A stretch of 64,000 nucleotides of DNA from Actinomycetota bacterium (GTDB lineage Bacteria > Actinomycetota > UBA4738 > CALAEC01): NCBI GenBank assembly GCA_036001425.1, contig DASYUI010000035.1, positions 1,756 to 65,755 of the forward strand. The letters are read 5' to 3'. The notes below the pieces were generated by a model. That model made no database searches. It was not told the origin of the DNA and saw nothing but the letters and a program-made list of their open reading frames with translations. The translations under genes were made by a program, and so were the position numbers. Below, piece by piece: positions 1 through 64,000 of the stretch; the stretch's first letter is position 1, and each line of letters opens with the position of its first letter.

Positions 1-256
1 CTCTGCGGAATCTGCGAGGGGGAACAACGCCCGCGGCGTCGGTGAGGCCGGTACCTCGGGCTCCTCAGGACTCAGATGAGCACCTAGATGTCCCCTCGTG
101 GCGTCCAGACCATCGTCAGTCCTGCCCTGCTCAAGTGGGCTCGCGAGTCTGCCCCGGTCAGCAGGTTGCGGGCCGCAGACCATATCGGTAGGAGAGTGGA
201 AGTTCGGGCCGCGGTCCAGGTCCCGCGCGTGGGGCCACTGGCGTACCCTTCATCGG

Positions 257-1858
257 GTGACGGAGAGCACATCGCCTGAGAGCGAGTCCGTCCGGGCCGC
301 CGAGATCATCGCCGCGGCGTGCCTGGCCACCGACCTGGGCATGGGGTTCCCGTTCGAGCACGGCCTGCACGGCACGCTCATGGCCATGAGGCTCGCCGAC
401 CTGCTCGATGTCGATCGCGAGACCGAGTCGCAGACCTACTACGCCTCCCTCCTGATGTATTCGGGATGCACGACCGACCTGGATATCGCGACACGCATCT
501 TCGCGGGGAGCAGGACCGAGAACTTCACCCCGAGGATGATGGGATCGCCGCTGGAGGCCTTTGCGGGCTTCGTCCGCGCCCTCCCTCCTCCGGACGCCCC
601 CCCTCTCCGGCGCGTCTACGAGGTCGGGAGGCGCCTGATCCCAGTGGGGAGATTCGTGAAGCCCCACCTCACGGCGATCTGCGACGTCGCTGAGATGATG
701 GCGAAGCGGCTCGGTCTGCCCCCGGCGGTGCACAAGCTGTTCGTCCTCCTGACCGAGCGCTGGGACGGGAAGGGGATGCTGAAGCGAGCGAAGGGAGAGG
801 AGGTCCCCTTGCCTCTTCGCATCGTCGGCGTCGCGCGCGACGCGGCCTATCAGCGGATCCTGGGCGGGGACGATCATGCCGTGGAGGTGATCCGCAGGCG
901 AGCCGGGCACGCCTTCGACCCCCGCATCGCCGCCCGGTTCATCGAGGAGGCGCCGGAGGTCATGGCCGCGGCGGACGGAGCCGACTCGGCGTGGGAGGCG
1001 ATCCTGGCCGCCGAGGCCCGCCCCTGGCTGACGCTGGAGGACGAGGGGGTAGACCGGGCGCTCGCCGCCATCGGCGACTTCGCCGACCTCGTCTCGCCCC
1101 ACCTGTCTGGGCACTCGAGCGGGGTGGCCGAGCTGGTGGAGACCGCCGGCCGGCTCTACGGCTTCGCTCCCTCCGACGTCGCCCTGGTGCGGCGGGCGGC
1201 GTTCGTGCACGACGTGGGGCGCGTCGCGATCGATCCGCGGGTCTGGCAGAAGCCGGCGGCCCTGACGGTCGATGAGTGGGAGCAGGTGCGACTGCACCCC
1301 TACCACACCGAGCGCGTCGTGCTCCACCCCGGTTTCCTCGCCTCGCTGGCCGAGCCGGCATGCGCGCACCACGAGCGGCTCGACGGGGACGGGTACCACC
1401 GAAGGATGTCGGCCTCCGCCCTCCCTCCGGCTGCACGCCTCCTCGCAGCCGCTGACGCGTTCCACGCTATGCGCGAGCCGCGCCCGTACCGGCCCGGACT
1501 CTCACCCGCAGAAGCCGCGAAGCTCCTCAGCGAGGAATCGCACGCCGGTCGTCAGGACTCCGAGATGGTCGCCGCCGTGATCCAAGCCGCGGGGCAGCCG
1601 GCGCCGCCGGTCGAGCGCCCGGCCGGGCTGACCGAGCGGGAGGCCGAGGTCGTCGGGCTCCTCGCCCGGGGCCTCCAGACGAAGCAGGTGGCCAGAAGAC
1701 TCGGCATCTCGGTTAAAACCGCCGATCGGCACATTCAGAACGCCTACCGGAAGATCGGCGTCTCCAGCCGTGCCGCCGCCACGCTGTTCGCGATGGAGCA
1801 CGGCCTGGTGCCCAAGCCTGGTCCCTTCGTTCGAGCGGCGACGGACACTCGACGCTGA
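257..1858 (+). CDS. HD-GYP-like phosphohydrolase fused to a C-terminal LuxR/GerE-type HTH
   Basis: ORF 98..1858. Contains 'HDVGRVAI' and 'HHERLDGDGYHR' (HD-GYP signature with GYH instead of GYP). C-terminal 'LTEREAEVVGLLARGLQTKQVARRLGISVKTADRHIQNAYRKIGV' is a LuxR-type HTH. The first 53 ORF codons are Arg/Ser/Pro-rich and look non-coding, so the in-frame GTG at 257 was chosen. Start is uncertain. Confidence 0.8.
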   Translation: MTESTSPESESVRAAEIIAAACLATDLGMGFPFEHGLHGTLMAMRLADLLDVDRETESQTYYASLLMYSGCTTDLDIATRIFAGSRTENFTPRMMGSPLEAFAGFVRALPPPDAPPLRRVYEVGRRLIPVGRFVKPHLTAICDVAEMMAKRLGLPPAVHKLFVLLTERWDGKGMLKRAKGEEVPLPLRIVGVARDAAYQRILGGDDHAVEVIRRRAGHAFDPRIAARFIEEAPEVMAAADGADSAWEAILAAEARPWLTLEDEGVDRALAAIGDFADLVSPHLSGHSSGVAELVETAGRLYGFAPSDVALVRRAAFVHDVGRVAIDPRVWQKPAALTVDEWEQVRLHPYHTERVVLHPGFLASLAEPACAHHERLDGDGYHRRMSASALPPAARLLAAADAFHAMREPRPYRPGLSPAEAAKLLSEESHAGRQDSEMVAAVIQAAGQPAPPVERPAGLTEREAEVVGLLARGLQTKQVARRLGISVKTADRHIQNAYRKIGVSSRAAATLFAMEHGLVPKPGPFVRAATDTRR

Positions 1859-1973
1859 GCTGACCCGACGCCGACCCGCCCGGAGCCTCGGTCCTGAGGC
1901 GTCGAGGGGCGCATCCTCCGAATGGGGAGGACTCCCGATTTTTCCCAGATCCGGCCGCGCGTACGGTCGCGGC

Positions 1974-2378
1974 ATGGCAAGGACCTACCAGGACGAGACG
2001 CGAGGCTCCGCCGACAGGGACCGTGCTCGCCGTTTCCGTCTCCTCTCGGCCGCCCTCTGCGCGTTCGCGCTCTCGGCCGCCGTGGTGATGACGGCCGTGG
2101 GGGACGACGGGCCCCTCGGCGCTCCCCCGTTCTGGTCGTGGCTGCTGACCGGGCTTCAGGTGCTCGCGCTGCGTTCGGCCGGAACGGGGCGCTGGTGGGG
2201 CTGGCTCCTGGGCGCCGGGGTGCAGCTGCCGTGGATCGCGTATGCGGTGGTCACGGGGCAGCTTGGGTTCATCGCCGGCTGCGCGGTCTCCGCCGCCGTC
2301 CAGACTCGCAATTTCCTGGAGGCGAGCCGGATCCGCCACGTCGTCAGGTTTCAGGAATGGAGGGGGTGGTGTTCATGA
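1974..2378 (+). CDS. small hydrophobic (membrane) protein, unknown function
   Basis: In-frame ATG inside ORF 1770..2378. Has hydrophobic segments 'FRLLSAALCAFALSAAVVMTAV', 'FWSWLLTGLQVLAL' and 'WWGWLLGAGVQLPWIAYAVV'. Its TGA overlaps the next gene's ATG (ATGA at 2375-2378). Confidence 0.45.
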   Translation: MARTYQDETRGSADRDRARRFRLLSAALCAFALSAAVVMTAVGDDGPLGAPPFWSWLLTGLQVLALRSAGTGRWWGWLLGAGVQLPWIAYAVVTGQLGFIAGCAVSAAVQTRNFLEASRIRHVVRFQEWRGWCS

Positions 2379-3475
2379 AAGCTCAGCACACCGAACGGAT
2401 CGAGACGCTCGTCATCGGGGGCGGGCAGTCGGGACTCTCGGTCGGGTACCACCTGGCTCAACGCGGCCTGCCGTTCCTGATCGTCGACGCGAACGAGCGG
2501 GTCGGGGACGCCTGGCGCAAGCGCTGGGATTCCTTGCGGCTCTTCACCCCCAACCGTGTCAACGGGTTGGATGGGATGCCGTTCCCCGGCCCCCGCTGGG
2601 GATTCCCGACCAAGGACGAGTACGCCGACTATCTCGAGAGCTACGCCGAGCGGTTCGAGCTGCCAGTGCGAACCGGCTTGGAGGTGGAGCGGCTGACCCG
2701 GAACGGGGACGGCTTCCTCGCGACCGCCGGTGATCGGCGCTTCGAAGCCGAGAACGTGGTCGTCGCGATGTCCTCGTGGCAGCGCCCGCGGGTGCCGGAC
2801 TTCGCGTCCGAGCTCGATCCCGCGATCGTCCAGCTCCACGTCGCCGACTATCGCAACCCGGAGCAGCTCCGCGAGGGGGACGCCCTCGTCGTCGGGGCGG
2901 GCAACTCGGGAGCCGAGGTCGCCATGGAGCTCTCGAAGACCCGGCGGGTCTGGCTGTCGGGCCCGGACAACGGTGCCCTCCCCTTCCGACTAGATAGCCG
3001 CGTGGGGCGCATGGTGGGGCCCTTCGTCGCCCGGGTCATCTTTCATCGGGTGTTCTCCACGGGTAATCCGATCGGACGGCGGATCCGCCCGAAGATTCTC
3101 GCGAAGCGCGATCCTCTGATCCGGGTCAAGCCGAAGGACCTCGCAGCGGCGGGAGTGGAGCGGGTGCCGCGGACGACGGGCGTCGAGGACGGGTGGCCCA
3201 GGCTCGAGGACGGCCGTCGCCTGAAGGTCGCGAACGTGGTCTGGACGTCCGGGTTCCACCCCGGATTTTCGTGGATCGAGCTGCCCGTGTTCGGGCCGAA
3301 CGAGCCGAAGCACGACGGGGGAATCGTCGACTCCGAACCCGGTCTTTACTTCGTCGGCCTCCGGTTCCTGTACTCGAAGTCGTCGGAGCAGATCCACGGG
3401 GTCGGCCGCGACGCCGACCGCATCGCCGACGCGATCGCCGCTCGCCAGACGCAACGAGTGGCGGTCGCCCGCTGA
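2375..3475 (+). CDS. FAD/NAD(P)-binding flavoprotein monooxygenase-like oxidoreductase
   Basis: Two dinucleotide-binding motifs, 'LVIGGGQSGLSVGYHL' and 'VVGAGNSGAEVAMEL'. The ATG at 2375 is preceded by AGGGGG. The upstream part of ORF 1922..3475 is Arg/Pro-rich, which looks like a frame artefact. Confidence 0.9.
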   Translation: MKAQHTERIETLVIGGGQSGLSVGYHLAQRGLPFLIVDANERVGDAWRKRWDSLRLFTPNRVNGLDGMPFPGPRWGFPTKDEYADYLESYAERFELPVRTGLEVERLTRNGDGFLATAGDRRFEAENVVVAMSSWQRPRVPDFASELDPAIVQLHVADYRNPEQLREGDALVVGAGNSGAEVAMELSKTRRVWLSGPDNGALPFRLDSRVGRMVGPFVARVIFHRVFSTGNPIGRRIRPKILAKRDPLIRVKPKDLAAAGVERVPRTTGVEDGWPRLEDGRRLKVANVVWTSGFHPGFSWIELPVFGPNEPKHDGGIVDSEPGLYFVGLRFLYSKSSEQIHGVGRDADRIADAIAARQTQRVAVAR

Positions 3476-3838
3476 CAGGTTCAGGCGGTGGGTGGGCGCC
3501 GTGGACTTGAGAAGTCAGCGTCGGCGAGGAGCGCTAACCGACGCGGACCTGCGGATCAGTGATTAGTGGGTCGCCCCGGATGACGTGTGCCGCGCTCCCA
3601 AAGCACCAGCCTGGCCGGGGGATCTTGGGCCACCCGCGGTCGCCGAATTGGGCTGCGGTGAACTCCGCCCTGCTGGGGCGGGAACGGTGATTGGCAAGTC
3701 GGTGACCAGGGCTCTCCCAGACCCGAAGGAGGCCCGGGGCCGCACTTTCACAATTCTCGCGGAATCTGTGCGGAATCAGCCGGAGGGTCCAGGGGGACCT
3801 CAGCTCGAGAGACCGCCCCCGACCTGCTGCGATGCATG

Positions 3839-3910
3839 TGGGCGCTGGTGGTTTCGAACCACCGACCTCCGCCTTGTAAGGGCGGCGCTCTCCCACTGAG
3901 CTAAGCGCCC
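3839..3910 (-). tRNA. tRNA-Val (anticodon TAC)
   Basis: Reverse complement reads GGGCGCT TA GCTC AGTGGGA GAGC G CCGCC CTTACAA GGCGG AGGTC GGTGG TTCGAAA CCACC AGCGCCC A. This is a full 72-nt cloverleaf with a 7-bp acceptor stem, a TTCGAAA T-loop and anticodon loop CT-TAC-AA. CCA is not encoded. Confidence 0.9.
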
Positions 3911-4019
3911 CGGGTATGGTGCCACGCCGCGCCCCCGGCCGTACGCCTTTGCGCCGATCCCCCTGGACGCGTGCTCGCGGCCGATGCCACACTCTCGATA
4001 CCCCCCCGAGGAGGAGGCC

Positions 4020-4811
4020 GTGGCCGAGTTCGAGACCATCAAGTACTCCGGGCACGACGGCCTGGCCACGATCGAGCTGGCCAGGCCGGAGAAGCTCAAC
4101 GCGATGAACGCCCAGATGTTCTACGACCTGGGCAAGGCCGCCGAGCGAGCCGCCTCCGACCCCGGGATCCGGGTCATGCTCGTCAGGGGTCAGGGCCGGG
4201 CGTTCTGCTCGGGGATCGACGTGTCGCTCTTGGGACAGCTCGCCGGCACGCGGGGCGCGCGGTTCCGGTCGTTCGTCCTCGCGGCCCAGCGCCCGTTCCT
4301 GCTCCTTGCTCAGATGGGAAAGCCGACGGTTGCGGCCGTGCGGGGGCATGCATTGGGCGCAGGTTTCCAGCTCGCGCTGGCGTGCGACCTCCGCGTGGCC
4401 GCCGACGACGCGAGCTTCGCCATGCTCGAGGTGAAGTTCGGGCTCGTGCCTGACCTGGGAGGCACGCACCGCCTGGTGCGACTGGTCGGTCCGGCCCGGG
4501 CCAAGGAGATGGTCTGGACGGGAGCGAGGCTCGACGCCAGCGCGGCGGAGCGGATCGGCCTGGTGAACCGGGTGGTTCCGGTGGACACGCTGGACAAGGA
4601 AGCGGAAGTGTATGCGCGCGAGGTGGCGGCGTCTCCGCCGATCCCGGTGAGCCTCACCAAGACCGCCATCAACCGGGCCGAGGAGACGCCCCTCGAGAGC
4701 GCGCTCGAGCGTGATGCGCAGGCCCAAGCCGCGTGCGTCGACTCCGAGGACCACCGGGAAGCCGTGGCCGCCCACCTCGAGAAGCGTCCCCCGCGGTTCA
4801 CCGGGCGCTAG
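4020..4811 (+). CDS. enoyl-CoA hydratase/isomerase (crotonase) family protein
   Basis: 'GLATIELARPEKLNAMN...VMLVRGQGRAFCSGIDVS...FGLVPDLGGT' is the crotonase fold signature. The GTG at 4020 is preceded by GAGGAGGAGG. The ORF-track start at 3984 is an alternative. Confidence 0.9.
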   Translation: MAEFETIKYSGHDGLATIELARPEKLNAMNAQMFYDLGKAAERAASDPGIRVMLVRGQGRAFCSGIDVSLLGQLAGTRGARFRSFVLAAQRPFLLLAQMGKPTVAAVRGHALGAGFQLALACDLRVAADDASFAMLEVKFGLVPDLGGTHRLVRLVGPARAKEMVWTGARLDASAAERIGLVNRVVPVDTLDKEAEVYAREVAASPPIPVSLTKTAINRAEETPLESALERDAQAQAACVDSEDHREAVAAHLEKRPPRFTGR

Positions 4812-5021
4812 ACCCGCAACGCGAGACCCCCGAGGGGGAGAGGACCCTCGGGGGCTCGGTCGGCGTCTTGCCTCCACCCGGTGGGGGGCACCAGAGGCGG
4901 TCACGCCGCACGCATCCTTCCCGCGGCTCGATTCGTCTAAACGGTTTCACCTGCGACGCGAACGGGAAATCGTCAGGGCGGCCGGGCGGACGCGCGTTCA
5001 CCCGAGAGGAGGTGTAGCCAC

Positions 5022-5201
5022 ATGCTGGCCCTTCTATCCCTCCTGGCCGTAACCGGAGGGCTCGCCACGATCCTGTGGATCATCGCCGTCATCCTGGTGA
5101 TCGCGGGGATCGTGCAGATCGTTCAAGGGCAGGTCGTTCTCGGGATCGTGCTCATCGTGGTGGGTCTCCTGGTGGGACCCGGCGGAGTGAGCATCTTCTG
5201 A
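5022..5201 (+). CDS. 59-aa two-helix membrane peptide
   Basis: Below the ORF-track cutoff. ATG is preceded by GAGAGGAGGTG. Translates to MLALLSLLAVTGGLATILWIIAVILVIAGIVQIVQGQVVLGIVLIVVGLLVGPGGVSIF, and a hairpin follows. Confidence 0.6.
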   Translation: MLALLSLLAVTGGLATILWIIAVILVIAGIVQIVQGQVVLGIVLIVVGLLVGPGGVSIF

Positions 5202-5220
5202 CCATCTCCCGACGCGCACG

Positions 5221-5252
5221 GGCCGGGGGGGCGGGGCTCCCTCCCCCCGGCC
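5221..5252 (+). terminator. GC-rich hairpin downstream of the 59-aa gene
   Basis: GGCCGGGGGG (5221-5230) pairs perfectly with CCCCCCGGCC (5243-5252) across a 12-nt loop. There is no clear U-tract. Confidence 0.4.
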
Positions 5253-5350
5253 GGAGCGCCATCGTGTCCCGTTGCTCACGATGCGCGGCTGAGGCGCGCG
5301 GCCCCATCGGTCCGTTTGCTTGGCATCTCCGAGGGAAAAAGGGACGTGAC

Positions 5351-5458
5351 ATGGATATCGGCAAGACTCAGAAGGTGATCGAGATCGAGCCGATCGAGGA
5401 GCCGGTGAGCGTTCCTTCCGAGCCGGCTCCCGACGAGCTCCCCACCCCCGTTCCCTAG
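5351..5458 (+). CDS. 35-aa acidic/proline-rich peptide
   Basis: ATG preceded by GAGGGAAAAAGGGA. Translates to MDIGKTQKVIEIEPIEEPVSVPSEPAPDELPTPVP. Its TAG stop lies 2 nt before the GTG of the next ORF. Confidence 0.35.
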   Translation: MDIGKTQKVIEIEPIEEPVSVPSEPAPDELPTPVP

Positions 5459-5460
5459 TC

Positions 5461-5928
5461 GTGTCACCCTGGAGGGCCCCGGACGGGATCGAGCCCGTCC
5501 TGGCCGCTCGTCTGTGGGTGCTTCGCGGAGACGACCTCACACTCCGTTCCCTGGTCAAGCCGGTGACCTGGCCATCGAACTCCCCTCTCCACGCTCGGTG
5601 CTCCGCACCGGAGGAGCTTCGCAGCGACCAGCACGAGGCGCCGGGAGAGGCCTGCTTCTGCGGCGTCTGGGGTGTCCCGTTCCCCGGGCGCCTCGAGGAG
5701 ATCGGCCGGTCGGCGCTAGAGGGTTGGAAAGTCGGCGGCATCATCCAGCTCTGGGGCAGGATCGTCGTGGGAACGAAAGGGTGGCGGGGGGAGTGGGCTC
5801 GACCAGCCGCACTCGTGGTTTCGGGCCGCAGGAGGTCGGTCCCGGTCGACCTCGTCCAGTCGGTGGCCTTCCGCTACGGGATCCTAATGCTCGACGAGTG
5901 GCCCGTGCTCACGCCGCTGGCCGCCTGA
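5461..5928 (+). CDS. conserved-looking hypothetical protein with a His/Cys cluster
   Basis: ORF 5461..5928 (GTG start). Contains 'LHARCSAPEELRSDQHEAPGEACFCGVWG' followed by 'GGIIQLWGRIVVGTKGWRGEWARPAAL'. The composition is protein-like. No family could be assigned. Confidence 0.55.
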   Translation: MSPWRAPDGIEPVLAARLWVLRGDDLTLRSLVKPVTWPSNSPLHARCSAPEELRSDQHEAPGEACFCGVWGVPFPGRLEEIGRSALEGWKVGGIIQLWGRIVVGTKGWRGEWARPAALVVSGRRRSVPVDLVQSVAFRYGILMLDEWPVLTPLAA

Positions 5929-6084
5929 CCTCGTTCCCCCGATATCGACGCCGGACATTCCCGACCGTTCGCCAACGGCTCACGAAAATGGGCATTCCGA
6001 GTCTTGTCTTGGCCCACCCCCTTCTGGTACCGTGGCGCGGTTCTGTGGCCAGCTTGGTCAGCTAACCCGGAGGAAAGCCCGCCC

Positions 6085-8994
6085 GTGGCGTATCCCCAGC
6101 CACACATCGTTCCGGCGAGGATCCGCGTTCCCGCGACCCGCGGACTCCGGCGTGAGCGCCTACTCGGCGCGCTCGACCGGCTCTGGGATCATCGGTTGGC
6201 CCTGGTCGTGGCGCCGGCCGGATCGGGGAAGACCACCCTCCTGTCGCAGTTCGCGTCGGCACTGGAGGGCCCGGTCGCCTGGTACACCGCCGACGGATCC
6301 CACGCCGAGCCCAGTGTGTTCCTCAGCCATCTGGAGCAGGCGGTATGCACGGCCTTCGGAGACGTCCCCCGAGGGTGGGAGTCGGAGGACGCGGCGGCCC
6401 AGTCGCTCGAAGGCTGGGCGGGCACCAGAGGCCTGGTGGTCCTGGACGACCTTCACGCGCTGGAGGGGACACCTGCGGAGGCGGCCCTCGAGCGACTGAT
6501 CGACTACATCCCACCGAACGTGTTCGTTCTGGCGGCTTCCCGCCGGACTCCGGGGTTCAACCTCTCCAGGCTGCGGGTCTCCGGGGCACTCCTCGAGGTG
6601 GGCTCCGACGACCTCCGGTTCCGATCGTGGGAAGTCGAGCGCCTGTTCCGCGACATCCACGGCGAGCCGCTCACCCCTGAGGATCTCGCCGCTCTGACAC
6701 GAGGAACCGAGGGCTGGGCGGCCGGCCTCCAGCTGTTCCACCTGGCGACTCGCGGGAAACCGGTGCACGAGAGCAGGAAGATCCTGGCCGAGTTGCGCAC
6801 GCGATCTCGCCTGGTCCGCGAGTACCTGGCGAGGAACGTCATCGACGAGCTCCCCGAGGCCCTTCGGGCCTTCCTCCTGGATACGTGTGTGCTGGACCGG
6901 ATGTCGGGTCGCTTGTGCGACGAGCTCCTGGGCGTCTCCGCCAGCGAGCTGGTCCTGGAGGAGCTGGAGCGCCGCCAGATCTTCACGTACGGGCTCGAGG
7001 AGGGGTGGTGGCGGTACCACGAAGTGCTGCGGTCACATCTCCAGGTCCAGCTCGTCCAGACGGTCGGCGAGGCCGAGGCTCGGGAACGATACCGGCGAGC
7101 CGGGGAGCTCCTGGAGACGGCGGGCGCGGTGCGGGAGGCCCTGCAGGCCTTCTGCCGCGCGGAGGACTGGGACGCGGTCGACCGGCTCCTGGGGAAGGAA
7201 GGCGAGCTTCTGGCCGATGGTCCCGACGGGTGGCTGGATCTCGTTCCCTCGGACCTCCGGGAAGACGACCCGTGGGTCCTCCTTGCCGCCGCCCGCAGAG
7301 AGAGAGCCCGGGGCAGGTGGCACCCCGCTCAGGAGGCGTACCAGAAAGCGGAGCGGGCGTTCGGGGGTGCCGGCGCGGCGGAGATCTGCCGCGCAGAGCG
7401 CCAGGCCCTGACCTCCTGGATGGAACCGGCATTCGTCCCCATCGACACTCCGTCGGGGGCCGTCCGAGCCGCGGTCTCGCGCGAGCCGCTCCGGGCGAAG
7501 GGATCGTGGCCCGGCGCTCAGGGGGCCCTTGCCCGAGGGATCTGCTCTCTGCTCGCCGGCCAGGTGCTGGACGCCAGACCCGTTCTTCTTTCGGTCGGCG
7601 ACCACCCGGACGCCAGCCCGAGCCTGGTGGCGGGAGCCCGGCTCGCTGCCGCCCTGGCGGCCATGCTGGCCGGTGACCCTGGTGGCGAACGCGAAACCGA
7701 AGCTGCGGCCGAGGAGGCCGAACACCTGGGTATCCTCTGGCTGGCGCGCCTGAGCCGAGCCTCTCTGGCCCTGTCGGACCGCCCCGACGGAGCGTCCGAA
7801 GCGGCGGCGGCTCGGTTGGCGGGCGAGCGCCGGGGCGACCAGTGGGGAACCTCCCTGGCCGCGCTGCTCGAGGGCATGGGGGCGCTCCGGATCGGCGGGA
7901 GCCCGACCGCCGTCCTGGACGTGGCCGTTCAGGGGTTCCGTCACCTGGGTGCGGGGACGCTGGAGGCCTGGGCCCGATCCGCCCATGCGCTGGCGGTGGC
8001 GCGGACCGGAACACCCGAGGCCCGGCAGACCGCTCTCCAGGCTGAGACCTTCGCCCGGGCCGCCATGGTTCGGGGCGCGCAGATGATCGCCTTCCTGGCC
8101 CTGGCGCAGGCTGATCCCGCTCGGGAAGGTGAGCACCGAGCCGTCGCCATGGAGATCGCCAACGAGTGCGGTCTTGCGTTGCCAGAGCCTCCGAGTGCCA
8201 CCCAGGCTCCGTCGGCCCCGTTCCAGATCTGGTGCTTCGGGAGGTTCTCCCTGACGATCGACGGAAAAGCGGCGGACCTGTCGAGCCTTCGGCCACGGAT
8301 CCGCAGGCTGCTTCGGCTCCTGGCCATGGGCGCCGGAGCCCCGATTCATCGAGAGGTCCTCACCGAGGCCCTGTGGCCGGGGGCCGACCCCGAGACCGGT
8401 GGCCGGAACCTCCACGTCGCGATCTCCACGCTCCGGCGCGTGCTGGAGCCGGACCTGCCCAAGGGTGCCGGCAGCCTCATCCTCCGCGAAGGTGAGACCT
8501 ACCGCTTGGCGCTGCCGGAGGACACCTTCGTCGACGTGCTGGAGCTCGATGACCGCTTGGTCGCCGCCCGGGGTGCCCTGGCCCGGAAGGACGCGGAGAC
8601 AGCACTGACGGAGTTCCGCCGGGCCATGGCCTTCTACGTCGGGGACCTGCTGCCGGAGGAGGGGCCCGCCGAGTGGATCGTGGGAGAACGGGAGCGGAGG
8701 CGCCTCGACGTCTCCGAGCTCGCCGGGGCCCTGGCCGAAGCGTTATTGGTCGCGGGCGAGCCCGGCGAGGCCGCGTGGGTGTGCCGGCGGGGTCTCCAGG
8801 TGGACCGGTACCATGATGCCCTGTGGCGCACGCTCGTCCGCGCCTGCGACCAGGCCGGCGACCCCGTCGCCTCAGCCCGGGCGGGCCGCGACTACCAAGC
8901 GCTTCTCCTGGAGCTCGGGCTCCCGCCGTCCTCGAACAGCCAATCGGAGTCTGACGTGGGCGTCGACCCCGACCGGGCTCTTAACAGCTCTTAG
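6085..8994 (+). CDS. MalT-like STAND ATPase with C-terminal SARP module (OmpR-type wHTH + BTAD)
   Basis: Walker A 'VVAPAGSGKTTLLSQFA', Walker B 'LVVLDDLH', and MalT-like 'TEGWAAGLQLF'. The central part is Ala/Leu-rich and TPR-like. C-terminus has 'FQIWCFGRFSLTIDGKAADL...REVLTEALWP...LHVAISTLRRVLEP' (wHTH) and 'DRYHDALWRTLVRACDQAGDPVASARAGRDYQALLLELGLPP' (BTAD). GTG 6085 is preceded by GGAGGAAAG. The ORF-track start at 6004 is an alternative. Confidence 0.85.
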   Translation: MAYPQPHIVPARIRVPATRGLRRERLLGALDRLWDHRLALVVAPAGSGKTTLLSQFASALEGPVAWYTADGSHAEPSVFLSHLEQAVCTAFGDVPRGWESEDAAAQSLEGWAGTRGLVVLDDLHALEGTPAEAALERLIDYIPPNVFVLAASRRTPGFNLSRLRVSGALLEVGSDDLRFRSWEVERLFRDIHGEPLTPEDLAALTRGTEGWAAGLQLFHLATRGKPVHESRKILAELRTRSRLVREYLARNVIDELPEALRAFLLDTCVLDRMSGRLCDELLGVSASELVLEELERRQIFTYGLEEGWWRYHEVLRSHLQVQLVQTVGEAEARERYRRAGELLETAGAVREALQAFCRAEDWDAVDRLLGKEGELLADGPDGWLDLVPSDLREDDPWVLLAAARRERARGRWHPAQEAYQKAERAFGGAGAAEICRAERQALTSWMEPAFVPIDTPSGAVRAAVSREPLRAKGSWPGAQGALARGICSLLAGQVLDARPVLLSVGDHPDASPSLVAGARLAAALAAMLAGDPGGERETEAAAEEAEHLGILWLARLSRASLALSDRPDGASEAAAARLAGERRGDQWGTSLAALLEGMGALRIGGSPTAVLDVAVQGFRHLGAGTLEAWARSAHALAVARTGTPEARQTALQAETFARAAMVRGAQMIAFLALAQADPAREGEHRAVAMEIANECGLALPEPPSATQAPSAPFQIWCFGRFSLTIDGKAADLSSLRPRIRRLLRLLAMGAGAPIHREVLTEALWPGADPETGGRNLHVAISTLRRVLEPDLPKGAGSLILREGETYRLALPEDTFVDVLELDDRLVAARGALARKDAETALTEFRRAMAFYVGDLLPEEGPAEWIVGERERRRLDVSELAGALAEALLVAGEPGEAAWVCRRGLQVDRYHDALWRTLVRACDQAGDPVASARAGRDYQALLLELGLPPSSNSQSESDVGVDPDRALNSS

Positions 8995-11098
8995 AGCGGA
9001 ACTCGATCTCCGTCAGCGACAGCGCGTTCCCTGCCTGTCCCTCGTAGACGGAATCGATCCGGATATCGATCCTCTTGGTCCCGGCGCCCGAAACCTCCAC
9101 GGGCTGGGGTGCCTTCGTGTCTCCGAGCGTCTCCTTCTCGGTCGCAACGACCCGTCCCCTCGCGTTGATGAACCTCATGGTGATCTCGGCGGGCCGCGGC
9201 TGCTTCGCGAAGCTCTGAGGCGTCTCCTGGTTGCCGGTGGTGAAGATCATCTGGGCGATGTCAACGGGTTCGTTGAAGAGGATCGAGATCCTCTCGCCGG
9301 TTCCGTCACCCGGACCCGATTCCGCCCAGTGGGTGTTGTTCCCATCGTCGATCAAGAGGCTGGCGGGATGTCCTTTCTGCCCCGGGGCCTCTGCGCGGAG
9401 GGCATGGACGGGATTGAAGTCCGGGAAGGCACGAATCTTCACCGCGCAGTACGCACCCTGGACCCCGGAAAGGATCGCCCCTCGCGCGCTCGGGATGACC
9501 ATGCCGCCCGCCAGGCCCAGCAAGGCCAGGACGGCGACGAGCATCCGCAGCTTCCCGAGCATGCCCAGGATCTGCCGGAAGCCGCGCCTCGCGGTCTTGC
9601 CCTTCTGGCCGGCCTTGGCTCGGCCCCGCCGGGTACCGGCCGCCATGGGCTTACGCCCGAAGATCCGCTTATACCAGGGGACCTTCTTGGCGACCTCGGC
9701 CGCCAGCAGCGTGTTCGCGCACCGCCGGCAGAACTTCCGATCGCGGTCGTTGACCTCACCGCACTGGCCGCAGATGAGGTCGCCCGGCTTGGGCTGCCGG
9801 GTCGGCTCCATCTTCACCTGTTGCCTGGCGCGCTTTTCCCTTTGCGCGGCGGGCTTCTGGGCCCCAGGTGTCCGGGCCGCCACGTCCGGGGTGGGAGCCG
9901 TGGGGGGCTTGGCCACGAGCGCCGCCGCCCGATCCGTCCGCTCCTGCTCCTCGGCCTCGGCCAGGAGGCGCCGGGCCTCCTCGTCCTCGCGATGCCGCTG
10001 TGCCTCTTCTTCGGCGCGCTTCCTGGCCTCGGCTTCGGCGCGCTTCCTGGCCTCGGCTTCCTTGCGGGCCTTGGCCACGGCCTCCGCACTGGCCACCATG
10101 GATGCCGCCTGGGAGCGCCGCCGCTCCTCCTCGGAAGCCGCCTGGGTGCGCCGCTGCTCCTCCTCGGAGGCCGCCTGGGAGCGCCGCTGCTCCTCCTCGC
10201 GGGCCTTGCGCTCGGCCTCCTCACGCTGCTTGGCCTCGAACTCCTGGCGGGCCTTGGCCTCCGCTTCTTGCCGCTGCTTGGCCGCCTCCTCCTCACGGAC
10301 CTTGCTCTCGGCCTCCTCACGGGCGTTACGCTCCGCCTCCTCACGAGACCTGCGCTCCGCCTCATCACGCTGGCGGCGGGCCTCCTCCTCGGTGAGCCTG
10401 CGCTCCGCCTGCTCGCGCTCCCTGGCCTCGGCCTCCTCACGGGACTTGCGGTCGGCCTCCTCACGGGACTTGCGGTCGGCCTCCTCCCGGGCCTTGCGCT
10501 CGGCCTCCTCGCGCTCCCGAGTGACCTCGGGGGTCTCGACCTCCGGAACGACCACGGCCAGCTCGGGCTCCGCGGTCTTCACCGACGTGTCCTCAGCGGA
10601 CGCGGCCGGGGCCTCCCCCGTGGACGCCGCGGCCGGCATGGGCCGGGTCACGTCCCGCCGGGGAGGCTCGATCCGTGGCGACCCCGCCGGTTGCGACGGG
10701 CTCACTGTGGGTGCTGTGCCGGAAGCACCCTGCCGTTCCGCGGCCGTGTCCGGTGGCCCGGTTCCTGTCGGGGCAGCCGGTTCGGCATCAACCACAGGGG
10801 TCTCAGGAGCACCCTCGCCGGCGCCGCTCTCCGCGGCGGGCTGCTCAGTGGGCGGAGCCTGCGGAGTCGTTCCGGTCTGTCCGTCGGGCTGGTCTTCGTC
10901 GCCGATCCCCAGGGTGGACTTCACGCGATCCATGAACCCCGCCTTTTCGGGCTCGGGTTCGGGCTGGGATTCGGGCTCGGGTCCGGGCTCCTGCTCCTCG
11001 GTCAGCCTCTCTCCGGCCCACTCGAGAAACGTTCCGCACGAGCCGCAGAACGCGTCGTCGTCCTCGTTCTGGTAGCCGCAGTTCTTACAGATGATCAT
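8981..11098 (-). CDS. zinc-ribbon / charged coiled-coil / zinc-ribbon / TM / discoidin-like (galactose-binding-like) membrane protein; last gene of the CIS operon
   Basis: N-terminal 'CKNCGYQNEDDDAFCGSCG'. About 200 aa of E/R/K/A repeats ('EAERKAREEADRKSREEA'). Second ribbon 'CGQCGEVNDRDRKFCRRC', a basic stretch, then TM 'LRMLVAVLALLGLAGGMVIP'. C-terminal 'LLIDDGNNTHWAE...ISILFNEPVDIAQMIFTTGN...IDIRIDSVYEG...LSLTEIEF' looks like F5/8-type-C. Its ATG overlaps the stop of the gpI-like gene (ATGA at 11095-11098). Confidence 0.85.
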   Translation of the reverse strand: MIICKNCGYQNEDDDAFCGSCGTFLEWAGERLTEEQEPGPEPESQPEPEPEKAGFMDRVKSTLGIGDEDQPDGQTGTTPQAPPTEQPAAESGAGEGAPETPVVDAEPAAPTGTGPPDTAAERQGASGTAPTVSPSQPAGSPRIEPPRRDVTRPMPAAASTGEAPAASAEDTSVKTAEPELAVVVPEVETPEVTREREEAERKAREEADRKSREEADRKSREEAEAREREQAERRLTEEEARRQRDEAERRSREEAERNAREEAESKVREEEAAKQRQEAEAKARQEFEAKQREEAERKAREEEQRRSQAASEEEQRRTQAASEEERRRSQAASMVASAEAVAKARKEAEARKRAEAEARKRAEEEAQRHREDEEARRLLAEAEEQERTDRAAALVAKPPTAPTPDVAARTPGAQKPAAQREKRARQQVKMEPTRQPKPGDLICGQCGEVNDRDRKFCRRCANTLLAAEVAKKVPWYKRIFGRKPMAAGTRRGRAKAGQKGKTARRGFRQILGMLGKLRMLVAVLALLGLAGGMVIPSARGAILSGVQGAYCAVKIRAFPDFNPVHALRAEAPGQKGHPASLLIDDGNNTHWAESGPGDGTGERISILFNEPVDIAQMIFTTGNQETPQSFAKQPRPAEITMRFINARGRVVATEKETLGDTKAPQPVEVSGAGTKRIDIRIDSVYEGQAGNALSLTEIEFRSKSC

Positions 11099-11871
11099 TC
11101 AGCGGGCACCTCACCTTCTCCGTTCGGAGTTTCCTGATCCAAGTTCCCCGGGGCGACGGTCTCGGTCTTCGGGCTCTCGCCTGCCTCGGGCTCTGGCTCG
11201 GGCTTGGCGGGGGGAAGCTCGACGCCCGTCGGGGTCTCCCCCGTCTCTGGCTCGGGCTTCGCGGGGGCAACCTGGCCGGCCTTCGGCGCCTCCGGTTCCC
11301 CACCCTTCGGCCCTGGCTTTGCAGGTTCGCGCCCCGGACCGACCAGCTCGATCTGATGCAGCACGTGGGCCGGCTTCGCCGCTCGGATGATGGCGTCGAG
11401 CCGGTCGACATCCACTGCCGAGCGATCGGGCACCCTGAGCCGGATCGTGAACCTCGGCTCGGGCTCACCCGGTACCCTTCCGTTCGGGGTGGGCGACCAC
11501 TCCACCCCGCCGGTGTCGACGATCTCCGGCTCCACCCCCGCGTACAGGGCAACCAGGGCGGAGACTCCCTTCACCGTCCCTCGCCACCGGTACAGCTCCA
11601 CGGCCTCGGCCACGAAGGTTCGCTGCCGCTCGAGGGGCCAGTTCTCGTCGAGCACCACGCCCACCCACCCGGCGAGCCACTCGAGGAAGTCTGTCGGGGT
11701 CAGCTTCGGATCCAGGTACGCGACCAGATTGTCCAGCGTCGATGGAAGGGGAGCCAGTACCGAGTCGAGTGCGGACGTGAACCGCTGGGTGAAATCGTCC
11801 TCCTGGTAGACGGCCGGGAGCGCCACCCCGATCGGGTGAGGGTTCGGAAGTTCCTCGATGATCCCTCGCAC
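11095..11871 (-). CDS. short phage-tail-protein-I-like baseplate protein (Afp12 N-domain-like) with P/E-rich tail
   Basis: 'LPAVYQEDDFTQRFTSALDSVLAPL...FLEWLAGWVGVVLDENWPLERQRTFVAEAVELYRWRGTVKG' is P2 gpI-like. The tail is 'AKPEPETGE...PAKPEPEPEAGE'. GTG 11871 has AAGGAG 9 nt upstream. GTG 11940 and TTG 11973 are alternative starts. Confidence 0.8.
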   Translation of the reverse strand: MRGIIEELPNPHPIGVALPAVYQEDDFTQRFTSALDSVLAPLPSTLDNLVAYLDPKLTPTDFLEWLAGWVGVVLDENWPLERQRTFVAEAVELYRWRGTVKGVSALVALYAGVEPEIVDTGGVEWSPTPNGRVPGEPEPRFTIRLRVPDRSAVDVDRLDAIIRAAKPAHVLHQIELVGPGREPAKPGPKGGEPEAPKAGQVAPAKPEPETGETPTGVELPPAKPEPEPEAGESPKTETVAPGNLDQETPNGEGEVPAE

Positions 11872-11956
11872 GGCCCCGCGCTCCTTGCTCAGCTCCCAGG
11901 TCCAGGGGGCGATGTTACCCCGCCCTGGAACACCCGTCACTCCCCAATTTTGCTGG

Positions 11957-13906
11957 TTACATCCCCTCCACAAGTACCTGATGCTCGTACGAGAACACCA
12001 GGGCGTGCGGCTCCAGCTCGATCCGAGGCATGGCCTTCCCGCGCTCGCCGGTGATGGGGTCCGCCGAGAACAAGCGAGCGTCCTCGACGAGCTCCACCCC
12101 CTTGAGGCGCTGGAGAACGGAGTAGACCTCCCCCGCCTGGACGGGCCGGCCGAACGGCCATCCCTTGCCCTCCGGCCCTCCCTTGATCGGATGGAAGTAC
12201 CGGTACAGGGCCCCGATCGCTGCCTCTTGCAGCCGCCTCGGGCTAGTCCGCGACCGGGCTCGGAGCCGGGCCACCACCGTGATCCCCTGGTACACCGGAG
12301 GCTCCACGATGACTCGGGCCCCGATGATCCGCCGCTCGTCGAGGGACTCCGCCATCCGCTGGAGTGTCTCGTCGGCCGGGACCAGTTGCTCGAACCGTAG
12401 CCTGCCCACCTCGTCGTCGGCGGCCGCCGGAACGACCAGGATGCGGACGCCTCCGGCCTCGGCGCCGTCTCCGGCAGCCACGCAGCGCACCCGAGCCACC
12501 TCGGGAGCGGACTGACGCGCCAGCTCCTCGTAATCCTCTGCCGTCACCGCCCGGTTGCGGGTCCGGAACACGATCGGGCCTCGCGCCTTAGCGTTCTCGA
12601 TGTCCTCCCCCTCGACTCCCCCGCCGGCCGGATAACGGTTCTCCACCCGAGAGATGTATGGGATCGTCGTCTTCAGCACGGAGATCTCCCCCCGGGCGAC
12701 GTTGCCCCTGGAGCCGCCACCGGTTCGGTACGTCCGGATCCGGAGCGGTGAGGCCGTGGGCGGAACCGCCCCGAATTGGCGCAAGGTGCCTTCGGGCTCC
12801 CGGACGGCAGGCCCGAGGATCACTTCGCCCGTCACCTCGTCGAGGATGAAGTGACGGTCCTCCGGGCCGCTGTCCGCGAAGTTCTCGACCTGCGTCCATT
12901 CCTGCCATCCCTCTCCGCTTCCGGACTCCAGAACCACGGCTCCGTCCCCGCGGACGACGGGCCGGTGCTTGAGCGTGAACCGTTGCCCCGGGACTCCCTC
13001 GGAGAGGCCGATGATTTCGCCCTCGACGACTTCCGCGTTCAACGCCTCGGTCGTCCCGCCGATCGTGAAGGCCGAGAGGTTCCTGATCTTGGGCGAGGCG
13101 CTGTAGAAGGGCTGCTCCTCTTCGGGCTCGAGCACTCGGCAGCGCAGCCACCCCGCCCGCTGCCGGTCGATCACGGATGCCACATGGGTTCGGGGAACGT
13201 GAAGAACGACGTCCCCCGCCTTGTTCAGCCCTCCGGTATCGTCGTGGTCGACCTCACAGGGAACCCACTGCTCCCCGTCCCACGCCTCCCACACCATCGG
13301 GGGGTTCGTCGGGTCTACGCCGACGCCCTCGACCTCGCAGACGAACCGCAGCGACACGGCGCAGGACGGAACCGGGTTCGAGAGTCCCACCAGCATGACG
13401 TCCCCCGGTTTCGGCGGGTTGGTGAAACAGTAGAACTCCTGGCCCTTGAGGAGCGCATCGGTGTGGTCCCTGATCTCGTTCTCCTCGATGGAAGAAGCCA
13501 GGCGTTCCAGCGAGCACGACACGATGGGCAAGTCCGATATCGTCGTAAAGGTGACGGGCTCCTCCCCGGTGGTCCTTTCCGTTGCCACCTGAGTGCCCGA
13601 GGAGACCTGCAGCGTGGTCTCATGCGCGCCCGAGAGCCAGAAGGTCACCTCAGACCGAGCCGCGTTCGGAGGGAACAGGCGGACCCCGATGAGCTCCAGG
13701 AACTTCACGTAGTTGCGGTCGGGTACACGGTTCACCCGGTAGATAAGCTGCTCGGTCATCCAGGCAAACGTCTCGATCAGCGTCACTCCGGGGTCGGACA
13801 CGTTGTGGTCCGTCCACTCGGGGCATCGCTGCTGGACCATCCGCTTGGCGTCGTCCACCAGCTCCTGAAACCGCCGATCGTCAAGGTTGGGTACGGGAAG
13901 GGCCAT
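11957..13906 (-). CDS. baseplate J-like protein (Afp11 / gp6-like)
   Basis: 'MALPVPNLDDRRFQELVDDAKRMVQQRCPEWTDHNVSDPGVTLIETFAWM' is the typical N-terminus of putative baseplate assembly proteins. Length is 649 aa, and it sits after gp25. Confidence 0.9.
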   Translation of the reverse strand: MALPVPNLDDRRFQELVDDAKRMVQQRCPEWTDHNVSDPGVTLIETFAWMTEQLIYRVNRVPDRNYVKFLELIGVRLFPPNAARSEVTFWLSGAHETTLQVSSGTQVATERTTGEEPVTFTTISDLPIVSCSLERLASSIEENEIRDHTDALLKGQEFYCFTNPPKPGDVMLVGLSNPVPSCAVSLRFVCEVEGVGVDPTNPPMVWEAWDGEQWVPCEVDHDDTGGLNKAGDVVLHVPRTHVASVIDRQRAGWLRCRVLEPEEEQPFYSASPKIRNLSAFTIGGTTEALNAEVVEGEIIGLSEGVPGQRFTLKHRPVVRGDGAVVLESGSGEGWQEWTQVENFADSGPEDRHFILDEVTGEVILGPAVREPEGTLRQFGAVPPTASPLRIRTYRTGGGSRGNVARGEISVLKTTIPYISRVENRYPAGGGVEGEDIENAKARGPIVFRTRNRAVTAEDYEELARQSAPEVARVRCVAAGDGAEAGGVRILVVPAAADDEVGRLRFEQLVPADETLQRMAESLDERRIIGARVIVEPPVYQGITVVARLRARSRTSPRRLQEAAIGALYRYFHPIKGGPEGKGWPFGRPVQAGEVYSVLQRLKGVELVEDARLFSADPITGERGKAMPRIELEPHALVFSYEHQVLVEGM

Positions 13907-13909
13907 CGC

Positions 13910-14359
13910 TCACTCCTCGCTCATCGAATCCACTTGCGCCGCCAGCTCCTGGGGTGTGGGTTGTTCTTCCTCGGGGGGGATCACGTAGAAGGGAAAGACC
14001 AGGTTTCTCGGGTCGTTCGTCGCCTTAATCGTGTATCGGATGTCGATGTACAGGAGAGATGGATCCTCTGTATCGAACAGGACCTCCACCGCGTCGACGT
14101 CGACACGTGGCTCCCACATCGTCAGAGCTCGACGGACCTCGAACTCGATCTCTCCTGCGGTCGCGGCTTCTGCCGAGGCGAAGATGAAGTCGTGGATCCG
14201 GCATCCGAAGGTGGGCCTCATCGGCCGTTCCCCCGGTGAGGTCATCAGGACGAGCTTGATGGCTTCCTCGATCTCCCGGTCCCGCGAAACCAGGGCGATG
14301 CTGCCCGTGGCGTCGGTGCGCAGCGGGAAGGCCCAGCCCTTGCCGACGAACTCCTCCAT
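13910..14359 (-). CDS. GPW/gp25 baseplate wedge protein (Afp9-like)
   Basis: 'GKGWAFPLRTDATGSIALVSRDREIEEAIKLVLMTSPGERPMRPTFGCRIHDFIF' is the gp25 lysozyme-like fold signature. Confidence 0.9.
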   Translation of the reverse strand: MEEFVGKGWAFPLRTDATGSIALVSRDREIEEAIKLVLMTSPGERPMRPTFGCRIHDFIFASAEAATAGEIEFEVRRALTMWEPRVDVDAVEVLFDTEDPSLLYIDIRYTIKATNDPRNLVFPFYVIPPEEEQPTPQELAAQVDSMSEE

Positions 14360-14375
14360 CCCCTTTTCTCCCTCG

Positions 14376-16160
14376 CTAGTTCAGCTTGATGACCGAGCCC
14401 TTCGCCTCGAGCACGCCCGAGGACTCGATCTTCACCATGGCCCCCTTGAGCTCCAGGTTGCCCGTAGCCTCGAACTTGACGTTCGTATCACCCTTCACCG
14501 TGATGTCCTGCGTCCCGTGGATGGTGATCTTGCCGCCGCTCTCGATCTCGATCTGCGTCTTGCCTTGATCGAGCTTCAGCATGTACTTCTTGTCTCCCGT
14601 GCTGAGCTCGACGTACTCGTCGCCGCTCTTGTCCGAGAAGATGAGCCTATGCTTGAGCCCCGAGATGAACCCTCTCCAGTTCATCTTTCCGGAGCTGTCG
14701 GGCGCCTCGAAGGGTCCAGGGTCGGCCTTGTCCACACCGTTGTAGAGCCCCCCCAGCACGTATGGGAACCGAGGGTTGCCCATGTTGAACGCCACCAGGA
14801 CCTCGTCGTCCTTCTCCGGAAGGATGACGGTTCCTCGGTCCGCCCCCGCACCGGCCTGGACCACCCGCGCCCAGTGGGAAGCGTACGCAGTGTCGCCGTC
14901 GGAGACCCAGGGGAACTTCACCTTGACCCGCCCTAGCTTGTCCGGGTCCTGAACGTCGGTGACCACTCCGATGACCACACCGTTGATCGGGGGGCCGCTG
15001 TCGAGGGTGATGTTCTCGGCCCCATTAGACAGGAGCCCATAGATCGTTCGGTCCTGGGATCCGGTCAGCATCAGGTGCGTCCGCCATCCCTGGCCATCGA
15101 ACACGTGTCGGGTGCTCCCCACGGTCCACTGCCCGACGAACTCCTTGCTGACGCCCTCGACCGAGACCGCTTCCCCCGCTCGGACCGCCATCCCGTCGAT
15201 GGTGGCCTCCGCCTCGGCGTAAGTGCTCCCGATTTGGGCCGCGAGGGTCTTGGCGAGGGCGTCCACCTCGCCTTGATCGTCATAAGGGGTGGGCTGGAGG
15301 TAAGTGGCGGATCCGAACTTTCCGGCCAGGGAGGCCGCGTCCTCCCCAAGGCCGCTCAACACGGCGTTGTTCCCCGCAATCGGCTCCTCGTTGGACTCCA
15401 GCATCTTCTTCTGGCTCGGGTCCCACCCCCTGGCCTGGGCCTTCTCGTGCTGGGGGGCGGTCACCCGAGGGACGAACGACCGTAGGTTCTGCCCGAAGAT
15501 CAGCTTCCGGCGTTCCGGCGGTCCGTCCGTCGCCCCTCCACCCGGCTCGGGAGCCTCGCTGGCCTCCGCGCGCTCCTGGAACACGAGCTGAGGCATACCG
15601 TTGGAAACGATCCGCAGCTCTCGATCGTGGGCCCGGGCTTTCGGTCCCAGGAACTCGGCCCCGGTCTGATTGAATCGGGGAACAGGGTCCTTGTATGTGA
15701 AGTCGTCGACCGTCCCGACGGTCAGCTCCGCTTCTCCCGCCACCGCCTGGACGAGACTCGCGTCGGTCGCCTGGTTGTACATCTCCGTCTTGCGTCCCCG
15801 GTGCAACCGGTGAAAGAAATCGTGGCCCCGAACGGCGATGTGCCTACCTCTTCCGGCTTCATAGGCGCCCTCGATCGCCGTGACCTCTCCGATGATGAGC
15901 AGCTCGACCTCGTTCGCTCCCAGCGGGATGCCTGAGATCTTGATCTCTGTCCCGATCGTGAGACCGGCGGCCTCGAGAAGGGACCCCCCGGGTGTGGCTC
16001 CCTCCTGGTTCCTGTACAGATCGCTGAACCGGATCGTGAAGGTATCCGGGAGCGACAGGTGGTCCTCGACCACGGTCATGTCCAGGAGCTCCACAAACTC
16101 ATCGCCCAGGAGCTGGCCGTCGATCTCGATGACCGGTTTGGTACCAAAATGCTCGTACAT
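14376..16160 (-). CDS. VgrG / phage late-control-D-like spike protein (Afp8-like)
   Basis: OB-fold segment 'GVVIGVVTDVQDPDKLGRVKVKFPWVSD...HWARVVQAGAGADRGTVILPEKDDEVLVAFNMGNPRFPYVLGGLYNG'. C-terminal beta-helix 'ITIHGTQDITVKGDTNVKFEATGNLELKGAMVKIES'. Confidence 0.9.
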   Translation of the reverse strand: MYEHFGTKPVIEIDGQLLGDEFVELLDMTVVEDHLSLPDTFTIRFSDLYRNQEGATPGGSLLEAAGLTIGTEIKISGIPLGANEVELLIIGEVTAIEGAYEAGRGRHIAVRGHDFFHRLHRGRKTEMYNQATDASLVQAVAGEAELTVGTVDDFTYKDPVPRFNQTGAEFLGPKARAHDRELRIVSNGMPQLVFQERAEASEAPEPGGGATDGPPERRKLIFGQNLRSFVPRVTAPQHEKAQARGWDPSQKKMLESNEEPIAGNNAVLSGLGEDAASLAGKFGSATYLQPTPYDDQGEVDALAKTLAAQIGSTYAEAEATIDGMAVRAGEAVSVEGVSKEFVGQWTVGSTRHVFDGQGWRTHLMLTGSQDRTIYGLLSNGAENITLDSGPPINGVVIGVVTDVQDPDKLGRVKVKFPWVSDGDTAYASHWARVVQAGAGADRGTVILPEKDDEVLVAFNMGNPRFPYVLGGLYNGVDKADPGPFEAPDSSGKMNWRGFISGLKHRLIFSDKSGDEYVELSTGDKKYMLKLDQGKTQIEIESGGKITIHGTQDITVKGDTNVKFEATGNLELKGAMVKIESSGVLEAKGSVIKLN

Positions 16161-16168
16161 CCGGCCTC

Positions 16169-16996
16169 CTAGGAAAGCCCGTCCACGTCACTCCGCGGCG
16201 GGATCAAGAGCCTCGCGCCGACGCCGACTCGCAATGGGTCATCGATCCCGTTGAAGTCGGCAAGGCCTCGCCAGAACTTCGGGTGCCCGTATGTCTGGAA
16301 CGCGATCGAGTGGAGCGTCTCTCCCTCTGTGACCAGTCGCGTGCGCCACCCGGGGGCGCCACGAGACGTCGGGTTGGTCGGAGGTGGTGGTGCGCCGCCC
16401 ACTCTCTGCAGTTCGATGGTAGCCTCGGCCCGCACGGGGGTCCCGTTCTTCCGGAACATCGTGTACGTGACGTTCGCCGACGTCAGGATGAAATGCCCAA
16501 AGATCGCCTTGCCCCACCGGAACTCGATCCAGGGTTGCTGCGCCGCCTCTGACGAAAGGAACTTCTCCACCGGCAGCGTCCAGCTGAGGAGCATATCCAC
16601 GGCGGGGGTCACGCTGGCCGCCAGCGCCTCCCACTCGTCGAAGAGGAGTTTCATGGAGAGGGTTTGGGCCTGGGGCCCCCGGTAGTCCGGGACGGGGTGG
16701 CCCGTCGTTGTATCGGGGTTCGGTTTCGCCTCCACCTTGGCGCTCTGCTTGATCGACAGCTCCGTCGGGTTGAATTTGCACACCAGCTTGCCGAGGGTCG
16801 CGATTCCGGGCTTGCTCATTAGTCCCCCCGCCCCGAACAGGAAGCTGCTTGGAGCGGCCGCCAGGCTGCTGCCGATACTGCTGACCAAGCCACCCAGGGA
16901 GAAACCGCCAGCGGCTGCCACGACGTCCTTGGGGTGGTGGGCGGTAAAAGTCGCCTTCTCAGTCTTCAGCGGATTCGAGACCGCCGACAGTCCCAT
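16169..16996 (-). CDS. LysM-domain tube-initiator-like protein (Afp7-like)
   Basis: C-terminal LysM 'ETLHSIAFQTYGHPKFWRGLADFNGIDDPLRVGVGARLLIPP'. The ATG at 16996 shares its A with the TGA of the upstream tube gene (TGATG). GTG 17005 is an alternative start. Confidence 0.85.
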   Translation of the reverse strand: MGLSAVSNPLKTEKATFTAHHPKDVVAAAGGFSLGGLVSSIGSSLAAAPSSFLFGAGGLMSKPGIATLGKLVCKFNPTELSIKQSAKVEAKPNPDTTTGHPVPDYRGPQAQTLSMKLLFDEWEALAASVTPAVDMLLSWTLPVEKFLSSEAAQQPWIEFRWGKAIFGHFILTSANVTYTMFRKNGTPVRAEATIELQRVGGAPPPPTNPTSRGAPGWRTRLVTEGETLHSIAFQTYGHPKFWRGLADFNGIDDPLRVGVGARLLIPPRSDVDGLS

Positions 16997-17469
16997 CACA
17001 CCCACCCCTTTGCGGTCTTCGCGCCCGCGGCTACGCCACCGACGCCGCCCAACTCACCCATGAACCCGTTGTGCATCAGCTCGAGCGTCTCCTTGGCGAC
17101 CTGGTTGCCGTCCGAGGTGAGCGACGGACCCGTGTACTTGCTCGGGTAGACGCCCTCCAGGTTCCATTGAGCGATCCGCTCGCCGTTGCCGTCGTAGACG
17201 CTGATCGAGGCCGTTTGCCGCTTCACCGTGACCGCCAGGCTGGAGAACCAGGCGGAGAGCACCGCGGACTCACCATCGATCGCGCGGGTCAGCTTGATAG
17301 GGGTGTACTTCATCCGCCCCGGCAGCTTGTGGACGAACCCGTTCTCCCCGCCTTCCTCGTAGTCCTTGACCGCGTATTCCGCGCCGATGCCATCGCACGA
17401 GGTGAACGTCCCCAGCATCACGCCGTCGATCCTGACCTCGAACCGGAGAGACACCGCGGTATCGGCCAT
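16996..17469 (-). CDS. second tail-tube-family protein (Afp5-like)
   Basis: 'VSLRFEVRIDGVMLGTFTSCDGIGAEYAVKDYEEGGENGFVHKLPGRMKYTPIKLTRA' is the T4 gp19-like tube pattern and is paralogous to 20122..20571. Confidence 0.85.
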   Translation of the reverse strand: MADTAVSLRFEVRIDGVMLGTFTSCDGIGAEYAVKDYEEGGENGFVHKLPGRMKYTPIKLTRAIDGESAVLSAWFSSLAVTVKRQTASISVYDGNGERIAQWNLEGVYPSKYTGPSLTSDGNQVAKETLELMHNGFMGELGGVGGVAAGAKTAKGWV

Positions 17470-17489
17470 CGTTGCTTACACCTCCTTCG

Positions 17490-19541
17490 CTACAGGTCCG
17501 CCAGTCGCCCGGCGCGCTCCCTGAGGTCTCGCAATTCCTGTCGGAGGAGCCGGGTCATCGGCTCGTACAGCTTGTTTGCGAGTTCCTCCATGTCCTCTTC
17601 CTTTTGAGGCTCGGGGGCCACGGCCGTGACCGGAGCAGCCTCCTCGACCCGCTGGACCGGAGCCACCGGCTCCGACGGCGGGGCATGGAAGGTCACGGAG
17701 CCATCCGCCTGCCGTTGGGCGATGCCCGCGGCCACCGCGGCGGTCGCCGGATCGACGATCGGCGCCGGCGGAGCTCCAGGCTCGGCGGGCGCCCTAGAAA
17801 CCAGCGGCATCTCCGGAGCGGCCCTCCACGCCGACTCCATCGAGCGGGCCTCTGTCTCGAGGCCCTGTCCATCGCTCGTCCTCTCGGCGGGCAGCGCGGG
17901 CCCGAGGCGCCGCTGCTGCGCCGCGTGGACCAGATCGTGCGCCACCAGGGTCCTGCCCTCGCTGGCCTCCAGCGACCCATGGTCGGCGGGGACGTGCACC
18001 TCGCCACCGGTGGTGAACGCGCGTGCCGACATCTGGCGCGCCGCCGTCGCGGTAGAGGCTTCCCTGTGGACCTTGACCTCTCTGAGGTCCACCCCCGTCC
18101 GGCGCTCGACCACCTGCCGTACGGGCTCGGGTGGGGCCTCGCTCGCCCGTTGGACGCGAGCGAGAGGCCGCGCGGACACCAGTGGCGCTACCTGGGGCGG
18201 CGGCTGCGGGCGTCCGGTCCACTCGGCAACCGGAGCCTCAAGGGCCCGGGTCGAGGAGATCGGGGCCTCGCCGACCAGCGGTCCGCTTGGTTCGGGAACG
18301 ATGTCCTCTTCCGGCTCGCCGGGGAGTGTCACCGGGCTCGGCGGCTCGGTCGAAGCAGGCGCCTCTTCCTCAGGAGCCCGCTGGGCCGGACGGGGAGATA
18401 CAGGGAGAGGCAGCTCTTCGGGGGCGCCCTGCACGGACTCGCGTGCGAGTGTCCCCTCTCCCGACACCTGCGCCTTCGAGGCTTGTTCTGCGGGCAGCGG
18501 GGTCAGGCGGCGCGGCACGGGGAGGTCCGGCCCCGTCGCGCGGGGCATCGGGGTTCTGCTCACGGTCATCTCCGGGGCGGCCTCCGAAGGCACTTCGGCT
18601 TCCCGCCCTCCTGTCGCCCACTTCCTGAGGACGGGTCTGCCAGCGAGAGGAGGTCCCTCTCCGACGACGGGCGCCACCTCTGCCATCTCTCCCCCCGAGC
18701 CGGCGATCCCCGGCGCTCGCTGGACGCCGTCCGGGCGGGGAGCCGCCATCTCCGCCTTGTCACCGCCCTCCGCCTTCCCTCTGGGAGACAGGGGCAACCT
18801 CTCGTCAGGTGCCGATGGAGTGGCCCTGGCCGTCATTGGCCGGGAGGTCAGCGGCTCGCCGAGACCGAGGCGCCTGCCGATCAGAGGCGCATCGGGTGAA
18901 GGAGCCCGCTGTACCTCACCGGGGACCGTCTCCTCTCCCTCGGCCGTGGCCTTCCCCGCCGCTTCCTCGGGGGCGGGCGCGGGGGAAGGCTCCGCCTCGC
19001 CGACCCGGCTCACCTGACTCGCCGACTCGGTCTCGGGGACGATCTCGGGCTCGGCGTCGCTGGCCGGCGGCTGCTCAGGAGCCCGCTGGACAGGCGGAAG
19101 CGATAGAGGTTGGAGGGAACGAACCGGCTCCACCTCGGGCATGCGGCCGGCCGGGGGACTCTGGGCCTGAGCGATGGGCGCGCGTTGCGCGGCGGCCCAG
19201 GCGTCCTCCGCCCTCGCGACCGCCGGCTCGTGTCGACGGTCCGGCGGGTGGGAGAAGTCGAGCTCGGGTCCTTCCGTCCGGGCTGCGGCTGGAGTCGCGA
19301 TCCCCGTCGCGATTCCGCCGGGGGCCTCGGTTCTCACGTCGTGTCCGAGCGGCTCCAGGAAATGCTCGAGCGGATGACGCGTGCCGAGGTCGTGAACGAA
19401 CCCTTCGGAATGAGCCGAGGGTTCGATGGGATCCACGGCGCGCTGGATGGGAGGCAGCGACCGCCATGCGGCCGGCTCCGAACGGGATGTCGGTCCCGCT
19501 AGAGTCGGAGCCGGCCGAGGTCGGCGAAACGGCCAGCGCAC
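17490..19541 (-). CDS. tape-measure-position protein with DUF4157 (eCIS core) domain and repeated [VIA]QRAP motifs
   Basis: 683 aa, GTG start. The N-terminal two thirds are Pro/Ala/Glu-rich and disordered. DUF4157-like segment 'VERRTGVDLREVKVHREASTATAARQMSARAFTTGGEVHVPAD...LVAHDLVHAAQQ'. C-terminal helix 'EEDMEELANKLYEPMTRLLRQELRDLRERAGRLADL'. It lies between the chaperone-like genes and tube 2, which is the tape-measure slot in P2-like tails. Confidence 0.8.
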   Translation of the reverse strand: MRWPFRRPRPAPTLAGPTSRSEPAAWRSLPPIQRAVDPIEPSAHSEGFVHDLGTRHPLEHFLEPLGHDVRTEAPGGIATGIATPAAARTEGPELDFSHPPDRRHEPAVARAEDAWAAAQRAPIAQAQSPPAGRMPEVEPVRSLQPLSLPPVQRAPEQPPASDAEPEIVPETESASQVSRVGEAEPSPAPAPEEAAGKATAEGEETVPGEVQRAPSPDAPLIGRRLGLGEPLTSRPMTARATPSAPDERLPLSPRGKAEGGDKAEMAAPRPDGVQRAPGIAGSGGEMAEVAPVVGEGPPLAGRPVLRKWATGGREAEVPSEAAPEMTVSRTPMPRATGPDLPVPRRLTPLPAEQASKAQVSGEGTLARESVQGAPEELPLPVSPRPAQRAPEEEAPASTEPPSPVTLPGEPEEDIVPEPSGPLVGEAPISSTRALEAPVAEWTGRPQPPPQVAPLVSARPLARVQRASEAPPEPVRQVVERRTGVDLREVKVHREASTATAARQMSARAFTTGGEVHVPADHGSLEASEGRTLVAHDLVHAAQQRRLGPALPAERTSDGQGLETEARSMESAWRAAPEMPLVSRAPAEPGAPPAPIVDPATAAVAAGIAQRQADGSVTFHAPPSEPVAPVQRVEEAAPVTAVAPEPQKEEDMEELANKLYEPMTRLLRQELRDLRERAGRLADL

Positions 19542-19547
19542 GTCCGG

Positions 19548-19706
19548 TCACCCCTCTTCCGCGAGGCGCCGGTTGATCCGGCCGATTTCCTCCACGAAAC
19601 GCTGGCGCAGGGAATGCTCGAGGTCGAGGATCTCGTCCAGCGACCAGTGGAAATGGTAGGCCACGTACGCAACCTCCTCATAGAGACGGTCGGTTGCGTA
19701 CGTCAT
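19548..19706 (-). CDS. 52-aa conserved-looking small protein (resembles the eCIS-associated family I recall as DUF6760)
   Basis: Below the ORF-track cutoff. Translates to MTYATDRLYEEVAYVAYHFHWSLDEILDLEHSLRQRFVEEIGRINRRLAEEG. Its ATG overlaps the upstream stop (ATGA), and it is in the -1 frame relative to the upstream gene. Confidence 0.65.
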   Translation of the reverse strand: MTYATDRLYEEVAYVAYHFHWSLDEILDLEHSLRQRFVEEIGRINRRLAEEG

Positions 19707-20125
19707 GATCCCCCCGGTGCACCACCGGCCACATCGACCGTGAACTCATGCTCGCAGGAGGGGCACGTCACGGTGGCCCGTGTGTGCCCCTCCTGGTTGA
19801 TCCGTCGATACAGGTCCTGCAGGAACGCCAGGTCGGAGGCGAACAGACCTTCGATCGTGGCCGGCGTCACCTCCCGGAGGTCGCCGAGCTGCGTGACCAC
19901 CCGGGACAGAAGGAGCACCGTGAGGTACGCCTCGTTGTCGCGAACCCTCGGGTCCCGGAGCGGGAGAATCTCGTCCCGTGCCGTGGCCAAGCGGATGACA
20001 CCCCGCTTGTGCGTGGTCCCCGAGTCGTCCGTGTACCCGATGGGTAGCTCGAACTCGAACTCCGTCCGTACGGCCTCGCCACGCGATTCCCGGCCGGCCA
20101 CCTCCGCTGGGCTCGGCGCTCTCAT
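19703..20125 (-). CDS. tail-assembly-chaperone-like protein (gpE/gpG position) with C-terminal CxxC
   Basis: 'FEFELPIGYTDDSGTTHKRGVIRLATARDEILPLRDPRVRDNEAYLTVLLLSRVVTQLG...TVTCPSCEHEF'. Sits directly after the tube gene and before the tape-measure-like gene. Its ATG overlaps the tube stop (ATGA at 20122-20125). Confidence 0.7.
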   Translation of the reverse strand: MRAPSPAEVAGRESRGEAVRTEFEFELPIGYTDDSGTTHKRGVIRLATARDEILPLRDPRVRDNEAYLTVLLLSRVVTQLGDLREVTPATIEGLFASDLAFLQDLYRRINQEGHTRATVTCPSCEHEFTVDVAGGAPGGS

Positions 20126-20571
20126 GCGGGAGCGAGTCCTTCGTGGACGATGGTGCACTCCTCGACGAGGATGTCGTTCCCCGAAGCCGAGAGCGCACCG
20201 ATGCTCACCTTTGACGGCCAGCCGTTCACGAAGTTGAACCGGCCCACCTCGCCTCTGGCGTAGTCGTACAGGACCACCGAGCCGTTCCTGCGGGCGGTCT
20301 CGATGTTCCCGTCCTGGACCTCCTTGATCCAGTCCCAGAGGGCCTTGTCGTTCGTCTTCCCGTGCTTGAGCGTGATGGGCCCGAACTTCTTCGCCCCGGG
20401 GAGCTGCTTCATCAGGGCGAGACCGCCCAACTTGTTCTCCCGGTGCTCGATCACCTGGATCTCGGCCGAGAGACCGCTCACTTCCTTGAACTGGGCCATC
20501 GAGACGCCGTCGATCTCGATCTGGAAGGTATAACCAGCGACTGCGTCTCCTCCGGCGATATCAATTCCCAC
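20122..20571 (-). CDS. tail tube protein (Afp1-like, T4 gp19 family)
   Basis: 'YTFQIEIDGVSMAQFKEVSGLSAEIQVIEHRENKLGG...KQLPGAKKFGPITLKHGKTNDKALWDWIKEV'. Confidence 0.9.
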   Translation of the reverse strand: MGIDIAGGDAVAGYTFQIEIDGVSMAQFKEVSGLSAEIQVIEHRENKLGGLALMKQLPGAKKFGPITLKHGKTNDKALWDWIKEVQDGNIETARRNGSVVLYDYARGEVGRFNFVNGWPSKVSIGALSASGNDILVEECTIVHEGLAPA

Positions 20572-20617
20572 AGACTCTCACCTCCTCGTAGCTTTCAGCT
20601 GGCCTCTCCGGCCACGT

Positions 20618-22153
20618 CTACTCCGACACCTCCGCGCCGCCCGAGAACTGGGCGAGACGGAACACCACGAACTCGGCCGGCTTGACCGGCGCGATGCCGA
20701 TCTCCACCGTGACCTGTCCGGCGTCCACCATGTCCGGGGGGTTGGTCTCCTCGTCGCACTTGACGAAGAAGGCCGCCTCCGGGGTGGCCCCGAACAGGGC
20801 CCCATCCCGCCACAGCCGGAGCAGGAAGGAGGTGATCGTCCGGCGGAGCCGGGCCCAGAGGTCCATGTCGTTCGGCTCGAACACGACCCACTGGGTGCCG
20901 AGCAGGATCGACTCCTCGATGTAGTTGAAGAGCCGACGGACGTTGATGTACCGCCATGCGGAATCGCTGGACAGGGTCCTCGCGCCCCACACCCTGATTC
21001 CCCGGCCGGGGAAGGCCCGGATGACGTTGACCCCGATGGGGTTCAGGAGGTCGTGCTCGGCCTTGGTGATATTGGTCTCGAGGGTGATCGCTCCCCTGAT
21101 GACCTCGTTCGCGGGAGCCTTGTGCACGCCCCGGGTGTCGTCGTTTCGGCCCCAGATACCGGCCAGGTGGCCGCTCGGTGGCACGAACGTGTTCTGTCCG
21201 CTGGCCGGGTCGAACACCTTGATCCACGGCCAGTACAGAACGGCGAACTTGGAGTCGTAGCCGGCCTTGTCGACCCGCCACTCGCGGATCTGCTGAGCGG
21301 TCAGGCCGGGCGGCGCGTCCAGGACCGCCATCCGGTCACCCATGTTCTCGCAGTGCGCGATCATGGCTAGCTGGACCGCCTGGAGCCCCTCGAGGTCGAT
21401 CATGCCCTTCTGGTAGGCGGCCATGAGGTCCGGGCAGGACACCATGGTCACCTCGTCGATGGCCTCTAGACCTCCGAGGCCCGTCCGGTCCGCGGCGTCG
21501 CCGACGTAGTCCTCGGGAGCGATCCGAGTGGGCGCAGGGGCCCCGCCGCCAGCCAGGCTGACCTTGCTGCCGGTGGCCGGCCGACGCTCCAGCGTGGAAG
21601 CCGAGCCCACCTCTTGGAGCTGGATGAGCTTCGACTCCGCGTTGACCACCGTGACGGCGTTCTGCTTTCCCTTCTTCGTCGTCAGGTTGTCGAAGGACTC
21701 CTCGACCTTGGTTCCCCGCTTCACGACGAGCTTGAAGGTCTCTTCCTTCTCACCTTCCGAGGCGTCCTGCACCTCGACGGTGAGGTCGTTGCCGGCGGTG
21801 CCCTCCTCCAGCGCGAGCACGCGGTAGGCCGACAGGTCTTCCTTGGCCCCGCTGGGCAGCTCGCCCCGGGCGGTGGGTGGGCCGGCGCCGTCCTGTCCTA
21901 CGCGGACCACGTACGCCGCGCCGCCGCCATTGTTGAAGTAGCCGTACACCGCGTGGGCCAGGTACGAGCCCTCGATGAAGTCACCGAAGGTCTGCGAGAA
22001 CTGGCTCCAGTTGGTGACCAGGGTCGGGGTGTTCACGGGTCCCTGCGCCGCCATCCCCGCGAACGCGGCGACGGCGGTCCCCACACCCTCGATCGGTCGA
22101 GACCCGGCCTCTACTTCCTCTACGTAGACGCCGGGCGACAAGTACTGAGGCAT
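20618..22153 (-). CDS. contractile tail sheath protein (Afp2-4-like)
   Basis: 'MPQYLSPGVYVEEVEAGSRPIEGVGTAVAAFAGMA' is the canonical sheath N-terminus. C-terminal 'GVNVIRAFPGRGIRVWGARTL'. RBS GGAGAGGAGG. Confidence 0.95.
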   Translation of the reverse strand: MPQYLSPGVYVEEVEAGSRPIEGVGTAVAAFAGMAAQGPVNTPTLVTNWSQFSQTFGDFIEGSYLAHAVYGYFNNGGGAAYVVRVGQDGAGPPTARGELPSGAKEDLSAYRVLALEEGTAGNDLTVEVQDASEGEKEETFKLVVKRGTKVEESFDNLTTKKGKQNAVTVVNAESKLIQLQEVGSASTLERRPATGSKVSLAGGGAPAPTRIAPEDYVGDAADRTGLGGLEAIDEVTMVSCPDLMAAYQKGMIDLEGLQAVQLAMIAHCENMGDRMAVLDAPPGLTAQQIREWRVDKAGYDSKFAVLYWPWIKVFDPASGQNTFVPPSGHLAGIWGRNDDTRGVHKAPANEVIRGAITLETNITKAEHDLLNPIGVNVIRAFPGRGIRVWGARTLSSDSAWRYINVRRLFNYIEESILLGTQWVVFEPNDMDLWARLRRTITSFLLRLWRDGALFGATPEAAFFVKCDEETNPPDMVDAGQVTVEIGIAPVKPAEFVVFRLAQFSGGAEVSE

Positions 22154-22248
22154 AGCGGTCCTCCTCTCCGGAAACCGTCCGTGCGCAGAGTCTCGCGTTG
22201 GAGGACCTGCTACTAGGTCCTACCGGGCGCGCCTACGGGTAGGAGTGG

Positions 22249-22329
22249 TTGCCCGAAGGAGTGGGCGGCCGCGTTCCCGAAGGGGAGACGGAATTGCCCG
22301 ATGAGCGGGTCGGGTTGCCCGAATGGGCA
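22249..22329. promoter_or_regulatory. array of TTGCCCGA-type direct repeats ending in the palindrome TGCCCGAATGGGCA, upstream of the sheath gene
   Basis: Plus-strand copies: TTGCCCGAAGG (22249), TTCCCGAAGG (22274), TTGCCCGATG (22294), TTGCCCGAATG (22315). Spacing is 25/20/21 bp. TGCCC-GAAT-GGGCA lies at 22316-22329. Confidence 0.5.
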
Positions 22330-22369
22330 GCGGGTGGACGTGAATCGTCTTCCCGCGGCCCTTCGGCCG

Positions 22370-23068
22370 TTACGTGGCGGCGGGTGCTTCCTCTTCTTCT
22401 TCTTCTTCGGTGGCCTCTTGGGTGGCGACTTCCTCTTCTTCCTCTTCCGCCTCGCGGCCCACCGGAGCAGTCTGGAGCTCTTCTTCCTCTTCCGCCTCGC
22501 GGCCCACCGACGCTCCCGCATCGCTCCGTGCGGTGACCCTGTCCGCTACCGCGCTCGCTTGCTGCTCGGAGGCGTCGCCGGGGTCGGAGACTTCGAGCTT
22601 CTGCGCAGGCGGGGCGTTCCGCTGCTGGACCACGTGGGTCAGCTCGTGCGCCAGGAGCTTGTCCCCGTCGCCGCTTCCCGGCTGGTACTCGCCGGAACGG
22701 AAGAAGATGTCCTGCCCCGTGGTGAAGGCCTTGGCCTTGACCGACCGTGACAGCGAGTCCGCCTCCGTGTCGTTGTGAACGCGCACGCCGGAGAAGTCCT
22801 CGCCCATGGTTCGCTCCATCTTCTGGCGAGACCCCTCATCCAGGGTCGAGCCCCCTCCTCGCTTGGACTGGATGGCCCGGGCGATGGTGTCGTCGACGTC
22901 CGCTCCCTTCGCCCCCTTCATCTGCACACGTAGCTTCGGAACCAGTCGCTGCATGGCCTGGTTTCCAAGACGGCCCTCGCCGCCGGTCGGGTCCTTCGAA
23001 CGCGCCGCCTCACCCTCGGCGGGCTTCCGCGAGGACTTCCGGACCTCGTCGATGTCGAACGAATCCAT
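22370..23068 (-). CDS. DUF4157 (eCIS core domain) zincin-like protein with intact HExxH and poly-Glu tail
   Basis: 'STLDEGSRQKMERTMGEDFSGVRVHNDTEADSLSRSVKAKAFTTGQDIFFRSGEY...LLAHELTHVVQQ'. The C-terminus carries 'VGREAEEEEE' twice and an EEEEEEE run. Confidence 0.85.
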   Translation of the reverse strand: MDSFDIDEVRKSSRKPAEGEAARSKDPTGGEGRLGNQAMQRLVPKLRVQMKGAKGADVDDTIARAIQSKRGGGSTLDEGSRQKMERTMGEDFSGVRVHNDTEADSLSRSVKAKAFTTGQDIFFRSGEYQPGSGDGDKLLAHELTHVVQQRNAPPAQKLEVSDPGDASEQQASAVADRVTARSDAGASVGREAEEEEELQTAPVGREAEEEEEEVATQEATEEEEEEEAPAAT

Positions 23069-23086
23069 CGTCAGTCGCCTCCTCCC

Positions 23087-25177
23087 CTACAGGCGCGGCG
23101 GGCCATCCAACGCCTCGCTTGTCGACACCAGGTGGAAATATGGTCCGAACTCCGCCTCCACGCACAACCGCCCGAGCTTGCGGTACTCGCGCTGGACCCC
23201 TCGGATGAGGTCCTCCACCGAAACGGATCTCTCCGCGTCCGCCGCCAGGTACGCAGCCGTGACGCAGATGTTCCGGATGTTCCCACCGGAGAATTCGAAG
23301 GACTTGGCCAGGAAATCGAGGTCCAGGTCTCCCTCCCTGGGGACCTCCGGGCTCAGGCACTTCTCCCACAGCGAACGGCGATGTCTCTCATCGGGCATGG
23401 GGAAGTCCACGATGACGTCGAGCCTTCGGGTGAACGCCTCGTCGAGGTTGGCCCTCAGGTTGGTGGCCAGGATGGCCATCCCCTCGAAGGTCTCCATCCG
23501 CTGCAGCAGGTATGCCACCTCGATGTTGGCGTAGCGGTCGTGGGCGTCCTTGACCTCGGACCTCTTTCCGAACAACGCGTCCGCCTCGTCGAAGAAGAGG
23601 ACGCCGTTGACACCCTCCGCCTCGGAGAAGATGCGTTCGAGGTTCTTCTCGGTCTCTCCGATGTACTTGTCCACCACGGTGGCCAGGTCGATCGTGTAGA
23701 GGTCCAGCCCGAGCTCGCCGGATAGCACCTCCGCGGCCATGGTCTTCCCGGTCCCGGACTCACCCGCGAACAGGGCCGTGATCCCCCCGCCCCGGCCGCC
23801 CCCCTTCCGCATCCCCCACTCCCCGAGGACGCGCTCCCGGTACCGCGCCCGGGCGGACAACTCGTGGAGGTGAGCGAGGGTATCGGCCGGGAGGACGATG
23901 TCTTGCCACCCAACCGCCGGCTCGATCCGGCGGGCCAGCCTCTCCAACCCAGCGGCGTTCTGGGCCCGGGCCCCCGCCCTGAGGTCGGTCGGGTCAATGG
24001 ATCGGCCGGCGTAGGAGGCTCGCAGGCGAGCGGCCGTGGCCGCCCTGGCCACCTGTTCGGGGCCGAGGCGGAAGGGGGTCATGACCGCCGCCGCGTCCAG
24101 CTCCTTCGGGGTGTCGCCGTCGAGGTGGGCCCGCCACATGCCGGCTCGCTCCTCCGGCCCGGGGAGGCCGACGTCGACGACCAGCGGGATCTCCCGTGAC
24201 CACATGGGGTCCCAGTTCCGTGTCCCGGTGATCACCACGGGCCAGGGGATCTCGGCGAATGCCCGCACGCCGAGCGCTCCGCGCTCCACGACCTGTTCGA
24301 CCGGCCCCACCACCAGACCAGCCCCTCGCAGGCCCGCCTCGCGCCCCGCCGCTGCGGCGATGGCGGTGGGGTCGTCGTCAACGGTCAGTCGAGCCAGGTC
24401 GAGGGCCAGCGTGGGGATCCCCATCCCGGCGAAGGCGGCCGCGGCAAGCCCTCGTCCCGCGCCCGCCAGCCGCTCCCGCAGGTAGCAGAGCCGCGCGCCC
24501 TCGGCGATGGCGCGAGCCAGGGCCTCCCCGTCTTGCTCGTCCCAGCTGATCGGAGAGGCCAGGAGTGTGGTGAGCGCGTGGTCGGGGCGGTCGTCGCCCA
24601 AGAGATGAGCCGCGACCCGGTCCGGGACCCGCAGGGTCCGCGTGAGGAACGGCCGATCGGGGTCCTCCACCAGGATGAGCCCCGCCTCGACCAGAGGGCT
24701 TCCCCCCTGTAGCCTTCGCCGGGCGCGGGCGTCGGCCGGTGAGGCTCCGCACAGTTCCAGAGACAGGCCCACGCTGGCCCGCCGGCGGGTCACGTCGTCG
24801 TGCAGATACCCGTAGAGGCGTTCGAACCGCGCGTCGAGGTCCGGCGCCAGCGAAACGAGGAGAAGCTCGGCATCGAGGGGCTCGAGATCGAAGGTCTTTG
24901 CCAGGCGCCGGAGCCGGATGTCCTCTCCCTCGGCCTCAGCGGTGTCGGCGGCCTTCTCCACGCGCGACAGGTCCTCGGCTGCCGCGGGATCGGGCGGGGG
25001 CGGTGGGGCCGGGGCATCCAGGAGCTGGTCGACCTGCTCTTCCGTGAGGTAGAGACCACGGAAGGGGTCGTCGGGTTCCGGGTCTCCGGCCCGGCGGCGG
25101 TTGACTGCCGCCTTCACGCGAGCCTCCACGACGGCCAAGCGACCCAGGAGGTGCTCGAGCGATGGAGACGGCTTCAT
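23087..25177 (-). CDS. AAA+ ATPase (Afp15-like)
   Basis: Walker A 'FAGESGTGKTMAAEVL', Walker B 'VLFFDEADALFGKR', and 'ILATNLRANLDEAFTRRLD'. ATG 25177 overlaps the DUF4255 stop (ATGA). The ORF-track extension to 25624 is Arg/Pro-rich, a frame artefact. Confidence 0.9.
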   Translation of the reverse strand: MKPSPSLEHLLGRLAVVEARVKAAVNRRRAGDPEPDDPFRGLYLTEEQVDQLLDAPAPPPPPDPAAAEDLSRVEKAADTAEAEGEDIRLRRLAKTFDLEPLDAELLLVSLAPDLDARFERLYGYLHDDVTRRRASVGLSLELCGASPADARARRRLQGGSPLVEAGLILVEDPDRPFLTRTLRVPDRVAAHLLGDDRPDHALTTLLASPISWDEQDGEALARAIAEGARLCYLRERLAGAGRGLAAAAFAGMGIPTLALDLARLTVDDDPTAIAAAAGREAGLRGAGLVVGPVEQVVERGALGVRAFAEIPWPVVITGTRNWDPMWSREIPLVVDVGLPGPEERAGMWRAHLDGDTPKELDAAAVMTPFRLGPEQVARAATAARLRASYAGRSIDPTDLRAGARAQNAAGLERLARRIEPAVGWQDIVLPADTLAHLHELSARARYRERVLGEWGMRKGGGRGGGITALFAGESGTGKTMAAEVLSGELGLDLYTIDLATVVDKYIGETEKNLERIFSEAEGVNGVLFFDEADALFGKRSEVKDAHDRYANIEVAYLLQRMETFEGMAILATNLRANLDEAFTRRLDVIVDFPMPDERHRRSLWEKCLSPEVPREGDLDLDFLAKSFEFSGGNIRNICVTAAYLAADAERSVSVEDLIRGVQREYRKLGRLCVEAEFGPYFHLVSTSEALDGPPRL

Positions 25178-25890
25178 CGGGAATCGCGGGAGCGGGTGCT
25201 CCTTCCGGCCTTCGCCTGCTTCCCGGCCGGCTTTCGCTCCTCTTCCTTCTCCTTCGTAGCGTCCCCGTTGCCGGACAAGGTGCGCTGCACCCGACCACCT
25301 GCCTGGTCTCGCGTGCCTTCTGGGCCGGCGAGCTTGACGACGGGCTCCGCGAGCACCGGCGGGCCCGCCTCGACCATCCGGCGGGGGTCGAACGGCGCGG
25401 TGATCACCAGGTCCAGTGAGGGCTTGAGCTCTCCGCCAAGTGCGGACCAGACGTCGGAGAGGTTTCGGTCCTTGGGGGGCGGCAGCCCCACCTGAGAGAT
25501 GACGGCCAGCGGCTGGTCGGCCAGCGATCCGACGAGCACGTCTCGAGGCAGCGCGTCGCGACGGAGGAAGCAGGTCAGCACCGCCGCAAGGAGCCGGTGC
25601 TCGTCCTCCGGACGCTGGGTCCACGCGGTGAGGAGATAGGAAAGCTTGAATCGCCGAGGAGGCGGCCGTCGTTCGGTCACCCGGCCGGTCTTGTCCCTGA
25701 TCTCCTCGTACTCGACCTGGCGCCGCTCGAGGTCCTCCCGGATGTCGTACAGGTAGACGCTGACCGTGGGACTGTTGCGGCGGGCCGCCCAGTCCTTCGT
25801 CGGCGCGTCGAACGTCACCTCGACGTCGGCGCCGTTCAGCGCCTCGCGCCGGATGAGGTTCCGGAGCGCCTCATCGACCTCGTGGATCAT
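25174..25890 (-). CDS. DUF4255 / Pvc16-Afp16-like tail terminator (cap) protein
   Basis: 'MIHEVDEALRNLIRREAL...VEVTFDAPTKDWAARRNSPTVSVYLYDIREDLERRQ...FKLSYLLTAWTQRPEDEHRLLAAVLTCF' is the typical Pvc16 N-terminal domain pattern. Confidence 0.85.
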   Translation of the reverse strand: MIHEVDEALRNLIRREALNGADVEVTFDAPTKDWAARRNSPTVSVYLYDIREDLERRQVEYEEIRDKTGRVTERRPPPRRFKLSYLLTAWTQRPEDEHRLLAAVLTCFLRRDALPRDVLVGSLADQPLAVISQVGLPPPKDRNLSDVWSALGGELKPSLDLVITAPFDPRRMVEAGPPVLAEPVVKLAGPEGTRDQAGGRVQRTLSGNGDATKEKEEERKPAGKQAKAGRSTRSRDSR

Positions 25891-25961
25891 GCGTCCCGAT
25901 GCTCCTCTCCGGCGCTGAGGGAAGCCACCCGCCCCGGTACATTCCTTGGTGCAGTTCCGCC

Positions 25962-25975
25962 TGCCCGTTGGGGCA
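25962..25975. promoter_or_regulatory. palindrome TGCCCGTTGGGGCA upstream of the first CIS gene
   Basis: TGCCC-N4-GGGCA lies 72-85 nt upstream of the DUF4255 start. The architecture is the same as TGCCCGAATGGGCA at 22316-22329. Confidence 0.45.
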
Positions 25976-25980
25976 TCGGT

Positions 25981-26009
25981 CGGCGCCCGGCAAAGAGGGC
26001 CGGGCGCCG
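25981..26009 (-). terminator. perfect 11-bp hairpin after the LuxR-family gene
   Basis: CGGCGCCCGGC-AAAGAGG-GCCGGGCGCCG lies 24 nt downstream of the stop at 26033. It has no U-tract, which fits the I-shaped type common in GC-rich genomes. Confidence 0.5.
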
Positions 26010-26032
26010 GACGGGTCCGCGCCGATCCGAGC

Positions 26033-26659
26033 CTAGATCAGTCCCTGCCGAAGTGCGAAGGCGACCGCGTGGGACCGGTTGCGCAGATGGAACCGGGTGG
26101 TGATGTCGTGGATGATGTTCTTGATCGTCCGCTCCGAGTACGCGAGCTGCTGGGCGATCTCCGCGGTGTCCATTCCTTCGGCCACGAGCTTCAGCACGCC
26201 GAGCTCCCGCTCGGTCAGGCCCGAGAAGGTAAGACCCCGAGGAGCCAGCACATGACGCTGGAGCCTGCCCACCTGAGACAGCAAGCGTCCCAAGAGGTCA
26301 GGTGGAACGGTGCCATCGCCCTGGGCGGCCGCGACCACTGCCCTGGTCAGGATCTCAGGCGTGGCTTCCGAGCGCCGAAGGAGCCCACAGGCGCCCGCCT
26401 CGACCGCCGCCACCAGGCCACCGTCGTCGGGCCGGGCCACGACCAGGACCACCCGAGGACCGCCGCTGCGCTGGATGGCCTTGATGACCCGAAGGGTCTC
26501 ATCGTCGACCTCGTCCGCGGCGACGACCGCGACATCGGCCTGGTCGACCTCGGTCTCGCTCAGGACTTCGAGCTCAGGGCGTCCGCGAAGCTCGGCCGCG
26601 ATCCCCGCCTGTGAGATCGGGTCTCGCGCATAGACGAACACGGGTACGCGCTCCGTCAT
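26033..26659 (-). CDS. LuxR/NarL-family regulator with degenerate (pseudo-)receiver domain
   Basis: C-terminal HTH 'LTERELGVLKLVAEGMDTAEIAQQLAYSERTIKNIIHDITTRFHL'. The N-terminal REC-like fold starts 'VFVYARDPIS', where NarL has 'LLIDDHP'. Confidence 0.85.
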   Translation of the reverse strand: MTERVPVFVYARDPISQAGIAAELRGRPELEVLSETEVDQADVAVVAADEVDDETLRVIKAIQRSGGPRVVLVVARPDDGGLVAAVEAGACGLLRRSEATPEILTRAVVAAAQGDGTVPPDLLGRLLSQVGRLQRHVLAPRGLTFSGLTERELGVLKLVAEGMDTAEIAQQLAYSERTIKNIIHDITTRFHLRNRSHAVAFALRQGLI

Positions 26660-26735
26660 TTCCCCTCCTCCTCCTGCTCAGGTCCGTCGGGCATCCTAGG
26701 AGGGCAATCTTTCCGGGCACTTCACCTGGGCTTAA

Positions 26736-26766
26736 CGGGCATGGGAAGTTGCCCGGATGTTCTCCT
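26736..26766 (+). promoter_or_regulatory. conserved element CGGGCA-N8-TGCCCGGATGTTCTCCT (copy A)
   Basis: 23 fixed positions are identical to copy B at 32185..32215. It lies in the divergent region between the LuxR gene and the 26814 operon. Confidence 0.5.
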
Positions 26767-26813
26767 CGGTGGCTCTAAAGGGCTATTGACCTGCCTGGTA
26801 GTATCCTCGCGTC

Positions 26814-28097
26814 GTGGGCGCGACTGCCATGCTGCGGCCGGCCACCATTCGCGTGGATCCTGGCGGAGAGACCAGCTTCGACATCAGCGTTCGAAACACT
26901 GGGACGATTGTCGATGAGTTCTCCTTCGAGATCCGCGGGGATCCGGCTCCCTGGGCCGAGGTCGAGCCGGGGGTCCTCCGGCTGTTCCCCGGCGCGGAGG
27001 GGATCGTCACGGTCAGGTTCCGCCCTCCACGGACGCCGACGACGCGGGGGGGTCTCACACCCTTCGGCGTGAAGGTCATCTCCAAGGAGGACCCCGAGGG
27101 CACGATCGTCGAAGAGGGGACCCTCGAGGTCGGCGAGTACAGCGACAACAACGTGGAGATGATCCCCCGGACCTCCCGCGGGCGGATGGGCGCCTCTCAC
27201 GACGTCTACATCGACAATCGCGGGAACCAGCGGGTCAGCACGACCATCGACGCCACCGATCCCGACGACAACCTCCAGTTCCAGATCAGCCCGCCGTCGA
27301 CGACGGTCGACCCGGGGAACGCCACTCGGGTGAGGGTCCGGGCCCAGCCGAAGAAGCGGTTCCTCCGAGGAGCGCCGAAGACACATCCGTTCAAGGTGAT
27401 CGTCCAGCCGGAGGGCGACCAGGCCCTCCAAGCCGACGGCACCATGCTTCAGGAGCCGCTGATCCCGAAGTGGCTCATCCCGGCGCTGCTCGCCCTGGCG
27501 GCGCTGGTGCTGATCTGGTTCTTCCTCCTCAAACCGGCGGTTGAGACGGCAGCTGTGAGCGCCGTCCCCAAGAACGTCGCCAAGAACGACGAACTGGCCG
27601 CCGCCGAGGAGCGGATGAACGAGGCTCTCGCAGCCCAGGCCGCGGCGGCCGAGAAGCAGGCCAAAGCATTGCAGAAGCAGATCGACGAGCTGGCGGGTGG
27701 GGCCGCGGCCGGCGAAACCAGCGACCAGCGACTCGACCCCAGCAACGAGGCGTTCCTGGACAAGAACAACTTCGAAGCGTCGTTCACCGTCCCCAAGGGC
27801 AAGACCCTCAAGATCACCGACCTGGTCCTGCAGAACCCCGCGGGAGCGACCGGACGAATCCTCATCATCCGTGATGATCTGGTGGATGACGCGAAGGACG
27901 CCACGCTCCTCGTGTCAGCTCTCGAGAACTTCCGAGACCTCGACTACCATTTCGTGACTGCGGTGGAGATCGGGGAGGGTCAGAACCTGCTGGTGAGGGT
28001 GACGTGCGACAAGCGCGCCGGACAGACAGTCGCCGAGGCCCAATCCGCCTGTAATCAGGCGGCCGTGTACTACACCGGTTCTCTGGCCAAGGCGTAG
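26814..28097 (+). CDS. bitopic membrane protein: two Ig-like (CARDB/NEW3-like) N-terminal domains, one TM, coiled coil + beta-rich C-terminal domain
   Basis: 'ATIRVDPGGETSFDISVRNTGTIVDEFSFEIRGDPAPWAEVEPGVLRLFPGAEGIVTVRFRPP' and 'VYIDNRGNQRVSTTIDATDPDDNLQFQISPPSTTVDPGNATRVRVRAQP'. TM 'WLIPALLALAALVLIWFFLL'. There is no N-terminal signal peptide, so the N-terminus is probably cytoplasmic. GTG start; ATG 26829 is an alternative. Confidence 0.8.
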   Translation: MGATAMLRPATIRVDPGGETSFDISVRNTGTIVDEFSFEIRGDPAPWAEVEPGVLRLFPGAEGIVTVRFRPPRTPTTRGGLTPFGVKVISKEDPEGTIVEEGTLEVGEYSDNNVEMIPRTSRGRMGASHDVYIDNRGNQRVSTTIDATDPDDNLQFQISPPSTTVDPGNATRVRVRAQPKKRFLRGAPKTHPFKVIVQPEGDQALQADGTMLQEPLIPKWLIPALLALAALVLIWFFLLKPAVETAAVSAVPKNVAKNDELAAAEERMNEALAAQAAAAEKQAKALQKQIDELAGGAAAGETSDQRLDPSNEAFLDKNNFEASFTVPKGKTLKITDLVLQNPAGATGRILIIRDDLVDDAKDATLLVSALENFRDLDYHFVTAVEIGEGQNLLVRVTCDKRAGQTVAEAQSACNQAAVYYTGSLAKA

Positions 28098-28099
28098 CC

Positions 28100-29731
28100 G
28101 TGCGGCTCCGCAGCCTCTCCCTTGCCCTCCTCCTCAGCGTCTTCCTAACCGGGCTGGGACTCCCGATGGCCGCGGCCGACCCATCCGATCCGACGCCCGA
28201 CCCAACACCGACTTCGGACCCGACCCCCAGCCCGGATCCCTCCACCGATCCGACCCCGGACCCCCAGCCGACCGTGACTCCGCCCGACGACGGTGGGGCG
28301 GGAGACAACCCTCCCCCCACGCCCCCTCCCGATCAGGACGGCAAGGACGGCAAGAGCGGCAAGGGGAAGCACGGCCAGAACGGCAACCGGGACGGGAAGC
28401 GGAAGAAGGATCCGTTCGCCATGGCCGGGCCGCAAAACACGGCCACGCTCGTGTCTCTGCTCGCCGAGCTGACCCAGCGGGGAATGTCCCTCGAGAAGGC
28501 CTTCCTCAAGGTGGTCGGACCCTTCCCCGTCGCGGGCCTGGCCTGGTGGAGCGACGACTGGCACGCGCCCCGGTGTTGCCCCTTCCCGCACCTCCATCAG
28601 GGCCTCGACATCTTCGCGCCGATGGGCACCCCCTTGGTAGCGGCGGCGGATGGGTACATCAGCCAGAAAGTCAATTCCCCCTCGGCTACAGGGTTCGGCC
28701 TCGAGGTCACCGACGCCCGGAACGTCCAGTACTTCTACGCGCACCTATCGGCCTTCGAACCGGGCATCGAGGTAGGAACCCACGTCGAGATGGGCCAGGT
28801 CATCGGGTACGTGGGTGACACCGGGAACGCCCGGGGGACCATCCCCCACGTGCACTTCGAGCGCCAGCCAGACGGCGTTCCGGCCCCGCCCAAGCCCTGG
28901 GTCGACCGGTGGCTCAGGATCGCCGAGCGGAAGGCCATGCTGCTCGTGCAGGAGGTCACGGGGAGGAAGCCCAAGGTGGAGCGCCTGACCTTCCGGCTCA
29001 CCAGACTGTTCGACCTGGTCGATGCGGAGCGCACCGACCTCGACGACGCGGCCACCGGGGACGCCGGGGAAATCCTCGTGCTGACCGGCCTCCATCCGGC
29101 TGCCACGTACGACATGGCTCGGGACACTGCCGGGGCCATGGCCTGGGAGATCGACTGGGGCGACGAGGCCGTCGACCAGATCGCCACCGGGATCAAGGCG
29201 TATCGGCAGGAGTTGACCGAGCAGACGCTCATGGGCATCCTCCACGATCCCGAAGAGGGGCAAACGGCGATCCCAGCGGGCGGGATGCTTCCCGGAAGCG
29301 AGGATGTGGGCCTGGCCGAAGGCATCGGCGATCCAATGGCACCCGTCGCCACGGAGAGCGGCGCACTGGTCAACGTGCCCTCCGTTCCCGGGGGCGTGAG
29401 CGCGCACGACGGGACCGGCACGGAGGGCAGCCTCCCTGTCGGCGCGCCGGGGGCCCCGGTCGCGTCGGGCAGCCAGGTCGCCGATACGGGCACCGGCTCT
29501 TCGGTTCCCTCGATCGGCAGGGAGAGCGACACGTCGAGCTCATGGAGGGCGGGTGTCGGGCCCGGCCTGGTCAGGGTCCTTGCCCTCTACAGTGCGTTCT
29601 CGACCGGGCTCCCGGGCATGACCCAGACCCTGTGGCACGAGATCCTGGCGGCGGTGCAGGATGAGGGCGCACGCGGCCTCCTGGGAAACGAGACCGAGGC
29701 CCAGTTCCCGGCCGCCGCAGGAAGGCCCTAG
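28100..29731 (+). CDS. secreted M23 family metallopeptidase
   Basis: Signal peptide 'MRLRSLSLALLLSVFLTGLGLPMAAA' and a DPTP-rich linker. M23 motifs 'HQGLDIFAPMGTPLVAAADG' and 'GDTGNARGTIPHVHFE'. The GTG lies 2 nt after the upstream stop. Confidence 0.9.
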   Translation: MRLRSLSLALLLSVFLTGLGLPMAAADPSDPTPDPTPTSDPTPSPDPSTDPTPDPQPTVTPPDDGGAGDNPPPTPPPDQDGKDGKSGKGKHGQNGNRDGKRKKDPFAMAGPQNTATLVSLLAELTQRGMSLEKAFLKVVGPFPVAGLAWWSDDWHAPRCCPFPHLHQGLDIFAPMGTPLVAAADGYISQKVNSPSATGFGLEVTDARNVQYFYAHLSAFEPGIEVGTHVEMGQVIGYVGDTGNARGTIPHVHFERQPDGVPAPPKPWVDRWLRIAERKAMLLVQEVTGRKPKVERLTFRLTRLFDLVDAERTDLDDAATGDAGEILVLTGLHPAATYDMARDTAGAMAWEIDWGDEAVDQIATGIKAYRQELTEQTLMGILHDPEEGQTAIPAGGMLPGSEDVGLAEGIGDPMAPVATESGALVNVPSVPGGVSAHDGTGTEGSLPVGAPGAPVASGSQVADTGTGSSVPSIGRESDTSSSWRAGVGPGLVRVLALYSAFSTGLPGMTQTLWHEILAAVQDEGARGLLGNETEAQFPAAAGRP

Positions 29732-29735
29732 TCGG

Positions 29736-31811
29736 CTACCGGTTCACGAACTTGGGCGGCTGCCCTGTCGCCGGAGTGACCATGAAGTCGGCTTCCGCGA
29801 GTACCCCGGGTCCCTTGGCGCGCAGGAGCCTCGGTCCGGTGATGTCATTGTGGAAGACCAGCACCTGGCCGACGATGTTCCCGTCGACATCCGACACGAT
29901 CTCGAACCGGCCGAGCCCTGGCTTCCACTTGAGGACGATCGTCCTCTCCGGCGGGAACAGGCTCCCCTCCACGAACGGCACGAACCCGGGTGGCCCGATG
30001 TTCGGGCTCAGGGATACGATCGGCTGGAAGCCGCCTCCCAGCAAGAGTGCGGTGTCCGCTGCCGGTGATTTCGCTCGAGTGACCGCGAACAGTGCCGAGC
30101 GGACCCCCGAGGCCTTCGGGCGGAACTGGACGCCGACGAAACACTCCTCCTCGGGATGGAGCCGCACGTTCGAGCAGCCGTCGGTGTGGATGATGAAGTC
30201 GCCGGGGTTACCGGGGCCCAGTACGTCGATGGAAGCGATAGTCACCGGCCCGTCTCCCTCGTTCGCCACGCTCACGAGCTGTTCCGGGCTGGTCGTGGTG
30301 ACGATCCGGGTGTCGAACTGGATGGGGATCGGATCGATCTGGACGGTCGGCTGACGGTCGCGCACGAAGACGTCCTGGACATCGTTCCTGTCGCATCCCG
30401 CGTCGCAGATTCCGTCTTCGTTCGAGTCTTGTCCGATGAGATTCGATGCGGTCGACACGAAGGCCACGTACTGTCCGGAGTCCGAGGCCGCCGGATCACT
30501 ATTCACGCTCCGCGGGGGGGTCTCGTCGCCGTCGGCGCTGATGGAGACTCGGTTGGTCCGGCCAACGAACTGGTCGCGGACGTAGACGTCCTGCGCTCGG
30601 TTCGTGTCTCCCCGCCGAAGGGTCGAAGCCAGGGACTCGAACGCCACGTATCGGCCATCCGCGGTCATGTCGGGGTCCGTGCTCCGACCGTTTCCCGGAT
30701 TCCCGTTGGAAGCCACCGAGGCCTTGATCGTCGTCTCCGCGCTCCGGTCACGGATGAAAATGTCCCGGACACCGGACGCTGGGAGCGTCTCCAGCAACGG
30801 GAGCATGTTCGTCGCGTCGCTGGCGAAGGCCACCCATCGACCGGCCGCGTCGATGGTGGGTTGGACGCTCGCGCCGTTGGCCTGGGCCTCGGAGGTGCTG
30901 ATCGACACCCGTGAGGTGCTCTGCGTCGCGAGGTCCCTCAAGTAGATATCGCTGACGTTGTTGGTATCTGCCCCGATGAGATTGGTTGCCGTGCTGCTGA
31001 AAGCCACGAGCTGGCCGTCGCCCGAAAGCGCGGGGTCCACGCTGTCGTCGTCGCCAGCGGCACCGCTGGCCCCCGACGCCCGCGACGCAAGCTGCGTATC
31101 CACCAACCCGGCCTCGTCGTAAACCCCGTCGAGATCGGTGTCCCGGTCCCTGACGAACACATCGAAGTTGTCGCTGGTCTTGGCGGGGTCGAGGTCGTCG
31201 GAGTTGCTCACGAAGGCCACGAACCGCCCGTCCGCCGAGAGGTCGGGCTGGGTGTTGGAGCTGGAAAACCTCCCGTCGTCGTCCACGGAGACCATCACCG
31301 TGGCCACGCCACGGGCCTCGTCGAAGGTGCCGTTCCGGTCCGTGTCCCGGTCGCGGACGTACACGTAGGGCCCCCCGCAAAACTCGGAGCAGTCGGGTAT
31401 GAAGTTGGTGGCCTCGGACACGAAGGCAACGAAGCGACCATCGGCGCTGATCGCTGGGGAGTTGGAGTCGCCGTTCCCCTGCTCTCCACTGGTCAATACG
31501 GAGACCCGGACGGTGGTCCCAGCCGTGATGTCCCGGACGAATACGTCCTCGACGCCGTTCGAGTCTTCGGGGACGAGATTCGACGCGTCCGTAGCGAACG
31601 CAACCCATTGGCCGCCCGCCGAGATCGCCGGCTGAGCGCTGCCCCGGTTGGCCTGGTCTTCATCGGAGGACAGGGAAGCCAGGAACGTCGTCCCGGGGCC
31701 CTCGGACCGTGCCTGGCTCACGAACAGGAGCGACGCCACCAGGGCCAGGACGAGCGGCAGTCCCATCCTGGCTCGCCGGGAAAGGGCGCGTTTCCGCTGG
31801 CCCGGGGGCAT
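29736..31811 (-). CDS. secreted PD40/TolB-like beta-propeller repeat protein with C-terminal Ig-like (choice-of-anchor-D-like) domain
   Basis: Repeated 'S.SADGR[FYW]VAF.S.A.NL...D.N...DV[FY][VL]RD' blocks. Signal-like 'RKRALSRRARMGLPLVLALVASLLFVSQA'. Start is ambiguous (31766, 31811, 31886 or 31907). Confidence 0.85.
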   Translation of the reverse strand: MPPGQRKRALSRRARMGLPLVLALVASLLFVSQARSEGPGTTFLASLSSDEDQANRGSAQPAISAGGQWVAFATDASNLVPEDSNGVEDVFVRDITAGTTVRVSVLTSGEQGNGDSNSPAISADGRFVAFVSEATNFIPDCSEFCGGPYVYVRDRDTDRNGTFDEARGVATVMVSVDDDGRFSSSNTQPDLSADGRFVAFVSNSDDLDPAKTSDNFDVFVRDRDTDLDGVYDEAGLVDTQLASRASGASGAAGDDDSVDPALSGDGQLVAFSSTATNLIGADTNNVSDIYLRDLATQSTSRVSISTSEAQANGASVQPTIDAAGRWVAFASDATNMLPLLETLPASGVRDIFIRDRSAETTIKASVASNGNPGNGRSTDPDMTADGRYVAFESLASTLRRGDTNRAQDVYVRDQFVGRTNRVSISADGDETPPRSVNSDPAASDSGQYVAFVSTASNLIGQDSNEDGICDAGCDRNDVQDVFVRDRQPTVQIDPIPIQFDTRIVTTTSPEQLVSVANEGDGPVTIASIDVLGPGNPGDFIIHTDGCSNVRLHPEEECFVGVQFRPKASGVRSALFAVTRAKSPAADTALLLGGGFQPIVSLSPNIGPPGFVPFVEGSLFPPERTIVLKWKPGLGRFEIVSDVDGNIVGQVLVFHNDITGPRLLRAKGPGVLAEADFMVTPATGQPPKFVNR

Positions 31812-32094
31812 GCCTCCGGGCAGGGTGGAGCTGCCTTCGCCACGCGAAGGCCGGGATCCCTCGGTATGCGGGCCCATCAGGTCCATGCTCGCCGCAATGC
31901 CCCCCAACCCGGCAGAGGAGCCAGTGTAGCCCCTGGGGCAAGGGCCGGTTCCCCATGGGGCAGGTCAACCCTCGGCCGGATCGTGCTCAGCACGCCGCCG
32001 AAGGCGACCCGGTGATCGCCCAACACCCAGAGGTCACGGCTCCGTTATCCCGTCCCCGATGGGACGAGGTGATCAACTTAGTCATATCGGGCTA

Positions 32095-32123
32095 TTGAGC
32101 AACTTCTGCGCGGCCCGTAGTCT
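32095..32123 (+). promoter_or_regulatory. sigma70-like promoter candidate for the RTX gene
   Basis: TTGAGC (32095-32100), a 17-nt spacer, then TAGTCT (32118-32123). This would give a 5' UTR of about 250 nt containing element copy B. Confidence 0.3.
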
Positions 32124-32184
32124 CGTCTTTCCGACCTGGCCACCTGAATGAGTCATTCATCGCTCGCGTCTCCGGATGTCCGAA

Positions 32185-32215
32185 CGGGCAGCGCTTCCTG
32201 CCCGGATGTTCTCCT
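32185..32215 (+). promoter_or_regulatory. conserved element CGGGCA-N8-TGCCCGGATGTTCTCCT (copy B)
   Basis: Identical arms, 8-nt spacer and 17-mer as copy A. An extra CCGGATGTC lies 30 nt upstream (32172-32180). Confidence 0.5.
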
Positions 32216-32378
32216 TGTTGCCTCTGAGGTGAGCCACAATCGGCCAGTACGCTCAACCCAAGTGGTTGCTCAGGTTTCTGTTCGCTTGCCGTCAGGCGGC
32301 CGGACCGTCGTGCCCGGAGCCGCCATTTCCTTTGATCCATCGAGCGGGACCTTTGGCCCGCGAAGGAGGTCCCCGTAG

Positions 32379-35300
32379 ATGGCTCTCAGTCACAGGCTCC
32401 GCTCTTCTGGACGCACCCGTCTGGTTGCCGGCTTGGTCGTCACAGCAGCGGCCTTGGCCTATTCCCTGATCCTTGCTCCACGGGCATTCGCCGTCAGCAG
32501 CTGCAGCAACGATGGTGCCGGCAACCTCTTCGTGATCCTCAATGCGGCTGGTGACGACGCCAGGGTCGTGCTGCTCGCCGGGACCATCCAGGTCTTCGAC
32601 GCTCCGGCTGCAGACGGTACGGGCGGCACGCTGCTCGCATGTGGAGGAGCGACTCCCACCACGTCCAACATCAACACCATTCACTTCGTGTATGGGGGCG
32701 GGAACGGGGGGGACGAGCTCGTCTCCATCGACATGTCGGGCGGGGCCTTCCTCGACGCCACACCAGTCGGAGAGGGCGATCTCACTGAGGAGATCGAGTT
32801 CAACGTTCCCGACATGGGTCTGGGGGCCGACGCCCTCGTCATCATCGGCGGGGCGGGAGCTGACCGGATCACATTCGGAGCCGCGGGCATCAACCCGAAC
32901 ACCGATGCGAGCCCTCCTCCTCCGCCCTCTCCCCCCGACGACTCTGACGTGGACATCTTCCTGGCCAGCCCAGCCAATACCGAGACACACCGTGTGGACG
33001 CGGGGGCGGGCGCGGACGTCATAAGCGGCGCCGGAGACGCGGTTACGGGAGGCGCCTTCGCTTCGCCGCTCACGTTCGACGGAGGGACCGCTAACGACAC
33101 GCTGACCGGTGGCACCGCGGCCGACAACCTGTCGGGTGCGGCAGGCGACGACACCCTCAACGGTGGAACCGGGGCCGACACGCTCTCCGGAGGAGACAAC
33201 AACGACACCATCAGCGGCGGCGACGGCGCGGACGTCCTCGATGGGGGGAACGGCGACGACGACCTTACGGGGAACGAGCAAAACGATGCCATCGATGGGA
33301 GCGCCGGCGACGACGATCTGACTGGCGGTAACGGCGACGACACCCTCGACGGGGGGGCGGACGCCGACACGGTCAACGGTAGCGATGGGATAGACGTCCT
33401 CAGCGGAGGATCGGGGGGCGACACCGTTTCCGGAGGACCGGGCAACGACACCCTGGCCGGAGGACCGGGCAACGACACCCTGGCCGGTGGCGGCGACAAC
33501 GATACCGGCGATTACTCCGCCGCAGCGGGAGCGGTGACGGTCAACCTGACCACCGGTGTCGGTACGGGCGAGGGCGCCGACACGCTGACGGAGATAGAGA
33601 ACCTGACCGGCTCGGCCTTCGCCGACTCCCTCACCGGGGACAACAGCGTTGCGATCGGCAACCTGCTCCAGGGGGGCGCGGGCAACGACACCCTCGACGG
33701 AGCCGCCGGCACCGACAACGTGTCGGGAGGTTCCGGGAACGACACGCTCGACGGTGGTCTCGGGGCCGACACCTTCGCCGGGGGCTCCGAAACCGATACC
33801 GCTACCTATGCGGCCCGGGTGGCCACGGTATTCGTATCACTCGACGGCTCCCCCAACGACGGAGAAGCCCTTGAGGCTGACAACGTTGGGCTGGACATCG
33901 AACGAGTCGTCGGCGGCAGCGGCGACGACGAGCTGACCGGCGGAAGTGGCAACGACACGCTGGAGGGAGGACCGGGCCAGGACACGCTCGTGGGAGGAGC
34001 GGGTAACGACAGCTTCGACGGCGGCACCGGACTGGAAGACAAAGCCGACTACAACGCCGCCACCGGTTCAGTCACGGTGGACCTCTCCTTGGGAACCGCC
34101 AGCGGACAGGGCTCCGACACGCTTAGCGCCGTCGAAAACGTAACGGGTTCTCCCTTCGCCGACACTCTTGTCGGCGACAGTGTCGCCAATGACCTGTTGG
34201 GCGATGCCGGCAACGACACGCTGGTCGGCAGAGCGGGGAACGACGGCCTCGACGGAGGCCTCGGCACCGACACCGTCGACTACTCCTCTGCCGGGGGGGT
34301 CACGGTCAATCTGGCGACCGGGACCTCAACAGGCGACGGCGCGGACACCTTGACCTTGATTGAGAACGTCACCGGGTCTCCGGCCGACGATGTGATCACC
34401 AGCGACAACCTCACGACCAACACCAATCTTCTCTCCGCTGGGAACGGAAACGATGCCGTCGCTGGTGGCGATGGGGTGGAGATCATCCTCGGAGGAGCCG
34501 GCAACGACGTGCTCAGCGGCGGGGCCGAGAACGACAACATCGACGGCGAGCAAGGCCTTGACACTATGAACGGAGGCTTGGGTAACGATTCACTGGACGG
34601 TGGCGACGGCAACGACTCTCTGACAGGCGGAGCGGGCGACGACCCCCTCGACGGCGGCGCCGGAACCGACACGGCGTTCTACTCAGGCGCTGGAGCCCCG
34701 GTGAACGTGAACCTGGCCGCCGGAACGGCAACGGGCGGCGACGGGACCGACTCCCTCTCCCTGATCGAGAACGTAACCGGCTCTACCTTCGGCGACACCC
34801 TGACTGGCGACGGAGGGAACAACCTCCTTGCTGGAGGTGCGGGTGCCGACAACATGTCCGGGGCTGACGGCGACGATAGCCTCAACGGAGGACCGGGCCC
34901 CGACACCATGGACGGCGGAAACGGCGCCGACAGCCTCAACGGAGACACCGAGAATGACACACTGGTCGGCGGCGCCGGGAACGACTCTCTCGTCGGCGGG
35001 CTGCATATCGATTTCGCCGACTACTCGGGCTCCTCCTCTCCCATGACCGTGAATCTCGGGGCCGGGTCCGCTACCGGACAAGGAACGGACACGCTCGCCG
35101 GCGTCGAGAATGTCCTGGGTTCCGCCTTCGACGATGTCATCACCGGTGACGGACTGGGGAACGAACTCTCCTCCCTTGGCGGTAACGACGTCGTGGCGGG
35201 GGCCCTGGGCAACGACACGCTCTCCGGTGGCGGCGGAATCGATAATGTCGATTTCTCACCTTCGGCCACCCCAGTCACGGTCAACCTTGGGGCGGGGTCC

Positions 35301-38300
35301 GCGACGGGGGAAGGAACGGATAGCCTCTCGGGCTTCGAGAACGTCACCGGGTCGGCCTTTGGGGACACCCTGACCGGAGACGCACTGAACAACGTCCTGG
35401 CGGCCGGAGACGGAACGGACTCGCTGGACGGTGGTCTCGGGGATGACGCTTTGAATGGCGGAGCAGGAACCGACACGGCAGTCTTCACCGCCGCAACGAG
35501 CGGAGTCACGGTGAACCTATTCGCCGGGATCGCCATCGGTCAGGGCTCGGACACTCTCTCCGGGGTCGAAGACGTCATCGGCTCCAACTTCGCGGACGAT
35601 CTCCGCGGAAACCTCGGCCCCAACACACTTCACGGGGCAGACGGTGCCGACAGCCTGGAGGGCAATGCCGGCAACGACTTCCTGTTCGGCGGCGACCAGG
35701 CCGACATCCTGAACGGCGGCGACGGAAACGACTCTCTCGATGGAGAGAACCACAACGACGTGCTGGTCGGTGCGGCGAACGACGACAGCCTTACGGGAGG
35801 CATCGGCAGCGACACGGCCGACTACTCCACTGCTCCGGGGCTCATGACCGTGGACATCGATAACGGGACCGCGACCGGTCACGGTAACGACACTCTCACG
35901 ACCGTCGAGAACGTCACCGGGTCGGCTTTTGGGGACGATCTCCGAGGGGACGGAGGTCAGAACACCCTGAGCGGTGGAAGCGGGAACGACACCGTCGCGG
36001 GCCGCGACGGCGACGACTCGCTGGACGGCGGATCCGGCACGGACATCGCGGACTATTCGGAGGCGGGGGCCGGAGTCACCGTCGACCTGTCTGTCGGGAT
36101 AGCGCAGAACACGTTCGGCGCGGGCACCGACACCCTCTCAACGCTCGAGAACCTGACGGGTTCTGCGTTCAACGACACTCTGCGGGGCAACGCGTCGGCA
36201 AACGTCCTCGACGGTGGGTTCGGCGCCGACGACATGGCCGGAGGAGCGGGGACCGACACGGCGACTTACCAGAGCCGCGTCAGCTCAGTCACCGTGCTCA
36301 TCGACGGTCTTGCGAACGACGGCAACCCAGCGGCCGACGGCGGAGCAGACAACGTGAGGACCGACGTCGAGAACGTGATCGGGGGCGCCGGCGACGACAC
36401 CCTTATCGGAAGCCTCCTCGACAACGAGCTCCGCGGAGGTGCAGGCGAGGACACCTTGTCCGGCGGGACTGGCGTCGATGCGCTGTTCGGGGAGAACGGC
36501 AACGACGAGCTGGCGGGTGGAGCCGGCGCTGACCTGCTGGACGGCGGTGCGGACGACGACCAACTCTCAGGCGGAACCGAGGACGACTCTCTCCAGGGCG
36601 GTTCCGGCATCGACACCATGGACGGCGGCACGGGCAACGACTCCCTGGTCGGCGGGGCAGATGGCGACCTCCTGGATGGCGGCGATGGGAACGACTCGCT
36701 CGACGGCGGGGAAGGCATCGACGATCTCTCCGGTGGGATCGGCGACGACATCATCAGCGGCGGCCCCGCGGCTGACGTCTTCGCCGGCGGCAGCGGCCGT
36801 GACACTGCGACGTATGAGACGCGCACAGAGTCGGTGAAGGTTACCCTCGACGGCCTCGCGGACGACGGGACCGACCTGACACTCGACGGAGTCTCTGAGG
36901 AAGGCGACAACGTTCCCACCGACATCGAGGACGTGATCGGTGGGCTCGGCGACGACCACCTGATCGGCAACGACCTGGTGGATAACGGACTCTCCGGCGG
37001 AGGTGGTACCGACATCCTCGAGGGTCTCGGCGGAAACGATACCCTCGATGGAGGCGCGGGAGACGATCAGTCTTCGCCAGCCATCCTCGGCGGACCCGGA
37101 GATGACACGCTCATGGGCGGCCTGGGCAACGACACCCTTGACGGAGGTCCGGGCATCGACAGCGTCAGTGGTGGAACCGGGAACGACACCCTGATCGGTG
37201 ACGAGGGGGCGGACACGCTGTCCGGCGGTGCGGGGCCGGACGACCATGCCGACTACTCCAGCAGGGCGGCCCCTCTGGCCATCTCGCTCGACGGTGTGGC
37301 AAACGACGGCTCCGACTTCGACTTCGATGGCGTCGGCGACGAGGGTGACAACGTGGCGATCGATGTCGAGAACGTGACCGGCGGATCCGGAGACGACATC
37401 ATCACGGGAAGCCTCCTGGCCAACGATCTGTTCGCCGGACCGGGCAACGATGTCATCGATGGTGGCTTGGGAACCGATGTCCTCGCCGGAGGCCCCGGAG
37501 TGGACACTGCCAGCTACAGGACCCGCGCGGCGGCTTTGAACGTCAGCCTGGACGCCGTTGCAAACGACGGCCAGGCCGGGGAGAACGACGCGGTCGGCGT
37601 TGCTACTGGTGATCTCGCGGACGACCCCGACATCGAGAACGTGATCGGCGGTGCGGGCAGCGACTCCATCACGGGCAGCACTGTGGGAGCCCCAAACACG
37701 ACACCCAACCAGCTCGAGGGTGGCGCCGGAAACGACACCATCGACGGTGGCGATGGGGACGACCTCCTGTTCGGTGGGCTGGTAGCGTCTCCGACTCCCC
37801 CGCCGGCGGATGGGAACGACCTACTGGTCGGCGGTCTCGGGGACGACGATCTCCGGGGCGGCCTCAACAACGACAGCCTGTCGGGCGGCGATGGGGACGA
37901 CTCCCTCCTGCCGGGACTCGGGGACGACTCCGTCGACGGTGGGGCGCATCTCGTCGAAGGGGACACGGTCTCCTTCGCTGGCGCGGCCGGGCCCGGGGGC
38001 GTCACGGTCAACCTCCTGGACAACCCCGCCACCCCGACCGTCGAGGGGACGGCGACCGGAGAGGGAACCGATTCTCTCGCCATCGGCACCATCGAAAACG
38101 TGGTCGGGTCTAACTTCGCCGACATAATCCGCGCTGACAGCGTAGCGAACGTCCTGACCGGTGGATCGGGAGCCGACCTGCTCGACGGACGCGGCCAGAA
38201 CGACACCCTGTCCGGTGGCGCCGGCAACGACGATCTGTTCGGACGCTCAGGCAACGACACCCTGAACGGCGGCTCCGGCGCCGACCTGCTCGTCGGCGAG

Positions 38301-38678
38301 AGCGGGCGCGACGACCTGAATGCGGGCGCCGGCAGCGGCGACGTGCTGAAGGGCGGTACGGATGAAGACGACCTCAACGGCGGAGACGGTGCCGACCTCC
38401 TCGACGGCGGACCACAGGCCGACGTCCTGAACGGCGGCGAAGGGACCGGTGCCGACATCCTGCGGGGTGGCGACGGCGCTGACGACCTGCTCGGTGGGTC
38501 TGGCCGCGACGACCTCTTCGGCGAGGGCGGGAACGACGACCTGTTCGGCAACCGAGGGCCCGACGACCTCGACGGCGGGGCGGGCAACGACGATCTGAAT
38601 GGGGGTCCGGGGAACGACCGGTGCGCACAGCGCGGGGGTTCGGGCGCCGAGATCTCCTGCGAGGCGCCACTCCCCTGA
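32379..38678 (+). CDS. giant (2099 aa) RTX-type calcium-binding repeat protein with N-terminal Sec signal
   Basis: RBS GAAGGAGG. Signal 'RLVAGLVVTAAALAYSLILAPRAFA'. Dozens of GGxGxD nonapeptides ('GGAGNDTLDGG'). Recurrent modules of the form 'ADYS...VTVNL..G.ATG.G.DTL..IENV.GS.F.D.L.GD'. Confidence 0.95.
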   Translation: MALSHRLRSSGRTRLVAGLVVTAAALAYSLILAPRAFAVSSCSNDGAGNLFVILNAAGDDARVVLLAGTIQVFDAPAADGTGGTLLACGGATPTTSNINTIHFVYGGGNGGDELVSIDMSGGAFLDATPVGEGDLTEEIEFNVPDMGLGADALVIIGGAGADRITFGAAGINPNTDASPPPPPSPPDDSDVDIFLASPANTETHRVDAGAGADVISGAGDAVTGGAFASPLTFDGGTANDTLTGGTAADNLSGAAGDDTLNGGTGADTLSGGDNNDTISGGDGADVLDGGNGDDDLTGNEQNDAIDGSAGDDDLTGGNGDDTLDGGADADTVNGSDGIDVLSGGSGGDTVSGGPGNDTLAGGPGNDTLAGGGDNDTGDYSAAAGAVTVNLTTGVGTGEGADTLTEIENLTGSAFADSLTGDNSVAIGNLLQGGAGNDTLDGAAGTDNVSGGSGNDTLDGGLGADTFAGGSETDTATYAARVATVFVSLDGSPNDGEALEADNVGLDIERVVGGSGDDELTGGSGNDTLEGGPGQDTLVGGAGNDSFDGGTGLEDKADYNAATGSVTVDLSLGTASGQGSDTLSAVENVTGSPFADTLVGDSVANDLLGDAGNDTLVGRAGNDGLDGGLGTDTVDYSSAGGVTVNLATGTSTGDGADTLTLIENVTGSPADDVITSDNLTTNTNLLSAGNGNDAVAGGDGVEIILGGAGNDVLSGGAENDNIDGEQGLDTMNGGLGNDSLDGGDGNDSLTGGAGDDPLDGGAGTDTAFYSGAGAPVNVNLAAGTATGGDGTDSLSLIENVTGSTFGDTLTGDGGNNLLAGGAGADNMSGADGDDSLNGGPGPDTMDGGNGADSLNGDTENDTLVGGAGNDSLVGGLHIDFADYSGSSSPMTVNLGAGSATGQGTDTLAGVENVLGSAFDDVITGDGLGNELSSLGGNDVVAGALGNDTLSGGGGIDNVDFSPSATPVTVNLGAGSATGEGTDSLSGFENVTGSAFGDTLTGDALNNVLAAGDGTDSLDGGLGDDALNGGAGTDTAVFTAATSGVTVNLFAGIAIGQGSDTLSGVEDVIGSNFADDLRGNLGPNTLHGADGADSLEGNAGNDFLFGGDQADILNGGDGNDSLDGENHNDVLVGAANDDSLTGGIGSDTADYSTAPGLMTVDIDNGTATGHGNDTLTTVENVTGSAFGDDLRGDGGQNTLSGGSGNDTVAGRDGDDSLDGGSGTDIADYSEAGAGVTVDLSVGIAQNTFGAGTDTLSTLENLTGSAFNDTLRGNASANVLDGGFGADDMAGGAGTDTATYQSRVSSVTVLIDGLANDGNPAADGGADNVRTDVENVIGGAGDDTLIGSLLDNELRGGAGEDTLSGGTGVDALFGENGNDELAGGAGADLLDGGADDDQLSGGTEDDSLQGGSGIDTMDGGTGNDSLVGGADGDLLDGGDGNDSLDGGEGIDDLSGGIGDDIISGGPAADVFAGGSGRDTATYETRTESVKVTLDGLADDGTDLTLDGVSEEGDNVPTDIEDVIGGLGDDHLIGNDLVDNGLSGGGGTDILEGLGGNDTLDGGAGDDQSSPAILGGPGDDTLMGGLGNDTLDGGPGIDSVSGGTGNDTLIGDEGADTLSGGAGPDDHADYSSRAAPLAISLDGVANDGSDFDFDGVGDEGDNVAIDVENVTGGSGDDIITGSLLANDLFAGPGNDVIDGGLGTDVLAGGPGVDTASYRTRAAALNVSLDAVANDGQAGENDAVGVATGDLADDPDIENVIGGAGSDSITGSTVGAPNTTPNQLEGGAGNDTIDGGDGDDLLFGGLVASPTPPPADGNDLLVGGLGDDDLRGGLNNDSLSGGDGDDSLLPGLGDDSVDGGAHLVEGDTVSFAGAAGPGGVTVNLLDNPATPTVEGTATGEGTDSLAIGTIENVVGSNFADIIRADSVANVLTGGSGADLLDGRGQNDTLSGGAGNDDLFGRSGNDTLNGGSGADLLVGESGRDDLNAGAGSGDVLKGGTDEDDLNGGDGADLLDGGPQADVLNGGEGTGADILRGGDGADDLLGGSGRDDLFGEGGNDDLFGNRGPDDLDGGAGNDDLNGGPGNDRCAQRGGSGAEISCEAPLP

Positions 38679-38698
38679 CGCCTGGAGCCTGACGGGAA

Positions 38699-38727
38699 GA
38701 GGGGCCGCTCCGATGGGGCGGTCCCTC
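38699..38727 (+). terminator. hairpin after the RTX gene
   Basis: GAGGGGCCGC (38699-38708) pairs with GCGGTCCCTC (38718-38727) as 10 bp with one G-U. The loop is 9 nt and CCCTTTCTCC follows. Confidence 0.45.
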
Positions 38728-38751
38728 CCCTTTCTCCGGGATAATTGATCC

Positions 38752-39363
38752 GTGCAAGGCAAGCATCCCGGAGATCCCTGGGAAGACTTCTTCGGCTCAC
38801 GGGACGGCGCACCGGAGGGCGCTCGGGAGCTGTTCATCTCAGCCCTGAGCCGGCTGCCGGAGCCGCCGTTTCCCCACGACAGCCTGGAGCGCGCATGTCG
38901 CTCGCTTCGAGGCGCGCTCCGATGGGGGGAGCCTCCCTGCGACCTGCTCCTCGCAGCGGGAGGACTGGAGGCGGAGCGGCTCCCCCGGGAGGACCTCGAC
39001 CTCTGGATGATGCTGGCGGCGGGAACCATCTCCCCCCGCCGGCCGATCCCCGGCCAGATCTCGACGGCTTGGGACGAGCTCGATGACGCCGATTGGCTTG
39101 GCGCGACGCTCTACATGGCCCGCGGAGGCCCGGGCACCCCAACCATGCCCGGCGACCTTCTCTCGGGCATCGTCCTCTGTCCCGAGACGCGTGGCGACAT
39201 CGATACCCAGCACGCCCGAGCCATCACCCAGGCGTTCGAGGCCGTCGGGCCCCTGTGGCGAGTGCTGGGAGTCGTGGGCTCCGCTCAGGAGGGACGGCCG
39301 CTGACCACGTTGGGCCACTGGGGGCTACCCCTCGCGCTCCTCCGGGCGTGGGAGGCGCGCTGA
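38752..39363 (+). CDS. hypothetical protein
   Basis: ORF with GTG start and protein-like composition ('DPWEDFFGSRDG...DLWMMLAAGTISP...DADWLGATLYMARGG'). No recognisable motif. Confidence 0.45.
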   Translation: MQGKHPGDPWEDFFGSRDGAPEGARELFISALSRLPEPPFPHDSLERACRSLRGALRWGEPPCDLLLAAGGLEAERLPREDLDLWMMLAAGTISPRRPIPGQISTAWDELDDADWLGATLYMARGGPGTPTMPGDLLSGIVLCPETRGDIDTQHARAITQAFEAVGPLWRVLGVVGSAQEGRPLTTLGHWGLPLALLRAWEAR

Positions 39364-39385
39364 GCGCCGCCCGCGGAGCCCGATC

Positions 39386-39907
39386 CTATGCGTGGGCCTC
39401 GACCGATTCCTCGAGCAGGTCGATCTGGGCGAGCGGCTCCTCACCCACCGGCGGCCGTGCGCTCCATGGGAAGTCGATCCACCGCTCGGTGCGGCGCCAC
39501 ACGTACTCGCAGGACACCACCGACCGGGGCTTCTCGTAGAGGACAGCGCATCGGACCTCTCCCACCTTCCCCTCGCAGAACTGCTTCACGACGGCGAGGG
39601 TCTGGCCCGTGTCGGCCACGTCGTCCCCGATGAGGACCCTGGATTCCAGGAGATCCACGAACTCGGGAACCGGCGGAAGGATCATGGGCACCGGGAGCCG
39701 CTCGTCCACGTCCGTGTAGAACTCCACGTTCATGGTGTACAGATTCTTCACCCCGAGGACGTACCCGAGGGCTCCGGCGACCAGGAGCCCGCCGCGAGCG
39801 ATGGCCAGGATGATGTCGGGGCGATACCCGTCGCCGTGCACCATCTCAGCGAGGGCCCTGGCTCCGGTTCCCAGGTCGTCCCAGGACATCTCCTCGCGCT
39901 CGGGCAT
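39386..39907 (-). CDS. purine (xanthine/hypoxanthine-guanine-type) phosphoribosyltransferase
   Basis: 'DIILAIARGGLLVAGALGY' and the PRPP motif 'RVLIGDDVADTGQTL'. ATG 39907 is preceded by GGAGGAG. The rest of ORF 39386..40687 is artefact. Confidence 0.85.
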   Translation of the reverse strand: MPEREEMSWDDLGTGARALAEMVHGDGYRPDIILAIARGGLLVAGALGYVLGVKNLYTMNVEFYTDVDERLPVPMILPPVPEFVDLLESRVLIGDDVADTGQTLAVVKQFCEGKVGEVRCAVLYEKPRSVVSCEYVWRRTERWIDFPWSARPPVGEEPLAQIDLLEESVEAHA

Positions 39908-40060
39908 GGCGTCTCCTCCCCCCAGTGGTCGAGGCCAGCGTAGCGTGCCGATCCGGGGACCGAAGGATCGCCAGGAAATCAGTTCGCCAAATCTCGCGGC
40001 CAGGGCGGACGAGGGGTTGCGCCTGACCCTGGCGGAACGCCGGCCCCTAGACTGGACCCC

Positions 40061-40852
40061 ATGTCGCTGGATGGACCCACCTCCGCCTACGCCCGAGCCG
40101 CGGTGGATCGGCTCCGCAGGCTCCTCGGGGACGGCCTGCTCGGCGTGTACCTCCTCGGTTCGGGATCGATGGGAGGGTTTGATCCGAGGATGAGCGATGT
40201 GGACCTGGCCGCGGTCGTGACCAAGACGCTCAGTCGGGAACAGAAACGAGCGGTGGTGCGAGGGCTGTCTCACCCAGCCCTCCCCTGCCCCGTCCGGAAG
40301 TTGGAGCTGGTGATGTACGGAGCCGAGGCGGTGAGAGGACGGTCCCCCAGCCTGGGCTGGGAGCTCAATCTGAACACCGGACCCGAGGTCGGCGTCGACG
40401 CCTCGCTCGACCCGCCCAAGGAGGCCGGGCACTGGTTCGTCCTGGACGTGGCCATTGCCCGGCAGCACGCGCGCCCTCTCTTCGGGCCTCCTCCTCGGAC
40501 GGTGTTCGGTGAGATCGACGAGGACCGGGTGCTCCGCGCGCTCATCGGATCGATCCGGTGGCACCGACGGAGGGATCCCCAGGGGATCCAGAGCGTTCTC
40601 AACGCGTGTCGGGCCTGGCGCTGGAGCGAGGAGGGAACGTGGGCGCCGAAGCCGGCCGCCGCGCGGTGGGCACGCGCTCGCGCCCACGACACCACCGCGA
40701 TCGACGCGGCCATCGCTGCCCGCGAAGACGATGGCAGCTCTCCCCTCGACGGTGAGGCGGTCGAACGTTTCGTGACGGACATCGAACGGCGCCTCGAGGG
40801 CGCCCGGAGGGAGGTTGAGTGGAGCCGAAGCGCATCATCCGGACGTACCTGA
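40061..40852 (+). CDS. nucleotidyltransferase, aminoglycoside adenylyltransferase (ANT(3'')/AadA)-like
   Basis: 'GVYLLGSGSMGGFDPRMSDVDLAAVV' is a NTase fold (GS...D.D). The C-terminal half, 'VLNACRAWRWSEEGTWAPKPAAARWA', resembles the AadA C-domain. Confidence 0.7.
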   Translation: MSLDGPTSAYARAAVDRLRRLLGDGLLGVYLLGSGSMGGFDPRMSDVDLAAVVTKTLSREQKRAVVRGLSHPALPCPVRKLELVMYGAEAVRGRSPSLGWELNLNTGPEVGVDASLDPPKEAGHWFVLDVAIARQHARPLFGPPPRTVFGEIDEDRVLRALIGSIRWHRRRDPQGIQSVLNACRAWRWSEEGTWAPKPAAARWARARAHDTTAIDAAIAAREDDGSSPLDGEAVERFVTDIERRLEGARREVEWSRSASSGRT

Positions 40853-42111
40853 CCATCACAGCGCTGTTCACGCTGTCGGCCTCCCTGATCTGGGGGATCA
40901 ACACGCTGTTCCTTCTCGACGCGGGCCTCGACATCTTCGAGGTGTTCGTGGCCAATGCCGCCTTTACCGCCGCGATGGCCCTCTTCGAGGTCCCCACCGG
41001 CGTCGTCGCCGACACCAGGGGTCGTCGCATCTCGTTTCTCCTCAGTGAGGCGGTTCTGGTGGTGGGAACGCTGGCGTACGTCGGCGTGGCTGCCATCCAC
41101 GGAGGCCTCCTGCTCTTCTCGCTGGCCGGGGTGATCCTTGGGCTCGGCTACACCTTCTATTCCGGAGCCGTCGAAGCCTGGCTGGTGGATGCCCTGCGGG
41201 CCACCGGCTTCCGCGGAGAGCTGGACCGCGTGTTCGCCAGAGGCGGGATGGTCTCCGGAGCGGCGACGCTCGTGGGAACGGTCGCCGGCGGGGTGATCGG
41301 GAGCATCGATCTCTCGATCCCCTACCTGGTGCGTTCGGCCCTTCTCGCGGGAGCGTTCGCGGTCGGGTTCTCGATGATGCACGACCTCGGCTTCACTCCG
41401 CGGACCCTTCGCCTTCGCGGCATCACGGTCGAGATGCGCAAGGTCGCTCGGGCCGGAATCACTTACGGGTGGCGCGTCCCCTCCGTACGCCTCCTGGTAC
41501 TGGGATCGTTCGTGACCCTGGGGTTCTTCTTCTGGGCCTGGTACGCATGGCCGCCGTACTTCCTCGACCTCCTGGGACGCGACCTGGTGTGGGTGGTTGG
41601 GGTGATCGCCGCGCTCTTCTCTCTAGCGCAGATCTGCGGCAACGCTCTGGTCGGCCGACTGGTCCGACCGGGGATTCGTCGGACCACCATCCTCATCACC
41701 GGGAGCGGTGTGCTGACCGCAGCGATGGTGGCCGTCGGCACCATCCAACTCTTCTGGGTGGCCGTCCCGATGTTCCTCCTGGCGGCGGTCGTGGCCGGGT
41801 TTCTCTTTCCGGTCCGTCAGACGTATCTGCACGCCGTGATCCCCACGGAGCAGCGCGCCACGCTCGTCTCCTTCGACGCCCTCTTGGGGAGCCTGGGCAG
41901 CGTTGGGGGCCAGACGGGACTGGGCTACCTCTCCAGAGTCCGCTCGATCCCGGACGGGTTCGTCGTGGGCGGCCTTGCCACGGGGATCGTCGTTCCCCTC
42001 TACCTCTTGCTACGCGCCCGCAGCGACCAGGCAGACGTCGTGAGAGGTGAGCCGGTCCCTGAAGCGGAGCACATTCCGGGAGAGGCACCCGGCGGCCCGC
42101 CCCCGCGGTAA
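40819..42111 (+). CDS. MFS transporter
   Basis: About 12 predicted hydrophobic helices. Loop motif 'GVVADTRGRRISF' (MFS D-R/K-x-G-R-R/K). GTG preceded by GGGAGG. Confidence 0.85.
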   Translation: MEPKRIIRTYLTITALFTLSASLIWGINTLFLLDAGLDIFEVFVANAAFTAAMALFEVPTGVVADTRGRRISFLLSEAVLVVGTLAYVGVAAIHGGLLLFSLAGVILGLGYTFYSGAVEAWLVDALRATGFRGELDRVFARGGMVSGAATLVGTVAGGVIGSIDLSIPYLVRSALLAGAFAVGFSMMHDLGFTPRTLRLRGITVEMRKVARAGITYGWRVPSVRLLVLGSFVTLGFFFWAWYAWPPYFLDLLGRDLVWVVGVIAALFSLAQICGNALVGRLVRPGIRRTTILITGSGVLTAAMVAVGTIQLFWVAVPMFLLAAVVAGFLFPVRQTYLHAVIPTEQRATLVSFDALLGSLGSVGGQTGLGYLSRVRSIPDGFVVGGLATGIVVPLYLLLRARSDQADVVRGEPVPEAEHIPGEAPGGPPPR

Positions 42112-42210
42112 CAGTCAGGCAAGCGGCGACTCTATGAGCCCGCGCCGGATCCTGACCGCTACAGGCTGGGCCCGACGGTCAGGCCCTCCGACTTGTCTGT
42201 TTCCGCGTAC

Positions 42211-44619
42211 ATGACCCTGATCGTCACGCTACGTTCGCGATCTCACGGTGTGGGTGCGAGACAATGGTGGACCGTTGCGCGCGCCATCGGAAGAGAGCGC
42301 TCTCTGGTGAGGATCGGGGCGGGACGGGTGCTCGTCCTCGGTCCTGTCCTCCTCGCGGCCACCACCCTGCTAGTTCAGCCCGCCTCGGCCCAAGCCTTCC
42401 GGCCCGAGGTCGACCGCCAGGTCATCGTGTTTCTCCTCGACCGCGTGTCCTTCGAGGAACTCCTGGCCGCCCCGGCGATACGGGCCCTGGCGCGGGCCGG
42501 GGGGGCCGCCCTCCTCAGTCCCCTCACCGTTCCCGGGGACGACGGACCGGGGGCCTACCTGACGCTCGGGGCCGGGACGCGGAGCGCGGGCCCGGACCCG
42601 CGCGTCCTGGCGTTCGACGCGACCGAGCCCGTCGAGGGTGACACCCGGGCAATCGAGATCTACGAGAAGCGTTACCCCCAGCGTGACCCGCCGAGCGGGC
42701 CCTTCCTCCTGGAGATCGAGCCGTACGTCCGCGCCAACGAGGGCCGCAGCGTGCCCGGTCTTCTCGGCCGCGTGTTGGCGGAGGCCGATCGAACCGTGGC
42801 GGTTTACGGGAACGCCGACTTCGGGGCGGGCCGGCACCGTCCAGCGGTGCTCGTGGGCATGGACGGCCGCGGGGAAGTCAACCGCGGCCGGGTGGGCCAG
42901 GCCTTCCTCCCTGTGGCGCCCGGGGACCCGCCCCTCCTCCTCCCCCTCGACGAGCCTGCCCCCGACGAGATCGGCGGGTACCGAACGGACTTCGACGTTC
43001 TCAGCTTCGTCGCACTGGGGAACCGATTCCCCAACCCCTCCCCGTACCTTTCCGCCCACCTCACGGTGTTCGACATGGGCGACACCCTCCGGATCGACGA
43101 GGGGGCCTCAGAGGCGTCAGCCGCGGCAGTGGCGGCCGCCCGCAGGGAAGCCCTCGGTCGGATCGGCGACCACGTCGAGCGCCTCGTCGGAAGGGCCGCC
43201 GCCCACGACGTCCTGGTGATCGTGGTGGGACCCTCCACCTCGGGTGCCATGGATACCGCCAAGGACATGGTGACGCCGATCGTGGTTGCCCGCGGCGACC
43301 CCCTCGAGCTATTCCCGGAGGAGGGACCTCTTGGCATCCTCACCTCGGCCACAACGCGACGGGACGGCGTCGTTTCCAATGAGGACGTGGCTCCCACCAT
43401 CCTTGACTTCTTCCGGCTGCGCATCAGCGCCGACATGCGGGGGTCGCCGATCACTCGGGTCGAGGGAGCGGCCCCCTTCGAGCTGCACGCTCGCCACCTC
43501 GCCAACCGGCGGATGACGGTGCCAATCCAAGCCGGGGCGGGCGCGTACGCGGCGCTGGCCGGGCTCCTGGGCGTGGTTCTGGCGGCGCGGCCGGATCGGG
43601 GGCCCCGCTGGCTCCGGCACGCGGCCGCGTGGCTCGCCCTATCGCCCCTGCCCCTCGCGGCGGCCCTGCTGCTCGCCGGTCACTTGCCTCGGCTGACCTA
43701 CACCGTGGTGGTGCCGTTCATCGTCGCGGCGGCAGCGGTGGGAACCCTCTTCCCGTTGCCACTTCGCCGCAACGGGCCGGTCGCTGCGCCGGCGGCCATC
43801 GGCGCGGTGCTTCTCGCCGCGCTCGCCGTTGAGGCGGCATTCGGGTGGACCGCGGCCCTCACGCCGTTCCTGGGAGGCTCGGAGCTCGACGGCGTGCGCT
43901 TCTACGGGCTTCCCAACGTCTTCATCGGGCTCCTCTTGGGCGGTGGGCTATGGGCGGCGGCCTTCCTGCCGACCGTAGCTGGCTTCGCCCTCCTGGTCGC
44001 CCTGGCTCTGTTCGCGGGCCTCCCGTGGACAGGGGCGAACATCGGGGCCGCCGTCACGCTGTTCACCGCGGCGGGCCTGTGGCTCGGGCTCCGGCGGCGG
44101 GGTGGGCTCGGATGGCGCGAGGTCGCGTTGGCTGCGGCGGTGGTGATCGGTGGTATGGCCGTGGTCCTGGCCTTTCACGCCCTCCCGGCCGGGCCCACCA
44201 CCCACGCCACGCGGTTCCTGCGGGGACCGGCCCGCACCCCCGCGGGTATCCTCTCGACCCTGGCGTCTCGCCTGGCGATCGGCGTCCGCATGGTCGCGCA
44301 GAACCCCCTCGCGCTCATCCCCGCCCTCGGCATCGGGGCCTGCCTCGCCGTCGTTCTGCGGCCGCCGGCGGCCATCCGAGGCTCGCTGGAGAGGTACGGG
44401 GCGTGGCGGGACGCACTCCTCGTGATCCTCCTCGCCAGCGCCGTGGCCTACGTCGCCAACGACACCGGTCCCTCCGCGGCCGGGCTCGGCTTCGCCGCGG
44501 GCCTGGGTGGCCTGCTGTGGGTGACACTGACCCACGAGGCTGCGCCCGCCTCTCCAGCGATCCCCCCTGCGCCCCCTCCGCCGATGCCGCCGGCCCCACC
44601 CGAAGTGACGCCGGGATGA
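42211..44619 (+). CDS. large membrane protein: N-terminal extracytoplasmic domain + polytopic C-terminal half
   Basis: Signal/TM 'RVLVLGPVLLAATTLLVQPASA', a soluble region of about 380 aa, then many hydrophobic helices. Start is ambiguous (42193, 42211 or 42307). Confidence 0.75.
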   Translation: MTLIVTLRSRSHGVGARQWWTVARAIGRERSLVRIGAGRVLVLGPVLLAATTLLVQPASAQAFRPEVDRQVIVFLLDRVSFEELLAAPAIRALARAGGAALLSPLTVPGDDGPGAYLTLGAGTRSAGPDPRVLAFDATEPVEGDTRAIEIYEKRYPQRDPPSGPFLLEIEPYVRANEGRSVPGLLGRVLAEADRTVAVYGNADFGAGRHRPAVLVGMDGRGEVNRGRVGQAFLPVAPGDPPLLLPLDEPAPDEIGGYRTDFDVLSFVALGNRFPNPSPYLSAHLTVFDMGDTLRIDEGASEASAAAVAAARREALGRIGDHVERLVGRAAAHDVLVIVVGPSTSGAMDTAKDMVTPIVVARGDPLELFPEEGPLGILTSATTRRDGVVSNEDVAPTILDFFRLRISADMRGSPITRVEGAAPFELHARHLANRRMTVPIQAGAGAYAALAGLLGVVLAARPDRGPRWLRHAAAWLALSPLPLAAALLLAGHLPRLTYTVVVPFIVAAAAVGTLFPLPLRRNGPVAAPAAIGAVLLAALAVEAAFGWTAALTPFLGGSELDGVRFYGLPNVFIGLLLGGGLWAAAFLPTVAGFALLVALALFAGLPWTGANIGAAVTLFTAAGLWLGLRRRGGLGWREVALAAAVVIGGMAVVLAFHALPAGPTTHATRFLRGPARTPAGILSTLASRLAIGVRMVAQNPLALIPALGIGACLAVVLRPPAAIRGSLERYGAWRDALLVILLASAVAYVANDTGPSAAGLGFAAGLGGLLWVTLTHEAAPASPAIPPAPPPPMPPAPPEVTPG

Positions 44620-44772
44620 ACCAGCGAACCATGGAACGGGAGCAGCGCTTGATCAACGAGTTCGAGGTGACCCGCACCTACGGAATGTATTGCCCGGTCG
44701 GACCACGATTAGCCGGCTCAGTGTGGCGGGCAGGACTTGCGTTGTCCGGCCCGGAGGGTGTAGAAAGGCCAC

Positions 44773-44814
44773 GGAACCGCGGGAGTCTTCGGACTCCGGC
44801 GGTTCCTTGTTTCT
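44773..44814 (+). terminator. Rho-independent terminator
   Basis: GGAACCGCGGGAGTC-TTCG-GACTCCGGCGGTTCC forms a 15-bp stem with 1 mismatch, followed by TTGTTTCT. Confidence 0.6.
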
Positions 44815-44885
44815 CGTGAGCCGGTCGCTGGGGAGTTACGCGTCGATGAGGAGAGGCACTCCCCGGCCGAGGAGAGCTCGGGTCT

Positions 44886-45428
44886 CTACCACACGTCTCC
44901 GGGCCGCCAGTCACAGCTGATCGGTGCCCACAGGTCGAGCTCGGGAGACGTGGGTGTCAGACGCACGAGCACGTTGCCGTCCTCCTGGGGCGTTCGGATG
45001 AGCCCCGAGTTCGTCCGGACGAAGGTGGGACCATTCCATACCACCCATCCAAGGCGCTCGTAGAAAGCGGAGCTGCCCGTGTCCAACGCGCCGAGTTGGA
45101 AGGTCTCATCGATGTGCTCATCCACATCTCGCATCAAGGCCGACCCATGGCCCCGTCGCTGATGGATGGGCCATGTCGCGACCGCCTCAACGTACCCTGT
45201 TGCGAGGATGTGGCCGCTCGTGTGCAGCTCTCGTTCGACCACGGACGCGTGGGCCACGAGTGCCCCGCCCTCTTCGAGGATGAAGTGGAGGCCTCCCAGG
45301 GCATGGTCCCAGTCCTCGTCGGTGAACTCGTCAGAATTGCCACCCCAGGCGGCACCGAACAGTTCGCGAAGCGCTGCGACCTCCTCCTTGCTCAGTTCGT
45401 CGCTGGCAAGTCGTCGCACAGCCGTCAC
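44886..45428 (-). CDS. GNAT acetyltransferase, aminoglycoside 2'-N-acetyltransferase AAC(2')-I-like
   Basis: From memory it matches mycobacterial AAC(2')-Ic along its length. Examples are 'FTDEDWDHALGGLH', 'GYVEAVATWPIHQRRGHGSALM', 'QLGALDTGSSAFYERLGW' and the terminal 'CDWRPGDVW' (Mtb 'CDWRAGDVW'). Confidence 0.8.
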   Translation of the reverse strand: MTAVRRLASDELSKEEVAALRELFGAAWGGNSDEFTDEDWDHALGGLHFILEEGGALVAHASVVERELHTSGHILATGYVEAVATWPIHQRRGHGSALMRDVDEHIDETFQLGALDTGSSAFYERLGWVVWNGPTFVRTNSGLIRTPQEDGNVLVRLTPTSPELDLWAPISCDWRPGDVW

Positions 45429-45509
45429 ACGAGAACGATACCTCGAGGACTTGAACCCTCCGGCTTACGGATCACGAGTCCGTCGCGGCTCCGGCTCGGA
45501 TCCGCGCGC

Positions 45510-46379
45510 CTAGGTGTCCGGCAGCCGGGGGCCGCCGGCCGTGGTCATGGGGCAGCGGGGGTCGGGGCCCGCAGCGTCGAGGGCCTCGGCGAGCCACTCG
45601 TGGGCCGGGTCCAGGCACACCCGCCACGCCCGCTCGGCCGGGCCCGCCATCACGTTGAGGTAGTACATCGTATGGCCCGGCATGGCGACGCAGGGGCCGT
45701 GATAGCCACGAGGGATGAGGAACACGTCTCCATCGCGGACCGTCACGGTGGCGTCGATCTCTCCGTCGAGCGTGTACGTGCGGTGGAATCCGAACCCGGA
45801 GTCACCCCGGATCCGGAAGTAGTAGATCTCCTCCAGGGGCACCTCGCTCTCGTTGTGCTCGTCGTGCTTGTGGGGCGGGAACGAGGACCAGTTCCCCTCC
45901 GGCGTGAGCACCTCGACGGCGATCAGCTTCTCCGCCTCGAAGGCGTCCGCCGACATGAAGTTGTTGATCTGTCGGGTGGCGACCCCGCCGCCTCGAACTT
46001 CCACGGCCACCGCTCCGGCCGGGACGTACACGGGCTCGAGCCGGCGGGTCGCGCGGGCCGAGGGCAGCGCGAGCTCCCCCCCAGTCGAGCTCGTGATGCG
46101 AGCCTCGCTCCCGGCCGGCAAGTACGCGAAGTCACTGACCCGGGAAAACACGTCTCGGCGCCCTTCGAGCTGGAAGGACTCCGATCCCACTTCCACCCGG
46201 AAAGAGCCCGAGAGCGGGAGCATCGCGGCCTCGAATCCCTCGAGGGTGATCGTCCGGCTCCCGGCGGGAGGGACCGCCATCACTCGCAATGCCGAGAATC
46301 CCCAGCCCGCCCCCTCCGGGGTGATGGCTACCGGGTCGGGTCCGTCGGCCAGTGTCCCGGCTGGGCGGAAGAGATCCAT
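45510..46379 (-). CDS. iolB: 5-deoxy-glucuronate isomerase
   Basis: Cupin region 'SFPPHKHDEHNESEVPLEEIYYFR...GYHGPCVAMPGHTMYYLNVMAGP'. Sits in iol context. ATG 46379; the upstream part of the ORF is artefact. Confidence 0.85.
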   Translation of the reverse strand: MDLFRPAGTLADGPDPVAITPEGAGWGFSALRVMAVPPAGSRTITLEGFEAAMLPLSGSFRVEVGSESFQLEGRRDVFSRVSDFAYLPAGSEARITSSTGGELALPSARATRRLEPVYVPAGAVAVEVRGGGVATRQINNFMSADAFEAEKLIAVEVLTPEGNWSSFPPHKHDEHNESEVPLEEIYYFRIRGDSGFGFHRTYTLDGEIDATVTVRDGDVFLIPRGYHGPCVAMPGHTMYYLNVMAGPAERAWRVCLDPAHEWLAEALDAAGPDPRCPMTTAGGPRLPDT

Positions 46380-46401
46380 CGAGGACCCTCGAGAGGCCGG
46401 C

Positions 46402-47319
46402 TCAGTCATCACCCAGCAAGGCCAGGACCTGTTTCTCGTCCGGCATGGCATCGGCGCAGGCAAGCTGGGCGGCCACATGTGCTCCGGCGGCGCCCGCGAA
46501 ACGGATCGTGCGCACGGTGTCCCAGCCCTCCAGAAGCCCATGACAGAGGCCCGCCCCAAAAGCGTCCCCCGCCCCCACCCCGCAGACCACCTCAACGGGC
46601 ACGGCGGGGACCCGCTCCATCTCGCCATCCCAGGCCACCAGCACCCCGGCCGGGCCCAGTTTCACGATGGCGAGCTCGACTCCGATGTCGAGCAGCCGTC
46701 CGGCCAGCTCCTCCGGTTCGCCATCCCCCACGGCCACCGACACCTCCTCGCGGTTCCCCACGGCGACGGTCGCGTGGACGAGCGCGGCCTTCTGCCGGTC
46801 TCCCGCCTCACCGGGTTCCGGCCAGAGCGTGGGCCGGTAGTCGAGGTCGTGGACGGTGATCCCCGACCGTCCCCTAGCCTCCAGAGCAGCCACGGTGGCG
46901 GAGCGGCTCGGTTCGTCGGAGAGGCCGGTGCCGGTGGTCCAGAAGATGCGGGCGTCGCGGATGGCGTCGTAGTCGAGCTCCTCTGGCTCCAGGTTGATGT
47001 CAGGGGCCTTGGGCTCCCGGTAGAAGAGAAGGGGAAACCGATCAGGTGGGTAGATCTCGCAGAACACAAGGGGGGTACGGAGGGACGGATCGGTGCCGAC
47101 GTACCGATCGTCCACGCCGAACTCCCGCAACGCGACGCGCGCGTACACGCCGAATCCGTCGTCTCCGACCTTGGTGATGACCGCCGACCGGTGCCCGTAC
47201 CGGGCTGCCCCGACCGCCACGTTCGTCGGGCTCCCTCCGAGGGATTTGGCGAACGTCCGGATTTCTGCCAGAGAGACCCCGATCTGCTCCGGGTACAGGT
47301 CCACGCTGATCCGTCCCAT
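46402..47319 (-). CDS. iolC: 5-dehydro-2-deoxygluconokinase (PfkB family)
   Basis: 'MGRISVDLYPEQIGVSLAEIRTFAKSLGGSPTNVAVGAARYG' and the PfkB C-terminal 'GAGDAFGAG'. Confidence 0.85.
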   Translation of the reverse strand: MGRISVDLYPEQIGVSLAEIRTFAKSLGGSPTNVAVGAARYGHRSAVITKVGDDGFGVYARVALREFGVDDRYVGTDPSLRTPLVFCEIYPPDRFPLLFYREPKAPDINLEPEELDYDAIRDARIFWTTGTGLSDEPSRSATVAALEARGRSGITVHDLDYRPTLWPEPGEAGDRQKAALVHATVAVGNREEVSVAVGDGEPEELAGRLLDIGVELAIVKLGPAGVLVAWDGEMERVPAVPVEVVCGVGAGDAFGAGLCHGLLEGWDTVRTIRFAGAAGAHVAAQLACADAMPDEKQVLALLGDD

Positions 47320-47345
47320 GGTGAGGACGTCGTACGGCGATCTCG

Positions 47346-48257
47346 TCAGATCCCCCTCGCCTCCAGGAACCTTCGGTTCCGAGCTTGCGCTTCGGCCGCC
47401 TCGCTCAATTGCTCCTCCGGCCCTGGGATCCGATCCTGCTCCACCACGAGCCAGCCGGAAAAGCGCCGATCCTTCACGAGAGAGAGGAATCCCTCGATAT
47501 CGACGTCTCCGGTTCCGAGCTCACAGAAGGTGCCCCAGCTCCACACGGCTTCCATCCCGGCGCGTTCGGCGATCACCTTCCGGAGGACCTCCATGCGAAC
47601 GTCCTTGACGTGCAGGTGGTTGATACGGTCGCCCCAGTCCCCGAGCGCCTGAGCCGGGTCCCCGCCCCCCAGCAGCAGGTGGCCGGTGTCGAGGCACAGG
47701 CCGACGTCGGTCAGTTCGAGCAGCCGTTCGATCTCGTGCGGGGCCTCCACGTGAGAGCAAGCGTGGTGATGGAACGTGGGCTCGACGCCTCGCTCCCGAC
47801 ACCGGTCGGACGCCCGCTTCACCCCGTCGGCCAGACGCACCCATCCCGACGCGTCGAGCCCGATCTCGGGCAGGTCCTTCCCCCTTCCCGGGTTGGACGC
47901 CCTCGCCGGCGACCCGGCGTCCGCGAGGGTTGGCTTGGGAGGGTCCAGCCCTACATCGGCGACAGCGGAGAAGATATCGAGCGCCTGGTCCAGGTCGGTG
48001 ACATCCTCCTCGAATCCCTCCGGCTCGGAGAACCGCATCTGCACCCATCCGCCCGCCAGCCTCAGACCGCGAGTCTCGAGCCGCGCGGGCAGCTCGTATC
48101 GGTGCCCGAGGTATCCAACCGGCCCGAGGTCGATCCCCTCGTACCCTGCGCCGGCCACCGCATCCAGGATCTCCGCTGAGCCCGGCAGGTTGGGTAGCTT
48201 CCCCATGGTCAGCTCGAAGACACCGAAGCTCACCGGGGCATTGGCGACTCGGATCAC
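47346..48257 (-). CDS. xylose-isomerase-like TIM-barrel protein, inosose dehydratase (IolE)-like
   Basis: 'VANAPVSFGVFE', 'FHHHACSHVE' and 'GLCLDTGHLLLGGGDP'. GTG 48257 overlaps the iolG stop (GTGA). Confidence 0.75.
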   Translation of the reverse strand: MIRVANAPVSFGVFELTMGKLPNLPGSAEILDAVAGAGYEGIDLGPVGYLGHRYELPARLETRGLRLAGGWVQMRFSEPEGFEEDVTDLDQALDIFSAVADVGLDPPKPTLADAGSPARASNPGRGKDLPEIGLDASGWVRLADGVKRASDRCRERGVEPTFHHHACSHVEAPHEIERLLELTDVGLCLDTGHLLLGGGDPAQALGDWGDRINHLHVKDVRMEVLRKVIAERAGMEAVWSWGTFCELGTGDVDIEGFLSLVKDRRFSGWLVVEQDRIPGPEEQLSEAAEAQARNRRFLEARGI

Positions 48258-49258
48258 CCTCCCAGCTCCGCGTCCCCGACCGACACCGGCGTTCCGGTTT
48301 GGGCCGACCTCCCACATGCCTCAGCCACGATGATCGCGGCTCGAGCGTCCCGCGGAGTGCATGGACTCGGGCGAGCTCCGGCCGCGACCTCGATGAAGGC
48401 CTGCATCTCCGTCACGTAGGCCTCCCCGAACCGATCGAGCCAGCCTTTTGTCACGGGCTCCGCCGGCGGAGGCATCCCCTCCTCCAGTGAACGGATCGGC
48501 GCGTGCGGGTCCAGGCCCACCGCGACGCTGTCCTCGGTCCCGAACACCTCCATGCGGACGTCGTACCCGAGGGGATCGCGGCGGCTCCCCGAGAGGATCG
48601 CCAGCGCACCCCCCTCGAGATGTGCGACCACAGCCACGCTGGCCAGATCGCCATGAGTCTCGAACACCGGCATGGTCAGGTTCGAGCCGGTCGCGTAGAC
48701 GGTCACCACCTCGCTTCCAGAGACGAAACGAAGGGCGTCGATGTCGTGGATCAACATGTCCTTGAATACTCCGCCGGAACGCGAGATGTACTCCTCGGGA
48801 GGTGGGGCGGGGTCGTGAGTGTGGGCCGTCACGAGGAGCACGTCTCCAAGCCGCCCAGATGCGACCAGATCGTGCGCCTCCCCATATCCGGGATCGAACC
48901 TTCGTTGGAACCCGATCTGAACGGGGATCTCGGCCTTCTCGATCGCCGCGATGGCCCGCTCGGTCTCCTCCAGGGTCAGCGCGATGGGCTTCTCACAGAA
49001 AGCCGGTAGGCCGGTCTCTGCCGCCTTGAGGAGGTACTCGACGTGCGTATCGGTCGGCGAGGCGATGACGACGGTGTCCACTTCGCCGAACAGCCGGTCC
49101 GCCGATTCGACGAGCTTCGCGTCGTGCAGCGACGCCAGTCGCTCCCCCGCCTCCAGGACGGGGTCGAAGACCGCCAGGCTCTCGACCTCTGGGTGACCGG
49201 CGAGCGTCGCCGCGTGGATGGAGGCGATGCGGCCGGCTCCGATCAAGCCAACTCTCAA
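48254..49258 (-). CDS. iolG: myo-inositol 2-dehydrogenase (Gfo/Idh/MocA family)
   Basis: 'MRVGLIGAGRIASIHA', 'AFCEKPIALTLEE' and 'VQIGFQRRFDPGY'. Confidence 0.85.
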   Translation of the reverse strand: MRVGLIGAGRIASIHAATLAGHPEVESLAVFDPVLEAGERLASLHDAKLVESADRLFGEVDTVVIASPTDTHVEYLLKAAETGLPAFCEKPIALTLEETERAIAAIEKAEIPVQIGFQRRFDPGYGEAHDLVASGRLGDVLLVTAHTHDPAPPPEEYISRSGGVFKDMLIHDIDALRFVSGSEVVTVYATGSNLTMPVFETHGDLASVAVVAHLEGGALAILSGSRRDPLGYDVRMEVFGTEDSVAVGLDPHAPIRSLEEGMPPPAEPVTKGWLDRFGEAYVTEMQAFIEVAAGARPSPCTPRDARAAIIVAEACGRSAQTGTPVSVGDAELGG

Positions 49259-49373
49259 GGAAACCCCCTCGGACGCTCAACGGGCGCCAGATAGAATATC
49301 TTCCGGCCAACCCAGGGTGCGCGCGGGTTACCTATCGCACGAGGTCGGCAGCAGGACAGGAGCTGAGAGAGCG

Positions 49374-51221
49374 ATGGAAACCGTCCGCCTTACCGTTGCC
49401 CAAGCGATCGTGAAGTTCCTGATGGCCCAGCGGATCGATCTCGACGGCGAGGAGGCGCCCCTCTTCCCCGGAGTGTTCGCGATCTTCGGCCACGGAAACG
49501 TGACGTGCCTGGGCGAGGCGCTCCAGGCGGTCGAGGACGAGCTTCCCACCTGGCGAGGGCAGAACGAGCAGACCATGGCCATGGCCGCGGTGGCGTACGC
49601 CAAAGCCAAGCGACGCCGCCAGATCATGGTGGCGACCAGCTCCATCGGCCCCGGCACCACGAACATGCTGACCGCGGCCGCGATCGCTCATGCCGATCGC
49701 CTTCCTCTTCTAGTGTTGGCGGGAGACACGTTCGCCAGCCGGCTGCCCGATCCGGTCCTCCAGCAGGTCGAGCCGTTCCACGACCCGACCATCACCGTGA
49801 CCGACGCGTTCCGGCCCGTGACCCGTTACTGGGACCGAATCACTTCCCCCGAGCAGATCATCCAATCACTTCCGCATGCCGTGGCCACGATGCTCGACCC
49901 CGCGGAGTGCGGCCCCGCCTTCGTCGGATTGCCTCAGGACGTCCAGCCACAGGCATTCGACTATCCGGCAGTATTCTTCGAACGCCGGGTGCACCGGATC
50001 AGGCGTCCGGGCCCAGATCCGGCCGAGATCGGCACGGCCGCGGAGATCCTGCGCTCGGCCCGGCGTCCGCTGTTGATCGCGGGCGGAGGAGTTCACTACT
50101 CGCTCACTACACCCGAACTTTCGTCCTTCGCCGAGAAGCATCGGCTTCCGGTCGTGGAGACGATGGCGGGCAAGTCCTCGCTGACCTGGGATCACCCATG
50201 CTACGCCGGTCCACTCGGGGTCACCGGAAGCACGTCGGCCAATGCCCTCGCTGCGGAGGCGGATGTTGTTCTGGCGGTGGGAACGCGTCTCCAGGACTTC
50301 ACGACCGGCTCTTGGACCGTGTTCCACGAAGAGGACATGCGGCTGATCTCCTTGAACGTCGGTCGGTTCGACGCTACCAAGCACCGGGCCTTCCCGGTCG
50401 TCGCGGACGCAAGGCGCGGGATCGAAGAGCTGAGCTTCGCCCTGGGCGACTGGCGCGCGGCGGAGGGGTGGATGTCCCGAGCCCAGGAAGAGTACCGAGC
50501 CTGGAACGCCTATCTGGACGAGGCTGCTGCGCCGCCTCCCGCGGGTAAGCTTCCTTCTTACGCGGCAGTGATCCGCACTGTGAACCATCACGCGGGACCG
50601 AACGACTACGCGCTTTCCGCGGCAGGTGGATTCCCTGGGGAGCTCAACAAGCATTGGCGAGCCCTCGAGGTCGGGAGCTTCGACTGCGAGTACGGGTTCA
50701 GCTGCATGGGCTACGAGATCGGCGGGGCGTGGGGCGCGGCCATGGCGCTCCCCGAGCGGACGGTGATCTCGTTCTGTGGCGACGGCTCCTACTTGATGGC
50801 GAACTCTGACGTCTACAGCTCGGTTCTCTCAGGCCACAAGTTCATCGTGATCCTTTGCGACAACGGCGGGTACGCGGTGATCAACCGGCTCCAGGAGTTC
50901 AAGGGAGGAGCTCCGTTCAACAACCTCATCGAGCATTCCCGCTTCAAGGAGCTCGTGTACGTCGATTTCGTCCAACATGCCCGGGCGATGGGCGCCAGGG
51001 CGGAGGAAGTCGCCTCGCTCGAGGAGTTGGAGCAGGCTCTGGAGCGCGCCCGAGTGGCCGACCGGACCACGGTAATCGTGACGAAGACCGATCCGTACAC
51101 GTGGACGGGCGGAGACGCGTGGTGGGACGTGGGCGTTCCGGAGGTATCCGACCGGGAAGAGGTGCGGGTGGCCAAGGCTCAGCACGAGGCGGAGCGCAAG
51201 CATCAGCGTGTGGGGGTATGA
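49374..51221 (+). CDS. iolD: 3D-(3,5/4)-trihydroxycyclohexane-1,2-dione acylhydrolase (ThDP enzyme)
   Basis: 'METVRLTVAQAIVKFL...FAIFGHGNVTCLGEAL' and the ThDP motif 'GDGSYLMANSDV...NGGYAVIN'. Divergent from iolG. Confidence 0.9.
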   Translation: METVRLTVAQAIVKFLMAQRIDLDGEEAPLFPGVFAIFGHGNVTCLGEALQAVEDELPTWRGQNEQTMAMAAVAYAKAKRRRQIMVATSSIGPGTTNMLTAAAIAHADRLPLLVLAGDTFASRLPDPVLQQVEPFHDPTITVTDAFRPVTRYWDRITSPEQIIQSLPHAVATMLDPAECGPAFVGLPQDVQPQAFDYPAVFFERRVHRIRRPGPDPAEIGTAAEILRSARRPLLIAGGGVHYSLTTPELSSFAEKHRLPVVETMAGKSSLTWDHPCYAGPLGVTGSTSANALAAEADVVLAVGTRLQDFTTGSWTVFHEEDMRLISLNVGRFDATKHRAFPVVADARRGIEELSFALGDWRAAEGWMSRAQEEYRAWNAYLDEAAAPPPAGKLPSYAAVIRTVNHHAGPNDYALSAAGGFPGELNKHWRALEVGSFDCEYGFSCMGYEIGGAWGAAMALPERTVISFCGDGSYLMANSDVYSSVLSGHKFIVILCDNGGYAVINRLQEFKGGAPFNNLIEHSRFKELVYVDFVQHARAMGARAEEVASLEELEQALERARVADRTTVIVTKTDPYTWTGGDAWWDVGVPEVSDREEVRVAKAQHEAERKHQRVGV

Positions 51222-51232
51222 CCTGATCTCTC

Positions 51233-52024
51233 TTACAGCACCCGTTCGAGGGCTGCCCAGCCGCGACGCGTGACCGAAACCGGATCCTCCTCCCAGTAGC
51301 GTGGATTGAACGTCTCGAGGCTCCACGGGCCCCGGTAGTCGCGGCTGCGGAGGACGTCGAGCAGCTCCGGGAGACGGATCACCCCCTCGCCGGGGAGCAC
51401 ACGATCGGCGTCCTCGATCTCCCGCGGCGGCTTCGCCGGGGCGTCGTTCAAGTGGACCATGGCAACGCGTTCGACCGGGAGCGGGTCGAGCGACCCGCCG
51501 CCACTGGCGTGCCAATGGCAGGAGTCCAGGACGAGGTCGACGTCTTCCAGGTCCTTCACCGCCGCTGCTGCAGCCTGCGGCGTTCCGATCGGGCAGTCGA
51601 AGAACCCGAGAAACTCGAAGGCGACCTTCACTCCGTGGGCCGCCGCTCGGTCCCGCACCAGCACGAGGCCCTCGCGGATCCCGGAAAGGGCCGCGGCCTC
51701 GCCGAGCCCCGCGACCCGAGGCGGGACGGCCAACAGGTAGACGGCGCCGATCGCGCGGCAGATCTCCAGGCGGGCGTCGAGGTCGGCCTGGAGCGTCTCT
51801 CGCTCGAGGCCGCCGTCCGCCAAGAGACCGATCCGTACTCCGTTGAGGCTCCAAACCTCACCGGGCCGGGCCGCCCGCGACGTGGCGGCCACCTCGGCAG
51901 CATCCGCGAGGAGACGCTCGGCGCGCGCCTCGATCCCCGAGAATCCAGCCCCTCGCGCGATCTGCAGCTGGAGCTGAGTCGGCGTCGTCATGATGGTCGC
52001 GCCGTTGAGATACCTCTCGTTCAT
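51233..52024 (-). CDS. sugar phosphate isomerase/epimerase (xylose-isomerase-like TIM barrel)
   Basis: 'VAFEFLGF', 'LDSCHWHASGG' and 'MVHLNDAP' are TIM-barrel metal-site patterns. Adjacent to the ABC importer. Confidence 0.75.
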   Translation of the reverse strand: MNERYLNGATIMTTPTQLQLQIARGAGFSGIEARAERLLADAAEVAATSRAARPGEVWSLNGVRIGLLADGGLERETLQADLDARLEICRAIGAVYLLAVPPRVAGLGEAAALSGIREGLVLVRDRAAAHGVKVAFEFLGFFDCPIGTPQAAAAAVKDLEDVDLVLDSCHWHASGGGSLDPLPVERVAMVHLNDAPAKPPREIEDADRVLPGEGVIRLPELLDVLRSRDYRGPWSLETFNPRYWEEDPVSVTRRGWAALERVL

Positions 52025-52039
52025 CGGTGTACCCGCGCC

Positions 52040-52882
52040 TCACTTCTCGCGAATGACGCCGAAGGTCAGCCCCGCGAGGACGTAGCGCCGGGCCAGCAAC
52101 ATCAACACGAGGGGAATGGCAATGGCGATCACCCCAGCCGCGGCCATCTCGTTCCAGATGATCTCGAACTGTGTCACCAGCCCCTGGACCCCAACCGGAA
52201 ACGTCTGGGCATCACGGGTCGCCGTGAGGATGAGCGCGAACAGGAACTCGCTCCAGGAGAAGGCGAAGATGATCACCGCCGACGCGAGCAGCCCCGGAGC
52301 GATCAGCGGTAGCAGGACACGTCGAAAGGCGACCAGTCTGGTGGCGCCGTCGACGTACGCCGCCTCCTCCACCTCTTGGGGAACCTCCGACAGGAACCCC
52401 TTCAGCATCCAGATGCCGAACGGCAGGTTGATCAGCGAGTAGACGAATACGAGAGCCATCGGATGGTTGTACAGACCGATGGTGCGGACGATCACGAAAT
52501 AGGGCACCACGACGGCGATCGGCGGGAGGAAGCGGAGCGAGAGAGCCCAGTTCAGCACCCAGACCCGCACGCCGCGCGACACCGGCAACCGTGTGATCGG
52601 ATACGTGATCGCCAGGCTGATCGTTAGCGTGATCAGGACGGTCAGGGAGCACACCAGCAGGCTGTTGCGCACCAGCCCCACGAACCCTCGGTCGAACAGC
52701 ACGCTGAGGTACGGGTCCAGCGTGGGGTGCTGAGCGATCAGGGTCGGCTTCGACGCGAAGAGCTCGGCGCGGCCCTTCACACTCGTGTTGACCAGCCAGT
52801 AGAGCGGAAACAGGTACACGAGCCCGAAGGTGGCAATGGCCAGCCACCCGATCAGCCTGAGCCCGCGGTGGGATCGACGCAT
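52040..52882 (-). CDS. carbohydrate ABC transporter permease (MalG-like)
   Basis: Six hydrophobic segments and the EAA loop 'EEAAYVDGATRLVAFRRVLLPL'. Confidence 0.9.
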   Translation of the reverse strand: MRRSHRGLRLIGWLAIATFGLVYLFPLYWLVNTSVKGRAELFASKPTLIAQHPTLDPYLSVLFDRGFVGLVRNSLLVCSLTVLITLTISLAITYPITRLPVSRGVRVWVLNWALSLRFLPPIAVVVPYFVIVRTIGLYNHPMALVFVYSLINLPFGIWMLKGFLSEVPQEVEEAAYVDGATRLVAFRRVLLPLIAPGLLASAVIIFAFSWSEFLFALILTATRDAQTFPVGVQGLVTQFEIIWNEMAAAGVIAIAIPLVLMLLARRYVLAGLTFGVIREK

Positions 52883-52885
52883 CGG

Positions 52886-53809
52886 TCAGTCACGCTCCAC
52901 GGGAAGGAGGCGGGAGACGCCGCTGTAGAGCAGGATCATCCCCACCAGGACCAAGATCGCCAGTGCCGCCGCCTCGCCCGAGTTGAAGAACTTGAAGCCG
53001 ACCCGGTACAGGTACAGGCTCAGCAGCTGCGTCGCGGTGCCCGGTCCCCCGCCGGTCAGCACGAAGATGTGGTCGAAGACGCGCAAGACGTCGGCCAACC
53101 GAAGGAAGAGAACGAGCAGGAGCAGCGGGCGAAGGTAGAAGAGCTCGATCCGGAAGAACAGCTGCCACCAGGTGGCGCCGTCGACCTGCGCCGCCTCCAC
53201 GGACTCCCGCGGGACGGTCTGGAGGCCGGCGAACATGACGAGGTAGACGAACGGCGTCCACTGCCAGATGTCGACGGAAGCGACCGACAGCATGGCGCTC
53301 GCCGGTTGGGAGAGCCAGGGGATCTCTCGCTGGATCAGGCCGGCCAGCTGGAGCAGGTGGTTGAGTGCACCGTAGTTGGGGGCGTAGATGAGACGGGCGA
53401 TAACGCCAACCCCGACGGGCGGGATGACGATCGGCATAATCGCGAAGACAAAGATCAGGGCGCGCACGGTCGGCGACCGTACCGAACGATGGACGAGCAG
53501 GGCCAGCGCGGTGCCAAGCGCGATCTCCGCGGGAAGAACGATGAGCGCGTAGATGCCGGTTGCGCGAAGCGCGACGTAGAGGAGCGGATTCGAAAGGGCC
53601 CGTGCGTAGTTCTGTGCGCCCACGAACGGACCGTCGCCGTCGGCGCGCAGGGAAGTGACGAGAGCGACCAGCAACGGCAGGAGGACGATGATGAAGACGA
53701 TCCCCACAACGGGGAGGAGCATCCGGTAGGCGAGGCGCTCCGGAGCGGTTGCGCCGAGGCGCCGCCTGGCAGCGGGCGGTAACGAAGCGGCGGGGACCGA
53801 CCCGCTCAT
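52886..53809 (-). CDS. carbohydrate ABC transporter permease (MalF-like)
   Basis: EAA loop 'ESVEAAQVDGATWWQLFFRIELFYL' and multiple TM segments. Confidence 0.9.
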   Translation of the reverse strand: MSGSVPAASLPPAARRRLGATAPERLAYRMLLPVVGIVFIIVLLPLLVALVTSLRADGDGPFVGAQNYARALSNPLLYVALRATGIYALIVLPAEIALGTALALLVHRSVRSPTVRALIFVFAIMPIVIPPVGVGVIARLIYAPNYGALNHLLQLAGLIQREIPWLSQPASAMLSVASVDIWQWTPFVYLVMFAGLQTVPRESVEAAQVDGATWWQLFFRIELFYLRPLLLLVLFLRLADVLRVFDHIFVLTGGGPGTATQLLSLYLYRVGFKFFNSGEAAALAILVLVGMILLYSGVSRLLPVERD

Positions 53810-53851
53810 CGAGCGCGCCGGTCCCCGACACTCAGGAGCAGCAGAACGAAC

Positions 53852-55150
53852 TTAGCCGTAGTAGCCAGCCTGCTCCATGATGTTGTGCACCTCATCGGAT
53901 GCGGCCTGGACCGCCTCCTCGGGGCTCATCTGCCCGGCGAGCGCGGCGTTCAGGTTCGTTCCGAGCACCGTTTCCACCGCGTTCCACTGGTCCGTCCGAG
54001 GGCGCCAGTTCGGCCCGGCGGCGAGGGACTCGGCCAGAGCGGCGAAGTAGGGGTTGGCCTCGTTCAGCTCGGCGTCGTTCAGGACGCTGGTCCGGCTGGG
54101 GATCCCGTCGTTCTCGGCATAGAGCCGCTGGGTGTCCTCCTCGGTCATCCACTTGATGAAGTCCGCCGCAGCCTGGCCGTTCTCAGCGGCCGTCGGGATG
54201 CCGAGCAGCCAGTTGCCCATCATCCCGAATCCCTGGCCGGAGGGTCCGGCGGGCATGGGGATGAACGTGACCTTTCCTTCAACCGTGGTCCCTTCACCCA
54301 ACACGATGCTGTTGACCTCGCCCGGCCACACGGTCGACTGCAGCGCCTCCCCGATGGCCATCAGGCGCGACCGGTCGGCGGCGTCCACGTTCTGAGGGCT
54401 CGACTCGGACACCGCCTTGAGGTCCTTGACCAGGAACTCCACGGCGGCCAGTGACTCCGGCGAGTCGAACACGACTTCCCAGTTCTCGTCGAAGACATCA
54501 CCGCCGAACGACCACAGGATCGGCAGGAAGTCGGCCACGATCGGATTGGTCGCCGCGCCGCGGATGGCGTAGCCGGCGAGGTTATCCGAGTTATTCTCCT
54601 TTGCGGCCGCCAGGACGTCGTCCCAGGACGCCGGCTCTTCCATCAGGTCGTTGCGGTACATGAACATCTCGACGTTGCCCACCACCGTGATGCCGAGCAG
54701 GTGCTGATCTTTGCCTTGCTCGCTCGGCGGGACCGGACCGCGCGGGGGCGGCCACGTGCCGACCTCGTAGATCACGTCGGCGATGTCTGAATCCCGCTCG
54801 AAGCCGTAATTCGAATCGAGGGGCTGGAGCCAGTCCTCCGTCCCGAACTTCGGCATCCACGGGTCGTCGAGCATCACCAGGTCATAGGTCGGCTCGTTCG
54901 CTTCGAAGGTCGTCACGAGCTTCTCGAAAAGTTGCGGGTACGGGAGCTCCTCGATCTGCAGCGTGACGCCGGTCTCCTGCTTGTAGTCGTCGGCAAGGGC
55001 CTTGATGCCGAGCGACTCGTTTCCTTGGACCGCGGCGATGACGAGCCGATCCGTCTTCCCTTCCTCGCCCCCTCCGCCGCCACCTTGGCAAGCGGCCATG
55101 ACGAGCATGACCACGGCCGATAGGGCGATCAGCTTGGTACGCTCCCCCAC
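53852..55150 (-). CDS. ABC transporter extracellular sugar-binding lipoprotein
   Basis: Lipobox 'VMLVMAAC' followed by a Gly-rich linker. The size and composition fit a family-1 solute-binding protein. No ATPase gene is present in the cluster. Confidence 0.85.
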   Translation of the reverse strand: MGERTKLIALSAVVMLVMAACQGGGGGGEEGKTDRLVIAAVQGNESLGIKALADDYKQETGVTLQIEELPYPQLFEKLVTTFEANEPTYDLVMLDDPWMPKFGTEDWLQPLDSNYGFERDSDIADVIYEVGTWPPPRGPVPPSEQGKDQHLLGITVVGNVEMFMYRNDLMEEPASWDDVLAAAKENNSDNLAGYAIRGAATNPIVADFLPILWSFGGDVFDENWEVVFDSPESLAAVEFLVKDLKAVSESSPQNVDAADRSRLMAIGEALQSTVWPGEVNSIVLGEGTTVEGKVTFIPMPAGPSGQGFGMMGNWLLGIPTAAENGQAAADFIKWMTEEDTQRLYAENDGIPSRTSVLNDAELNEANPYFAALAESLAAGPNWRPRTDQWNAVETVLGTNLNAALAGQMSPEEAVQAASDEVHNIMEQAGYYG

Positions 55151-55276
55151 GGGTCCCCCTTCCTCGCGGGCTTCTCGGTGCGCTGGCGATAATCATCACC
55201 CCACAGCCGGTCACTATGCCACCCGCGACCGCGTAGGGCCACCTCCGGCAGGGCCATTGACCTGCGGGGTTGATCG

Positions 55277-55316
55277 TGCGGCGGGGAGGACCTGAACCTC
55301 CGACCTACGGATTACG
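55277..55316 (-). other. tRNA-Thr(CGT)-like 3' half fragment (anticodon loop to acceptor)
   Basis: Reverse complement reads CGTAATCCGTAGGTC GGAGG TTCAGGT CCTCC CCGCCGCA. An intact T-arm is present, but there is no matching 5' acceptor, D-arm or anticodon 5' stem upstream. Confidence 0.5.
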
Positions 55317-55370
55317 CCTTCACCGGGGGCCATGGTCGGCCAACGGGCGCAACCGGCATACTCAACGGCG

Positions 55371-55829
55371 ATGAGCGGGGTCGAGGTGCGTCCGGTCCGG
55401 CGACAGGAGCTGGAAGAGCTCCTCCCGCTGGTCGACGGCTACCAGCGGTTCTATGGCGGGGAACCGGATGCCGAGCGCAACCGGCGGTTCTTCTCCCGGT
55501 TCCTCCACCCCAGCGACGAGGGGCTCCTCCTCGGCGCGTGGGCGAACGGGGGCCTGGTGGGGTTCGCCACGTTGTACTGGTTCCATAGCTCCACGAAGGC
55601 GGCGGACACCGTGCTGATGAACGACCTGTTCGTGCGGGAGGACGTCCGTGGCGGAGGCGTCGGTCGGGCGCTCATCCAGGCTGCCCTCGACGAGGCTCGC
55701 CGGCGCGGGGCCGGGCACCTCGAGTGGTACACGGGACCGGACAACCTGACGGCGCAACGACTCTACGATTCGTTTCCCGGCGCCAGACGTTCCACCTGGT
55801 ACGCCTACGAGATCGAGGCCGAGGACTGA
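55371..55829 (+). CDS. GNAT family N-acetyltransferase
   Basis: 'VREDVRGGGVGRALIQAALDEARRRGAGHLEWYT' is the acetyl-CoA-binding motif A. Confidence 0.85.
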   Translation: MSGVEVRPVRRQELEELLPLVDGYQRFYGGEPDAERNRRFFSRFLHPSDEGLLLGAWANGGLVGFATLYWFHSSTKAADTVLMNDLFVREDVRGGGVGRALIQAALDEARRRGAGHLEWYTGPDNLTAQRLYDSFPGARRSTWYAYEIEAED

Positions 55830-55833
55830 CCGG

Positions 55834-56589
55834 TCAGCCCTCCGGCCGTTGGGAGGCCTCTTCCGTCTTCCGCCTGAGCTCTTGCGCACGCTCCGCCGCG
55901 CGGTCGGCCTTCCGCCGGGCTCGCTCAGCGTCCTGCCGGGTACGCTCCGCCTGCTGCTCCATCCGGCGGGCCTCGCTGTCGGCCTCCTTGGCGGCTTCCT
56001 CCGCATCCCGAGCTTGCGCCTCCGCGCGCTGAGCACGCTCCCGGGCCTGCCGGTCTCGCGTCGAGGCGGCCTTCGCGGGAACGGGGATCTGCCCCGCCAG
56101 GCCCTCGAACCCCGAGGGCGGCGCCAGCTCGCGTTCCAGGCGCCCGGCCCGGACAGCGTCGGCCGCCTCCCCATCCCCCGTGGCCGCCATCAGCGTGTCC
56201 CCCACCTTGTCGAGGGTGGACCGGCTGGCCGCGTGCCCGGCCCGGGCCAGCAGGTCCTCGGCCCGGTCGAGGAGCCGGTCCACGACTCGCCGACGACGAC
56301 CGGTGATCTCGCGGATCTTCTCCGCCCCGCCCCCGGACAGCGCCCCTCGCTGCGCCGCCCGCACCTCCTCTCCCAGCGAGAGCAGCTCTTGGACTTCGCT
56401 CCGATGGTTGCGGATGAGCTGGTTGACGGCCCACGCGGCCACGCTGGGCCGGCGGAGCTTCTTGATTCGGGCGGCGGAGGCGGCGTCGCCGTGTCCTTGG
56501 AGCTCCGCCGCAAGCCGGTCCCGGGCGGGGGTGAACTCATCGAGTGGAAGCCCGTACAACCGGTCGAGGTGTTCGTTGGTGTCGGCCAT
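55834..56589 (-). CDS. hypothetical protein with C-terminal charged coiled coil
   Basis: 'MADTNEHLDRLYGLPLDEFTPARDRLAAEL...' followed by 'RERAQRAEAQARDAEEAAKEADSEARRMEQQAERTRQDAERARRKADRAAERAQELRRK'. Confidence 0.6.
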   Translation of the reverse strand: MADTNEHLDRLYGLPLDEFTPARDRLAAELQGHGDAASAARIKKLRRPSVAAWAVNQLIRNHRSEVQELLSLGEEVRAAQRGALSGGGAEKIREITGRRRRVVDRLLDRAEDLLARAGHAASRSTLDKVGDTLMAATGDGEAADAVRAGRLERELAPPSGFEGLAGQIPVPAKAASTRDRQARERAQRAEAQARDAEEAAKEADSEARRMEQQAERTRQDAERARRKADRAAERAQELRRKTEEASQRPEG

Positions 56590-57143
56590 CCCAAGGGCAG
56601 GTTACCTCCGACCGACCCCGGAGATACGTCGCTGAGCCGCGATGGCGGTCCGTCGGCCGTTCGTCCTCAGAGCGTCGGCGGTAGGCCGAATGCCGGGAAC
56701 AGCCCGGTGCCGAACATCGTGATCAGCAGTTTCGGCGCCCGACGTTACTCAACGTTTTGCATCCTTTCGCAGTCCGTCGCGGGGCACATGCGGGGCACAT
56801 CTCCCTTCGAACCGGCTCGCCGAGGCAAATCTCAGTTACCAAGAATTCGAGAATTGACTCCCTCCCGGTCCACCAGTACGAAGGTGTGACCGGGCTCGGA
56901 TCCCATGGCCCAGCGCATCACCCCGGGGGCGCTGGCAACTCCGTTTAGGGCACCCGAACACTCGCAACCCGGCAAAACTAACGACCTGAGGGGTCGCATT
57001 GCCATGGCCTCGCAGCAGTCGGCCGCGCCGGATTCGGCGGGCCAGCGCCGTTCCTTCCTACGCCGACGATCCCGCACAACATCGAAACCGCTCTCCGAGC
57101 GCTCTTGCGCGGCACCGCATGGCTCCGTTAGAACTTCCCCGAA

Positions 57144-57767
57144 ATGACCGCTCTCGCCCAGTCGGTCCCCCGCCCGAGGACCATCGCCTTCGATGCGGCG
57201 CTGGTGGTCTTGGGCAGCCTGGTGGTAGCGGGGCTGGCCCAGGTCTCCATCCATTTCCGGTTCGTCCCCATCACGGGCCAGACGCTGGGCGTGCTCCTCG
57301 TGGCCGCGGCCTTGGGGGCGGCACGAGGCGCGGCAGCGATCGCCCTCTACCTTGCGGAGGGGACTGTGGGGCTCCCCGTGTTCGCCGAAGGGAGGAGCGG
57401 TGTCGAATTTCTTCTCCTGCGCGACCCCCTGCACGTTACCGGAGGCTATCTGTGGGGCTTCGTCCTGGCAGCAGCGGTCGTGGGCGTCCTCGCCGAGCGG
57501 GGATGGGACCGCCGCCCCGGCAGCGCCCTGGGGGCCATGTTCCTGGGCAACGTGTCAATCTATCTCGTCGGGCTTCCCTGGCTTGCTGCCTCCCTTGGCA
57601 TCCCCGTGGTGGACCCGGCGGCCTCCCCCTGCGACCTGGCCACCGCCTCAGGGTGCGACGCCCTGGAGCTTGGCCTGTACCCGTTCGTGGTTGGGGATAC
57701 TGTCAAGCTGTTACTGGCGGCGGGGGCCCTGCCAGCCGTCTGGCGCCTCACGCGTCGCCGCCGATGA
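57144..57767 (+). CDS. bioY: biotin transporter BioY (ECF S-component)
   Basis: 'VPITGQTLGVLLVAAALGAARGAAAIALYLAEGTVGLPVFA...GGYLWGFVLAA...YLVGLPWL' is the BioY signature. Confidence 0.85.
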   Translation: MTALAQSVPRPRTIAFDAALVVLGSLVVAGLAQVSIHFRFVPITGQTLGVLLVAAALGAARGAAAIALYLAEGTVGLPVFAEGRSGVEFLLLRDPLHVTGGYLWGFVLAAAVVGVLAERGWDRRPGSALGAMFLGNVSIYLVGLPWLAASLGIPVVDPAASPCDLATASGCDALELGLYPFVVGDTVKLLLAAGALPAVWRLTRRRR

Positions 57768-58245
57768 GCACGAGGTGGCGGCCAACCTCCCTGGCGGCGA
57801 GTACCTTGGTGAGGTCACGGTTACGATGGGCCGCCCCAGCTTCGCCGTCGCCAACACTCACTGGGGCTTCGGCGGGAGATGCCCCCGACGGCGCCCACCA
57901 GGCGCTAGGTTTGACGCAAGATCTCGCAAGCACCCCCGAACACAGGGCGGTCCTCGGGCTTGGGATATTCCTTCCTTCTGTCCATTGATCAGGCGCTCTC
58001 GGCCACTCGGCTTCGGCGAAGACGCGAGGTCCATACCACCCCCACCGGATCGGCTGCCCGCCTGATCGACCGATTCAACAGATCGTGAGGAGGGAAGGCA
58101 CAAGGCCTCCCATCCTCAGCCACTTCGGACCGGCTGAGGCGCGCCGGCGGCGACACTGTCGCCGAACGAACAGTCGCGGACGCCGAGCCACGGTCGCAAG
58201 GTTGTGAGGGGCGATGACCAAAACTCGAGGAGGAAGGAACCACAG

Positions 58246-58605
58246 ATGGTGACCCAGGTGACGACCGAGGTCTTCCGGCCGGAGGTCCTGGAGAGCGACA
58301 GGCCCGTGGTGGTCGACTTCTACGCCGACTGGTGCCTGCCGTGCCGGCAGCTCGAGCCGGAGATCGAAGCCCTGTCGGAGCAGTGGGAAGCGCGGGTCCG
58401 GTTCGCCAAGCTCGACGTCGATCGAGCCCCGGAGCTGGCGCAGCGGTACAGAGTCTTTTCGATTCCTACGGTTCTGCGGTTCGAGCAGGGCAAGGTCAAG
58501 GCCAGAACCATGGGAGCCAAGCCCGGATCCCAGATCGCGATCGAACTCGGACTCGAGGACCACGAAGCGCCGGCGCACGAGTCCGGGTTGGAATGCGCGT
58601 GCTGA
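58246..58605 (+). CDS. thioredoxin (WCLPC active site, C-terminal CAC)
   Basis: 'VVVDFYADWCLPCRQLEPEIE...FSIPTVLRFEQGK'. RBS GAGGAGGAAGG. Confidence 0.85.
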   Translation: MVTQVTTEVFRPEVLESDRPVVVDFYADWCLPCRQLEPEIEALSEQWEARVRFAKLDVDRAPELAQRYRVFSIPTVLRFEQGKVKARTMGAKPGSQIAIELGLEDHEAPAHESGLECAC

Positions 58606-58717
58606 GCCTCGACCCGATCAGAAGGGCAAGCCATTGGCCCCGGGCCACAGGACGCTAGGCCCTGCCGGGGGGTCCTGAACAGGCAAAGACTGAGCGTGAG
58701 TGGAGGAGGAGATCAGC

Positions 58718-59305
58718 ATGAGATCCGACATCCAAGTGGGAGCCACGTTCCCCGACTACGAGCTGACCGATCACACGGGGACGCGGAGGAAGCTCTCCGA
58801 CCTCCAGGAGGACGACCCGATGATCCTGGTGCTCTCGCGAGGGCACTTCTGCCCCAAGGACCGGCGGCAGATGCGGAACCTCGTGGAGTTCTACCCCGAG
58901 CTCAAGGTGGGGTACACGAGGATCGTGACCATCTCCACGGACAACCTGATCCAGACCAACGAGCTCCGGGACGCCCTAGGGGCGCAGTGGCCGTTCCTGT
59001 CAGACCCCGGACGGAAGGTCCAGAAGGACCTGGACATCAAGGAGTACACCGACCCGCACAACGACCCGATGATCCCCCACACCATCGTGCTGGAGCCGGG
59101 GCTCAAGGTCTTCAAGATCTACAACGGGTACTGGTACTGGGGGCGGCCGTCGGTCGAAGACCTCCACGGCGACCTCCGGGAGATGTTCAACAAGATCCGG
59201 CCCGACTGGGACATCTCAAAGCCGGAGCTCCAGGAAGCGTGGGAGCGGGGCGAGCGGGAGCGGTTCTTCCCTTACAAGAGCAAGGCGCGGGGGGTAGCGG
59301 CATGA
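58718..59305 (+). CDS. redoxin / peroxiredoxin-like (AhpC/TSA family) protein
   Basis: 'FPDYELTDHTGTRRKLSDL..DPMILVLSRGHFCPKDRRQ' with a single Cys in the thioredoxin-fold position. RBS GGAGGAGGAG. Confidence 0.7.
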   Translation: MRSDIQVGATFPDYELTDHTGTRRKLSDLQEDDPMILVLSRGHFCPKDRRQMRNLVEFYPELKVGYTRIVTISTDNLIQTNELRDALGAQWPFLSDPGRKVQKDLDIKEYTDPHNDPMIPHTIVLEPGLKVFKIYNGYWYWGRPSVEDLHGDLREMFNKIRPDWDISKPELQEAWERGERERFFPYKSKARGVAA

Positions 59306-59665
59306 CGCACCCGCTGGGCTGGACCCTGGGGATGTCTGCCTTCACCCCACCTGCAGTACGAGGAGACGTGCCAAACGGGGATGGCAGACAGCGGCAGGAA
59401 GACCGTCGGCCTCGAGGGGAGCTCCGGAGGATGCACCGTGAGGTTCGCCGCCTCCCAAGACGCCGGACCGAGGCGCGGTCGCTGAGAGGCTTCTTCCATC
59501 CGTTCGGCGTGGGGACGCTCTCACTGGACTGGCGGCGCGAGCGAGAGGCGCACGCCAAGGTTTGCCTCTGGCTGGTGGAAGGATCCGATCCAGGGAAATG
59601 TCCGCCAGCACACAGTGTTGACAAGCTGGGGAGCCTAAGAGAGAGACCCCAATAAGAGGAGTGAC

Positions 59666-60346
59666 ATGTCCGACGGGATGCTTCGACACGCCGCCTGGAT
59701 CGCCCGAGCCCTGGGACGGGCGGAGCTCTCGCCGTTCTCCTCGGAGGACATGCGAGAACTCGCCTCGTCGATCGGGGTGCGACGGGTCTCGTCCGGCACC
59801 AAGCTCATGACCCAAGGGAAGCCGGTCACCTTCATCGGGGTCATCGAGGAGGGCGAGGTCGAGCTCTATCACCGGGCGGGGCTCCGCCGTGTGATGATCC
59901 AGATCCTCCGCTCCGGCGACACCATGGGAGACATCCCTTACTTCTGCCAGAAAGACGCCCCGTTCAGCGCGCGAGCCATCACGGACGTGGTGCTGATCCA
60001 GTTGGATGAGGCGGTGCTCGACCGCCTCTTCCAGACGCGGCCGGCCTTGTGTCGTCGCTATCTGTACAGCCTGGCGGCTCGCCTGGAGCGCAGCCAGCTC
60101 CGCCTACTCCAGCTGACCCGGGGTGATCTCCGCTCCCAGGTGGCCGCTCTCCTGTTGGACGAAACGGAGGGACACGAGGGGAGCATCCGCCTTCCCCAGT
60201 CCACGCTCGCCGAGTTGCTCGGGGCCACGCGCCCCAGCGTGAACCGCGTCCTGAAGGCGTTCGAGGCGGAGGGCCTTATCAGTGTGGACTACCGGCACGT
60301 AGAGATCAGGGATCGGAATGGCCTGCGGGCGCTCGTCCCCTCGTGA
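59666..60346 (+). CDS. Crp/Fnr family transcriptional regulator
   Basis: cNMP-binding-like beta-roll 'GTKLMTQGKPVTFIGVIEEGEVELY'. C-terminal HTH 'QSTLAELLGATRPSVNRVLKAFEAEGLI'. Confidence 0.85.
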   Translation: MSDGMLRHAAWIARALGRAELSPFSSEDMRELASSIGVRRVSSGTKLMTQGKPVTFIGVIEEGEVELYHRAGLRRVMIQILRSGDTMGDIPYFCQKDAPFSARAITDVVLIQLDEAVLDRLFQTRPALCRRYLYSLAARLERSQLRLLQLTRGDLRSQVAALLLDETEGHEGSIRLPQSTLAELLGATRPSVNRVLKAFEAEGLISVDYRHVEIRDRNGLRALVPS

Positions 60347-60571
60347 GGCCTCGCGGGATGGATCCGGCCGGTCAGGACATCATCGTCCCGGAGCTGCGAA
60401 ACGCTCCGGAACGAACGTGACGTCGTCGAAGCTGGGAGGGAGGAACCATGGCCTGGGTGGAGATCGCCCCCGAGGCTCGGGACCACGACTACTGTGCTGG
60501 CGTCCCACAGCATCGAAGCGACGTTACTAAACTGGCCCCGAGGCTGCCTTAACGCTCCCGTTACGGAGGTG

Positions 60572-60991
60572 ATGGCAATGGCGAATCCCCACTTCCCCGC
60601 ACCCGAGGAGGGGATGGTCCTCACCACGCTCTTGATCGTCGAAGACCAGGACCGCTCACGAGACTTCTACACGAAGGTCCTCGGAGCGGAGGTCGTGATG
60701 GAGCGGGACCCCGTGATCCTCCAGTTCCACAACTCCTGGATCATCATCAACGTGGGGGGCGGACCAACCGAGGACAAACCTGACGTTGAGATGGTGACGC
60801 CACAGGATCCGAAGCGCGTCAGCGCCTGCATGAACATCCGGGTCGCAGACGTCCACGCCGTGTACGAGGACTGGAAGGCCAAAGGCGCGGAGTTCCTTAC
60901 GCCGCCGCAGGACCGTGGTCGTGAGATCCGCTGCTACATCCGCGACCCCGACGGCCACCTGATCGAGGTCGGCCAGTCGAAGATGGGCTAG
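60572..60991 (+). CDS. VOC (glyoxalase/bleomycin-resistance/dioxygenase) family protein
   Basis: 'LLIVEDQDRSRDFYTKVLGAEVVME' and 'YIRDPDGHLIEV'. RBS GGAGGTG. Confidence 0.8.
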   Translation: MAMANPHFPAPEEGMVLTTLLIVEDQDRSRDFYTKVLGAEVVMERDPVILQFHNSWIIINVGGGPTEDKPDVEMVTPQDPKRVSACMNIRVADVHAVYEDWKAKGAEFLTPPQDRGREIRCYIRDPDGHLIEVGQSKMG

Positions 60992-61151
60992 GTCGTCCCG
61001 GACAATCGCACCTCCGAGCAACGGATCATCAGTCCGCCGGTCCAGTGTGCTGGTTCAGTTCCCAAGCGGATTGCAGCATGAATGCGGCATGGACGGCCTG
61101 CTCCGATTCGGGCTCGACCACCCGAAGATGGGCGCTGACCTGCGCCTTCGC

Positions 61152-61195
61152 TGGTGGGGCGGGCAGGACTTGAACCTGCGACCTACGGATACGAG
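61152..61195 (-). other. tRNA-Thr(CGT)-like 3' half fragment ending in encoded CCA
   Basis: Reverse complement reads CTCGTATCCGTAGGTC GCAGG TTCAAGT CCTGC CCGCCCC ACCA. No GGGG[CT]GG 5' acceptor occurs within the next 600 nt. Confidence 0.5.
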
Positions 61196-61666
61196 TTTGA
61201 TCCGGAGCGATGGGAGAACCAGGCGAAACACGGGAACTTCGTGTCTGACCAGCGCGTTTGGCTATTCAAAGCTACCCGACTTTGCCCAACGTTTCGCGGT
61301 CCATCGCGGGACAAATACCGGACACATCATCCCTCCGGCGCGTACCTAAGACGGCGGCGAGGTACTCCACGCCTAACCATCGATCGCGCTGATTGAGTGC
61401 AAGTAGCACCCATTTGGACACCCTCCGCCTTCCGACCGTCTCGGAAGTGGCTGGGCCCAGACGACGGCCATCCCGATGCGACGGGCAGATGGTCCGAGTC
61501 CTCTCGGGGACACGAGTCCCTCTTCCCTCGGAGAGGCGAGCCTCACAACCCGACCCCCACAAGGCCAAATCCCTCCGGAATTTAAGGATCTTGCAAGAGT
61601 CTCGACAGGGTGTTGCAAGGTGCAGGGCCTAGCCTTGAGGGTGCTACTGGAGAGAGGAGGCGACCA

Positions 61667-62062
61667 ATGAGACGGGTTGCAGTCCTCGCCGGCGTATCAG
61701 TCCTTCTCGCGTTCTCGGCACCGGCCCGGGCTGACACACCTCCCTTCGTATTCCCCGACGGGTGCTGCTTCTATGAGGAGACCACAGTGCGCACCGTGGT
61801 GCCTCCGGCAGCCACTCCTCAGGAGGGGAGGGACAACTTCTACGGGATCGTGGACGGCGCCTCAGGCCAGAAAGGCGTAGTGGGGGTGGCCCCCGGGGAC
61901 GTCGGCTATCACGGTGGTCAGTGGAAGTTCTTCGAGGTCACGTGGAACGTCACGCCGTACCTGCTGACGTCCGAGGAGCAGGTACTCACCGCCCAAGCCG
62001 CTGGCGACGTGACCGTCACTCGGGTACCTGGGGCCGACTTCAAGTGCCCGATCCAGCTGTAG
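61667..62062 (+). CDS. small secreted protein, unknown function
   Basis: RBS GAGAGGAGG. Signal peptide 'MRRVAVLAGVSVLLAFSAPARA'. Mature part has a CC pair and one late Cys. Confidence 0.65.
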   Translation: MRRVAVLAGVSVLLAFSAPARADTPPFVFPDGCCFYEETTVRTVVPPAATPQEGRDNFYGIVDGASGQKGVVGVAPGDVGYHGGQWKFFEVTWNVTPYLLTSEEQVLTAQAAGDVTVTRVPGADFKCPIQL

Positions 62063-62387
62063 GGGTTAGCTCGTAGCACAGCGATGCAGGGTTCCGGCGG
62101 GATGTCACAGTGCGCACTGGCGTCCCGCCCGAGCCTGACGAAGTGTCTTTCGACTGAAACACGGAGGGTCGCGGTTCGCGCGGCCCTCCGTCCCGCTTCC
62201 GGGGTCCCGGGCCGGAGGGTACCCGAAAGTGCTCAGCGGACTAGGCAGGACGTCGAGGCGACCTACCGACTATTCGAGCGCCAATCGCTCAGAGAGGCTC
62301 CCGGCAGCAGCCATACGGAGCGCGGGGATCCCGCCGGAACTGTGCCGTCGTCACGAACTCTCCCCCGCTCCCCGGCTACCGTCGGGC

Positions 62388-63533
62388 ATGAACCGGGACG
62401 AAAGGAAACAGATGGGCACCGATCGGATCGGAAGACGGGACTTCCTGGCCTGGGCTTCCCGACGAGGGCTCGGGATCGGCCTGGCCGGTGGGGCTCTCCC
62501 GGCCCTTCTGGCCGCGTGCGCGACGGGGGCCGAGCAAGCGACCCGAAAGCCCGCCACGCCTCGGCTTGCCGAGGGTCGGCCGATCGTCGGCGACGTGCTC
62601 GACTTCGCGCTCACATCCGACGAGTGGGAGGGCGCCTTCGGCTTCGTCACCTTGAAGCTCCACGAGGGCGTGGTGGGCGGGAGCCGCGTTTTCTTCATCC
62701 GGACCGATACCTCGGACCAGGTCCTGGCGGTGCAGGAAGGACTCGTCTTCGTCCCCAGGCTCGCTGTCCTGGCCGAGGAGCGTCGGACGGGGTCCTGGTA
62801 CGAGTTCGAGAACGGAATGGACGACCAGCCGATCGTGCTCTCCACCGACCCCGGCCGCGACGACTACGCCCCCACGTGGCGCGTCTCCCGGGCCCGGTGG
62901 AAGGCCTCCCTTCGAACCCTGACCTCCATGCGGGAAGTTGAGGCGGCTAGGAAGTCGGGGGAGCTCGCCGTGGAGAAGACGGGGATCGTCCTGAATGCTG
63001 CCGTAGTGAAGTGGTCCGGTGGCGAGATGCCGGTCGATACCGAGCTCCGAGAGTACCTGGGCGGCGGACAGCTCATCGAACCGCCGGATACCTCGGCGGG
63101 GGAAGTCACCTTCAAGCTCCACGAGTGCTTCCCGGGGGTGCGGTACATCGTGGCCGACGTCACCCTGGCCCCGATGGCCGAGGGGATGCACGTCGTCCAT
63201 TCGCCGGCCCTGGCCGGCGCCAGCGAGGCCGGGGCGACCGGTCGAACGAACGTGTTCATGAACGGGCTCGAAGGCCCCGGGCCGATGGGCTTCCAGCCGT
63301 CTGTGTTCGACTCCCAGGCCGGTGAGCCCGCCTGGAGCCCCTACTGGGACCACATGACCTACGCGTGGAAGGATGAGGCCTCCGCGCGAGTCCTGAAGAC
63401 CGAGCCAGAGGTGGTCCAGGCCCGGGACGCGGGAGAGCTCGACGAGTTCCCCGGCACCCCCGACACGAAGGGGGAGACGTTCACGGTGAACTGCCCGGTT
63501 CCTGTCCTCGCCCCGAACACCTTCCAGGGCTGA
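62388..63533 (+). CDS. Tat-signal lipoprotein, unknown function
   Basis: 'RIGRRDFLAWASRRGLGIGLAGGALPALLAAC' combines a twin-arginine motif with a lipobox. Two internally similar halves ('FVTLKLHEGV...' and 'VTFKLHECF...'). Confidence 0.7.
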   Translation: MNRDERKQMGTDRIGRRDFLAWASRRGLGIGLAGGALPALLAACATGAEQATRKPATPRLAEGRPIVGDVLDFALTSDEWEGAFGFVTLKLHEGVVGGSRVFFIRTDTSDQVLAVQEGLVFVPRLAVLAEERRTGSWYEFENGMDDQPIVLSTDPGRDDYAPTWRVSRARWKASLRTLTSMREVEAARKSGELAVEKTGIVLNAAVVKWSGGEMPVDTELREYLGGGQLIEPPDTSAGEVTFKLHECFPGVRYIVADVTLAPMAEGMHVVHSPALAGASEAGATGRTNVFMNGLEGPGPMGFQPSVFDSQAGEPAWSPYWDHMTYAWKDEASARVLKTEPEVVQARDAGELDEFPGTPDTKGETFTVNCPVPVLAPNTFQG

Positions 63534-63592
63534 CCCTTCACTGCGGGAATCCCCCGGCTCGTCGGGGGGTTGTGGTTTCTTGGGACCCGCTC

Positions 63593-64000
63593 GTGAGCGA
63601 CCACGCCTGCCTTCGGGAGACCGACCTCTTCCTCGGGCTCCTCCCCGAGGAGATGGCGTCGTGGGAGCGCCGCCTGCCGCTGCTCCGAGTCGCCGCCGGG
63701 GAACTGGTGTTCACTCCCCTCGACCGGTCTCGGGCCCTGTACATCGTGAAACGCGGCCGGGTACGCCTGTACCGCCTCTGGCAGGACGGCAGACAGGTGA
63801 CGCTGGGGGCGTTCGAGTCCGGCGAGGTCTTCGGGACGCTCGAGCTCTTCGGGGCAGCGGGACGGAACGCCTTTGCCGAGGCCGAACAGGATTCCCTGCT
63901 GTGCCTGCTCCGGGAGGAGGACCTGGGGGAACTCATTGGGCGCCACCCTGAGGTTGCTCTCCGGCTGCTACGGATCCTGGGAGCCCGGCTCGCCGCCGTC
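63593..64000 (+). CDS. Crp/Fnr family regulator (5' partial, runs off the window)
   Basis: Open frame from GTG 63593 to the window end. 'LFLGLLPEEMASWERRLPLLRVAAGELVFTP...ALYIVKRGRVRLYRLWQDGRQVTLG' is a cNMP-binding domain. Confidence 0.7.
   Translation, partial: MSDHACLRETDLFLGLLPEEMASWERRLPLLRVAAGELVFTPLDRSRALYIVKRGRVRLYRLWQDGRQVTLGAFESGEVFGTLELFGAAGRNAFAEAEQDSLLCLLREEDLGELIGRHPEVALRLLRILGARLAAV

What the first reader, a model, noticed from the sequence alone, without database searches (positions are those of the whole stretch)
8981..26659. Complete contractile injection system operon with a reduced, fibre-less, PAAR-less gene set ending in a membrane protein
Fifteen co-directional genes run from 25890 to 8981.

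- **Gene order:** cap (DUF4255), AAA+ ATPase, DUF4157 protein, sheath, tube, chaperone-like gene, 52-aa ORF, tape-measure-like protein, tube 2, LysM, VgrG, gp25, baseplate J, gpI-like, zinc-ribbon/TM/discoidin-like protein.
- **Coupling:** junctions are 0-46 nt or overlapping. ATGA overlaps occur at 25174-25177, 20122-20125, 19703-19706 and 11095-11098, and TGATG at 16994-16998. The exception is a 216-nt gap before the sheath gene.
- **What is missing:** measured against the established Afp/PVC inventory, I see no tail fibre (Afp13), no PAAR (Afp10), only a short Afp12-like protein, and no obvious toxin downstream of the cap.
- **Interpretation:** the operon ends in a membrane-anchored protein instead. 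This fits a cell-associated or cytoplasmic CIS, as reported for Streptomyces, better than a released eCIS. The terminal gene and the flanking genes differ from what I recall of those loci.
Basis: partly seen in the sequence, partly recalled or inferred. Interest (0 to 1): 0.85.

Follow-up and report, generated by a model that had tools for sequence, protein, structure and literature searches.

The report
Streptomyces-type cytoplasmic injection system with CisA
This is a complete phage-tail-like contractile injection system of the kind already characterised in Streptomyces (class IId), including its known membrane partner CisA, found in an uncultured actinobacterium; it is a new member of a known kind, not a new kind.

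Summary
Fifteen co-directional, tightly coupled genes (25890 to 8981, minus strand) encode a full contractile injection system.

Sheath, cap, both tube proteins, Cis7, VgrG, Cis11 and Cis12 each match the solved S. coelicolor CIS structure best (sheath E=4e-205, Cis11 E=4e-242). Gene order equals that of annotated Streptomyces class IId loci.

The novelty claim fails.
- **Terminal gene:** the zinc-ribbon/TM/discoidin protein is a homologue of CisA (Sco4242): same slot, same ATGA coupling to cis12, same architecture, BLASTP E=9e-21. CisA is already described and shown to be needed for firing.
- **Missing parts:** lack of fibre, PAAR and typical tape measure is published for S. coelicolor.
- **Effector:** a probable Sco4256-type effector lies just upstream, divergently transcribed (26814-28097).

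Modest new points:
- CisA-family genes sit behind CIS baseplate genes in Acidimicrobiia, Chloroflexota and Dormibacterota genomes.
- This CisA carries a length-polymorphic charged helix of about 200 residues.
- A convergent STAND-SARP regulator is widely conserved.
- Four direct repeats precede the sheath gene.

The parts
26033..26659 (-). LuxR/GerE-family regulator, first co-directional gene, 142 nt upstream of the cap gene
   Evidence: Pfam GerE E=3e-13. It is 44-46% identical to the LuxR-type regulators that head Streptomyces class IId clusters L173 and L174. GerE is a published eCIS-associated regulator domain (PMC8213781).
25174..25890 (-). cis16 cap / tail terminator
   Evidence: Pvc16_N E=3e-45. 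Best solved relative is 9gts_0A, the S. coelicolor Cis16, E=4e-60.
23087..25177 (-). cis15 AAA+ ATPase
   Evidence: WHD + AAA + AAA_lid_3. It is 52-54% identical to the ATPases of the Streptomyces loci. ATGA overlap with the cap gene.
22370..23068 (-). Small DUF4157 (eCIS_core) protein with an HELTH motif, just upstream of the sheath gene; Sle2-like position
   Evidence: eCIS_core E=7e-33; sequence. Sle2-type DUF4157 proteins are reported just upstream of sheath genes (PMC13277306).
22248..22327 (-). Four direct repeats C(A/T)TCGGG(C/A)AA(C/T), spaced 21, 21 and 24 nt, inside the 216-nt gap before the sheath gene; candidate regulator binding sites (inferred)
   Evidence: Four of the 12 relaxed-motif matches in the whole window fall within these 80 nt.
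20618..22153 (-). cis2 sheath
   Evidence: Phage_sheath_1 and Phage_sheath_1C. 8bky_A and 8bl4_V (Streptomyces CIS sheaths) match at E=4e-205 and 5e-202 over the full length; the next solved relative is at E=2e-114 and Pvc2 at 9e-52.
20122..20571 (-). cis1a inner tube
   Evidence: Phage_T4_gp19 E=2e-36.
19703..20125 (-). Conserved 140-aa protein, tail-assembly-chaperone-like
   Evidence: phrog_508 tail assembly chaperone E=4e-6. It is 59-66% identical to the gene in the same slot of the Streptomyces and Kitasatospora loci.
19548..19706 (-). DUF6760 52-aa protein
   Evidence: DUF6760 E=4e-15. The same slot holds a DUF6760 gene in L172 and L173.
17490..19541 (-). 683-aa Pro/Ala/Glu-rich protein with an internal DUF4157 domain, in the tape-measure slot; possible cargo or adaptor
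   Evidence: eCIS_core E=3e-18 at residues 471-545. Seven [VI]QR[AV] motifs and an HDLVH motif. A 1243-aa DUF4157 protein occupies the same slot in Kitasatospora.
16996..17469 (-). cis1b second tube protein / tube initiator
   Evidence: Phage_T4_gp19 E=5e-33. Best solved relative 9gtp_a, E=3e-29.
16169..16996 (-). cis7 tube-baseplate adaptor
   Evidence: CIS_tube E=2e-19. Best solved relative 9gtp_P, E=3e-26.
14376..16160 (-). cis8 VgrG-like spike
   Evidence: Phage_base_V E=2e-26. Best solved relative 9gtr_q, E=1e-60.
13910..14359 (-). cis9 gp25-like wedge protein
   Evidence: GPW_gp25 E=2e-26. It is 52-64% identical to the gene in the actinomycete class IId loci (60-64% in the two Streptomyces plasmid loci and L110, 52% in Kitasatospora L172).
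11957..13906 (-). cis11 baseplate J
   Evidence: Baseplate_J and TIGR02243 E=2e-161. 9gtp_1K matches at E=4e-242 over residues 1-648.
11095..11871 (-). cis12 short gpI-like wedge protein with a PE-rich C-terminal tail
   Evidence: Tail_P2_I E=2e-16. 9gtp_E (Cis12, 190 aa) matches at E=6e-45. Start at 11871 from P0053 and the ribosome-binding site.
8981..11098 (-). cisA homologue. Order of parts: Zn ribbon 1 (aa 1-31), disordered stretch, ER/K helix (aa ~190-395), Zn ribbon 2 (aa ~441-468), TM helix, discoidin/CBM32-like domain (aa ~560-705)
   Evidence: Pfam. NCBIfam NADase_discoid at 79.5 bits against a cut-off of 38. BLASTP to Streptomyces-type CisA: E=9e-21, plus the N-terminal ribbon at E=4e-5. 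AlphaFold models. Foldseek hits to CBM32, F5/8-type-C and APC10 folds.
6004..8994 (+). Convergent STAND (AAA_16) + OmpR-type DNA-binding domain + BTAD (SARP-like) regulator; its 3' end overlaps the cisA stop by 14 nt
   Evidence: Pfam. A homologue lies convergent within 6 kb downstream of the cisA homologue in 41 of 63 loci with enough downstream DNA.
26814..28097 (+). Probable Sco4256-type effector: two PapD/ASH-like Ig domains, one TM helix, a C-terminal domain
   Evidence: Pfam Cep192_D3, HYDIN and VesB-like Ig; sequence. It is 32-40% identical (E=1e-20 to 2e-42) to the 'hydrolytic protein' or 'hydrolase' genes inside the Streptomyces and Kitasatospora class IId clusters. A homologue is present in 25 of 80 CisA-bearing genome loci.

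Best explanation
The region is a class IId contractile injection system of the Streptomyces cytoplasmic type (CIS-Sc / SLP), carried on the chromosome of an uncultured Actinomycetota bacterium.

The operon encodes a LuxR regulator, cap (Cis16), AAA+ ATPase (Cis15), a small DUF4157 adaptor, sheath (Cis2), tube (Cis1a), a chaperone-like protein, DUF6760, a DUF4157-bearing protein in the tape-measure slot, tube initiator (Cis1b), Cis7, VgrG (Cis8), gp25 (Cis9), baseplate J (Cis11), short Cis12, and finally a CisA homologue.

Shown here: gene identities, order and coupling, and the homology of each part to the characterised S. coelicolor system, CisA included.

Inferred by homology:
- Particles assemble free in the cytoplasm.
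- The bitopic CisA has its N-terminus with two zinc ribbons in the cytoplasm and its discoidin domain outside.
- On stress, CisA brings the baseplate (probably Cis11) to the membrane and licenses firing.
- TM-bearing effectors of the Sco4256 type are then released and the producing cell dies.

Expression is probably controlled by the LuxR regulator and by the convergent STAND-SARP regulator. The four direct repeats before the sheath gene are candidate operators for the latter; this step is speculative.
For: - **Families:** Pfam, NCBIfam and PHROG assignments for all genes.
- **Solved relatives:** the best solved relative of sheath, cap, Cis1b, Cis7, VgrG, Cis11 and Cis12 is in every case an S. 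coelicolor or S. venezuelae CIS chain.
- **Synteny:** gene order is the same as in annotated Streptomyces sp. NBC_01324, S. clavuligerus and Kitasatospora loci, with 55-64% identity for sheath and Cis11.
- **CisA position:** in Streptomyces-type metagenome loci the gene after cis12 is CisA-like. L092, whose Cis11 is 99% identical to S. coelicolor's, has a gene after cis12 starting MTTQNCAECG...FCDACG. In L110 a 472-aa gene sits after cis12 and overlaps its end by 4 nt (8554-8557), as in the window.
- **CisA homology:** BLASTP of the window protein against L110 CisA gives 27% identity over 326 aa, E=9e-21, colinear through Zn ribbon 2, the PWYKR/PWWRR motif, the TM helix and the C-terminal domain. 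The N-terminal ribbon matches at E=4e-5. Both carry the same Pfam domains.
- **C-terminal fold:** discoidin/CBM32.
- **Published work:** CisA and Sco4242 features and function are in PMC10020575, PMC10066040 and PMC12237407.
- **Linkage:** in 55 of 56 genome loci with at least 3.5 kb of upstream DNA, the CisA homologue lies downstream of CIS baseplate genes. In 48 of them it lies directly after cis12.
- **Host:** the host assignment rests on IolD best named hits, Actinomycetota MAGs at 74-89% identity.
Against: - Identity to Streptomyces CisA is low (about 26-27%), so functional equivalence is inferred, not shown.
- The host is uncultured. Nothing here shows whether particles are cytoplasmic, membrane-attached or released.
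- Class IId placement rests on best hits and synteny, not on a formal sheath/Cis11 phylogeny.
- The link between the Ig-TM protein and Sco4256 is indirect. It rests on architecture plus homology to unnamed 'hydrolytic protein' genes inside Streptomyces clusters; I had no Sco4256 sequence.
- Vladimirov et al. detected Sco4242 in purified particles and read it as a fibre. The role of this family is therefore not fully settled.
Confidence: 0.85

Rival explanations
1. It is a released extracellular CIS. The terminal protein acts as a fibre or receptor-binding protein attached to the baseplate, and its discoidin domain binds glycans on a target cell.
For: - The gene sits in the fibre slot, directly after the wedge genes.
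- The C-terminal domain has a CBM32/F5-8-type-C glycan-binding fold.
- Sco4242 was detected by mass spectrometry in purified S. coelicolor particles and was proposed as a fibre (PMC10020575).
Against: - A strongly predicted TM helix separates the zinc-ribbon part from the lectin domain.
- CisA was shown to be a bitopic membrane protein, absent from the cryo-EM particle, and S. coelicolor CIS are cytoplasmic (PMC12237407, PMC10066040).
- No holin/endolysin release cassette is seen in the operon.
Confidence: 0.08
2. It is a stably membrane-anchored system, comparable to thylakoid-anchored tCIS or a minimal T6SS-like device. CisA, with its roughly 30-nm helix, acts as a permanent tether rather than a transient firing adaptor.
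For: - The long, confidently predicted ER/K helix between the two zinc ribbons could be a rigid tether.
- The family is almost always linked to CIS baseplate genes.
Against: - In the closest characterised system the particles float free and CisA is not part of purified particles (PMC12237407).
- No TssJLM-like or ClpV-like genes were found in the window.
- Linker length varies from about 140 to 590 aa across the family, and most linkers are disordered rather than helical.
Confidence: 0.06
3. It is a defective prophage tail or an R-type tailocin cluster, not a dedicated injection system.
For: All structural genes are homologous to contractile phage tail genes.
Against: - eCIS-specific markers are present: the Pvc16_N cap, the Afp15-like AAA+ ATPase and two DUF4157 proteins.
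- No capsid, terminase, integrase or lysis genes were found among the window ORFs scanned.
- The best relatives are CIS, not phages.
- The same module is conserved in over 50 genomes of several phyla, with a dedicated membrane protein and regulator.
Confidence: 0.01

Closest known systems
Streptomyces coelicolor CIS-Sc (sco4242-sco4260; class IId cytoplasmic CIS) and the S. lividans SLP
   Same: - The same structural set is present: Cis1a, Cis1b, Cis2, Cis7, Cis8, Cis9, Cis11, short Cis12, Cis15 and Cis16.
- Gene order is the same.
- A LuxR-type regulator heads the cluster.
- There is no Afp13 fibre, no typical Afp14 tape measure and no PAAR (as in S. coelicolor).
- A DUF4157 gene lies just before the sheath gene.
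- cisA lies directly after cis12 with a 4-nt overlap.
- A probable Sco4256-type Ig-TM effector lies nearby.
   Different: - The host is an uncultured, non-Streptomyces Actinomycetota lineage.
- The cluster is more compact: 15 genes plus LuxR in one direction, against 19 ORFs with divergent units.
- The effector-like gene lies outside the operon, upstream and divergent, and is coupled to a secreted M23 peptidase.
- No Sle1-type alpha-helical cargo gene is seen.
- CisA is 705 aa against 468 aa, with an ER/K helix of about 200 residues.
- Cis12 has a PE-rich tail.
- A STAND-SARP regulator lies convergent to cisA.
CisA / Sco4242 protein family
   Same: - It occupies the same position after the wedge genes.
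- It has an N-terminal zinc ribbon.
- A Cys-rich zinc ribbon sits just before a single TM helix.
- The C-terminal sugar-binding (discoidin) domain of about 150 aa ends in a conserved ...E(I/V)EF motif.
- Sequence homology is significant (E=9e-21).
   Different: - Identity is only about 26-27%.
- The cytoplasmic linker is a repetitive charged helix that varies in length between strains, not an unstructured region.
- The nearest relatives come from Acidimicrobiia, Chloroflexota and Dormibacterota MAGs, not from Streptomyces.
Roseiflexus / Chloroflexota-Deinococcota CIS clade (class IId, PMC12998442)
   Same: It belongs to the same class IId lineage, with intracellular particles and a proposed cytoplasmic mode of action.
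   Different: That clade is reported to lack close cisA homologues. This locus and its relatives, including many MAGs labelled Chloroflexia or Dormibacterota, have one.
Afp / PVC / AlgoCIS extracellular CIS
   Same: The core tail-like machinery, the Pvc16_N cap, the AAA+ ATPase and the DUF4157 association are shared.
   Different: - There is no tail fibre, no PAAR, no long Afp12 and no toxin genes at the 3' end.
- Sheath similarity is far lower (E about 1e-44 to 1e-52, against 1e-205 for CIS-Sc).
- The operon ends in a membrane protein.

Membership tests
Class IId CIS (Streptomyces cytoplasmic CIS type) | Sheath and baseplate J are closest to Streptomyces Cis2 and Cis11 | tested here: met
   Sheath against 8bky_A gives E=4e-205 over the full length; the next non-Streptomyces relative is at 2e-114. 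Cis11 against 9gtp_1K gives E=4e-242. Identity to Streptomyces and Kitasatospora loci is 55-64%.
Class IId CIS (Streptomyces cytoplasmic CIS type) | Formal placement inside the IId clade in a sheath/Afp11 phylogeny | not tested
   Only best-hit and synteny evidence is available; no tree was built with dbeCIS reference sets.
Class IId CIS (Streptomyces cytoplasmic CIS type) | Gene order: cap, ATPase, ..., sheath, tube, chaperone-like, DUF6760, large variable gene, tube 2, Cis7, VgrG, gp25, Cis11, short Cis12 | tested here: met
   The order is identical in annotated loci L173 (Streptomyces sp. NBC_01324) and L174 (S. clavuligerus). From the sheath gene onward it is also identical in L172 (Kitasatospora).
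Class IId CIS (Streptomyces cytoplasmic CIS type) | No conventional tail fibre (Afp13) and no typical tape measure (Afp14) | tested here: met
   No fibre or tape-measure family was hit in Pfam, NCBIfam or PHROGs by any operon protein. All junctions are too short to hide a gene. The published feature is in PMC10066040.
Class IId CIS (Streptomyces cytoplasmic CIS type) | Particles are cytoplasmic and mediate stress-induced death of the producer | not testable with these tools
   This needs cryo-ET and genetics in the host or in a surrogate.
CisA / Sco4242 | Encoded immediately downstream of cis11 and cis12 | tested here: met
   Window: 4-nt ATGA overlap with cis12. Streptomyces-type locus L110: the same 4-nt overlap.
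CisA / Sco4242 | Single TM helix preceded by a Cys-rich Zn-binding domain | tested here: met
   A CxxC...CxxC ribbon at aa 443-460 (DUF7577 / zinc-ribbon hits), followed by a predicted TM helix. The ribbon cysteines are invariant in the family alignment.
CisA / Sco4242 | Conserved sugar-binding C-terminal domain of about 150 aa | tested here: met
   NADase_transloc E=2e-13. NADase_discoid at 79.5 bits, above its cut-off. 7ji1_A at E=7e-14. Foldseek hits to CBM32 and F5/8-type-C folds at probability 1.00. The same Pfam families hit Streptomyces-type CisA.
CisA / Sco4242 | Detectable sequence homology to Streptomyces CisA | tested here: met
   BLASTP E=9e-21, 27% identity over 326 aa, colinear, plus the N-terminal ribbon at E=4e-5. 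The comparison used a metagenomic Streptomyces-type CisA (its Cis11 is 85% identical to S. coelicolor's), not SCO4242 itself.
CisA / Sco4242 | N-in/C-out bitopic topology and requirement for sheath contraction | not testable with these tools
   Experimental properties reported in PMC12237407.
Afp/PVC-type extracellular CIS | Tail fibre (Afp13), PAAR (Afp10), long Afp12, and toxin genes at the 3' end | tested here: not met
   None was found. Cis12 is 258 aa and matches only positions 476-572 of the 715-position CIS12_fam model, far below its cut-off.
Sco4256-4258 effector family | Conserved N-terminal (pilus-chaperone-like) domain, single TM helix, variable C-terminal domain, encoded in or next to the CIS cluster | tested here: inconclusive
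   The architecture fits. The N-terminal 200 aa are homologous (E=1e-20 to 2e-42) to genes inside Streptomyces and Kitasatospora IId clusters. No Sco4256 sequence was available for a direct comparison.
Type VI secretion system | TssJLM membrane complex and ClpV recycling ATPase | tested here: not met
   No such families were found among the operon or flanking ORFs scanned.

The most novel reading that the evidence does not exclude
Two readings go beyond what I found published.

1. The cytoplasmic part of this CisA is not a floppy linker. It is a single charged alpha-helix of about 200 residues (roughly 30 nm) between two zinc ribbons. Its length changes by repeat gain and loss between near-identical strains. 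It could work as a rigid spacer or force-transmitting rod that sets how the baseplate is presented to the membrane before firing.

2. The whole module may be switched by the conserved convergent STAND-NTPase/SARP regulator acting on the four direct repeats before the sheath gene. That would make it a sensor-controlled cell-death device spread across Actinomycetota, Chloroflexota and Dormibacterota, well beyond filamentous actinomycetes.
Probability: 0.2. Interest if true: 0.5.

Novelty: new member of a known kind. Interest (0 to 1): 0.25.

Why it matters
For the question asked, it matters little. The 'reduced, fibre-less, PAAR-less operon ending in a membrane protein' is the published anatomy of the Streptomyces class IId cytoplasmic CIS with CisA.

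The comparative by-products are of moderate use to the field:
- **Wider distribution.** CisA-family genes are linked to CIS baseplate genes in 55 of 56 informative genome loci, spanning Acidimicrobiia, Pseudonocardiaceae, Chloroflexota-labelled and Dormibacterota MAGs. The papers I read report a narrower distribution, in Streptomyces and other actinomycetes.
- **Two zinc ribbons.** The family near-universally has two zinc ribbons separated by a hypervariable spacer.
- **Conserved regulator.** A STAND-SARP regulator is a conserved neighbour.

These points give testable handles on how cytoplasmic CIS are recruited to the membrane and switched on.

Tried and rejected
- **First homologue search missed close relatives.** A search with the terminal protein's C-terminal 277 aa returned only hits of 40% identity or less and no Streptomyces. 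This briefly suggested an orphan family. The word-index search had missed the close relatives, which I later found through Cis12. Streptomyces CisA had to be reached another way.
- **Viral contig scan.** Scanning viral contigs with S. coelicolor Cis11 gave only relatives at 28-30% identity and no Streptomyces locus. The metagenome scan then worked.
- **Cis12 search.** It listed only the 120 best hits, none from Streptomyces, so it could not be used to fetch SCO4243 or SCO4242.
- **PAAR.** tblastn with a PAAR protein from related locus L001 found nothing in the window.
- **RNA and signals.** Rfam at gathering threshold found only a tRNA-Val. Promoter and terminator consensus scans over the operon were at chance level.
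- **Pre-sheath repeats elsewhere.** I looked for comparable direct-repeat arrays before the sheath genes of three actinomycete plasmid loci. No comparable four-copy array was seen: nothing in two loci and only two-copy repeats, some 21-25 nt apart, in L174. Conservation in the close relatives could not be tested because their fetched loci begin inside the sheath gene.
- **Flank synteny for taxonomy.** Only the unnamed JGI contigs L084 and L085 share the flanking enoyl-CoA hydratase gene.
- **Prophage, tailocin and T6SS readings.** Rejected for lack of their defining genes.

Full report
**1. Observation**

The window has about 68-70% G+C. The minus strand between 25890 and 8981 carries fifteen ORFs with strong third-position GC bias. 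Most have GGAGG-type ribosome-binding sites.

- Pvc16_N cap
- WHD+AAA ATPase
- eCIS_core (DUF4157) protein
- sheath
- gp19 tube
- an unassigned 140-aa protein, which PHROGs calls a tail assembly chaperone
- DUF6760 (52 aa)
- a 683-aa protein with an internal eCIS_core domain
- a second gp19 tube
- a CIS_tube protein
- VgrG
- gp25
- Baseplate_J
- Tail_P2_I
- a 705-aa protein with an N-terminal zinc ribbon, a second zinc ribbon, a TM segment and a NADase_transloc / F5-8-type-C domain

All four ATGA overlaps, the TGATG junction and the 216-nt gap before the sheath gene are exactly where stated.

Small corrections:
- cis12 most likely starts at GTG 11871. This gives 258 aa, identical to database protein P0053, with an AGGAG upstream.
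- The 'LysM' gene gives a CIS_tube hit, not a LysM hit.
- A LuxR/GerE regulator (26033-26659) is a sixteenth co-directional gene inside the stated coordinates.

No PAAR or fibre domain is detected in any operon protein. A PAAR protein from a related locus finds nothing in the window.

**2. What it is**

Each structural protein has the Streptomyces CIS structures as its best solved relative, by a very large margin.

| Protein | Best solved relative | E-value |
|---|---|---|
| Sheath | 8bky / 8bl4 | 4e-205 / 5e-202 (Pvc2: 9e-52) |
| Cis11 | 9gtp_1K | 4e-242, full length |
| Cis12 | 9gtp_E | 6e-45 |
| Cap | 9gts_0A | 4e-60 |
| Cis1b | 9gtp_a | 3e-29 |
| Cis7 | 9gtp_P | 3e-26 |
| VgrG | 9gtr_q | 1e-60 |

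A tblastn of the sheath against plasmid records found class IId clusters on Streptomyces and Kitasatospora linear plasmids at 59-64% identity. Their annotated gene order is the same as in the window, down to the DUF6760 gene, the large variable gene in the tape-measure slot and a LuxR-type regulator at the head.

IolD from the same window has Actinomycetota MAG proteins as its best named relatives, at 74-89% identity. The flanks hold ordinary chromosomal genes: inositol catabolism, an ABC transporter, thioredoxin and Crp. The host is therefore an uncultured actinobacterium, and the locus is chromosomal.

**3. The terminal gene is cisA**

A first homologue search with its C-terminal 277 residues gave only metagenomic proteins of 40% identity or less. 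They share the same zinc-ribbon/TM/discoidin architecture. Three long contigs showed these genes sitting at or near the end of CIS operons.

A scan of 185,579 species genomes found 300 relatives. The best 80 loci come from these groups:
- Acidimicrobiia
- MAGs labelled Chloroflexia, Chloroflexi, Limnocylindrales or Dormibacterota
- Pseudonocardiaceae (Amycolatopsis anabasis, Solihabitans fulvus, Actinokineospora, Actinophytocola)

Of 56 loci with enough upstream DNA, 48 have cis12 directly upstream. Seven more have the baseplate genes within 4.6-7.5 kb upstream.

To reach Streptomyces, I rebuilt S. coelicolor Cis11 from the PDB alignment and scanned metagenome contigs.
- In L092, whose Cis11 is 99% identical to S. 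coelicolor's, the gene after cis12 begins MTTQNCAECGTPAEPGQSFCDACGAVLSW. This is a zinc ribbon.
- In L110, whose Cis11 is 85% identical, the full 472-aa gene follows cis12 with a 4-nt overlap and ends ...SIAEIEFFGPS.

BLASTP of the window protein against L110 CisA gives E=9e-21: 27% identity over 326 aa, colinear through the second zinc ribbon, the PWYKR/PWWRR motif, the TM helix and the C-terminal domain. The N-terminal ribbon matches at E=4e-5. Pfam finds Zn_Ribbon_1 plus NADase_transloc / F5_F8_type_C in the Streptomyces-type proteins too.

An AlphaFold model of residues 429-705 (pLDDT 80) gives a zinc ribbon, a TM helix and a beta-sandwich. The sandwich matches CBM32, F5/8-type-C and APC10 folds at probability 1.00.

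The literature already describes this protein.
- Sco4242 has a strongly predicted TM motif, a Cys-rich probable Zn-binding domain just before it and a carbohydrate-related C-terminal domain of about 150 residues. It is encoded in the fibre slot (PMC10020575; 'sugar-binding domain' in PMC10066040).
- As CisA, it is a bitopic membrane protein required for contraction and for CIS-mediated cell death (PMC12237407).

**4. What is 'missing' is the published norm**

Casu et al. state that both Streptomyces clusters lack a conventional fibre (Afp13), a typical tape measure (Afp14) and ClpV. They also state that PAAR (Cis10) is present only in S. venezuelae (PMC10066040). Solved S. coelicolor Cis12 is only 190 aa.

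Among the relatives collected here, PAAR genes between VgrG and gp25 occur in a subset (for example L001, L011 and L173). They are absent from the rest, including the Streptomyces-type metagenome loci.

**5. Effector and regulators**

A 427-aa protein is transcribed divergently from the LuxR gene (26814-28097). It has two PapD/ASH-like Ig domains, one TM helix and a C-terminal domain. This is the architecture published for Sco4256-4258: a conserved N-terminus resembling pilus chaperones, one TM helix and a variable C-terminus (PMC10020575, PMC10066040).

Its N-terminal 200 residues match genes annotated 'hydrolytic protein' or 'hydrolase' inside the Streptomyces and Kitasatospora clusters (E=1e-20 to 2e-42). 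A homologue is present in 25 of 80 CisA-bearing loci. I therefore read it as a probable effector. I could not compare it with Sco4256 itself.

It is translationally coupled to a secreted M23 peptidase (28100-29731).

Two DUF4157 proteins are present:
- The small one sits just upstream of the sheath gene, as reported for Sle2 (PMC13277306).
- The 683-aa one sits in the tape-measure slot.

A 996-aa STAND (AAA_16) plus OmpR-type DNA-binding domain plus BTAD regulator converges on cisA. A homologue is convergent within 6 kb in 41 of 63 loci. GerE and BTAD domains are already listed as eCIS-associated (PMC8213781).

**6. Points that are modestly new**

(a) The CisA family almost always has two zinc ribbons: 66 of the 79 complete members examined had both the recognised N-terminal ribbon and a second one upstream of the TM helix. 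The linker between them ranges from about 140 to 590 residues.

(b) In this locus the linker contains an ER/K-rich tract (aa 179-392).
- It is encoded by 33-bp and 24/48/96-bp tandem repeats.
- It is predicted as two long helices, 190-333 and 338-395, at pLDDT about 95.
- Its length differs between near-identical contigs: 705 against 716 aa, and 651 against 691 aa.
- Similar charged linkers recur in three other lineages.

(c) The 216-nt gap before the sheath gene holds four direct repeats C(A/T)TCGGG(C/A)AA(C/T), spaced 21, 21 and 24 nt. Four of the 12 relaxed-motif matches in the 64-kb window fall here. Spacing of about two helical turns is what I would expect for OmpR/SARP-type direct-repeat operators (my own knowledge, not checked here). 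I could not test conservation, so this remains a lead.

**7. Verdict**

The functional guess of a Streptomyces-like cytoplasmic CIS is supported by homology and synteny. The novelty argument (an unusual terminal gene, an unusual reduction, no toxin) is not supported. This is a new member of the known class IId CIS with CisA.

Mechanistic statements about localisation, firing and cell death are inferred from the S. coelicolor work and are untested for this organism.

Noticed in passing
window 9923-10564 (cisA codons 179-392): A repetitive ER/K-rich tract lies inside cisA. Tandem Repeats Finder shows 33 bp x3 at 10100-10199 and 24/48/96-bp periodicity at 10190-10515. AlphaFold predicts about 200 residues of continuous helix at pLDDT about 95. 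Length differs between near-identical metagenome contigs by whole repeats (705 vs 716 aa; 651 vs 691 aa).
   Followed up: partly
window 22248-22327 (216-nt gap before the sheath gene): Four direct repeats C(A/T)TCGGG(C/A)AA(C/T) are spaced 21, 21 and 24 nt. The gap also folds more stably than shuffles (z = -2.9). They are candidate operators for the OmpR/SARP-type or LuxR regulator. Conservation in relatives could not be checked.
   Followed up: partly
window 6004-8994 (+): A 996-aa regulator has an N-terminal STAND ATPase (AAA_16) and a C-terminal OmpR-type DNA-binding domain plus BTAD. As far as I recall, this is the reverse of the usual AfsR/SARP domain order. It converges on cisA and overlaps its stop by 14 nt. 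A homologue is convergent in 41 of 63 related loci from several phyla. In L001 it is split into two genes.
   Followed up: partly
window 26814-29731 (+): An Ig-Ig-TM-CTD protein, a probable Sco4256-type effector, is translationally coupled (2-nt gap) to a secreted M23 peptidase with a Pro/Thr-rich linker. The M23 gene gave no tblastn match (E<=1e-5) in the 83 loci then in hand, although a Peptidase_M23 gene is annotated at the end of L001.
   Followed up: partly
window 29736-31907 (-): A 723-aa PD40 beta-propeller protein lies here. Homologues recur near the CisA gene in 13 of 80 genome loci. Its C-terminus also matches the 1065-aa hypothetical protein between LuxR and the cap gene in Streptomyces sp. 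NBC_01324 (L173). It may be a further accessory component.
   Followed up: no
window 32379-38678 (+): A 2099-aa protein is made almost entirely of RTX calcium-binding nonapeptide repeats (37 matched stretches), about 6 kb from the CIS operon. It is not found next to related loci.
   Followed up: no
L001 6465-6854; also L011, L012, L014, L019, L040, L044, L046, L066, L070, L075, L079, L173: A PAAR gene sits between VgrG and gp25 in a subset of CisA-bearing CIS loci. It is absent from the window, its close relatives and the Streptomyces-type metagenome loci. PAAR presence is therefore patchy within this lineage.
   Followed up: partly
window 17490-19541 (-): The 683-aa protein in the tape-measure slot is mostly Pro/Ala/Glu-rich. 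It has seven [VI]QR[AV] motifs, a DUF4157 domain with a degenerate HDLVH motif and a short charged C-terminal helix. The small DUF4157 protein (22370-23068) keeps a canonical HELTH motif and ends in a poly-Glu tail.
   Followed up: no
window 11095-11871 (-): Cis12 carries a PE/PK-rich disordered C-terminal tail of about 75 aa. This tail is absent from the 190-aa S. coelicolor Cis12 and from most relatives, which are 179 aa. It is shared only with the closest metagenomic relatives (247-296 aa).
   Followed up: no
window 19548-20125 (-): A tail-assembly-chaperone-like gene is followed by the 52-aa DUF6760 gene with an ATGA overlap. The arrangement recalls the phage G/GT chaperone pair upstream of a tape measure, and it is conserved in all class IId loci examined.
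   Followed up: no
L021, L051, L078 (short contigs): A few CisA-family hits sit in bins labelled Stellaceae, Acidobacteriota or Verrucomicrobiia, on contigs of 4.7, 49.4 and 7.0 kb respectively. These may be binning errors rather than true hosts.
   Followed up: no
window 3838-3910 (-) and 45510-55192: A tRNA-Val (TAC) is present, along with an inositol catabolism and ABC sugar-transport cluster (IolB, IolD, IolE-like, IolG-like). This is ordinary chromosomal context with no sign of a mobile element around the CIS locus.
   Followed up: no

Follow-up and report, generated by a model that had tools for sequence, protein, structure and literature searches.

A putative distant relative of the membrane adaptor CisA occupies the tail-fibre slot of a contractile injection system locus in an uncultured actinomycetote

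Genes located directly behind the baseplate wedge genes of a contractile injection system (CIS) are natural candidates to encode tail fibres, and the locus described here, from an uncultured Actinomycetota metagenome-assembled genome (MAG), raises the question of whether the protein found in this slot is a fibre at all. The window, i.e., the whole stretch of 64,000 nucleotides that was analysed, contains the genes for gp25, Baseplate_J and Tail_P2_I followed, in this order, by a gene that we will refer to as cisA-like (Table 1). A preliminary description of this DNA had placed the gene in the tail-fibre slot after the baseplate genes and had read its ATG as overlapping the stop of the gpI-like gene. 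Gene order and coordinates bear out both points, since the Tail_P2_I gene ends at 11095 and the cisA-like ORF starts at 11098, with a 4-nt ATGA overlap, and there is a GGAGAAGGTGAGG stretch 9-22 nt upstream of the ATG. The GC3 of the ORF (85%, vs. a GC2 of 53%) fits a real coding sequence, and its product is 100% identical to a database entry (P0001) from an Actinomycetota MAG, annotated as “zinc-ribbon domain-containing protein.” Two ORFs on the plus strand (8813-11137 and 9231-11075) were discarded as antisense artefacts, of the sort brought about by the 68% GC of this genome, as homologues, Pfam domains and GC3 all favour the minus-strand frame.

Table 1. Features of the cisA-like gene and its upstream neighbours in the window (nt, positions in the window; aa, residues of the cisA-like protein).
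Feature	aa	nt	Strand	Basis or remark
Baseplate_J (Cis11-like) gene		11957..13906	minus	Pfam; counterpart is the predicted CisA partner in Streptomyces
Tail_P2_I (Cis12-like) baseplate wedge gene, upstream of the cisA-like ORF		11095..11973	minus	Pfam E 1.6e-16
cisA-like ORF	705 aa	8981..11098	minus	ORF list and translation; stop codon 8981-8983
Cys4 zinc ribbon 1 (CisA “domain 1”)	1-27	11018..11098	minus	Pfam Zn_Ribbon_1 E 3e-9
Acidic P/E/A/T-rich disordered linker	28-189	10532..11017	minus	Composition, charge, pLDDT mostly <50
Short conserved linker motif GFMDRVKSTLGIG	54-66	10901..10939	minus	Helix predicted at aa 55-62
Predicted ER/K-type charged helix	190-391	9926..10531	minus	Composition, tandem repeats, structure model
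Cys4 zinc ribbon 2 (CisA “domain 2”)	437-465	9704..9790	minus	Cys set, DUF7577, alignment to CisA aa 223-240
Basic juxtamembrane stretch	466-516	9551..9703	minus	PW[WY][KR]R[IL]F and AG.R motifs
Predicted single transmembrane helix	about 517-537	9488..9550	minus	Hydropathy; aligns to CisA TM aa 286-307
Predicted extracytoplasmic NADase-type discoidin / F5/8-type-C β-sandwich (CisA “domain 3”)	560-705	8984..9421	minus	PF25302, NF047619, fold search

The comparison that proved decisive was with CisA (SCO4242), known from the literature on the cytoplasmic CIS of Streptomyces coelicolor (Vladimirov et al., 2023, PMC10020575; Casu et al., 2023, PMC10066040; Casu et al., 2025, eLife, PMC12237407). 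Streptomyces proteins were not reached by the first two protein searches from the target; the link was provided by a query with the first 310 residues of SCO4242, taken from the AlphaFold3 CIF of the eLife supplement, to which the 468-aa S. lividans CisA (P0246) is 100% identical. BLASTP aligned aa 443-704 of the target with aa 223-462 of the latter (E 1e-19; 273 columns, 27% identity), and in hhalign the family alignment matched that of the Streptomyces CisA proteins with 99.95% probability (E 1.1e-38), along 231 columns that start at zinc ribbon 2 and reach the C-terminus. When CisA was compared with the 64-kb window it matched the cisA-like ORF only, in a collinear fashion, at the N-terminus (E 3e-4) as well as at the C-terminus (E 9e-15). 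In addition, the three conserved domains are common to both proteins, which also match PF13240, PF12773, and PF25302, both genes are found directly after cis11-cis12, and the S. lividans cis12-cisA pair has the same gene order and the same 4-nt overlap as the window. Based on the BLASTP and profile matches, the shared domains, the common slot and the common coupling, we assign the target by sequence to the CisA family, as a distant member.

The resemblance extends to the whole architecture: both proteins have a zinc ribbon, a low-complexity linker, a second zinc ribbon, the motifs PWW[KR]R[LI]F and AG.RP, one TM helix and a NADase-type discoidin domain of ca. 150 aa. In the published HHpred analysis of Sco4242 (PMC10020575, Supplementary Data 7), the zinc ribbons lie at aa 5-28 and 221-246, and the TM helix is followed by a NADase_NGA/F5-8-type-C domain at aa 319-464. 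However, the two proteins are far from identical. The target is considerably larger (705 vs. 468 aa), and the identity of 27% is that of the conserved part only, whereas the Cis11 encoded in the window is 56% identical to S. lividans Cis11 over its full length. The linker of SCO4242 is P/A/G-rich and disordered, while that of the target is made of an acidic P/E segment and a 200-residue charged segment, and the host is an uncultured actinomycetote instead of a Streptomyces. A 373-aa protein of Actinosynnema mirum (P0161) was considered as the published reciprocal match of CisA, Amir_2950, and dropped because the latter has 331 aa.

The first zinc ribbon (Cys at 4, 7, 18, and 21; model pLDDT 86-89) follows a pattern, C-x2-CG...FC-x2-CG-x2-L-x-W, that is common to the target, SCO4242 and the homologues from Kitasatospora, pSCAT and Amycolatopsis. 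Beyond this point comes the acidic linker, dominated by P (18%), E (14%) and A (14%) and with a net charge of -20 over aa 31-190. The short motif embedded in it appears in related form in 29 out of 60 MAG homologues, and in 103 of the 106 Streptomyces CisA proteins, where it invariably reads TMSDRARSLLVPV. We infer that GFMDRVKSTLGIG might be a baseplate-binding motif.

The ca. 200 aa that follow had been labelled in the preliminary description as a coiled coil of heptad-like repeats, and this label is probably wrong. The repeated units are not heptads, being of 8 aa (24 nt, 13 copies) and 11 aa (33 nt, 3 copies), and hydrophobic residues make up only 5% of aa 191-400 (E 29%, R 21%, A 21%). 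Opposite charges are paired at i/i+4 with a frequency of 0.41 pairs per residue, and in the monomer model aa 190-391 form a single continuous straight helix of 202 residues (pLDDT 70-92), which would measure ca. 30 nm if fully helical. Given the repeat lengths, the scarcity of hydrophobic residues and the single uninterrupted helix of the model, we rejected a canonical coiled coil and regard an ER/K single α-helix as the most likely structure of the segment. Such domains (SAH) are known, for example, from myosin VI and X and from caldesmon. The target segment is similar to them in its richness in E/R/K/A, the few hydrophobic residues, the dense i/i+4 opposite charges and the uninterrupted predicted helix; it differs in having 8- and 11-residue repeats derived from DNA tandem duplication, and the SAH behaviour is in this case a prediction. 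Literature searches brought up no CIS adaptor with an ER/K helix or a single α-helix. Early search matches to AsmA, PEGA, TPR and TolA-like proteins (P0056, P0062 onwards), and the NCBIfam match to EbpS (22.8 bits against a cut-off of 300), were set aside as low-complexity matches to this E/R/K/A segment.

The second zinc ribbon, as in CisA, precedes the TM helix by about 50-70 aa. Its four cysteines (443, 446, 457, and 460) are invariant in 24 homologues and the signature PGDLxCxxCG...R.FCR.C is invariant in the family, although the match to DUF7577 (24.3 bits) is slightly under the Pfam cut-off of 28. The juxtamembrane motifs are shared with the PWWRRLF...AGDRP of CisA, and the net charge over aa 471-521 is +17. 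Hydropathy reveals one hydrophobic segment only, with 19-aa windows starting at positions 509-521 and the best one at 517-535 (Kyte-Doolittle 2.28). With such a positive charge N-terminal of the TM helix, the positive-inside rule predicts an N-in/C-out orientation for the target, the experimental topology being that of SCO4242 only, which phoA-lacZα reporters showed to be bitopic and N-in/C-out (PMC12237407).

The C-terminal domain had been described as a galactose-binding-like (F5/8 type C-like) fold, and here the different approaches agree. PF25302 (NADase_transloc F5/8 type C) matches aa 573-700 above its cut-off (E 2e-13), and NF047619 (“NADase-type glycan-binding domain”) scores 79.5 bits with the target and 78.8 with CisA, for a cut-off of 38. 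The AlphaFold2 model (pLDDT >90 for aa 560-704) retrieved CBM32, APC10 and F5/8-type-C folds by Foldseek at probability 1.00, and among 229 PDB matches with E ≤ 0.001 the top ones had TM-scores of 0.6-0.77, normalised to the target. The highest identity among the fold matches (30%) was to 7JI1, the translocation domain of the S. pyogenes NAD+-glycohydrolase (SPN), a domain of the same type by PF25302 and NF047619; SPN, however, is a secreted toxin with a NADase catalytic domain, whereas the target has no enzyme domain and would expose this fold as the ectodomain of a bitopic membrane protein. The family conserves residues D584, N588 and W591. Casu et al. likened the C-terminal domain of CisA to solute-binding domains, as opposed to the discoidin/CBM32 assignment given by the published HHpred analysis and, here, by Pfam and fold search. 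All the elements listed in the preliminary description (two zinc ribbons, acidic linker, ca. 200-aa E/R/K/A stretch, basic stretch, TM helix and F5/8-type-C-like domain) are therefore present.

The association with baseplate genes is not a peculiarity of this MAG. Related loci were taken as informative when their upstream DNA exceeded 4 kb, and in all of these (54/54) genes for Cis9, Cis11 or Cis12 were found upstream on the same strand; the exact 4-nt overlap was detected in 21 related loci.

What might such a protein do? In Streptomyces, CisA is needed for CIS contraction in situ and for cell death; in a ΔcisA mutant the particles still assemble but cannot fire, and neither CisA nor fibres are found in the structure of the purified particle solved by cryo-EM (PMC12237407). 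Binding of CisA to Cis11 has been predicted by AlphaFold2-Multimer (ipTM 0.71), the authors suggested that stress could be sensed by the outside domain, and CisA-type proteins, which have no stable place in the machine, are apparently transient in their action (PMC12237407). Taking together the CisA homology, the three domains, the slot and cis12 coupling, the single TM helix with its basic flank and the discoidin domain, we think there is a good chance that the target is a bitopic membrane adaptor of the CisA family, serving a class-IId-like and probably cytoplasmic CIS.

If the target works as CisA seems to, its cytoplasmic N-terminal part (both zinc ribbons, with the short motif and the long linker between them) would capture free-floating CIS particles via Cis11, a wedge protein exposed on the baseplate. 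The protein would be fixed in the membrane by its TM helix, the discoidin domain outside would bind or sense an envelope glycan or a stress cue, and may also drive oligomerisation, and it would be the recruitment of the baseplate to the membrane that licenses sheath contraction. To this we would add that the variable linker could be a flexible or semi-rigid tether, in which length may matter more than sequence; in the target the tether would consist of ca. 160 disordered residues and then the ER/K helix, for which SCO4242 has no counterpart and any role is speculative. The preliminary description had proposed a membrane anchor or trigger that tethers the baseplate while an outside domain senses the envelope, and this is supported, through a homology at 27% identity, by its agreement with the published CisA model. 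The idea is thus sound, but it had already been published between 2023 and 2025. The T6SS membrane complex (TssJLM) and the baseplate extension that anchors the cyanobacterial tCIS to thylakoids likewise link the baseplate of a contractile machine to one of the producer's own membranes, but this is a functional analogy only, as they have no kinship in sequence or architecture to the single-pass CisA-type proteins.

The alternative that first comes to mind is that the protein belongs to an extracellular CIS and serves as a genuine tail fibre or receptor-binding protein, with the N-terminus on the baseplate and the carbohydrate-binding C-terminal domain recognising the surface of the target cell. 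“Putative fiber” was in fact the original reading of Sco4242, and peptides of this protein were found in purified Sco particles (PMC10020575). The target shares with Afp13/Pvc13-type fibres its position after the wedge genes and a C-terminal fold of the CBM32/lectin type, as in many receptor-binding proteins. However, between the N-terminal part and the lectin domain there is a strongly predicted TM helix, with a cytoplasmic flank of charge +17, so that the two ends would lie on opposite sides of the membrane of the producer, no fibre-type Pfam domain could be detected, and the homologue, with its N-in/C-out topology, is missing from a particle structure that is itself devoid of fibres (PMC12237407). 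For these reasons we have rejected a fibre, which seems to us very improbable. If instead the protein damaged membranes itself, as an effector or lysis factor that CIS firing sets free or activates, this would be in line with the toxicity of full-length CisA expressed in E. coli (PMC12237407) and with the basic flank of the only TM helix. Nevertheless, neither Pfam nor NCBIfam found toxin or holin domains, the architecture is not that of known CIS cargo, and a discoidin ectodomain is a misfit for cargo, as is a gene that keeps its place at the end of the operon where the baseplate genes lie; besides, loss of the homologue leads to failed contraction, a step upstream of any effector action. It would be most surprising if this were the function.

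A cytoplasmic zinc-binding domain connected by a TM helix to an outside sensor is a layout that resembles membrane signal transducers, and the target shares this resemblance. A convergent gene for an AAA_16/Trans_reg_C/BTAD regulator (SARP/AfsR-type) overlaps the 3′ end of the cisA-like gene, and a homologue of this regulator is found downstream in 47 of 62 related loci, being adjacent and convergent in 34. Sensing the envelope could then be its main task: the protein would, like an anti-sigma factor, pass the signal on to the regulator and control the transcription of the CIS cluster, with no docking of the particle. However, there is no such neighbour at the cisA of S. lividans or S. coelicolor, the gene stays translationally coupled to that of a structural wedge protein in related loci, and a mutant that assembles particles and cannot fire them (PMC12237407) argues against a purely transcriptional role. 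We consider this possibility unlikely.

The adaptor reading would bring the CIS of this uncultured actinomycetote into the same mechanistic class as the cytoplasmic CIS of Streptomyces, whose firing requires a dedicated membrane adaptor instead of fibres. In this sense the finding mainly confirms and extends a core idea already in the literature. What is modestly new are the ER/K-helix variant of the linker, the conserved linker motif, the family members from MAGs that carry a Chloroflexota or Dormibacterota label and the frequent SARP-type neighbour. The recruitment of the baseplate by CisA is itself only predicted in S. coelicolor, and handles on it are provided by the short motif and by a linker that varies from P/A-rich to poly-acidic to an ER/K helix. 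As a tentative conjecture, to which we would not attach much weight, the CisA family could extend beyond Streptomyces and its close relatives and mark out membrane-licensed, cytoplasmic “suicide” CIS in several phyla (Acidimicrobiia and the Chloroflexota- and Dormibacterota-labelled MAGs), often paired with a SARP-type regulator. In one large clade an ER/K helix of ca. 30 nm, built from tandem repeats, might replace the disordered tether as a semi-rigid spacer setting the capture radius or stand-off, and (D/S)R(V/A)(K/R)S..L might be the docking site for Cis11. The family is large, with 740 clusters at 50% identity (E ≤ 1e-30) and members in 306 species-level genomes by a narrow pattern scan, and linked to baseplate genes in every locus where this could be checked.

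The contractile injection system (CIS) cluster in the window is complete (see the table). Upstream of the Cis12-type gene that adjoins the cisA-like ORF are genes for Baseplate_J (Cis11), gp25, a VgrG-like spike and two tube-family proteins, as well as DUF4157/eCIS_core proteins, a sheath protein and an AAA ATPase. The cisA-like ORF has a GC3 of 85% (GC2 53%), and the databases contain its exact product, from an "Actinomycetota bacterium" MAG and annotated solely as "zinc-ribbon domain-containing protein". Its ATG (11098-11096) shares bases with the Cis12 stop (11097-11095) in an ATGA, the coupling to the last baseplate gene reported in the preliminary description. Approximately 7 kb past the far end of the cluster there is a 2099-aa protein (32379-38678, + strand) with 31 matched RTX calcium-binding repeat stretches (HemolysinCabind, E 4.5e-168).

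Features of the cisA-like protein, its gene and the surrounding CIS cluster
Feature	Residues (aa)	Window position	Strand	Remarks
SARP/AfsR-like regulator (AAA_16/Trans_reg_C/BTAD), 996 aa		6004-8994	+	convergent with cisA-like ORF; 14-nt overlap at its 3' end
cisA-like ORF, 705 codons		8981-11098	-	ORF list, translation
Cys4 zinc ribbon (Cys 4/7/18/21)	1-27			Pfam Zn_Ribbon_1, E 3e-9
Acidic P/E/A-rich linker, predicted disordered	28-189			net charge -20
Motif GFMDRVKSTLGIG, predicted helix	54-66	10901-10939	-	conserved in linker
E/R/K/A-rich helix	190-391			composition and predicted model
DNA coding for the ER/K helix	190-391	9926-10531	-	imperfect tandem repeats
Second Cys4 zinc ribbon (Cys 443/446/457/460)	437-465			
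Basic stretch	471-521			net charge +17
Sole hydrophobic segment	~517-537			
C-terminal β-sandwich domain	560-704			predicted structure
Tail_P2_I/Cis12-type wedge gene		11095-11973	-	adjoins cisA-like ORF upstream, same strand
DUF4157/eCIS_core protein, 683 aa		17490-19541	-	CIS cluster
DUF4157/eCIS_core protein, 232 aa		22370-23068	-	CIS cluster
WHD+AAA ATPase		23087-25624		CIS cluster
LuxR-type regulator		26033-26659		CIS cluster
M23 peptidase		28100-29731	+	CIS cluster

The domain order first read from the sequence (ribbon, acidic linker, charged segment, ribbon, basic stretch, TM helix, galactose-binding-like domain) was confirmed with Pfam, NCBIfam, AlphaFold2 and Foldseek. Two family models recognise the C-terminal domain, PF25302 (NADase_transloc, F5/8 type C; E 2e-13) and NCBIfam NF047619 (79.5 bits, cut-off 38), and an AlphaFold2 model based on 24 homologues has pLDDT above 90 across it. 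Foldseek recovered 229 PDB matches at E ≤ 0.001, with APC10/Doc1, CBM32 modules and F5/8-type-C domains at the top; the highest sequence identity among them (30%) was to 7JI1, the translocation domain of the S. pyogenes NADase.

This architecture is that of SCO4242, encoded directly downstream of the baseplate genes of Streptomyces coelicolor, flagged in 2023 as possibly a fibre or an adaptor (PMC10020575, PMC10066040) and characterised in 2025 as CisA (PMC12237407). The HHpred table of Vladimirov et al. places zinc ribbons at aa 5-28 and 221-246 and, behind a strongly predicted TM segment, a domain (aa 319-464) matching NADase_NGA (99.7%), 7JI1, APC10, muskelin and F5/8 type C (PMC10020575). 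For sequence comparison we used the 468-aa S. lividans CisA (P0246), 100% identical to SCO4242 over residues 1-310, the stretch read from the supplementary AlphaFold3 model of the eLife paper (PMC12237407) and used to retrieve P0246. BLASTP aligned aa 443-704 of our protein with aa 223-462 of P0246 (27% identity, E 1e-19), spanning ribbon 2, the juxtamembrane motifs PW[WY][KR]R[IL]F and AG.R, the TM helix and the C-terminal domain. In a profile-profile comparison, an alignment of the target family (A1, covering ribbon 2, TM and C-terminal part) matched the alignment of 18 Streptomyces CisA proteins (A2) with 99.95% probability (E 1.1e-38). When CisA was searched against the six-frame translated window, the ORF was the sole match, collinear at both ends, and the N-terminal ribbons have C-x2-CG...FC-x2-CG-x2-L-x-W in common. 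The S. lividans gene order is gp25, Cis11, Cis12, CisA, there too with an ATGA overlap, and Cis11 of the window is 56% identical to its S. lividans counterpart over the full length. Streptomycetaceae plasmids carry intermediates, among them a 662-aa Kitasatospora protein in the same slot with a poly-acidic linker, and a 320-aa S. cattleya pSCAT protein listed among Sco4242 homologues by Vladimirov et al. (PMC10020575). Given this homology, the motifs, gene slot, overlap and intermediates, membership in the CisA family is established by every sequence-level criterion tested. Our protein is thus a divergent member of a family characterised in 2023-2025, and the idea is a rediscovery; modestly new are the linker variant, the short motif, the wider distribution and the regulator neighbour.

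Experiments on SCO4242 have shown that it localises to the membrane with an N-in/C-out topology dependent on its TM segment, that the sheath needs it to contract in situ, that stress-induced death and normal development also depend on it, and that it is absent from the particle structure at 3.4-3.5 Å (PMC12237407). Its unstructured cytosolic part is predicted to bind the surface-exposed wedge protein Cis11 (ipTM 0.71), and oligomerisation through the C-terminal domain and a sensor or checkpoint role for this outside domain have been proposed (PMC12237407). By homology to SCO4242, our protein most likely inserts in the membrane with the discoidin domain outside, and its long cytoplasmic arm, whose distal end bears ribbon 1 together with a short conserved motif, would catch free-floating CIS by the baseplate, with docking at the membrane licensing firing. 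By analogy it would bind Cis11; a role of the outside domain in sensing a glycan or a stress cue is speculative.

The preliminary reading as anchor or trigger rather than fibre is therefore sound, the protein being a homologue of CisA, which is needed for contraction. A tail fibre, which the gene position might lead one to expect, conflicts with the topology and with the absence of the homologue from particles, and this reading fails. A pure sensor signalling to the regulator is suggested by the SARP neighbour. Of 62 related loci, 47 have a downstream homologue of this regulator (an immediate, convergent neighbour in 34), whereas none of SARP/AfsR type was found downstream of cisA in the S. 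lividans locus examined. However, ΔcisA makes particles that do not fire, and the gene is coupled to a structural gene, both of which disfavour a role in sensing alone. Toxicity in E. coli could point to an effector or lysis factor, a possibility with little support. The membrane anchor or trigger is the reading retained.

The charged segment had been described as a heptad-like coiled coil. Its repeats are not heptads: one has a period of 24 nt (8 aa) x13, with 48 and 96 nt as further scored periods, and the other a period of 33 nt (11 aa) x3; only 5% of its residues are hydrophobic, there are 0.41 i/i+4 opposite-charge pairs per residue, and it is modelled as a single unbroken 202-residue helix (about 30 nm if formed). 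An ER/K single α-helix accounts for these features better than a coiled coil does, and the tandem repeats in the DNA suggest growth by repeat expansion. An ER/K segment of 100-260 residues is found in our protein and in roughly 40 of 60 MAG homologues, a sample skewed towards it as the query itself carried that segment. S. coelicolor CisA has instead ca. 200 residues of P/A/G-rich disorder, and the Kitasatospora linker a poly-D/E tract. Such differences suggest a linker under selection for physical properties (reach, stiffness) and not for sequence; the ER/K variant is interesting but unproven. An extreme variant is the 662-aa CisA-family protein in the same slot of the CIS cluster on the Kitasatospora sp. 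NBC_00070 plasmid NZ_CP108248 (locus L082, 7798-9786), where a poly-Gly/poly-Pro tract precedes ca. 250 residues of nearly pure D/E. Within the acidic linker, GFMDRVKSTLGIG is similar to the invariant Streptomyces CisA segment TMSDRARSLLVPV (in longer form TMSDRARSLLVPVADPE) and to Kitasatospora SRVQSAFF / SRVQSAFFADVG, and is a candidate motif for docking to the baseplate.

A narrow pattern scan of GTDB species genomes based on A1 gave 306 relatives, the best 80 of which come from Acidimicrobiia, other Actinomycetota, Amycolatopsis and MAGs labelled Chloroflexota, Dormibacterota or Limnocylindrales; an exhaustive profile search gave 740 clusters at 50% identity (E ≤ 1e-30). When the CIS proteins of the window were run as tblastn queries, at least two of the genes for Cis9, Cis11 and Cis12 lay upstream, in the same orientation, in each of the 54 loci that extend >4 kb in that direction, so that the expected co-occurrence with CIS was borne out; in all loci lacking these matches the DNA ends just upstream of the family gene. 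An overlap of exactly 4 nt between the start codon and the Cis12 stop ([AGT]TGA) is seen in 21 loci, and in most others the gap is under 300 nt. In seven loci from Acidimicrobiaceae and related MAGs (L010, L029, L040, L044, L051, L071, L074), cis12 is separated from the cisA-like gene by 3.6-6.8 kb of inserted genes, with several ORFs of 250-480 aa that may be cargo or accessory genes. Casu et al. found cisA homologues by reciprocal BLAST in 75 of 120 genomes (PMC12237407); term counts in their supplement suggest that this search detected none in Ilumatobacter or Roseiflexus, and a 2026 paper describes Roseiflexus as lacking close cisA homologues. In our scan, nevertheless, one Ilumatobacter MAG has a family member beside cis12, as do many MAGs that bear a Chloroflexia or Dormibacterota label; such taxonomic labels are uncertain for MAGs.

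All 60 metagenomic homologues have a zinc ribbon at residue 4 and a second one ca. 70 residues ahead of the TM helix, followed by a C-terminal domain that measures roughly 145-195 residues, except in three longer members where it has about 317. The 325-aa member of Amycolatopsis kentuckyensis (locus L079, 9794-10771) has lost the first Cys of its N-terminal ribbon (MVIYAECG...), and ribbon 1 may thus be degenerate in some Pseudonocardiales.

Follow-up and report, generated by a model that had tools for sequence, protein, structure and literature searches.

Within the window, by which we mean the whole 64,000-nucleotide stretch of Actinomycetota DNA analysed here, the minus strand carries a gene cluster for a contractile injection system (CIS) of lineage II, of the Actinomycetota/Chloroflexota type. 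One member of this cluster, referred to below as the slot gene, is the subject of this analysis. The genes are found in the following order.

25174..25890, minus strand: cap or tail terminator (Pvc16_N, DUF4255; Pfam, E=3e-45)
23087..25624, minus strand: AAA+ ATPase, Cis15-like (Pfam WHD, AAA and AAA_lid_3), listed as an over-extended open reading frame (ORF)
22370..23068, minus strand: small DUF4157 protein of 232 amino acids with an intact HELTH and an upstream GNQAMQRLV (Pfam PF13699, E=7e-33)
20618..22153, minus strand: sheath (Pfam Phage_sheath_1 and Phage_sheath_1C)
20122..20571, minus strand: inner tube protein 1 (Pfam Phage_T4_gp19, E=2e-36)
19703..20158, minus strand: tail-assembly-chaperone-like gene, listed as 151 amino acids (PHROG 508, E=4.7e-6)
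19548..19706, minus strand: DUF6760 gene of 52 amino acids, with a 4-nucleotide overlap at the stop of the chaperone-like gene (Pfam PF20546, E=3.5e-15)
17490..19541, minus strand: slot gene, 683 amino acids, in the tape-measure slot of the CIS cluster (ORF and translation)
16996..17469, minus strand: tube protein 2, a Cis5/Cis1b-like adaptor (Pfam Phage_T4_gp19, NCBIfam CIS5_fam)
16169..17005, minus strand: tube initiator or spike hub, CIS_tube (Pfam CIS_tube, E=2e-19)
14376..16160, minus strand: VgrG-like spike (Pfam Phage_base_V)
13910..14359, minus strand: gp25, a baseplate gene
11957..13906, minus strand: baseplate J
11095..11973, minus strand: Tail_P2_I/Cis12-like baseplate gene

The listed ATPase ORF overlaps the cap gene, and its true start probably lies near 25180; that of the chaperone-like gene is probably near 20125. 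Homologues of the tube initiator on Streptomyces plasmids are annotated as LysM proteins. A sequence-only reading of this DNA had placed the slot gene where a tape measure would be expected. Its surroundings agree with this placement, since the match to PHROG 508 lies upstream and the genes for tube protein 2, the initiator and the spike lie downstream. The chaperone-like protein shares 49-74% identity across related loci and 60-74% in the closer ones. The 52-residue DUF6760 gene, located between the chaperone-like gene and the slot gene, had gone unrecorded in the earlier reading; it is present in 73 of 80 related loci and, at about 80% identity, is the best-conserved gene of the cluster in the closer loci. 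A 705-residue coiled-coil protein encoded at 8981..11098 was rejected as a candidate ruler because it sits beyond the baseplate genes. This protein has zinc ribbons, an apparent membrane-spanning stretch and a glycan-binding-type domain, and is more likely a membrane adaptor.

The slot ORF starts with GTG at 19541 and stops at 17490-17492. The start is right, because the N-terminal residues MRWPF fit the family consensus. The protein is similar in length to the AAA+ ATPase (roughly 700 residues after correction of its start) and slightly longer than baseplate J (649 residues), and its ORF is not conspicuously the largest of the cluster. It consists of the following parts.

19242..19541, minus strand: N-terminal module, residues 1-100, MRWPF.R ... 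AWRSLPPIQR ... PLGHDV..EAP.GIATGIA (conserved columns)
18147..19241, minus strand: predicted disordered linker rich in Pro, Ala and Glu, residues 101-465, net charge -17, housing most of the motifs described below (AlphaFold2 and composition)
17907..18131, minus strand: eCIS_core/DUF4157 domain, residues 471-545, within a folded unit of about 466-576 (Pfam PF13699)
17925..17939, minus strand: HDLVH, residues 535-539, a zincin HExxH with Glu changed to Asp (translation)
17682..17750, minus strand: small folded element, residues 598-620, a helix and a hairpin, AAVAAGIAQRQADGSVTF, containing AQRQ at residue 608 (AlphaFold and conservation)
17493..17600, minus strand: C-terminal amphipathic helix and tail, residues 648-683, EELANKLYEPMTRLLRQELRDLRERAGRLADL (AlphaFold and conservation)

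The majority of columns in the N-terminal module are invariant among five close relatives, and its AlphaFold confidence is low. Its signature also occurs in slot proteins of Chloroflexota, Amycolatopsis, Georgenia and Streptomyces. AlphaFold predicts residues 1-465, about two thirds of the chain, to be disordered: the AlphaFold2 model has no secondary structure and a pLDDT below about 50 over residues 54-471, and within the linker the pLDDT is below 50 nearly throughout, locally reaching the low 50s. The prediction thus bears out the earlier description of a mostly disordered protein rather than a standard helical ruler. PF13699 (formerly DUF4157) is matched with E=3e-18 and 66.1 bits against a cut-off of 22, and the domain is modelled with a pLDDT of 90-96. 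Only about 135 residues follow it, comprising the 23-residue folded element (pLDDT about 87, with numerous invariant columns among close relatives) and a single helix. Neither the family libraries nor the AlphaFold model revealed an effector domain, and there is no transmembrane segment (maximum 19-residue hydropathy of 1.09). NCBIfam and PHROGs assigned no family to the slot protein. PDB sequence searches with the slot-family profile and with the chaperone-like protein gave no meaningful match, and a Foldseek search of the PDB with the slot-protein model, which is mostly disordered, returned nothing below E=2.

A short motif of the form [VIA]QR recurs along the chain. The sequence-only reading had counted it at residues 32, 118, 151, 210, 273, 370, 386, 463, 608 and 629, in exact agreement with the translation. 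Apart from AQRQ at 608, listed above, the copies and their conservation, as compared in an alignment of 33 DUF4157-bearing relatives, are as follows.

19434..19448, minus strand: IQRAV, residue 32, within the N-terminal W..LPPIQR signature; column shared by 5 of 33
19176..19190, minus strand: AQRAP, residue 118, positionally conserved; column shared by 23 of 33
19077..19091, minus strand: VQRAP, residue 151, lineage-specific; column shared by 0 of 33
18900..18914, minus strand: VQRAP, residue 210; VQR invariant in the 5 closest relatives, column shared by 8 of 33
18711..18725, minus strand: VQRAP, residue 273; column shared by 12 of 33
18420..18434, minus strand: VQGAP, residue 370, degenerate; TQRAP in the close relatives P0001 and P0002
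18372..18386, minus strand: AQRAP, residue 386; Gln invariant in the 5 closest relatives
18141..18155, minus strand: VQRAS, residue 463, directly before DUF4157, positionally conserved; column shared by 25 of 33
17643..17657, minus strand: VQRVE, residue 629, the best-conserved copy, about 20 residues ahead of the C-terminal helix; column shared by 27 of 33

The window has a GC content of about 68% and abounds in long spurious ORFs, and Ala and Pro together make up 31% of the slot protein. Such motifs could therefore be a by-product of composition bias or of a DNA repeat, or the ORF might not be a real gene. However, in 20,000 shuffles of the same protein the actual count was never attained for any of three patterns: [VIA]QRAP (5 seen, 0.016 expected), [VIAL]QRA (7 seen, 0.12 expected) and [VIAL]QR (9 seen, 0.79 expected). 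All in-frame codon matches to [VI]QR lie in the frame of the ORF, at 12 times the density of the remaining window, and their codons vary synonymously (CAG and CAA; CGC, CGG and CGA; GTC, GTA and GTG). Tandem Repeats Finder reported zero tandem repeats, and a direct-repeat search found only 15-nucleotide stretches encoding VQRAP, so that an origin in a DNA-level repeat is rejected. A spurious ORF is countered by full-length homologues of 60% identity and by the hundreds of clusters in the family, as well as by the Pfam domain match and the folded segment of the model, both of high confidence. We give the artefact explanation virtually no credence and regard it as already refuted. The [VIL]QR motifs are under selection at the protein level.

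Conservation of the motif is uneven. Copies at residues 118, 463 and 629 keep their columns in 23-27 of 33 relatives, and in 34 sequences R631 is invariant and Q630 at least 90% conserved, whereas elsewhere the number and place of copies vary; the expectation that orthologues would conserve the motifs is thus upheld for these three positions only. IQR at the position of residue 32 is common in slot proteins that lack DUF4157. Across 38 slot proteins, no tripeptides are more over-represented than VQR and IQR (about 30-fold). The motifs had been described as lying in disordered sequence, which is true of most, in the linker, but not of AQRQ at 608, inside the confidently folded element at 598-620. 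They had also been called periodic; with spacings of 86, 33, 59, 63, 97, 16, 77, 145 and 21 residues they are not. The correlation between motif number and protein length is weak (r=0.24); this, together with the aperiodic spacing, argues against a simple ruler with one motif per tube ring.

The motif is moreover family-wide and common to the small DUF4157 proteins of related clusters, an observation absent from the earlier reading. These proteins carry LQRTAGN before the domain and 15-residue tandem units of the form (E)VQxLAIQR(E) after it. We found no description of the [VIL]QR motif of slot and small DUF4157 proteins in the literature searched.

The C-terminal helix spans residues 648-676 in the AlphaFold2 model (pLDDT about 87) and is amphipathic, with a hydrophobic moment of 0.52 compared with 0.20 for shuffles (p=0.002). 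Its signature, LA..LY..I..RLR.EL..DRER.G, is kept in nearly all full-length slot proteins examined, including those without DUF4157, and is found in Chloroflexota, Actinomycetota, Dehalococcoidia-type loci and Streptomyces plasmids. In the Dehalococcoidia-type loci, the long gene bearing the signature is relocated to a position just upstream of the LysM gene. The helix had seemed conserved when first noticed, and this distribution across phyla confirms the impression; it is the most widely conserved part of the slot protein. Distant relatives that share the helix have few or zero QR motifs, so these motifs are not needed for its role, whatever that may be.

The slot proteins form a large and unannotated family of 527 clusters (at 50% identity) with E<=1e-30. 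An identical gene order recurs at roughly 40 loci anchored on the sheath gene and on Streptomycetaceae megaplasmids. Slot ORFs in syntenic loci range from 550 to 1381 amino acids, the megaplasmid orthologues being the longest at 1235-1381. Two of the megaplasmid genes appear in gene tables solely as a short C-terminal fragment. A concatenated profile of the N-terminal module and the C-terminal helix returned only proteins of 69-221 amino acids and no full-length members, and most of these matches look like C-terminal fragments of longer genes. Truncation by annotation pipelines may partly explain why the slot gene has escaped notice. No orthologue of the slot gene was found in S. coelicolor, and we do not claim that its CIS (CIS-Sc) carries one. 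The operon layout of CIS-Sc differs from that in the window, because sco4248 and sco4249 are divergently transcribed (CIS-Sc papers).

In the slot protein the DUF4157 domain falls between 69% and 80% of the way along the chain, and across the family HExxH sits at a median fractional position of 0.75. In HDLVH both His residues are retained and Glu is swapped for Asp, so that the sequence departs from HExxH. The departure pointed out earlier, relative to HELTH in the 232-residue paralogue, holds in the wider family: Glu is present in 56 of 57 motif-bearing members and Asp in the slot protein alone. On this comparison, HDLVH is a lineage-specific departure, and the substitution has probably weakened any putative peptidase activity in this protein. 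To our knowledge, peptidase activity has never been demonstrated for DUF4157. The domain is missing from most slot ORFs extracted from loci and has decayed in P0003 and P0004; it is optional in this family.

The positions of the conserved motif copies raise the possibility that [VIL]QR marks proteolytic processing sites, cut by the zincin domain in cis or by the HELTH paralogue, which would free modules of the slot protein and of the small DUF4157 proteins as they mature or once they have been ejected. The copy at 118 follows the N-terminal module, that at 463 lies 8 residues before DUF4157 and that at 629 about 20 residues before the helix; in the small DUF4157 proteins the motif occurs on both sides of the domain, and the paralogue encoded in the cluster is intact. 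The C-terminal tandem 15-residue QR units, however, resemble binding repeats more than cleavage sites, and the missing demonstration of peptidase activity also weighs against cleavage. Geller et al. suggested that DUF4157 acts in the release or maturation of toxins (PMC8213781). On the other hand, the toxicity of Cgo1 is independent of its metalloprotease motifs (PMC8894135), loading proceeds without DUF4157 (bioRxiv 10.64898/2026.05.27.728243) and the study of the effector Tme reports no cleavage (PMC11126660). We consider processing quite improbable.

A stronger competitor is suggested by the DUF4157 proteins Cgo1 and Cgo2 of AlgoCIS, which are cargo in the tube lumen and are loaded by means of a disordered N-terminal region (PMC8894135; bioRxiv 10.64898/2026.05.27.728243). 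The slot protein could likewise be pure cargo or an effector of the DUF4157 class, with a disordered N-terminal loading sequence for the AAA+ ATPase, that is packed and ejected without any role in assembly or length. The order of a disordered N-terminal region, a central DUF4157 and a short C-terminal part parallels Cgo1 and Cgo2 and fits cargo equally well. The cluster encodes an AAA+ ATPase with a winged-helix domain, DUF4157 marks eCIS toxins (PMC8213781, PMC11297309), and the QR motif is shared with the small DUF4157 proteins, which could be cargo or adaptors in their own right. The Cgo proteins need their disordered N-terminal region and not DUF4157 for loading, which is paralleled by the optional DUF4157 of the slot family. 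In contrast, Cgo1 and Cgo2 have large C-terminal domains in place of a small element and a helix, and neither a QR motif nor a C-terminal anchor helix has been reported for them; their residence in the lumen may be shared by the slot protein, and the measured ruler of AlgoCIS is a separate helical tape measure, Alg14. Further arguments against pure cargo are the lack of an effector domain, the loss of the catalytic Glu, and the retention of the N-terminal module, the helix and the position after the chaperone even where DUF4157 is lost. Cargo genes, moreover, are usually variable and located at operon ends (PMC8213781). On balance we judge pure cargo unlikely, although it is the foremost of the alternatives.

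Tme (BN159_7576) of the S. davawensis CIS offers another comparison. This tapemeasure-related effector co-purifies with the spike and the tube initiator, and its descent from phage tape measures has been proposed (PMC11126660). Like the slot protein, it is a DUF4157 protein whose gene lies directly upstream of those for the tube initiator and the spike, and disorder is predicted for about 70% of its chain, close to the two thirds seen here. The conserved synteny immediately upstream of baseplate genes is shared, but the slot protein has neither an N-terminal DUF4157 nor the largest ORF, and lacks transmembrane helices, coiled coils and a C-terminal effector domain. Tme is 2247 amino acids long with DUF4157 at its N-terminus, contains multiple transmembrane helices and coiled coils, has remote homology to phage tape measures, none of which was detected for the slot protein, and ends in an EndA-like nuclease where the slot protein ends in the conserved helix.

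The tape measures known from eCIS and phages are mainly alpha-helical. Those of phages T4 (gp29) and P2 (gpT) resemble the slot protein in the placement of their genes with respect to those for the chaperone and the baseplate hub. Afp14, Pvc14, Alg14 and the phage proteins also resemble it in their lineage-dependent length and in a conserved C-terminal end, as expected of an anchor that binds the hub. They differ in being recognisable by profiles, whereas besides DUF4157 the slot protein found no match, and no tape-measure homology, in Pfam, NCBIfam, PHROGs or PDB sequence searches; its predicted disorder is a counterpoint to a ruler. The ruler function of Afp14 and Alg14 is proven, whereas that of the slot protein is putative.

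Our preferred reading, which we hold at a little better than even chance, is that the slot protein is a disordered, C-terminally anchored protein of the tube lumen in the tape-measure slot, with the motifs as docking sites. By analogy with the way phage and eCIS tape measures are held by their C-termini, the helix would anchor the chain in the tube-initiator/spike hub, and the disordered chain would thread the lumen. The QR motifs may be short docking sites for a conserved partner, most likely the chaperone pair, which is highly conserved and encoded directly upstream, and failing that the tube lumen or the AAA+ loader. The DUF4157 domain would be a dispensable accessory. A co-occurrence test of docking to the chaperone pair failed, as every clade, the QR-poor ones among them, has both DUF6760 and the chaperone-like gene.

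The least certain part of this reading is that such an anchored lumen protein would also set the length of the particle. The eCIS coefficient, 0.216-0.229 nm per residue (bioRxiv 10.64898/2026.05.27.728243), extrapolates to about 147-156 nm for 683 residues and, likewise by extrapolation, to about 266-316 nm for the plasmid orthologues of 1235-1381 residues. A broader proposal, tentative and on the doubtful side, is that lineage-II CIS use a new kind of ruler, in which a disordered chain is anchored to the hub by a C-terminal helix and its [VIL]QR handles are read by the TAC-like protein and DUF6760 or by the tube, while the same motif recruits small DUF4157 proteins into the lumen.

A tape measure gene is stated to be absent from Streptomyces CIS clusters in three papers, and from lineage II in general in a survey of eCIS loci (PMC10066040, PMC12237407, PMC10286715, PMC6899500). 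CIS-Sc particles, however, are uniformly 268 nm long. With its slot between chaperone and hub, its C-terminal helix shared across phyla and its members on Streptomycetaceae megaplasmids, the slot family is a candidate for the missing ruler of lineage II. If true, a disordered ruler would amount to a physically new way of controlling length.

The small DUF4157 protein encoded beside the sheath gene in the window has a counterpart in Sle2 (SLIV_17110) of the S. lividans SLP, which was tested against spike-complex proteins and binds a tape-measure-like effector (PMC13277306). Sle2 is encoded by a separate small gene and is not a slot protein, and the motif is undescribed in that work; among the loci analysed here, its relatives share the QR motif. 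Being common to slot and small DUF4157 proteins, [VIL]QR could serve cargo loading or engineering in programmable injection systems.

The 683-aa ORF considered here (GTG start at 19541, stop at 17490-17492, minus strand) is part of a contractile injection system cluster on the minus strand, at about 11.1-25.9 kb of the window. The genes of this cluster, from first to last, are:

25174-25890, minus: cap (Pvc16_N)
23087-25624 as listed, minus: AAA+ ATPase with a winged-helix domain
22370-23068, minus: small DUF4157 protein, 232 aa
minus: sheath
minus: tube
minus: tail assembly chaperone-like protein (PHROG 508, E=4.7e-6)
19548-19706, minus: DUF6760 protein, 52 aa, absent from the list of the sequence-only reading
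17490-19541, minus: the 683-aa protein
minus: second tube protein (tube 2), Cis5-like
minus: CIS_tube initiator
minus: VgrG spike
minus: gp25
minus: baseplate J
minus: Tail_P2_I

In the classical myovirus order, sheath, tube and chaperone are followed by the tape-measure gene and the hub. We call the ORF a 'tape-measure slot' gene because the sheath, tube, chaperone, target and hub genes follow the same order; the slot assigned to it by the sequence-only reading is upheld by the PHROG 508 chaperone upstream and the hub genes downstream. The DUF6760 gene, whose product begins MTYATDRLYEEVAYVAYHFHW..., overlaps the stop of the chaperone-like gene by 4 nt, an arrangement reminiscent of the phage G/GT or E/E' chaperone pairs. 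Of 80 related loci, 73 contain it; its identity in the closer loci is about 80%, and its conservation exceeds that of the sheath. A literature search found no paper mentioning DUF6760. The AAA+ ORF as listed (845 aa) is over-extended, with an Arg/Ala-rich N-terminus overlapping the cap gene. Translation probably begins instead at the Met of MKPSPSLEHLL near 25180, for a product of about 697 aa; the homologue in the closest related cluster (L081) has 695 aa.

The 683-aa protein carries ten copies of a Gln-Arg (QR) motif, at positions that had been reported earlier and proved exact on recount. Relative to 20,000 shuffles of the protein's own composition, [VIA]QRAP occurs 5 times (0.016 expected), [VIAL]QRA 7 times (0.12 expected) and [VIAL]QR 9 times (0.79 expected). 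For each pattern, every shuffle fell short of the observed count. A compositional artefact is refuted. Codon strings for [VI]-Q-R are 12 times denser in this ORF than elsewhere on the same strand of the window, and every one within it lies in the ORF's own frame. The ten copies are encoded by several synonymous codons, a search of the gene revealed no tandem DNA repeat, and its only direct repeats are 15-nt stretches coding for VQRAP. The motif is therefore under selection at the protein level.

An AlphaFold2 model was built from a 34-sequence alignment (the target and 33 relatives). Residues 1-465 are predicted to be essentially without secondary structure, with pLDDT mostly below 50, in agreement with the earlier proposal of a disordered rather than helical chain. 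A DUF4157 fold is modelled confidently at residues ~470-576 (pLDDT 90-96), followed by a small confident element at 598-620 and a helix at 648-676 (pLDDT ~87). This C-terminal helix, also anticipated from the sequence, is amphipathic: its hydrophobic moment is 0.52, versus 0.20 in shuffles (p=0.002). No transmembrane segment was found in the protein. As modelled, it does not resemble a standard helical tape measure.

Residues 471-545 match eCIS_core (PF13699, formerly DUF4157; Pfam, E=3e-18). The zincin motif (HExxH) reads HDLVH here and HELTH in the 232-aa paralogue. The degeneracy noted in the sequence-only reading is real: Asp occurs only in the window protein, and Glu is found in 56 of 57 members with HxxxHxxQQ. 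The two closest relatives have HELVH, the next two have decayed DUF4157 domains, and the domain is absent from most slot ORFs extracted from related loci. DUF4157 is optional in the family and degenerate in the target. One rival explanation takes the QR motifs as processing sites cut by the zincin. In zincins, replacement of Glu by Asp weakens catalysis, and we know of no activity ever demonstrated for DUF4157. Toxicity of the AlgoCIS protein Cgo1 is independent of its metalloprotease motif (PMC8894135), and DUF4157 is not needed for loading (bioRxiv 10.64898/2026.05.27.728243).

With the sheath as anchor, 80 loci were collected, the majority belonging to Chloroflexota (Limnocylindrales), Acidimicrobiia and Actinomycetes. 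In about 40, an ORF of 550-1216 aa lies after the chaperone-like gene and before tube 2. These ORFs share an N-terminal module (MRWPF.R ... AWR.LPPIQR ... PLGH.V..EAP.G.V.GIA), a Pro/Ala-rich middle with an RRLGLG.P motif, and a C-terminal signature (E.ELE.LA..LY.RI..RLR.ELL.DRER.G...D). No part of the family is more widely conserved than the C-terminal helix, which is kept in slot proteins that have no DUF4157; those of Amycolatopsis and Georgenia, for example, match nothing in Pfam. Dehalococcoidia-type loci keep the helix too, in a long gene placed between tube 2 and a LysM gene. The order there (L052-L072) is chaperone-like, DUF6760, tube 2, a 460-930-aa gene and the LysM gene, with a small DUF4157 gene preceding tube 2 in some; the product of the 460-930-aa gene ends in the same helix signature but contains few QR motifs, and its N-terminus differs. 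Scanning all 1.84 billion representatives with HMMER recovered 527 clusters at E<=1e-30, and all named members are 'hypothetical protein' or 'DUF4157 domain-containing protein'. The family is thus large and unannotated.

In 38 slot proteins VQR and IQR surpass all other tripeptides in over-representation by a wide margin (~30-fold); 51% of the QR sites there have Val at -1, with enrichment of Pro at -3 and -2. The motif count of 77 full-length members has a median of 4 (range 0-16) and correlates weakly with protein length (r=0.24). Spacing in the same set is broad (median 86 residues) and without periodicity, so that the periodic arrangement originally proposed does not hold. In the 34-sequence alignment, motif conservation among relatives holds for three copies, with the columns at 118, 463 and 629 kept in 23, 25 and 27 of 33 relatives and R631 invariant, but not for the remaining copies, each common to 0-12 of 33. 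Related clusters show the motif in their small DUF4157 proteins too, as LLxLQRTAGN about 100 residues N-terminal of HExxH. Four of these genes (in L033, L036, L026 and L027), all upstream of the sheath, also encode up to five tandem 15-residue units, (E)VQxLAIQR(E/Q)xxE, at the C-terminus. The 232-aa protein of the window has only GNQAMQRLV and an acidic tail. Because the motif also marks the small DUF4157 proteins, QR is a short linear motif shared by the DUF4157-associated proteins of this clade. We found no paper mentioning it in a literature search.

The same family occupies the slot in CIS clusters on Streptomycetaceae megaplasmids:

L082, 11792-15937: S. clavuligerus slot ORF, 1381 aa, with 20 [VIL]QR copies and C-terminus ...LDRLARRLVAPLSRLLRAELRGDRERVGRLRDG
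L083, 10793-14500: Streptomyces sp. NBC_01426 slot ORF, 1235 aa, with the C-terminal signature
L084, 10632-14363: Kitasatospora slot ORF, 1243 aa, annotated as a DUF4157 protein

PLSDB gene tables list only the last 71 aa (L082) and last 255 aa (L083) as genes, preceded by unlisted gaps of ~2.9 to 3.9 kb. Since the PLSDB table omits pseudogenes, these gaps are a caveat rather than proof of mis-annotation. The many C-terminal 'proteins' of 70-220 aa matched by the profile of N-module and C-helix are consistent with the same kind of truncation. Within the L082 slot ORF the PLSDB table also lists an antisense 'hypothetical protein'. Lineage II eCIS, especially Streptomyces CIS, are repeatedly said to be without a tape measure gene (PMC6899500, PMC10066040, PMC10286715, PMC12237407), and CIS-Sc particles have a uniform length of 268 nm despite this reported lack. 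From a published coefficient of 0.216-0.229 nm per residue (bioRxiv 10.64898/2026.05.27.728243), proteins of 1235-1381 aa correspond to 266-316 nm and the target to ~150 nm, which is suggestive only. The S. coelicolor operon has a different layout, as sco4248 and sco4249 are divergently transcribed. As the 'missing' tape measure of lineage-II systems, the slot family is a candidate that can be tested directly.

Among described proteins, Tme of S. davawensis comes closest: it contains DUF4157, occupies the same slot and co-purifies with the spike and tube initiator. Unlike the target, however, Tme is 2247 aa long, carries its DUF4157 at the N-terminus and has coiled coils, transmembrane helices and a nuclease (PMC11126660). 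AlgoCIS Cgo1 and Cgo2 resemble the target in having an N-terminal disordered region and DUF4157, although the AlgoCIS ruler is a separate helical protein, Alg14. DUF4157 has been described as an 'eCIS core domain' associated with toxins and long linkers (PMC8213781, PMC11297309), and a rival reading is that the target is purely cargo. The protein combines its slot position, predicted disorder and conserved terminal modules with a family-wide protein-level motif, and is a new variant among DUF4157 or tape-measure-related lumen proteins. We favor a model in which the C-terminal helix would anchor the chain in the hub, the chain would fill the tube lumen, and the QR motifs would dock a conserved partner. 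The favored partner is the chaperone-like protein with DUF6760, because they are encoded directly upstream and rank with the best-conserved genes in the cluster. Phage chaperones coat tape measures. The tube lumen or the AAA+ loader are possible alternative partners. A length-measuring role is the weakest link: distant relatives keep the helix with few or no QR motifs, and motif number does not scale with protein length. The observation made from sequence is confirmed, and its interpretation is supported in part.

Directly beyond the Cis12-like gene lies a 705-aa protein (8981-11098, minus) with zinc ribbons at its N-terminus and mid-protein, charged repeats of the EEAERKAREEA type over about 200 residues, an apparent membrane-spanning stretch and a C-terminal NADase_transloc/discoidin-like domain. 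Genes sharing its N-terminus occupy this position in about 20 related loci, and the protein may serve as a membrane adaptor in the manner of CisA. Flanking the cluster are a 996-aa regulator with AAA_16, Trans_reg_C and BTAD domains (6004-8994, plus) and a GerE/LuxR response regulator (26033-26659, minus); Geller et al. reported both types beside eCIS operons. In L081, the small DUF4157 and sheath genes have between them a 250-aa gene (2392-3144) that weakly matches phospholipase A2. It has no counterpart at the equivalent place in the window, and may encode cargo that differs from cluster to cluster.
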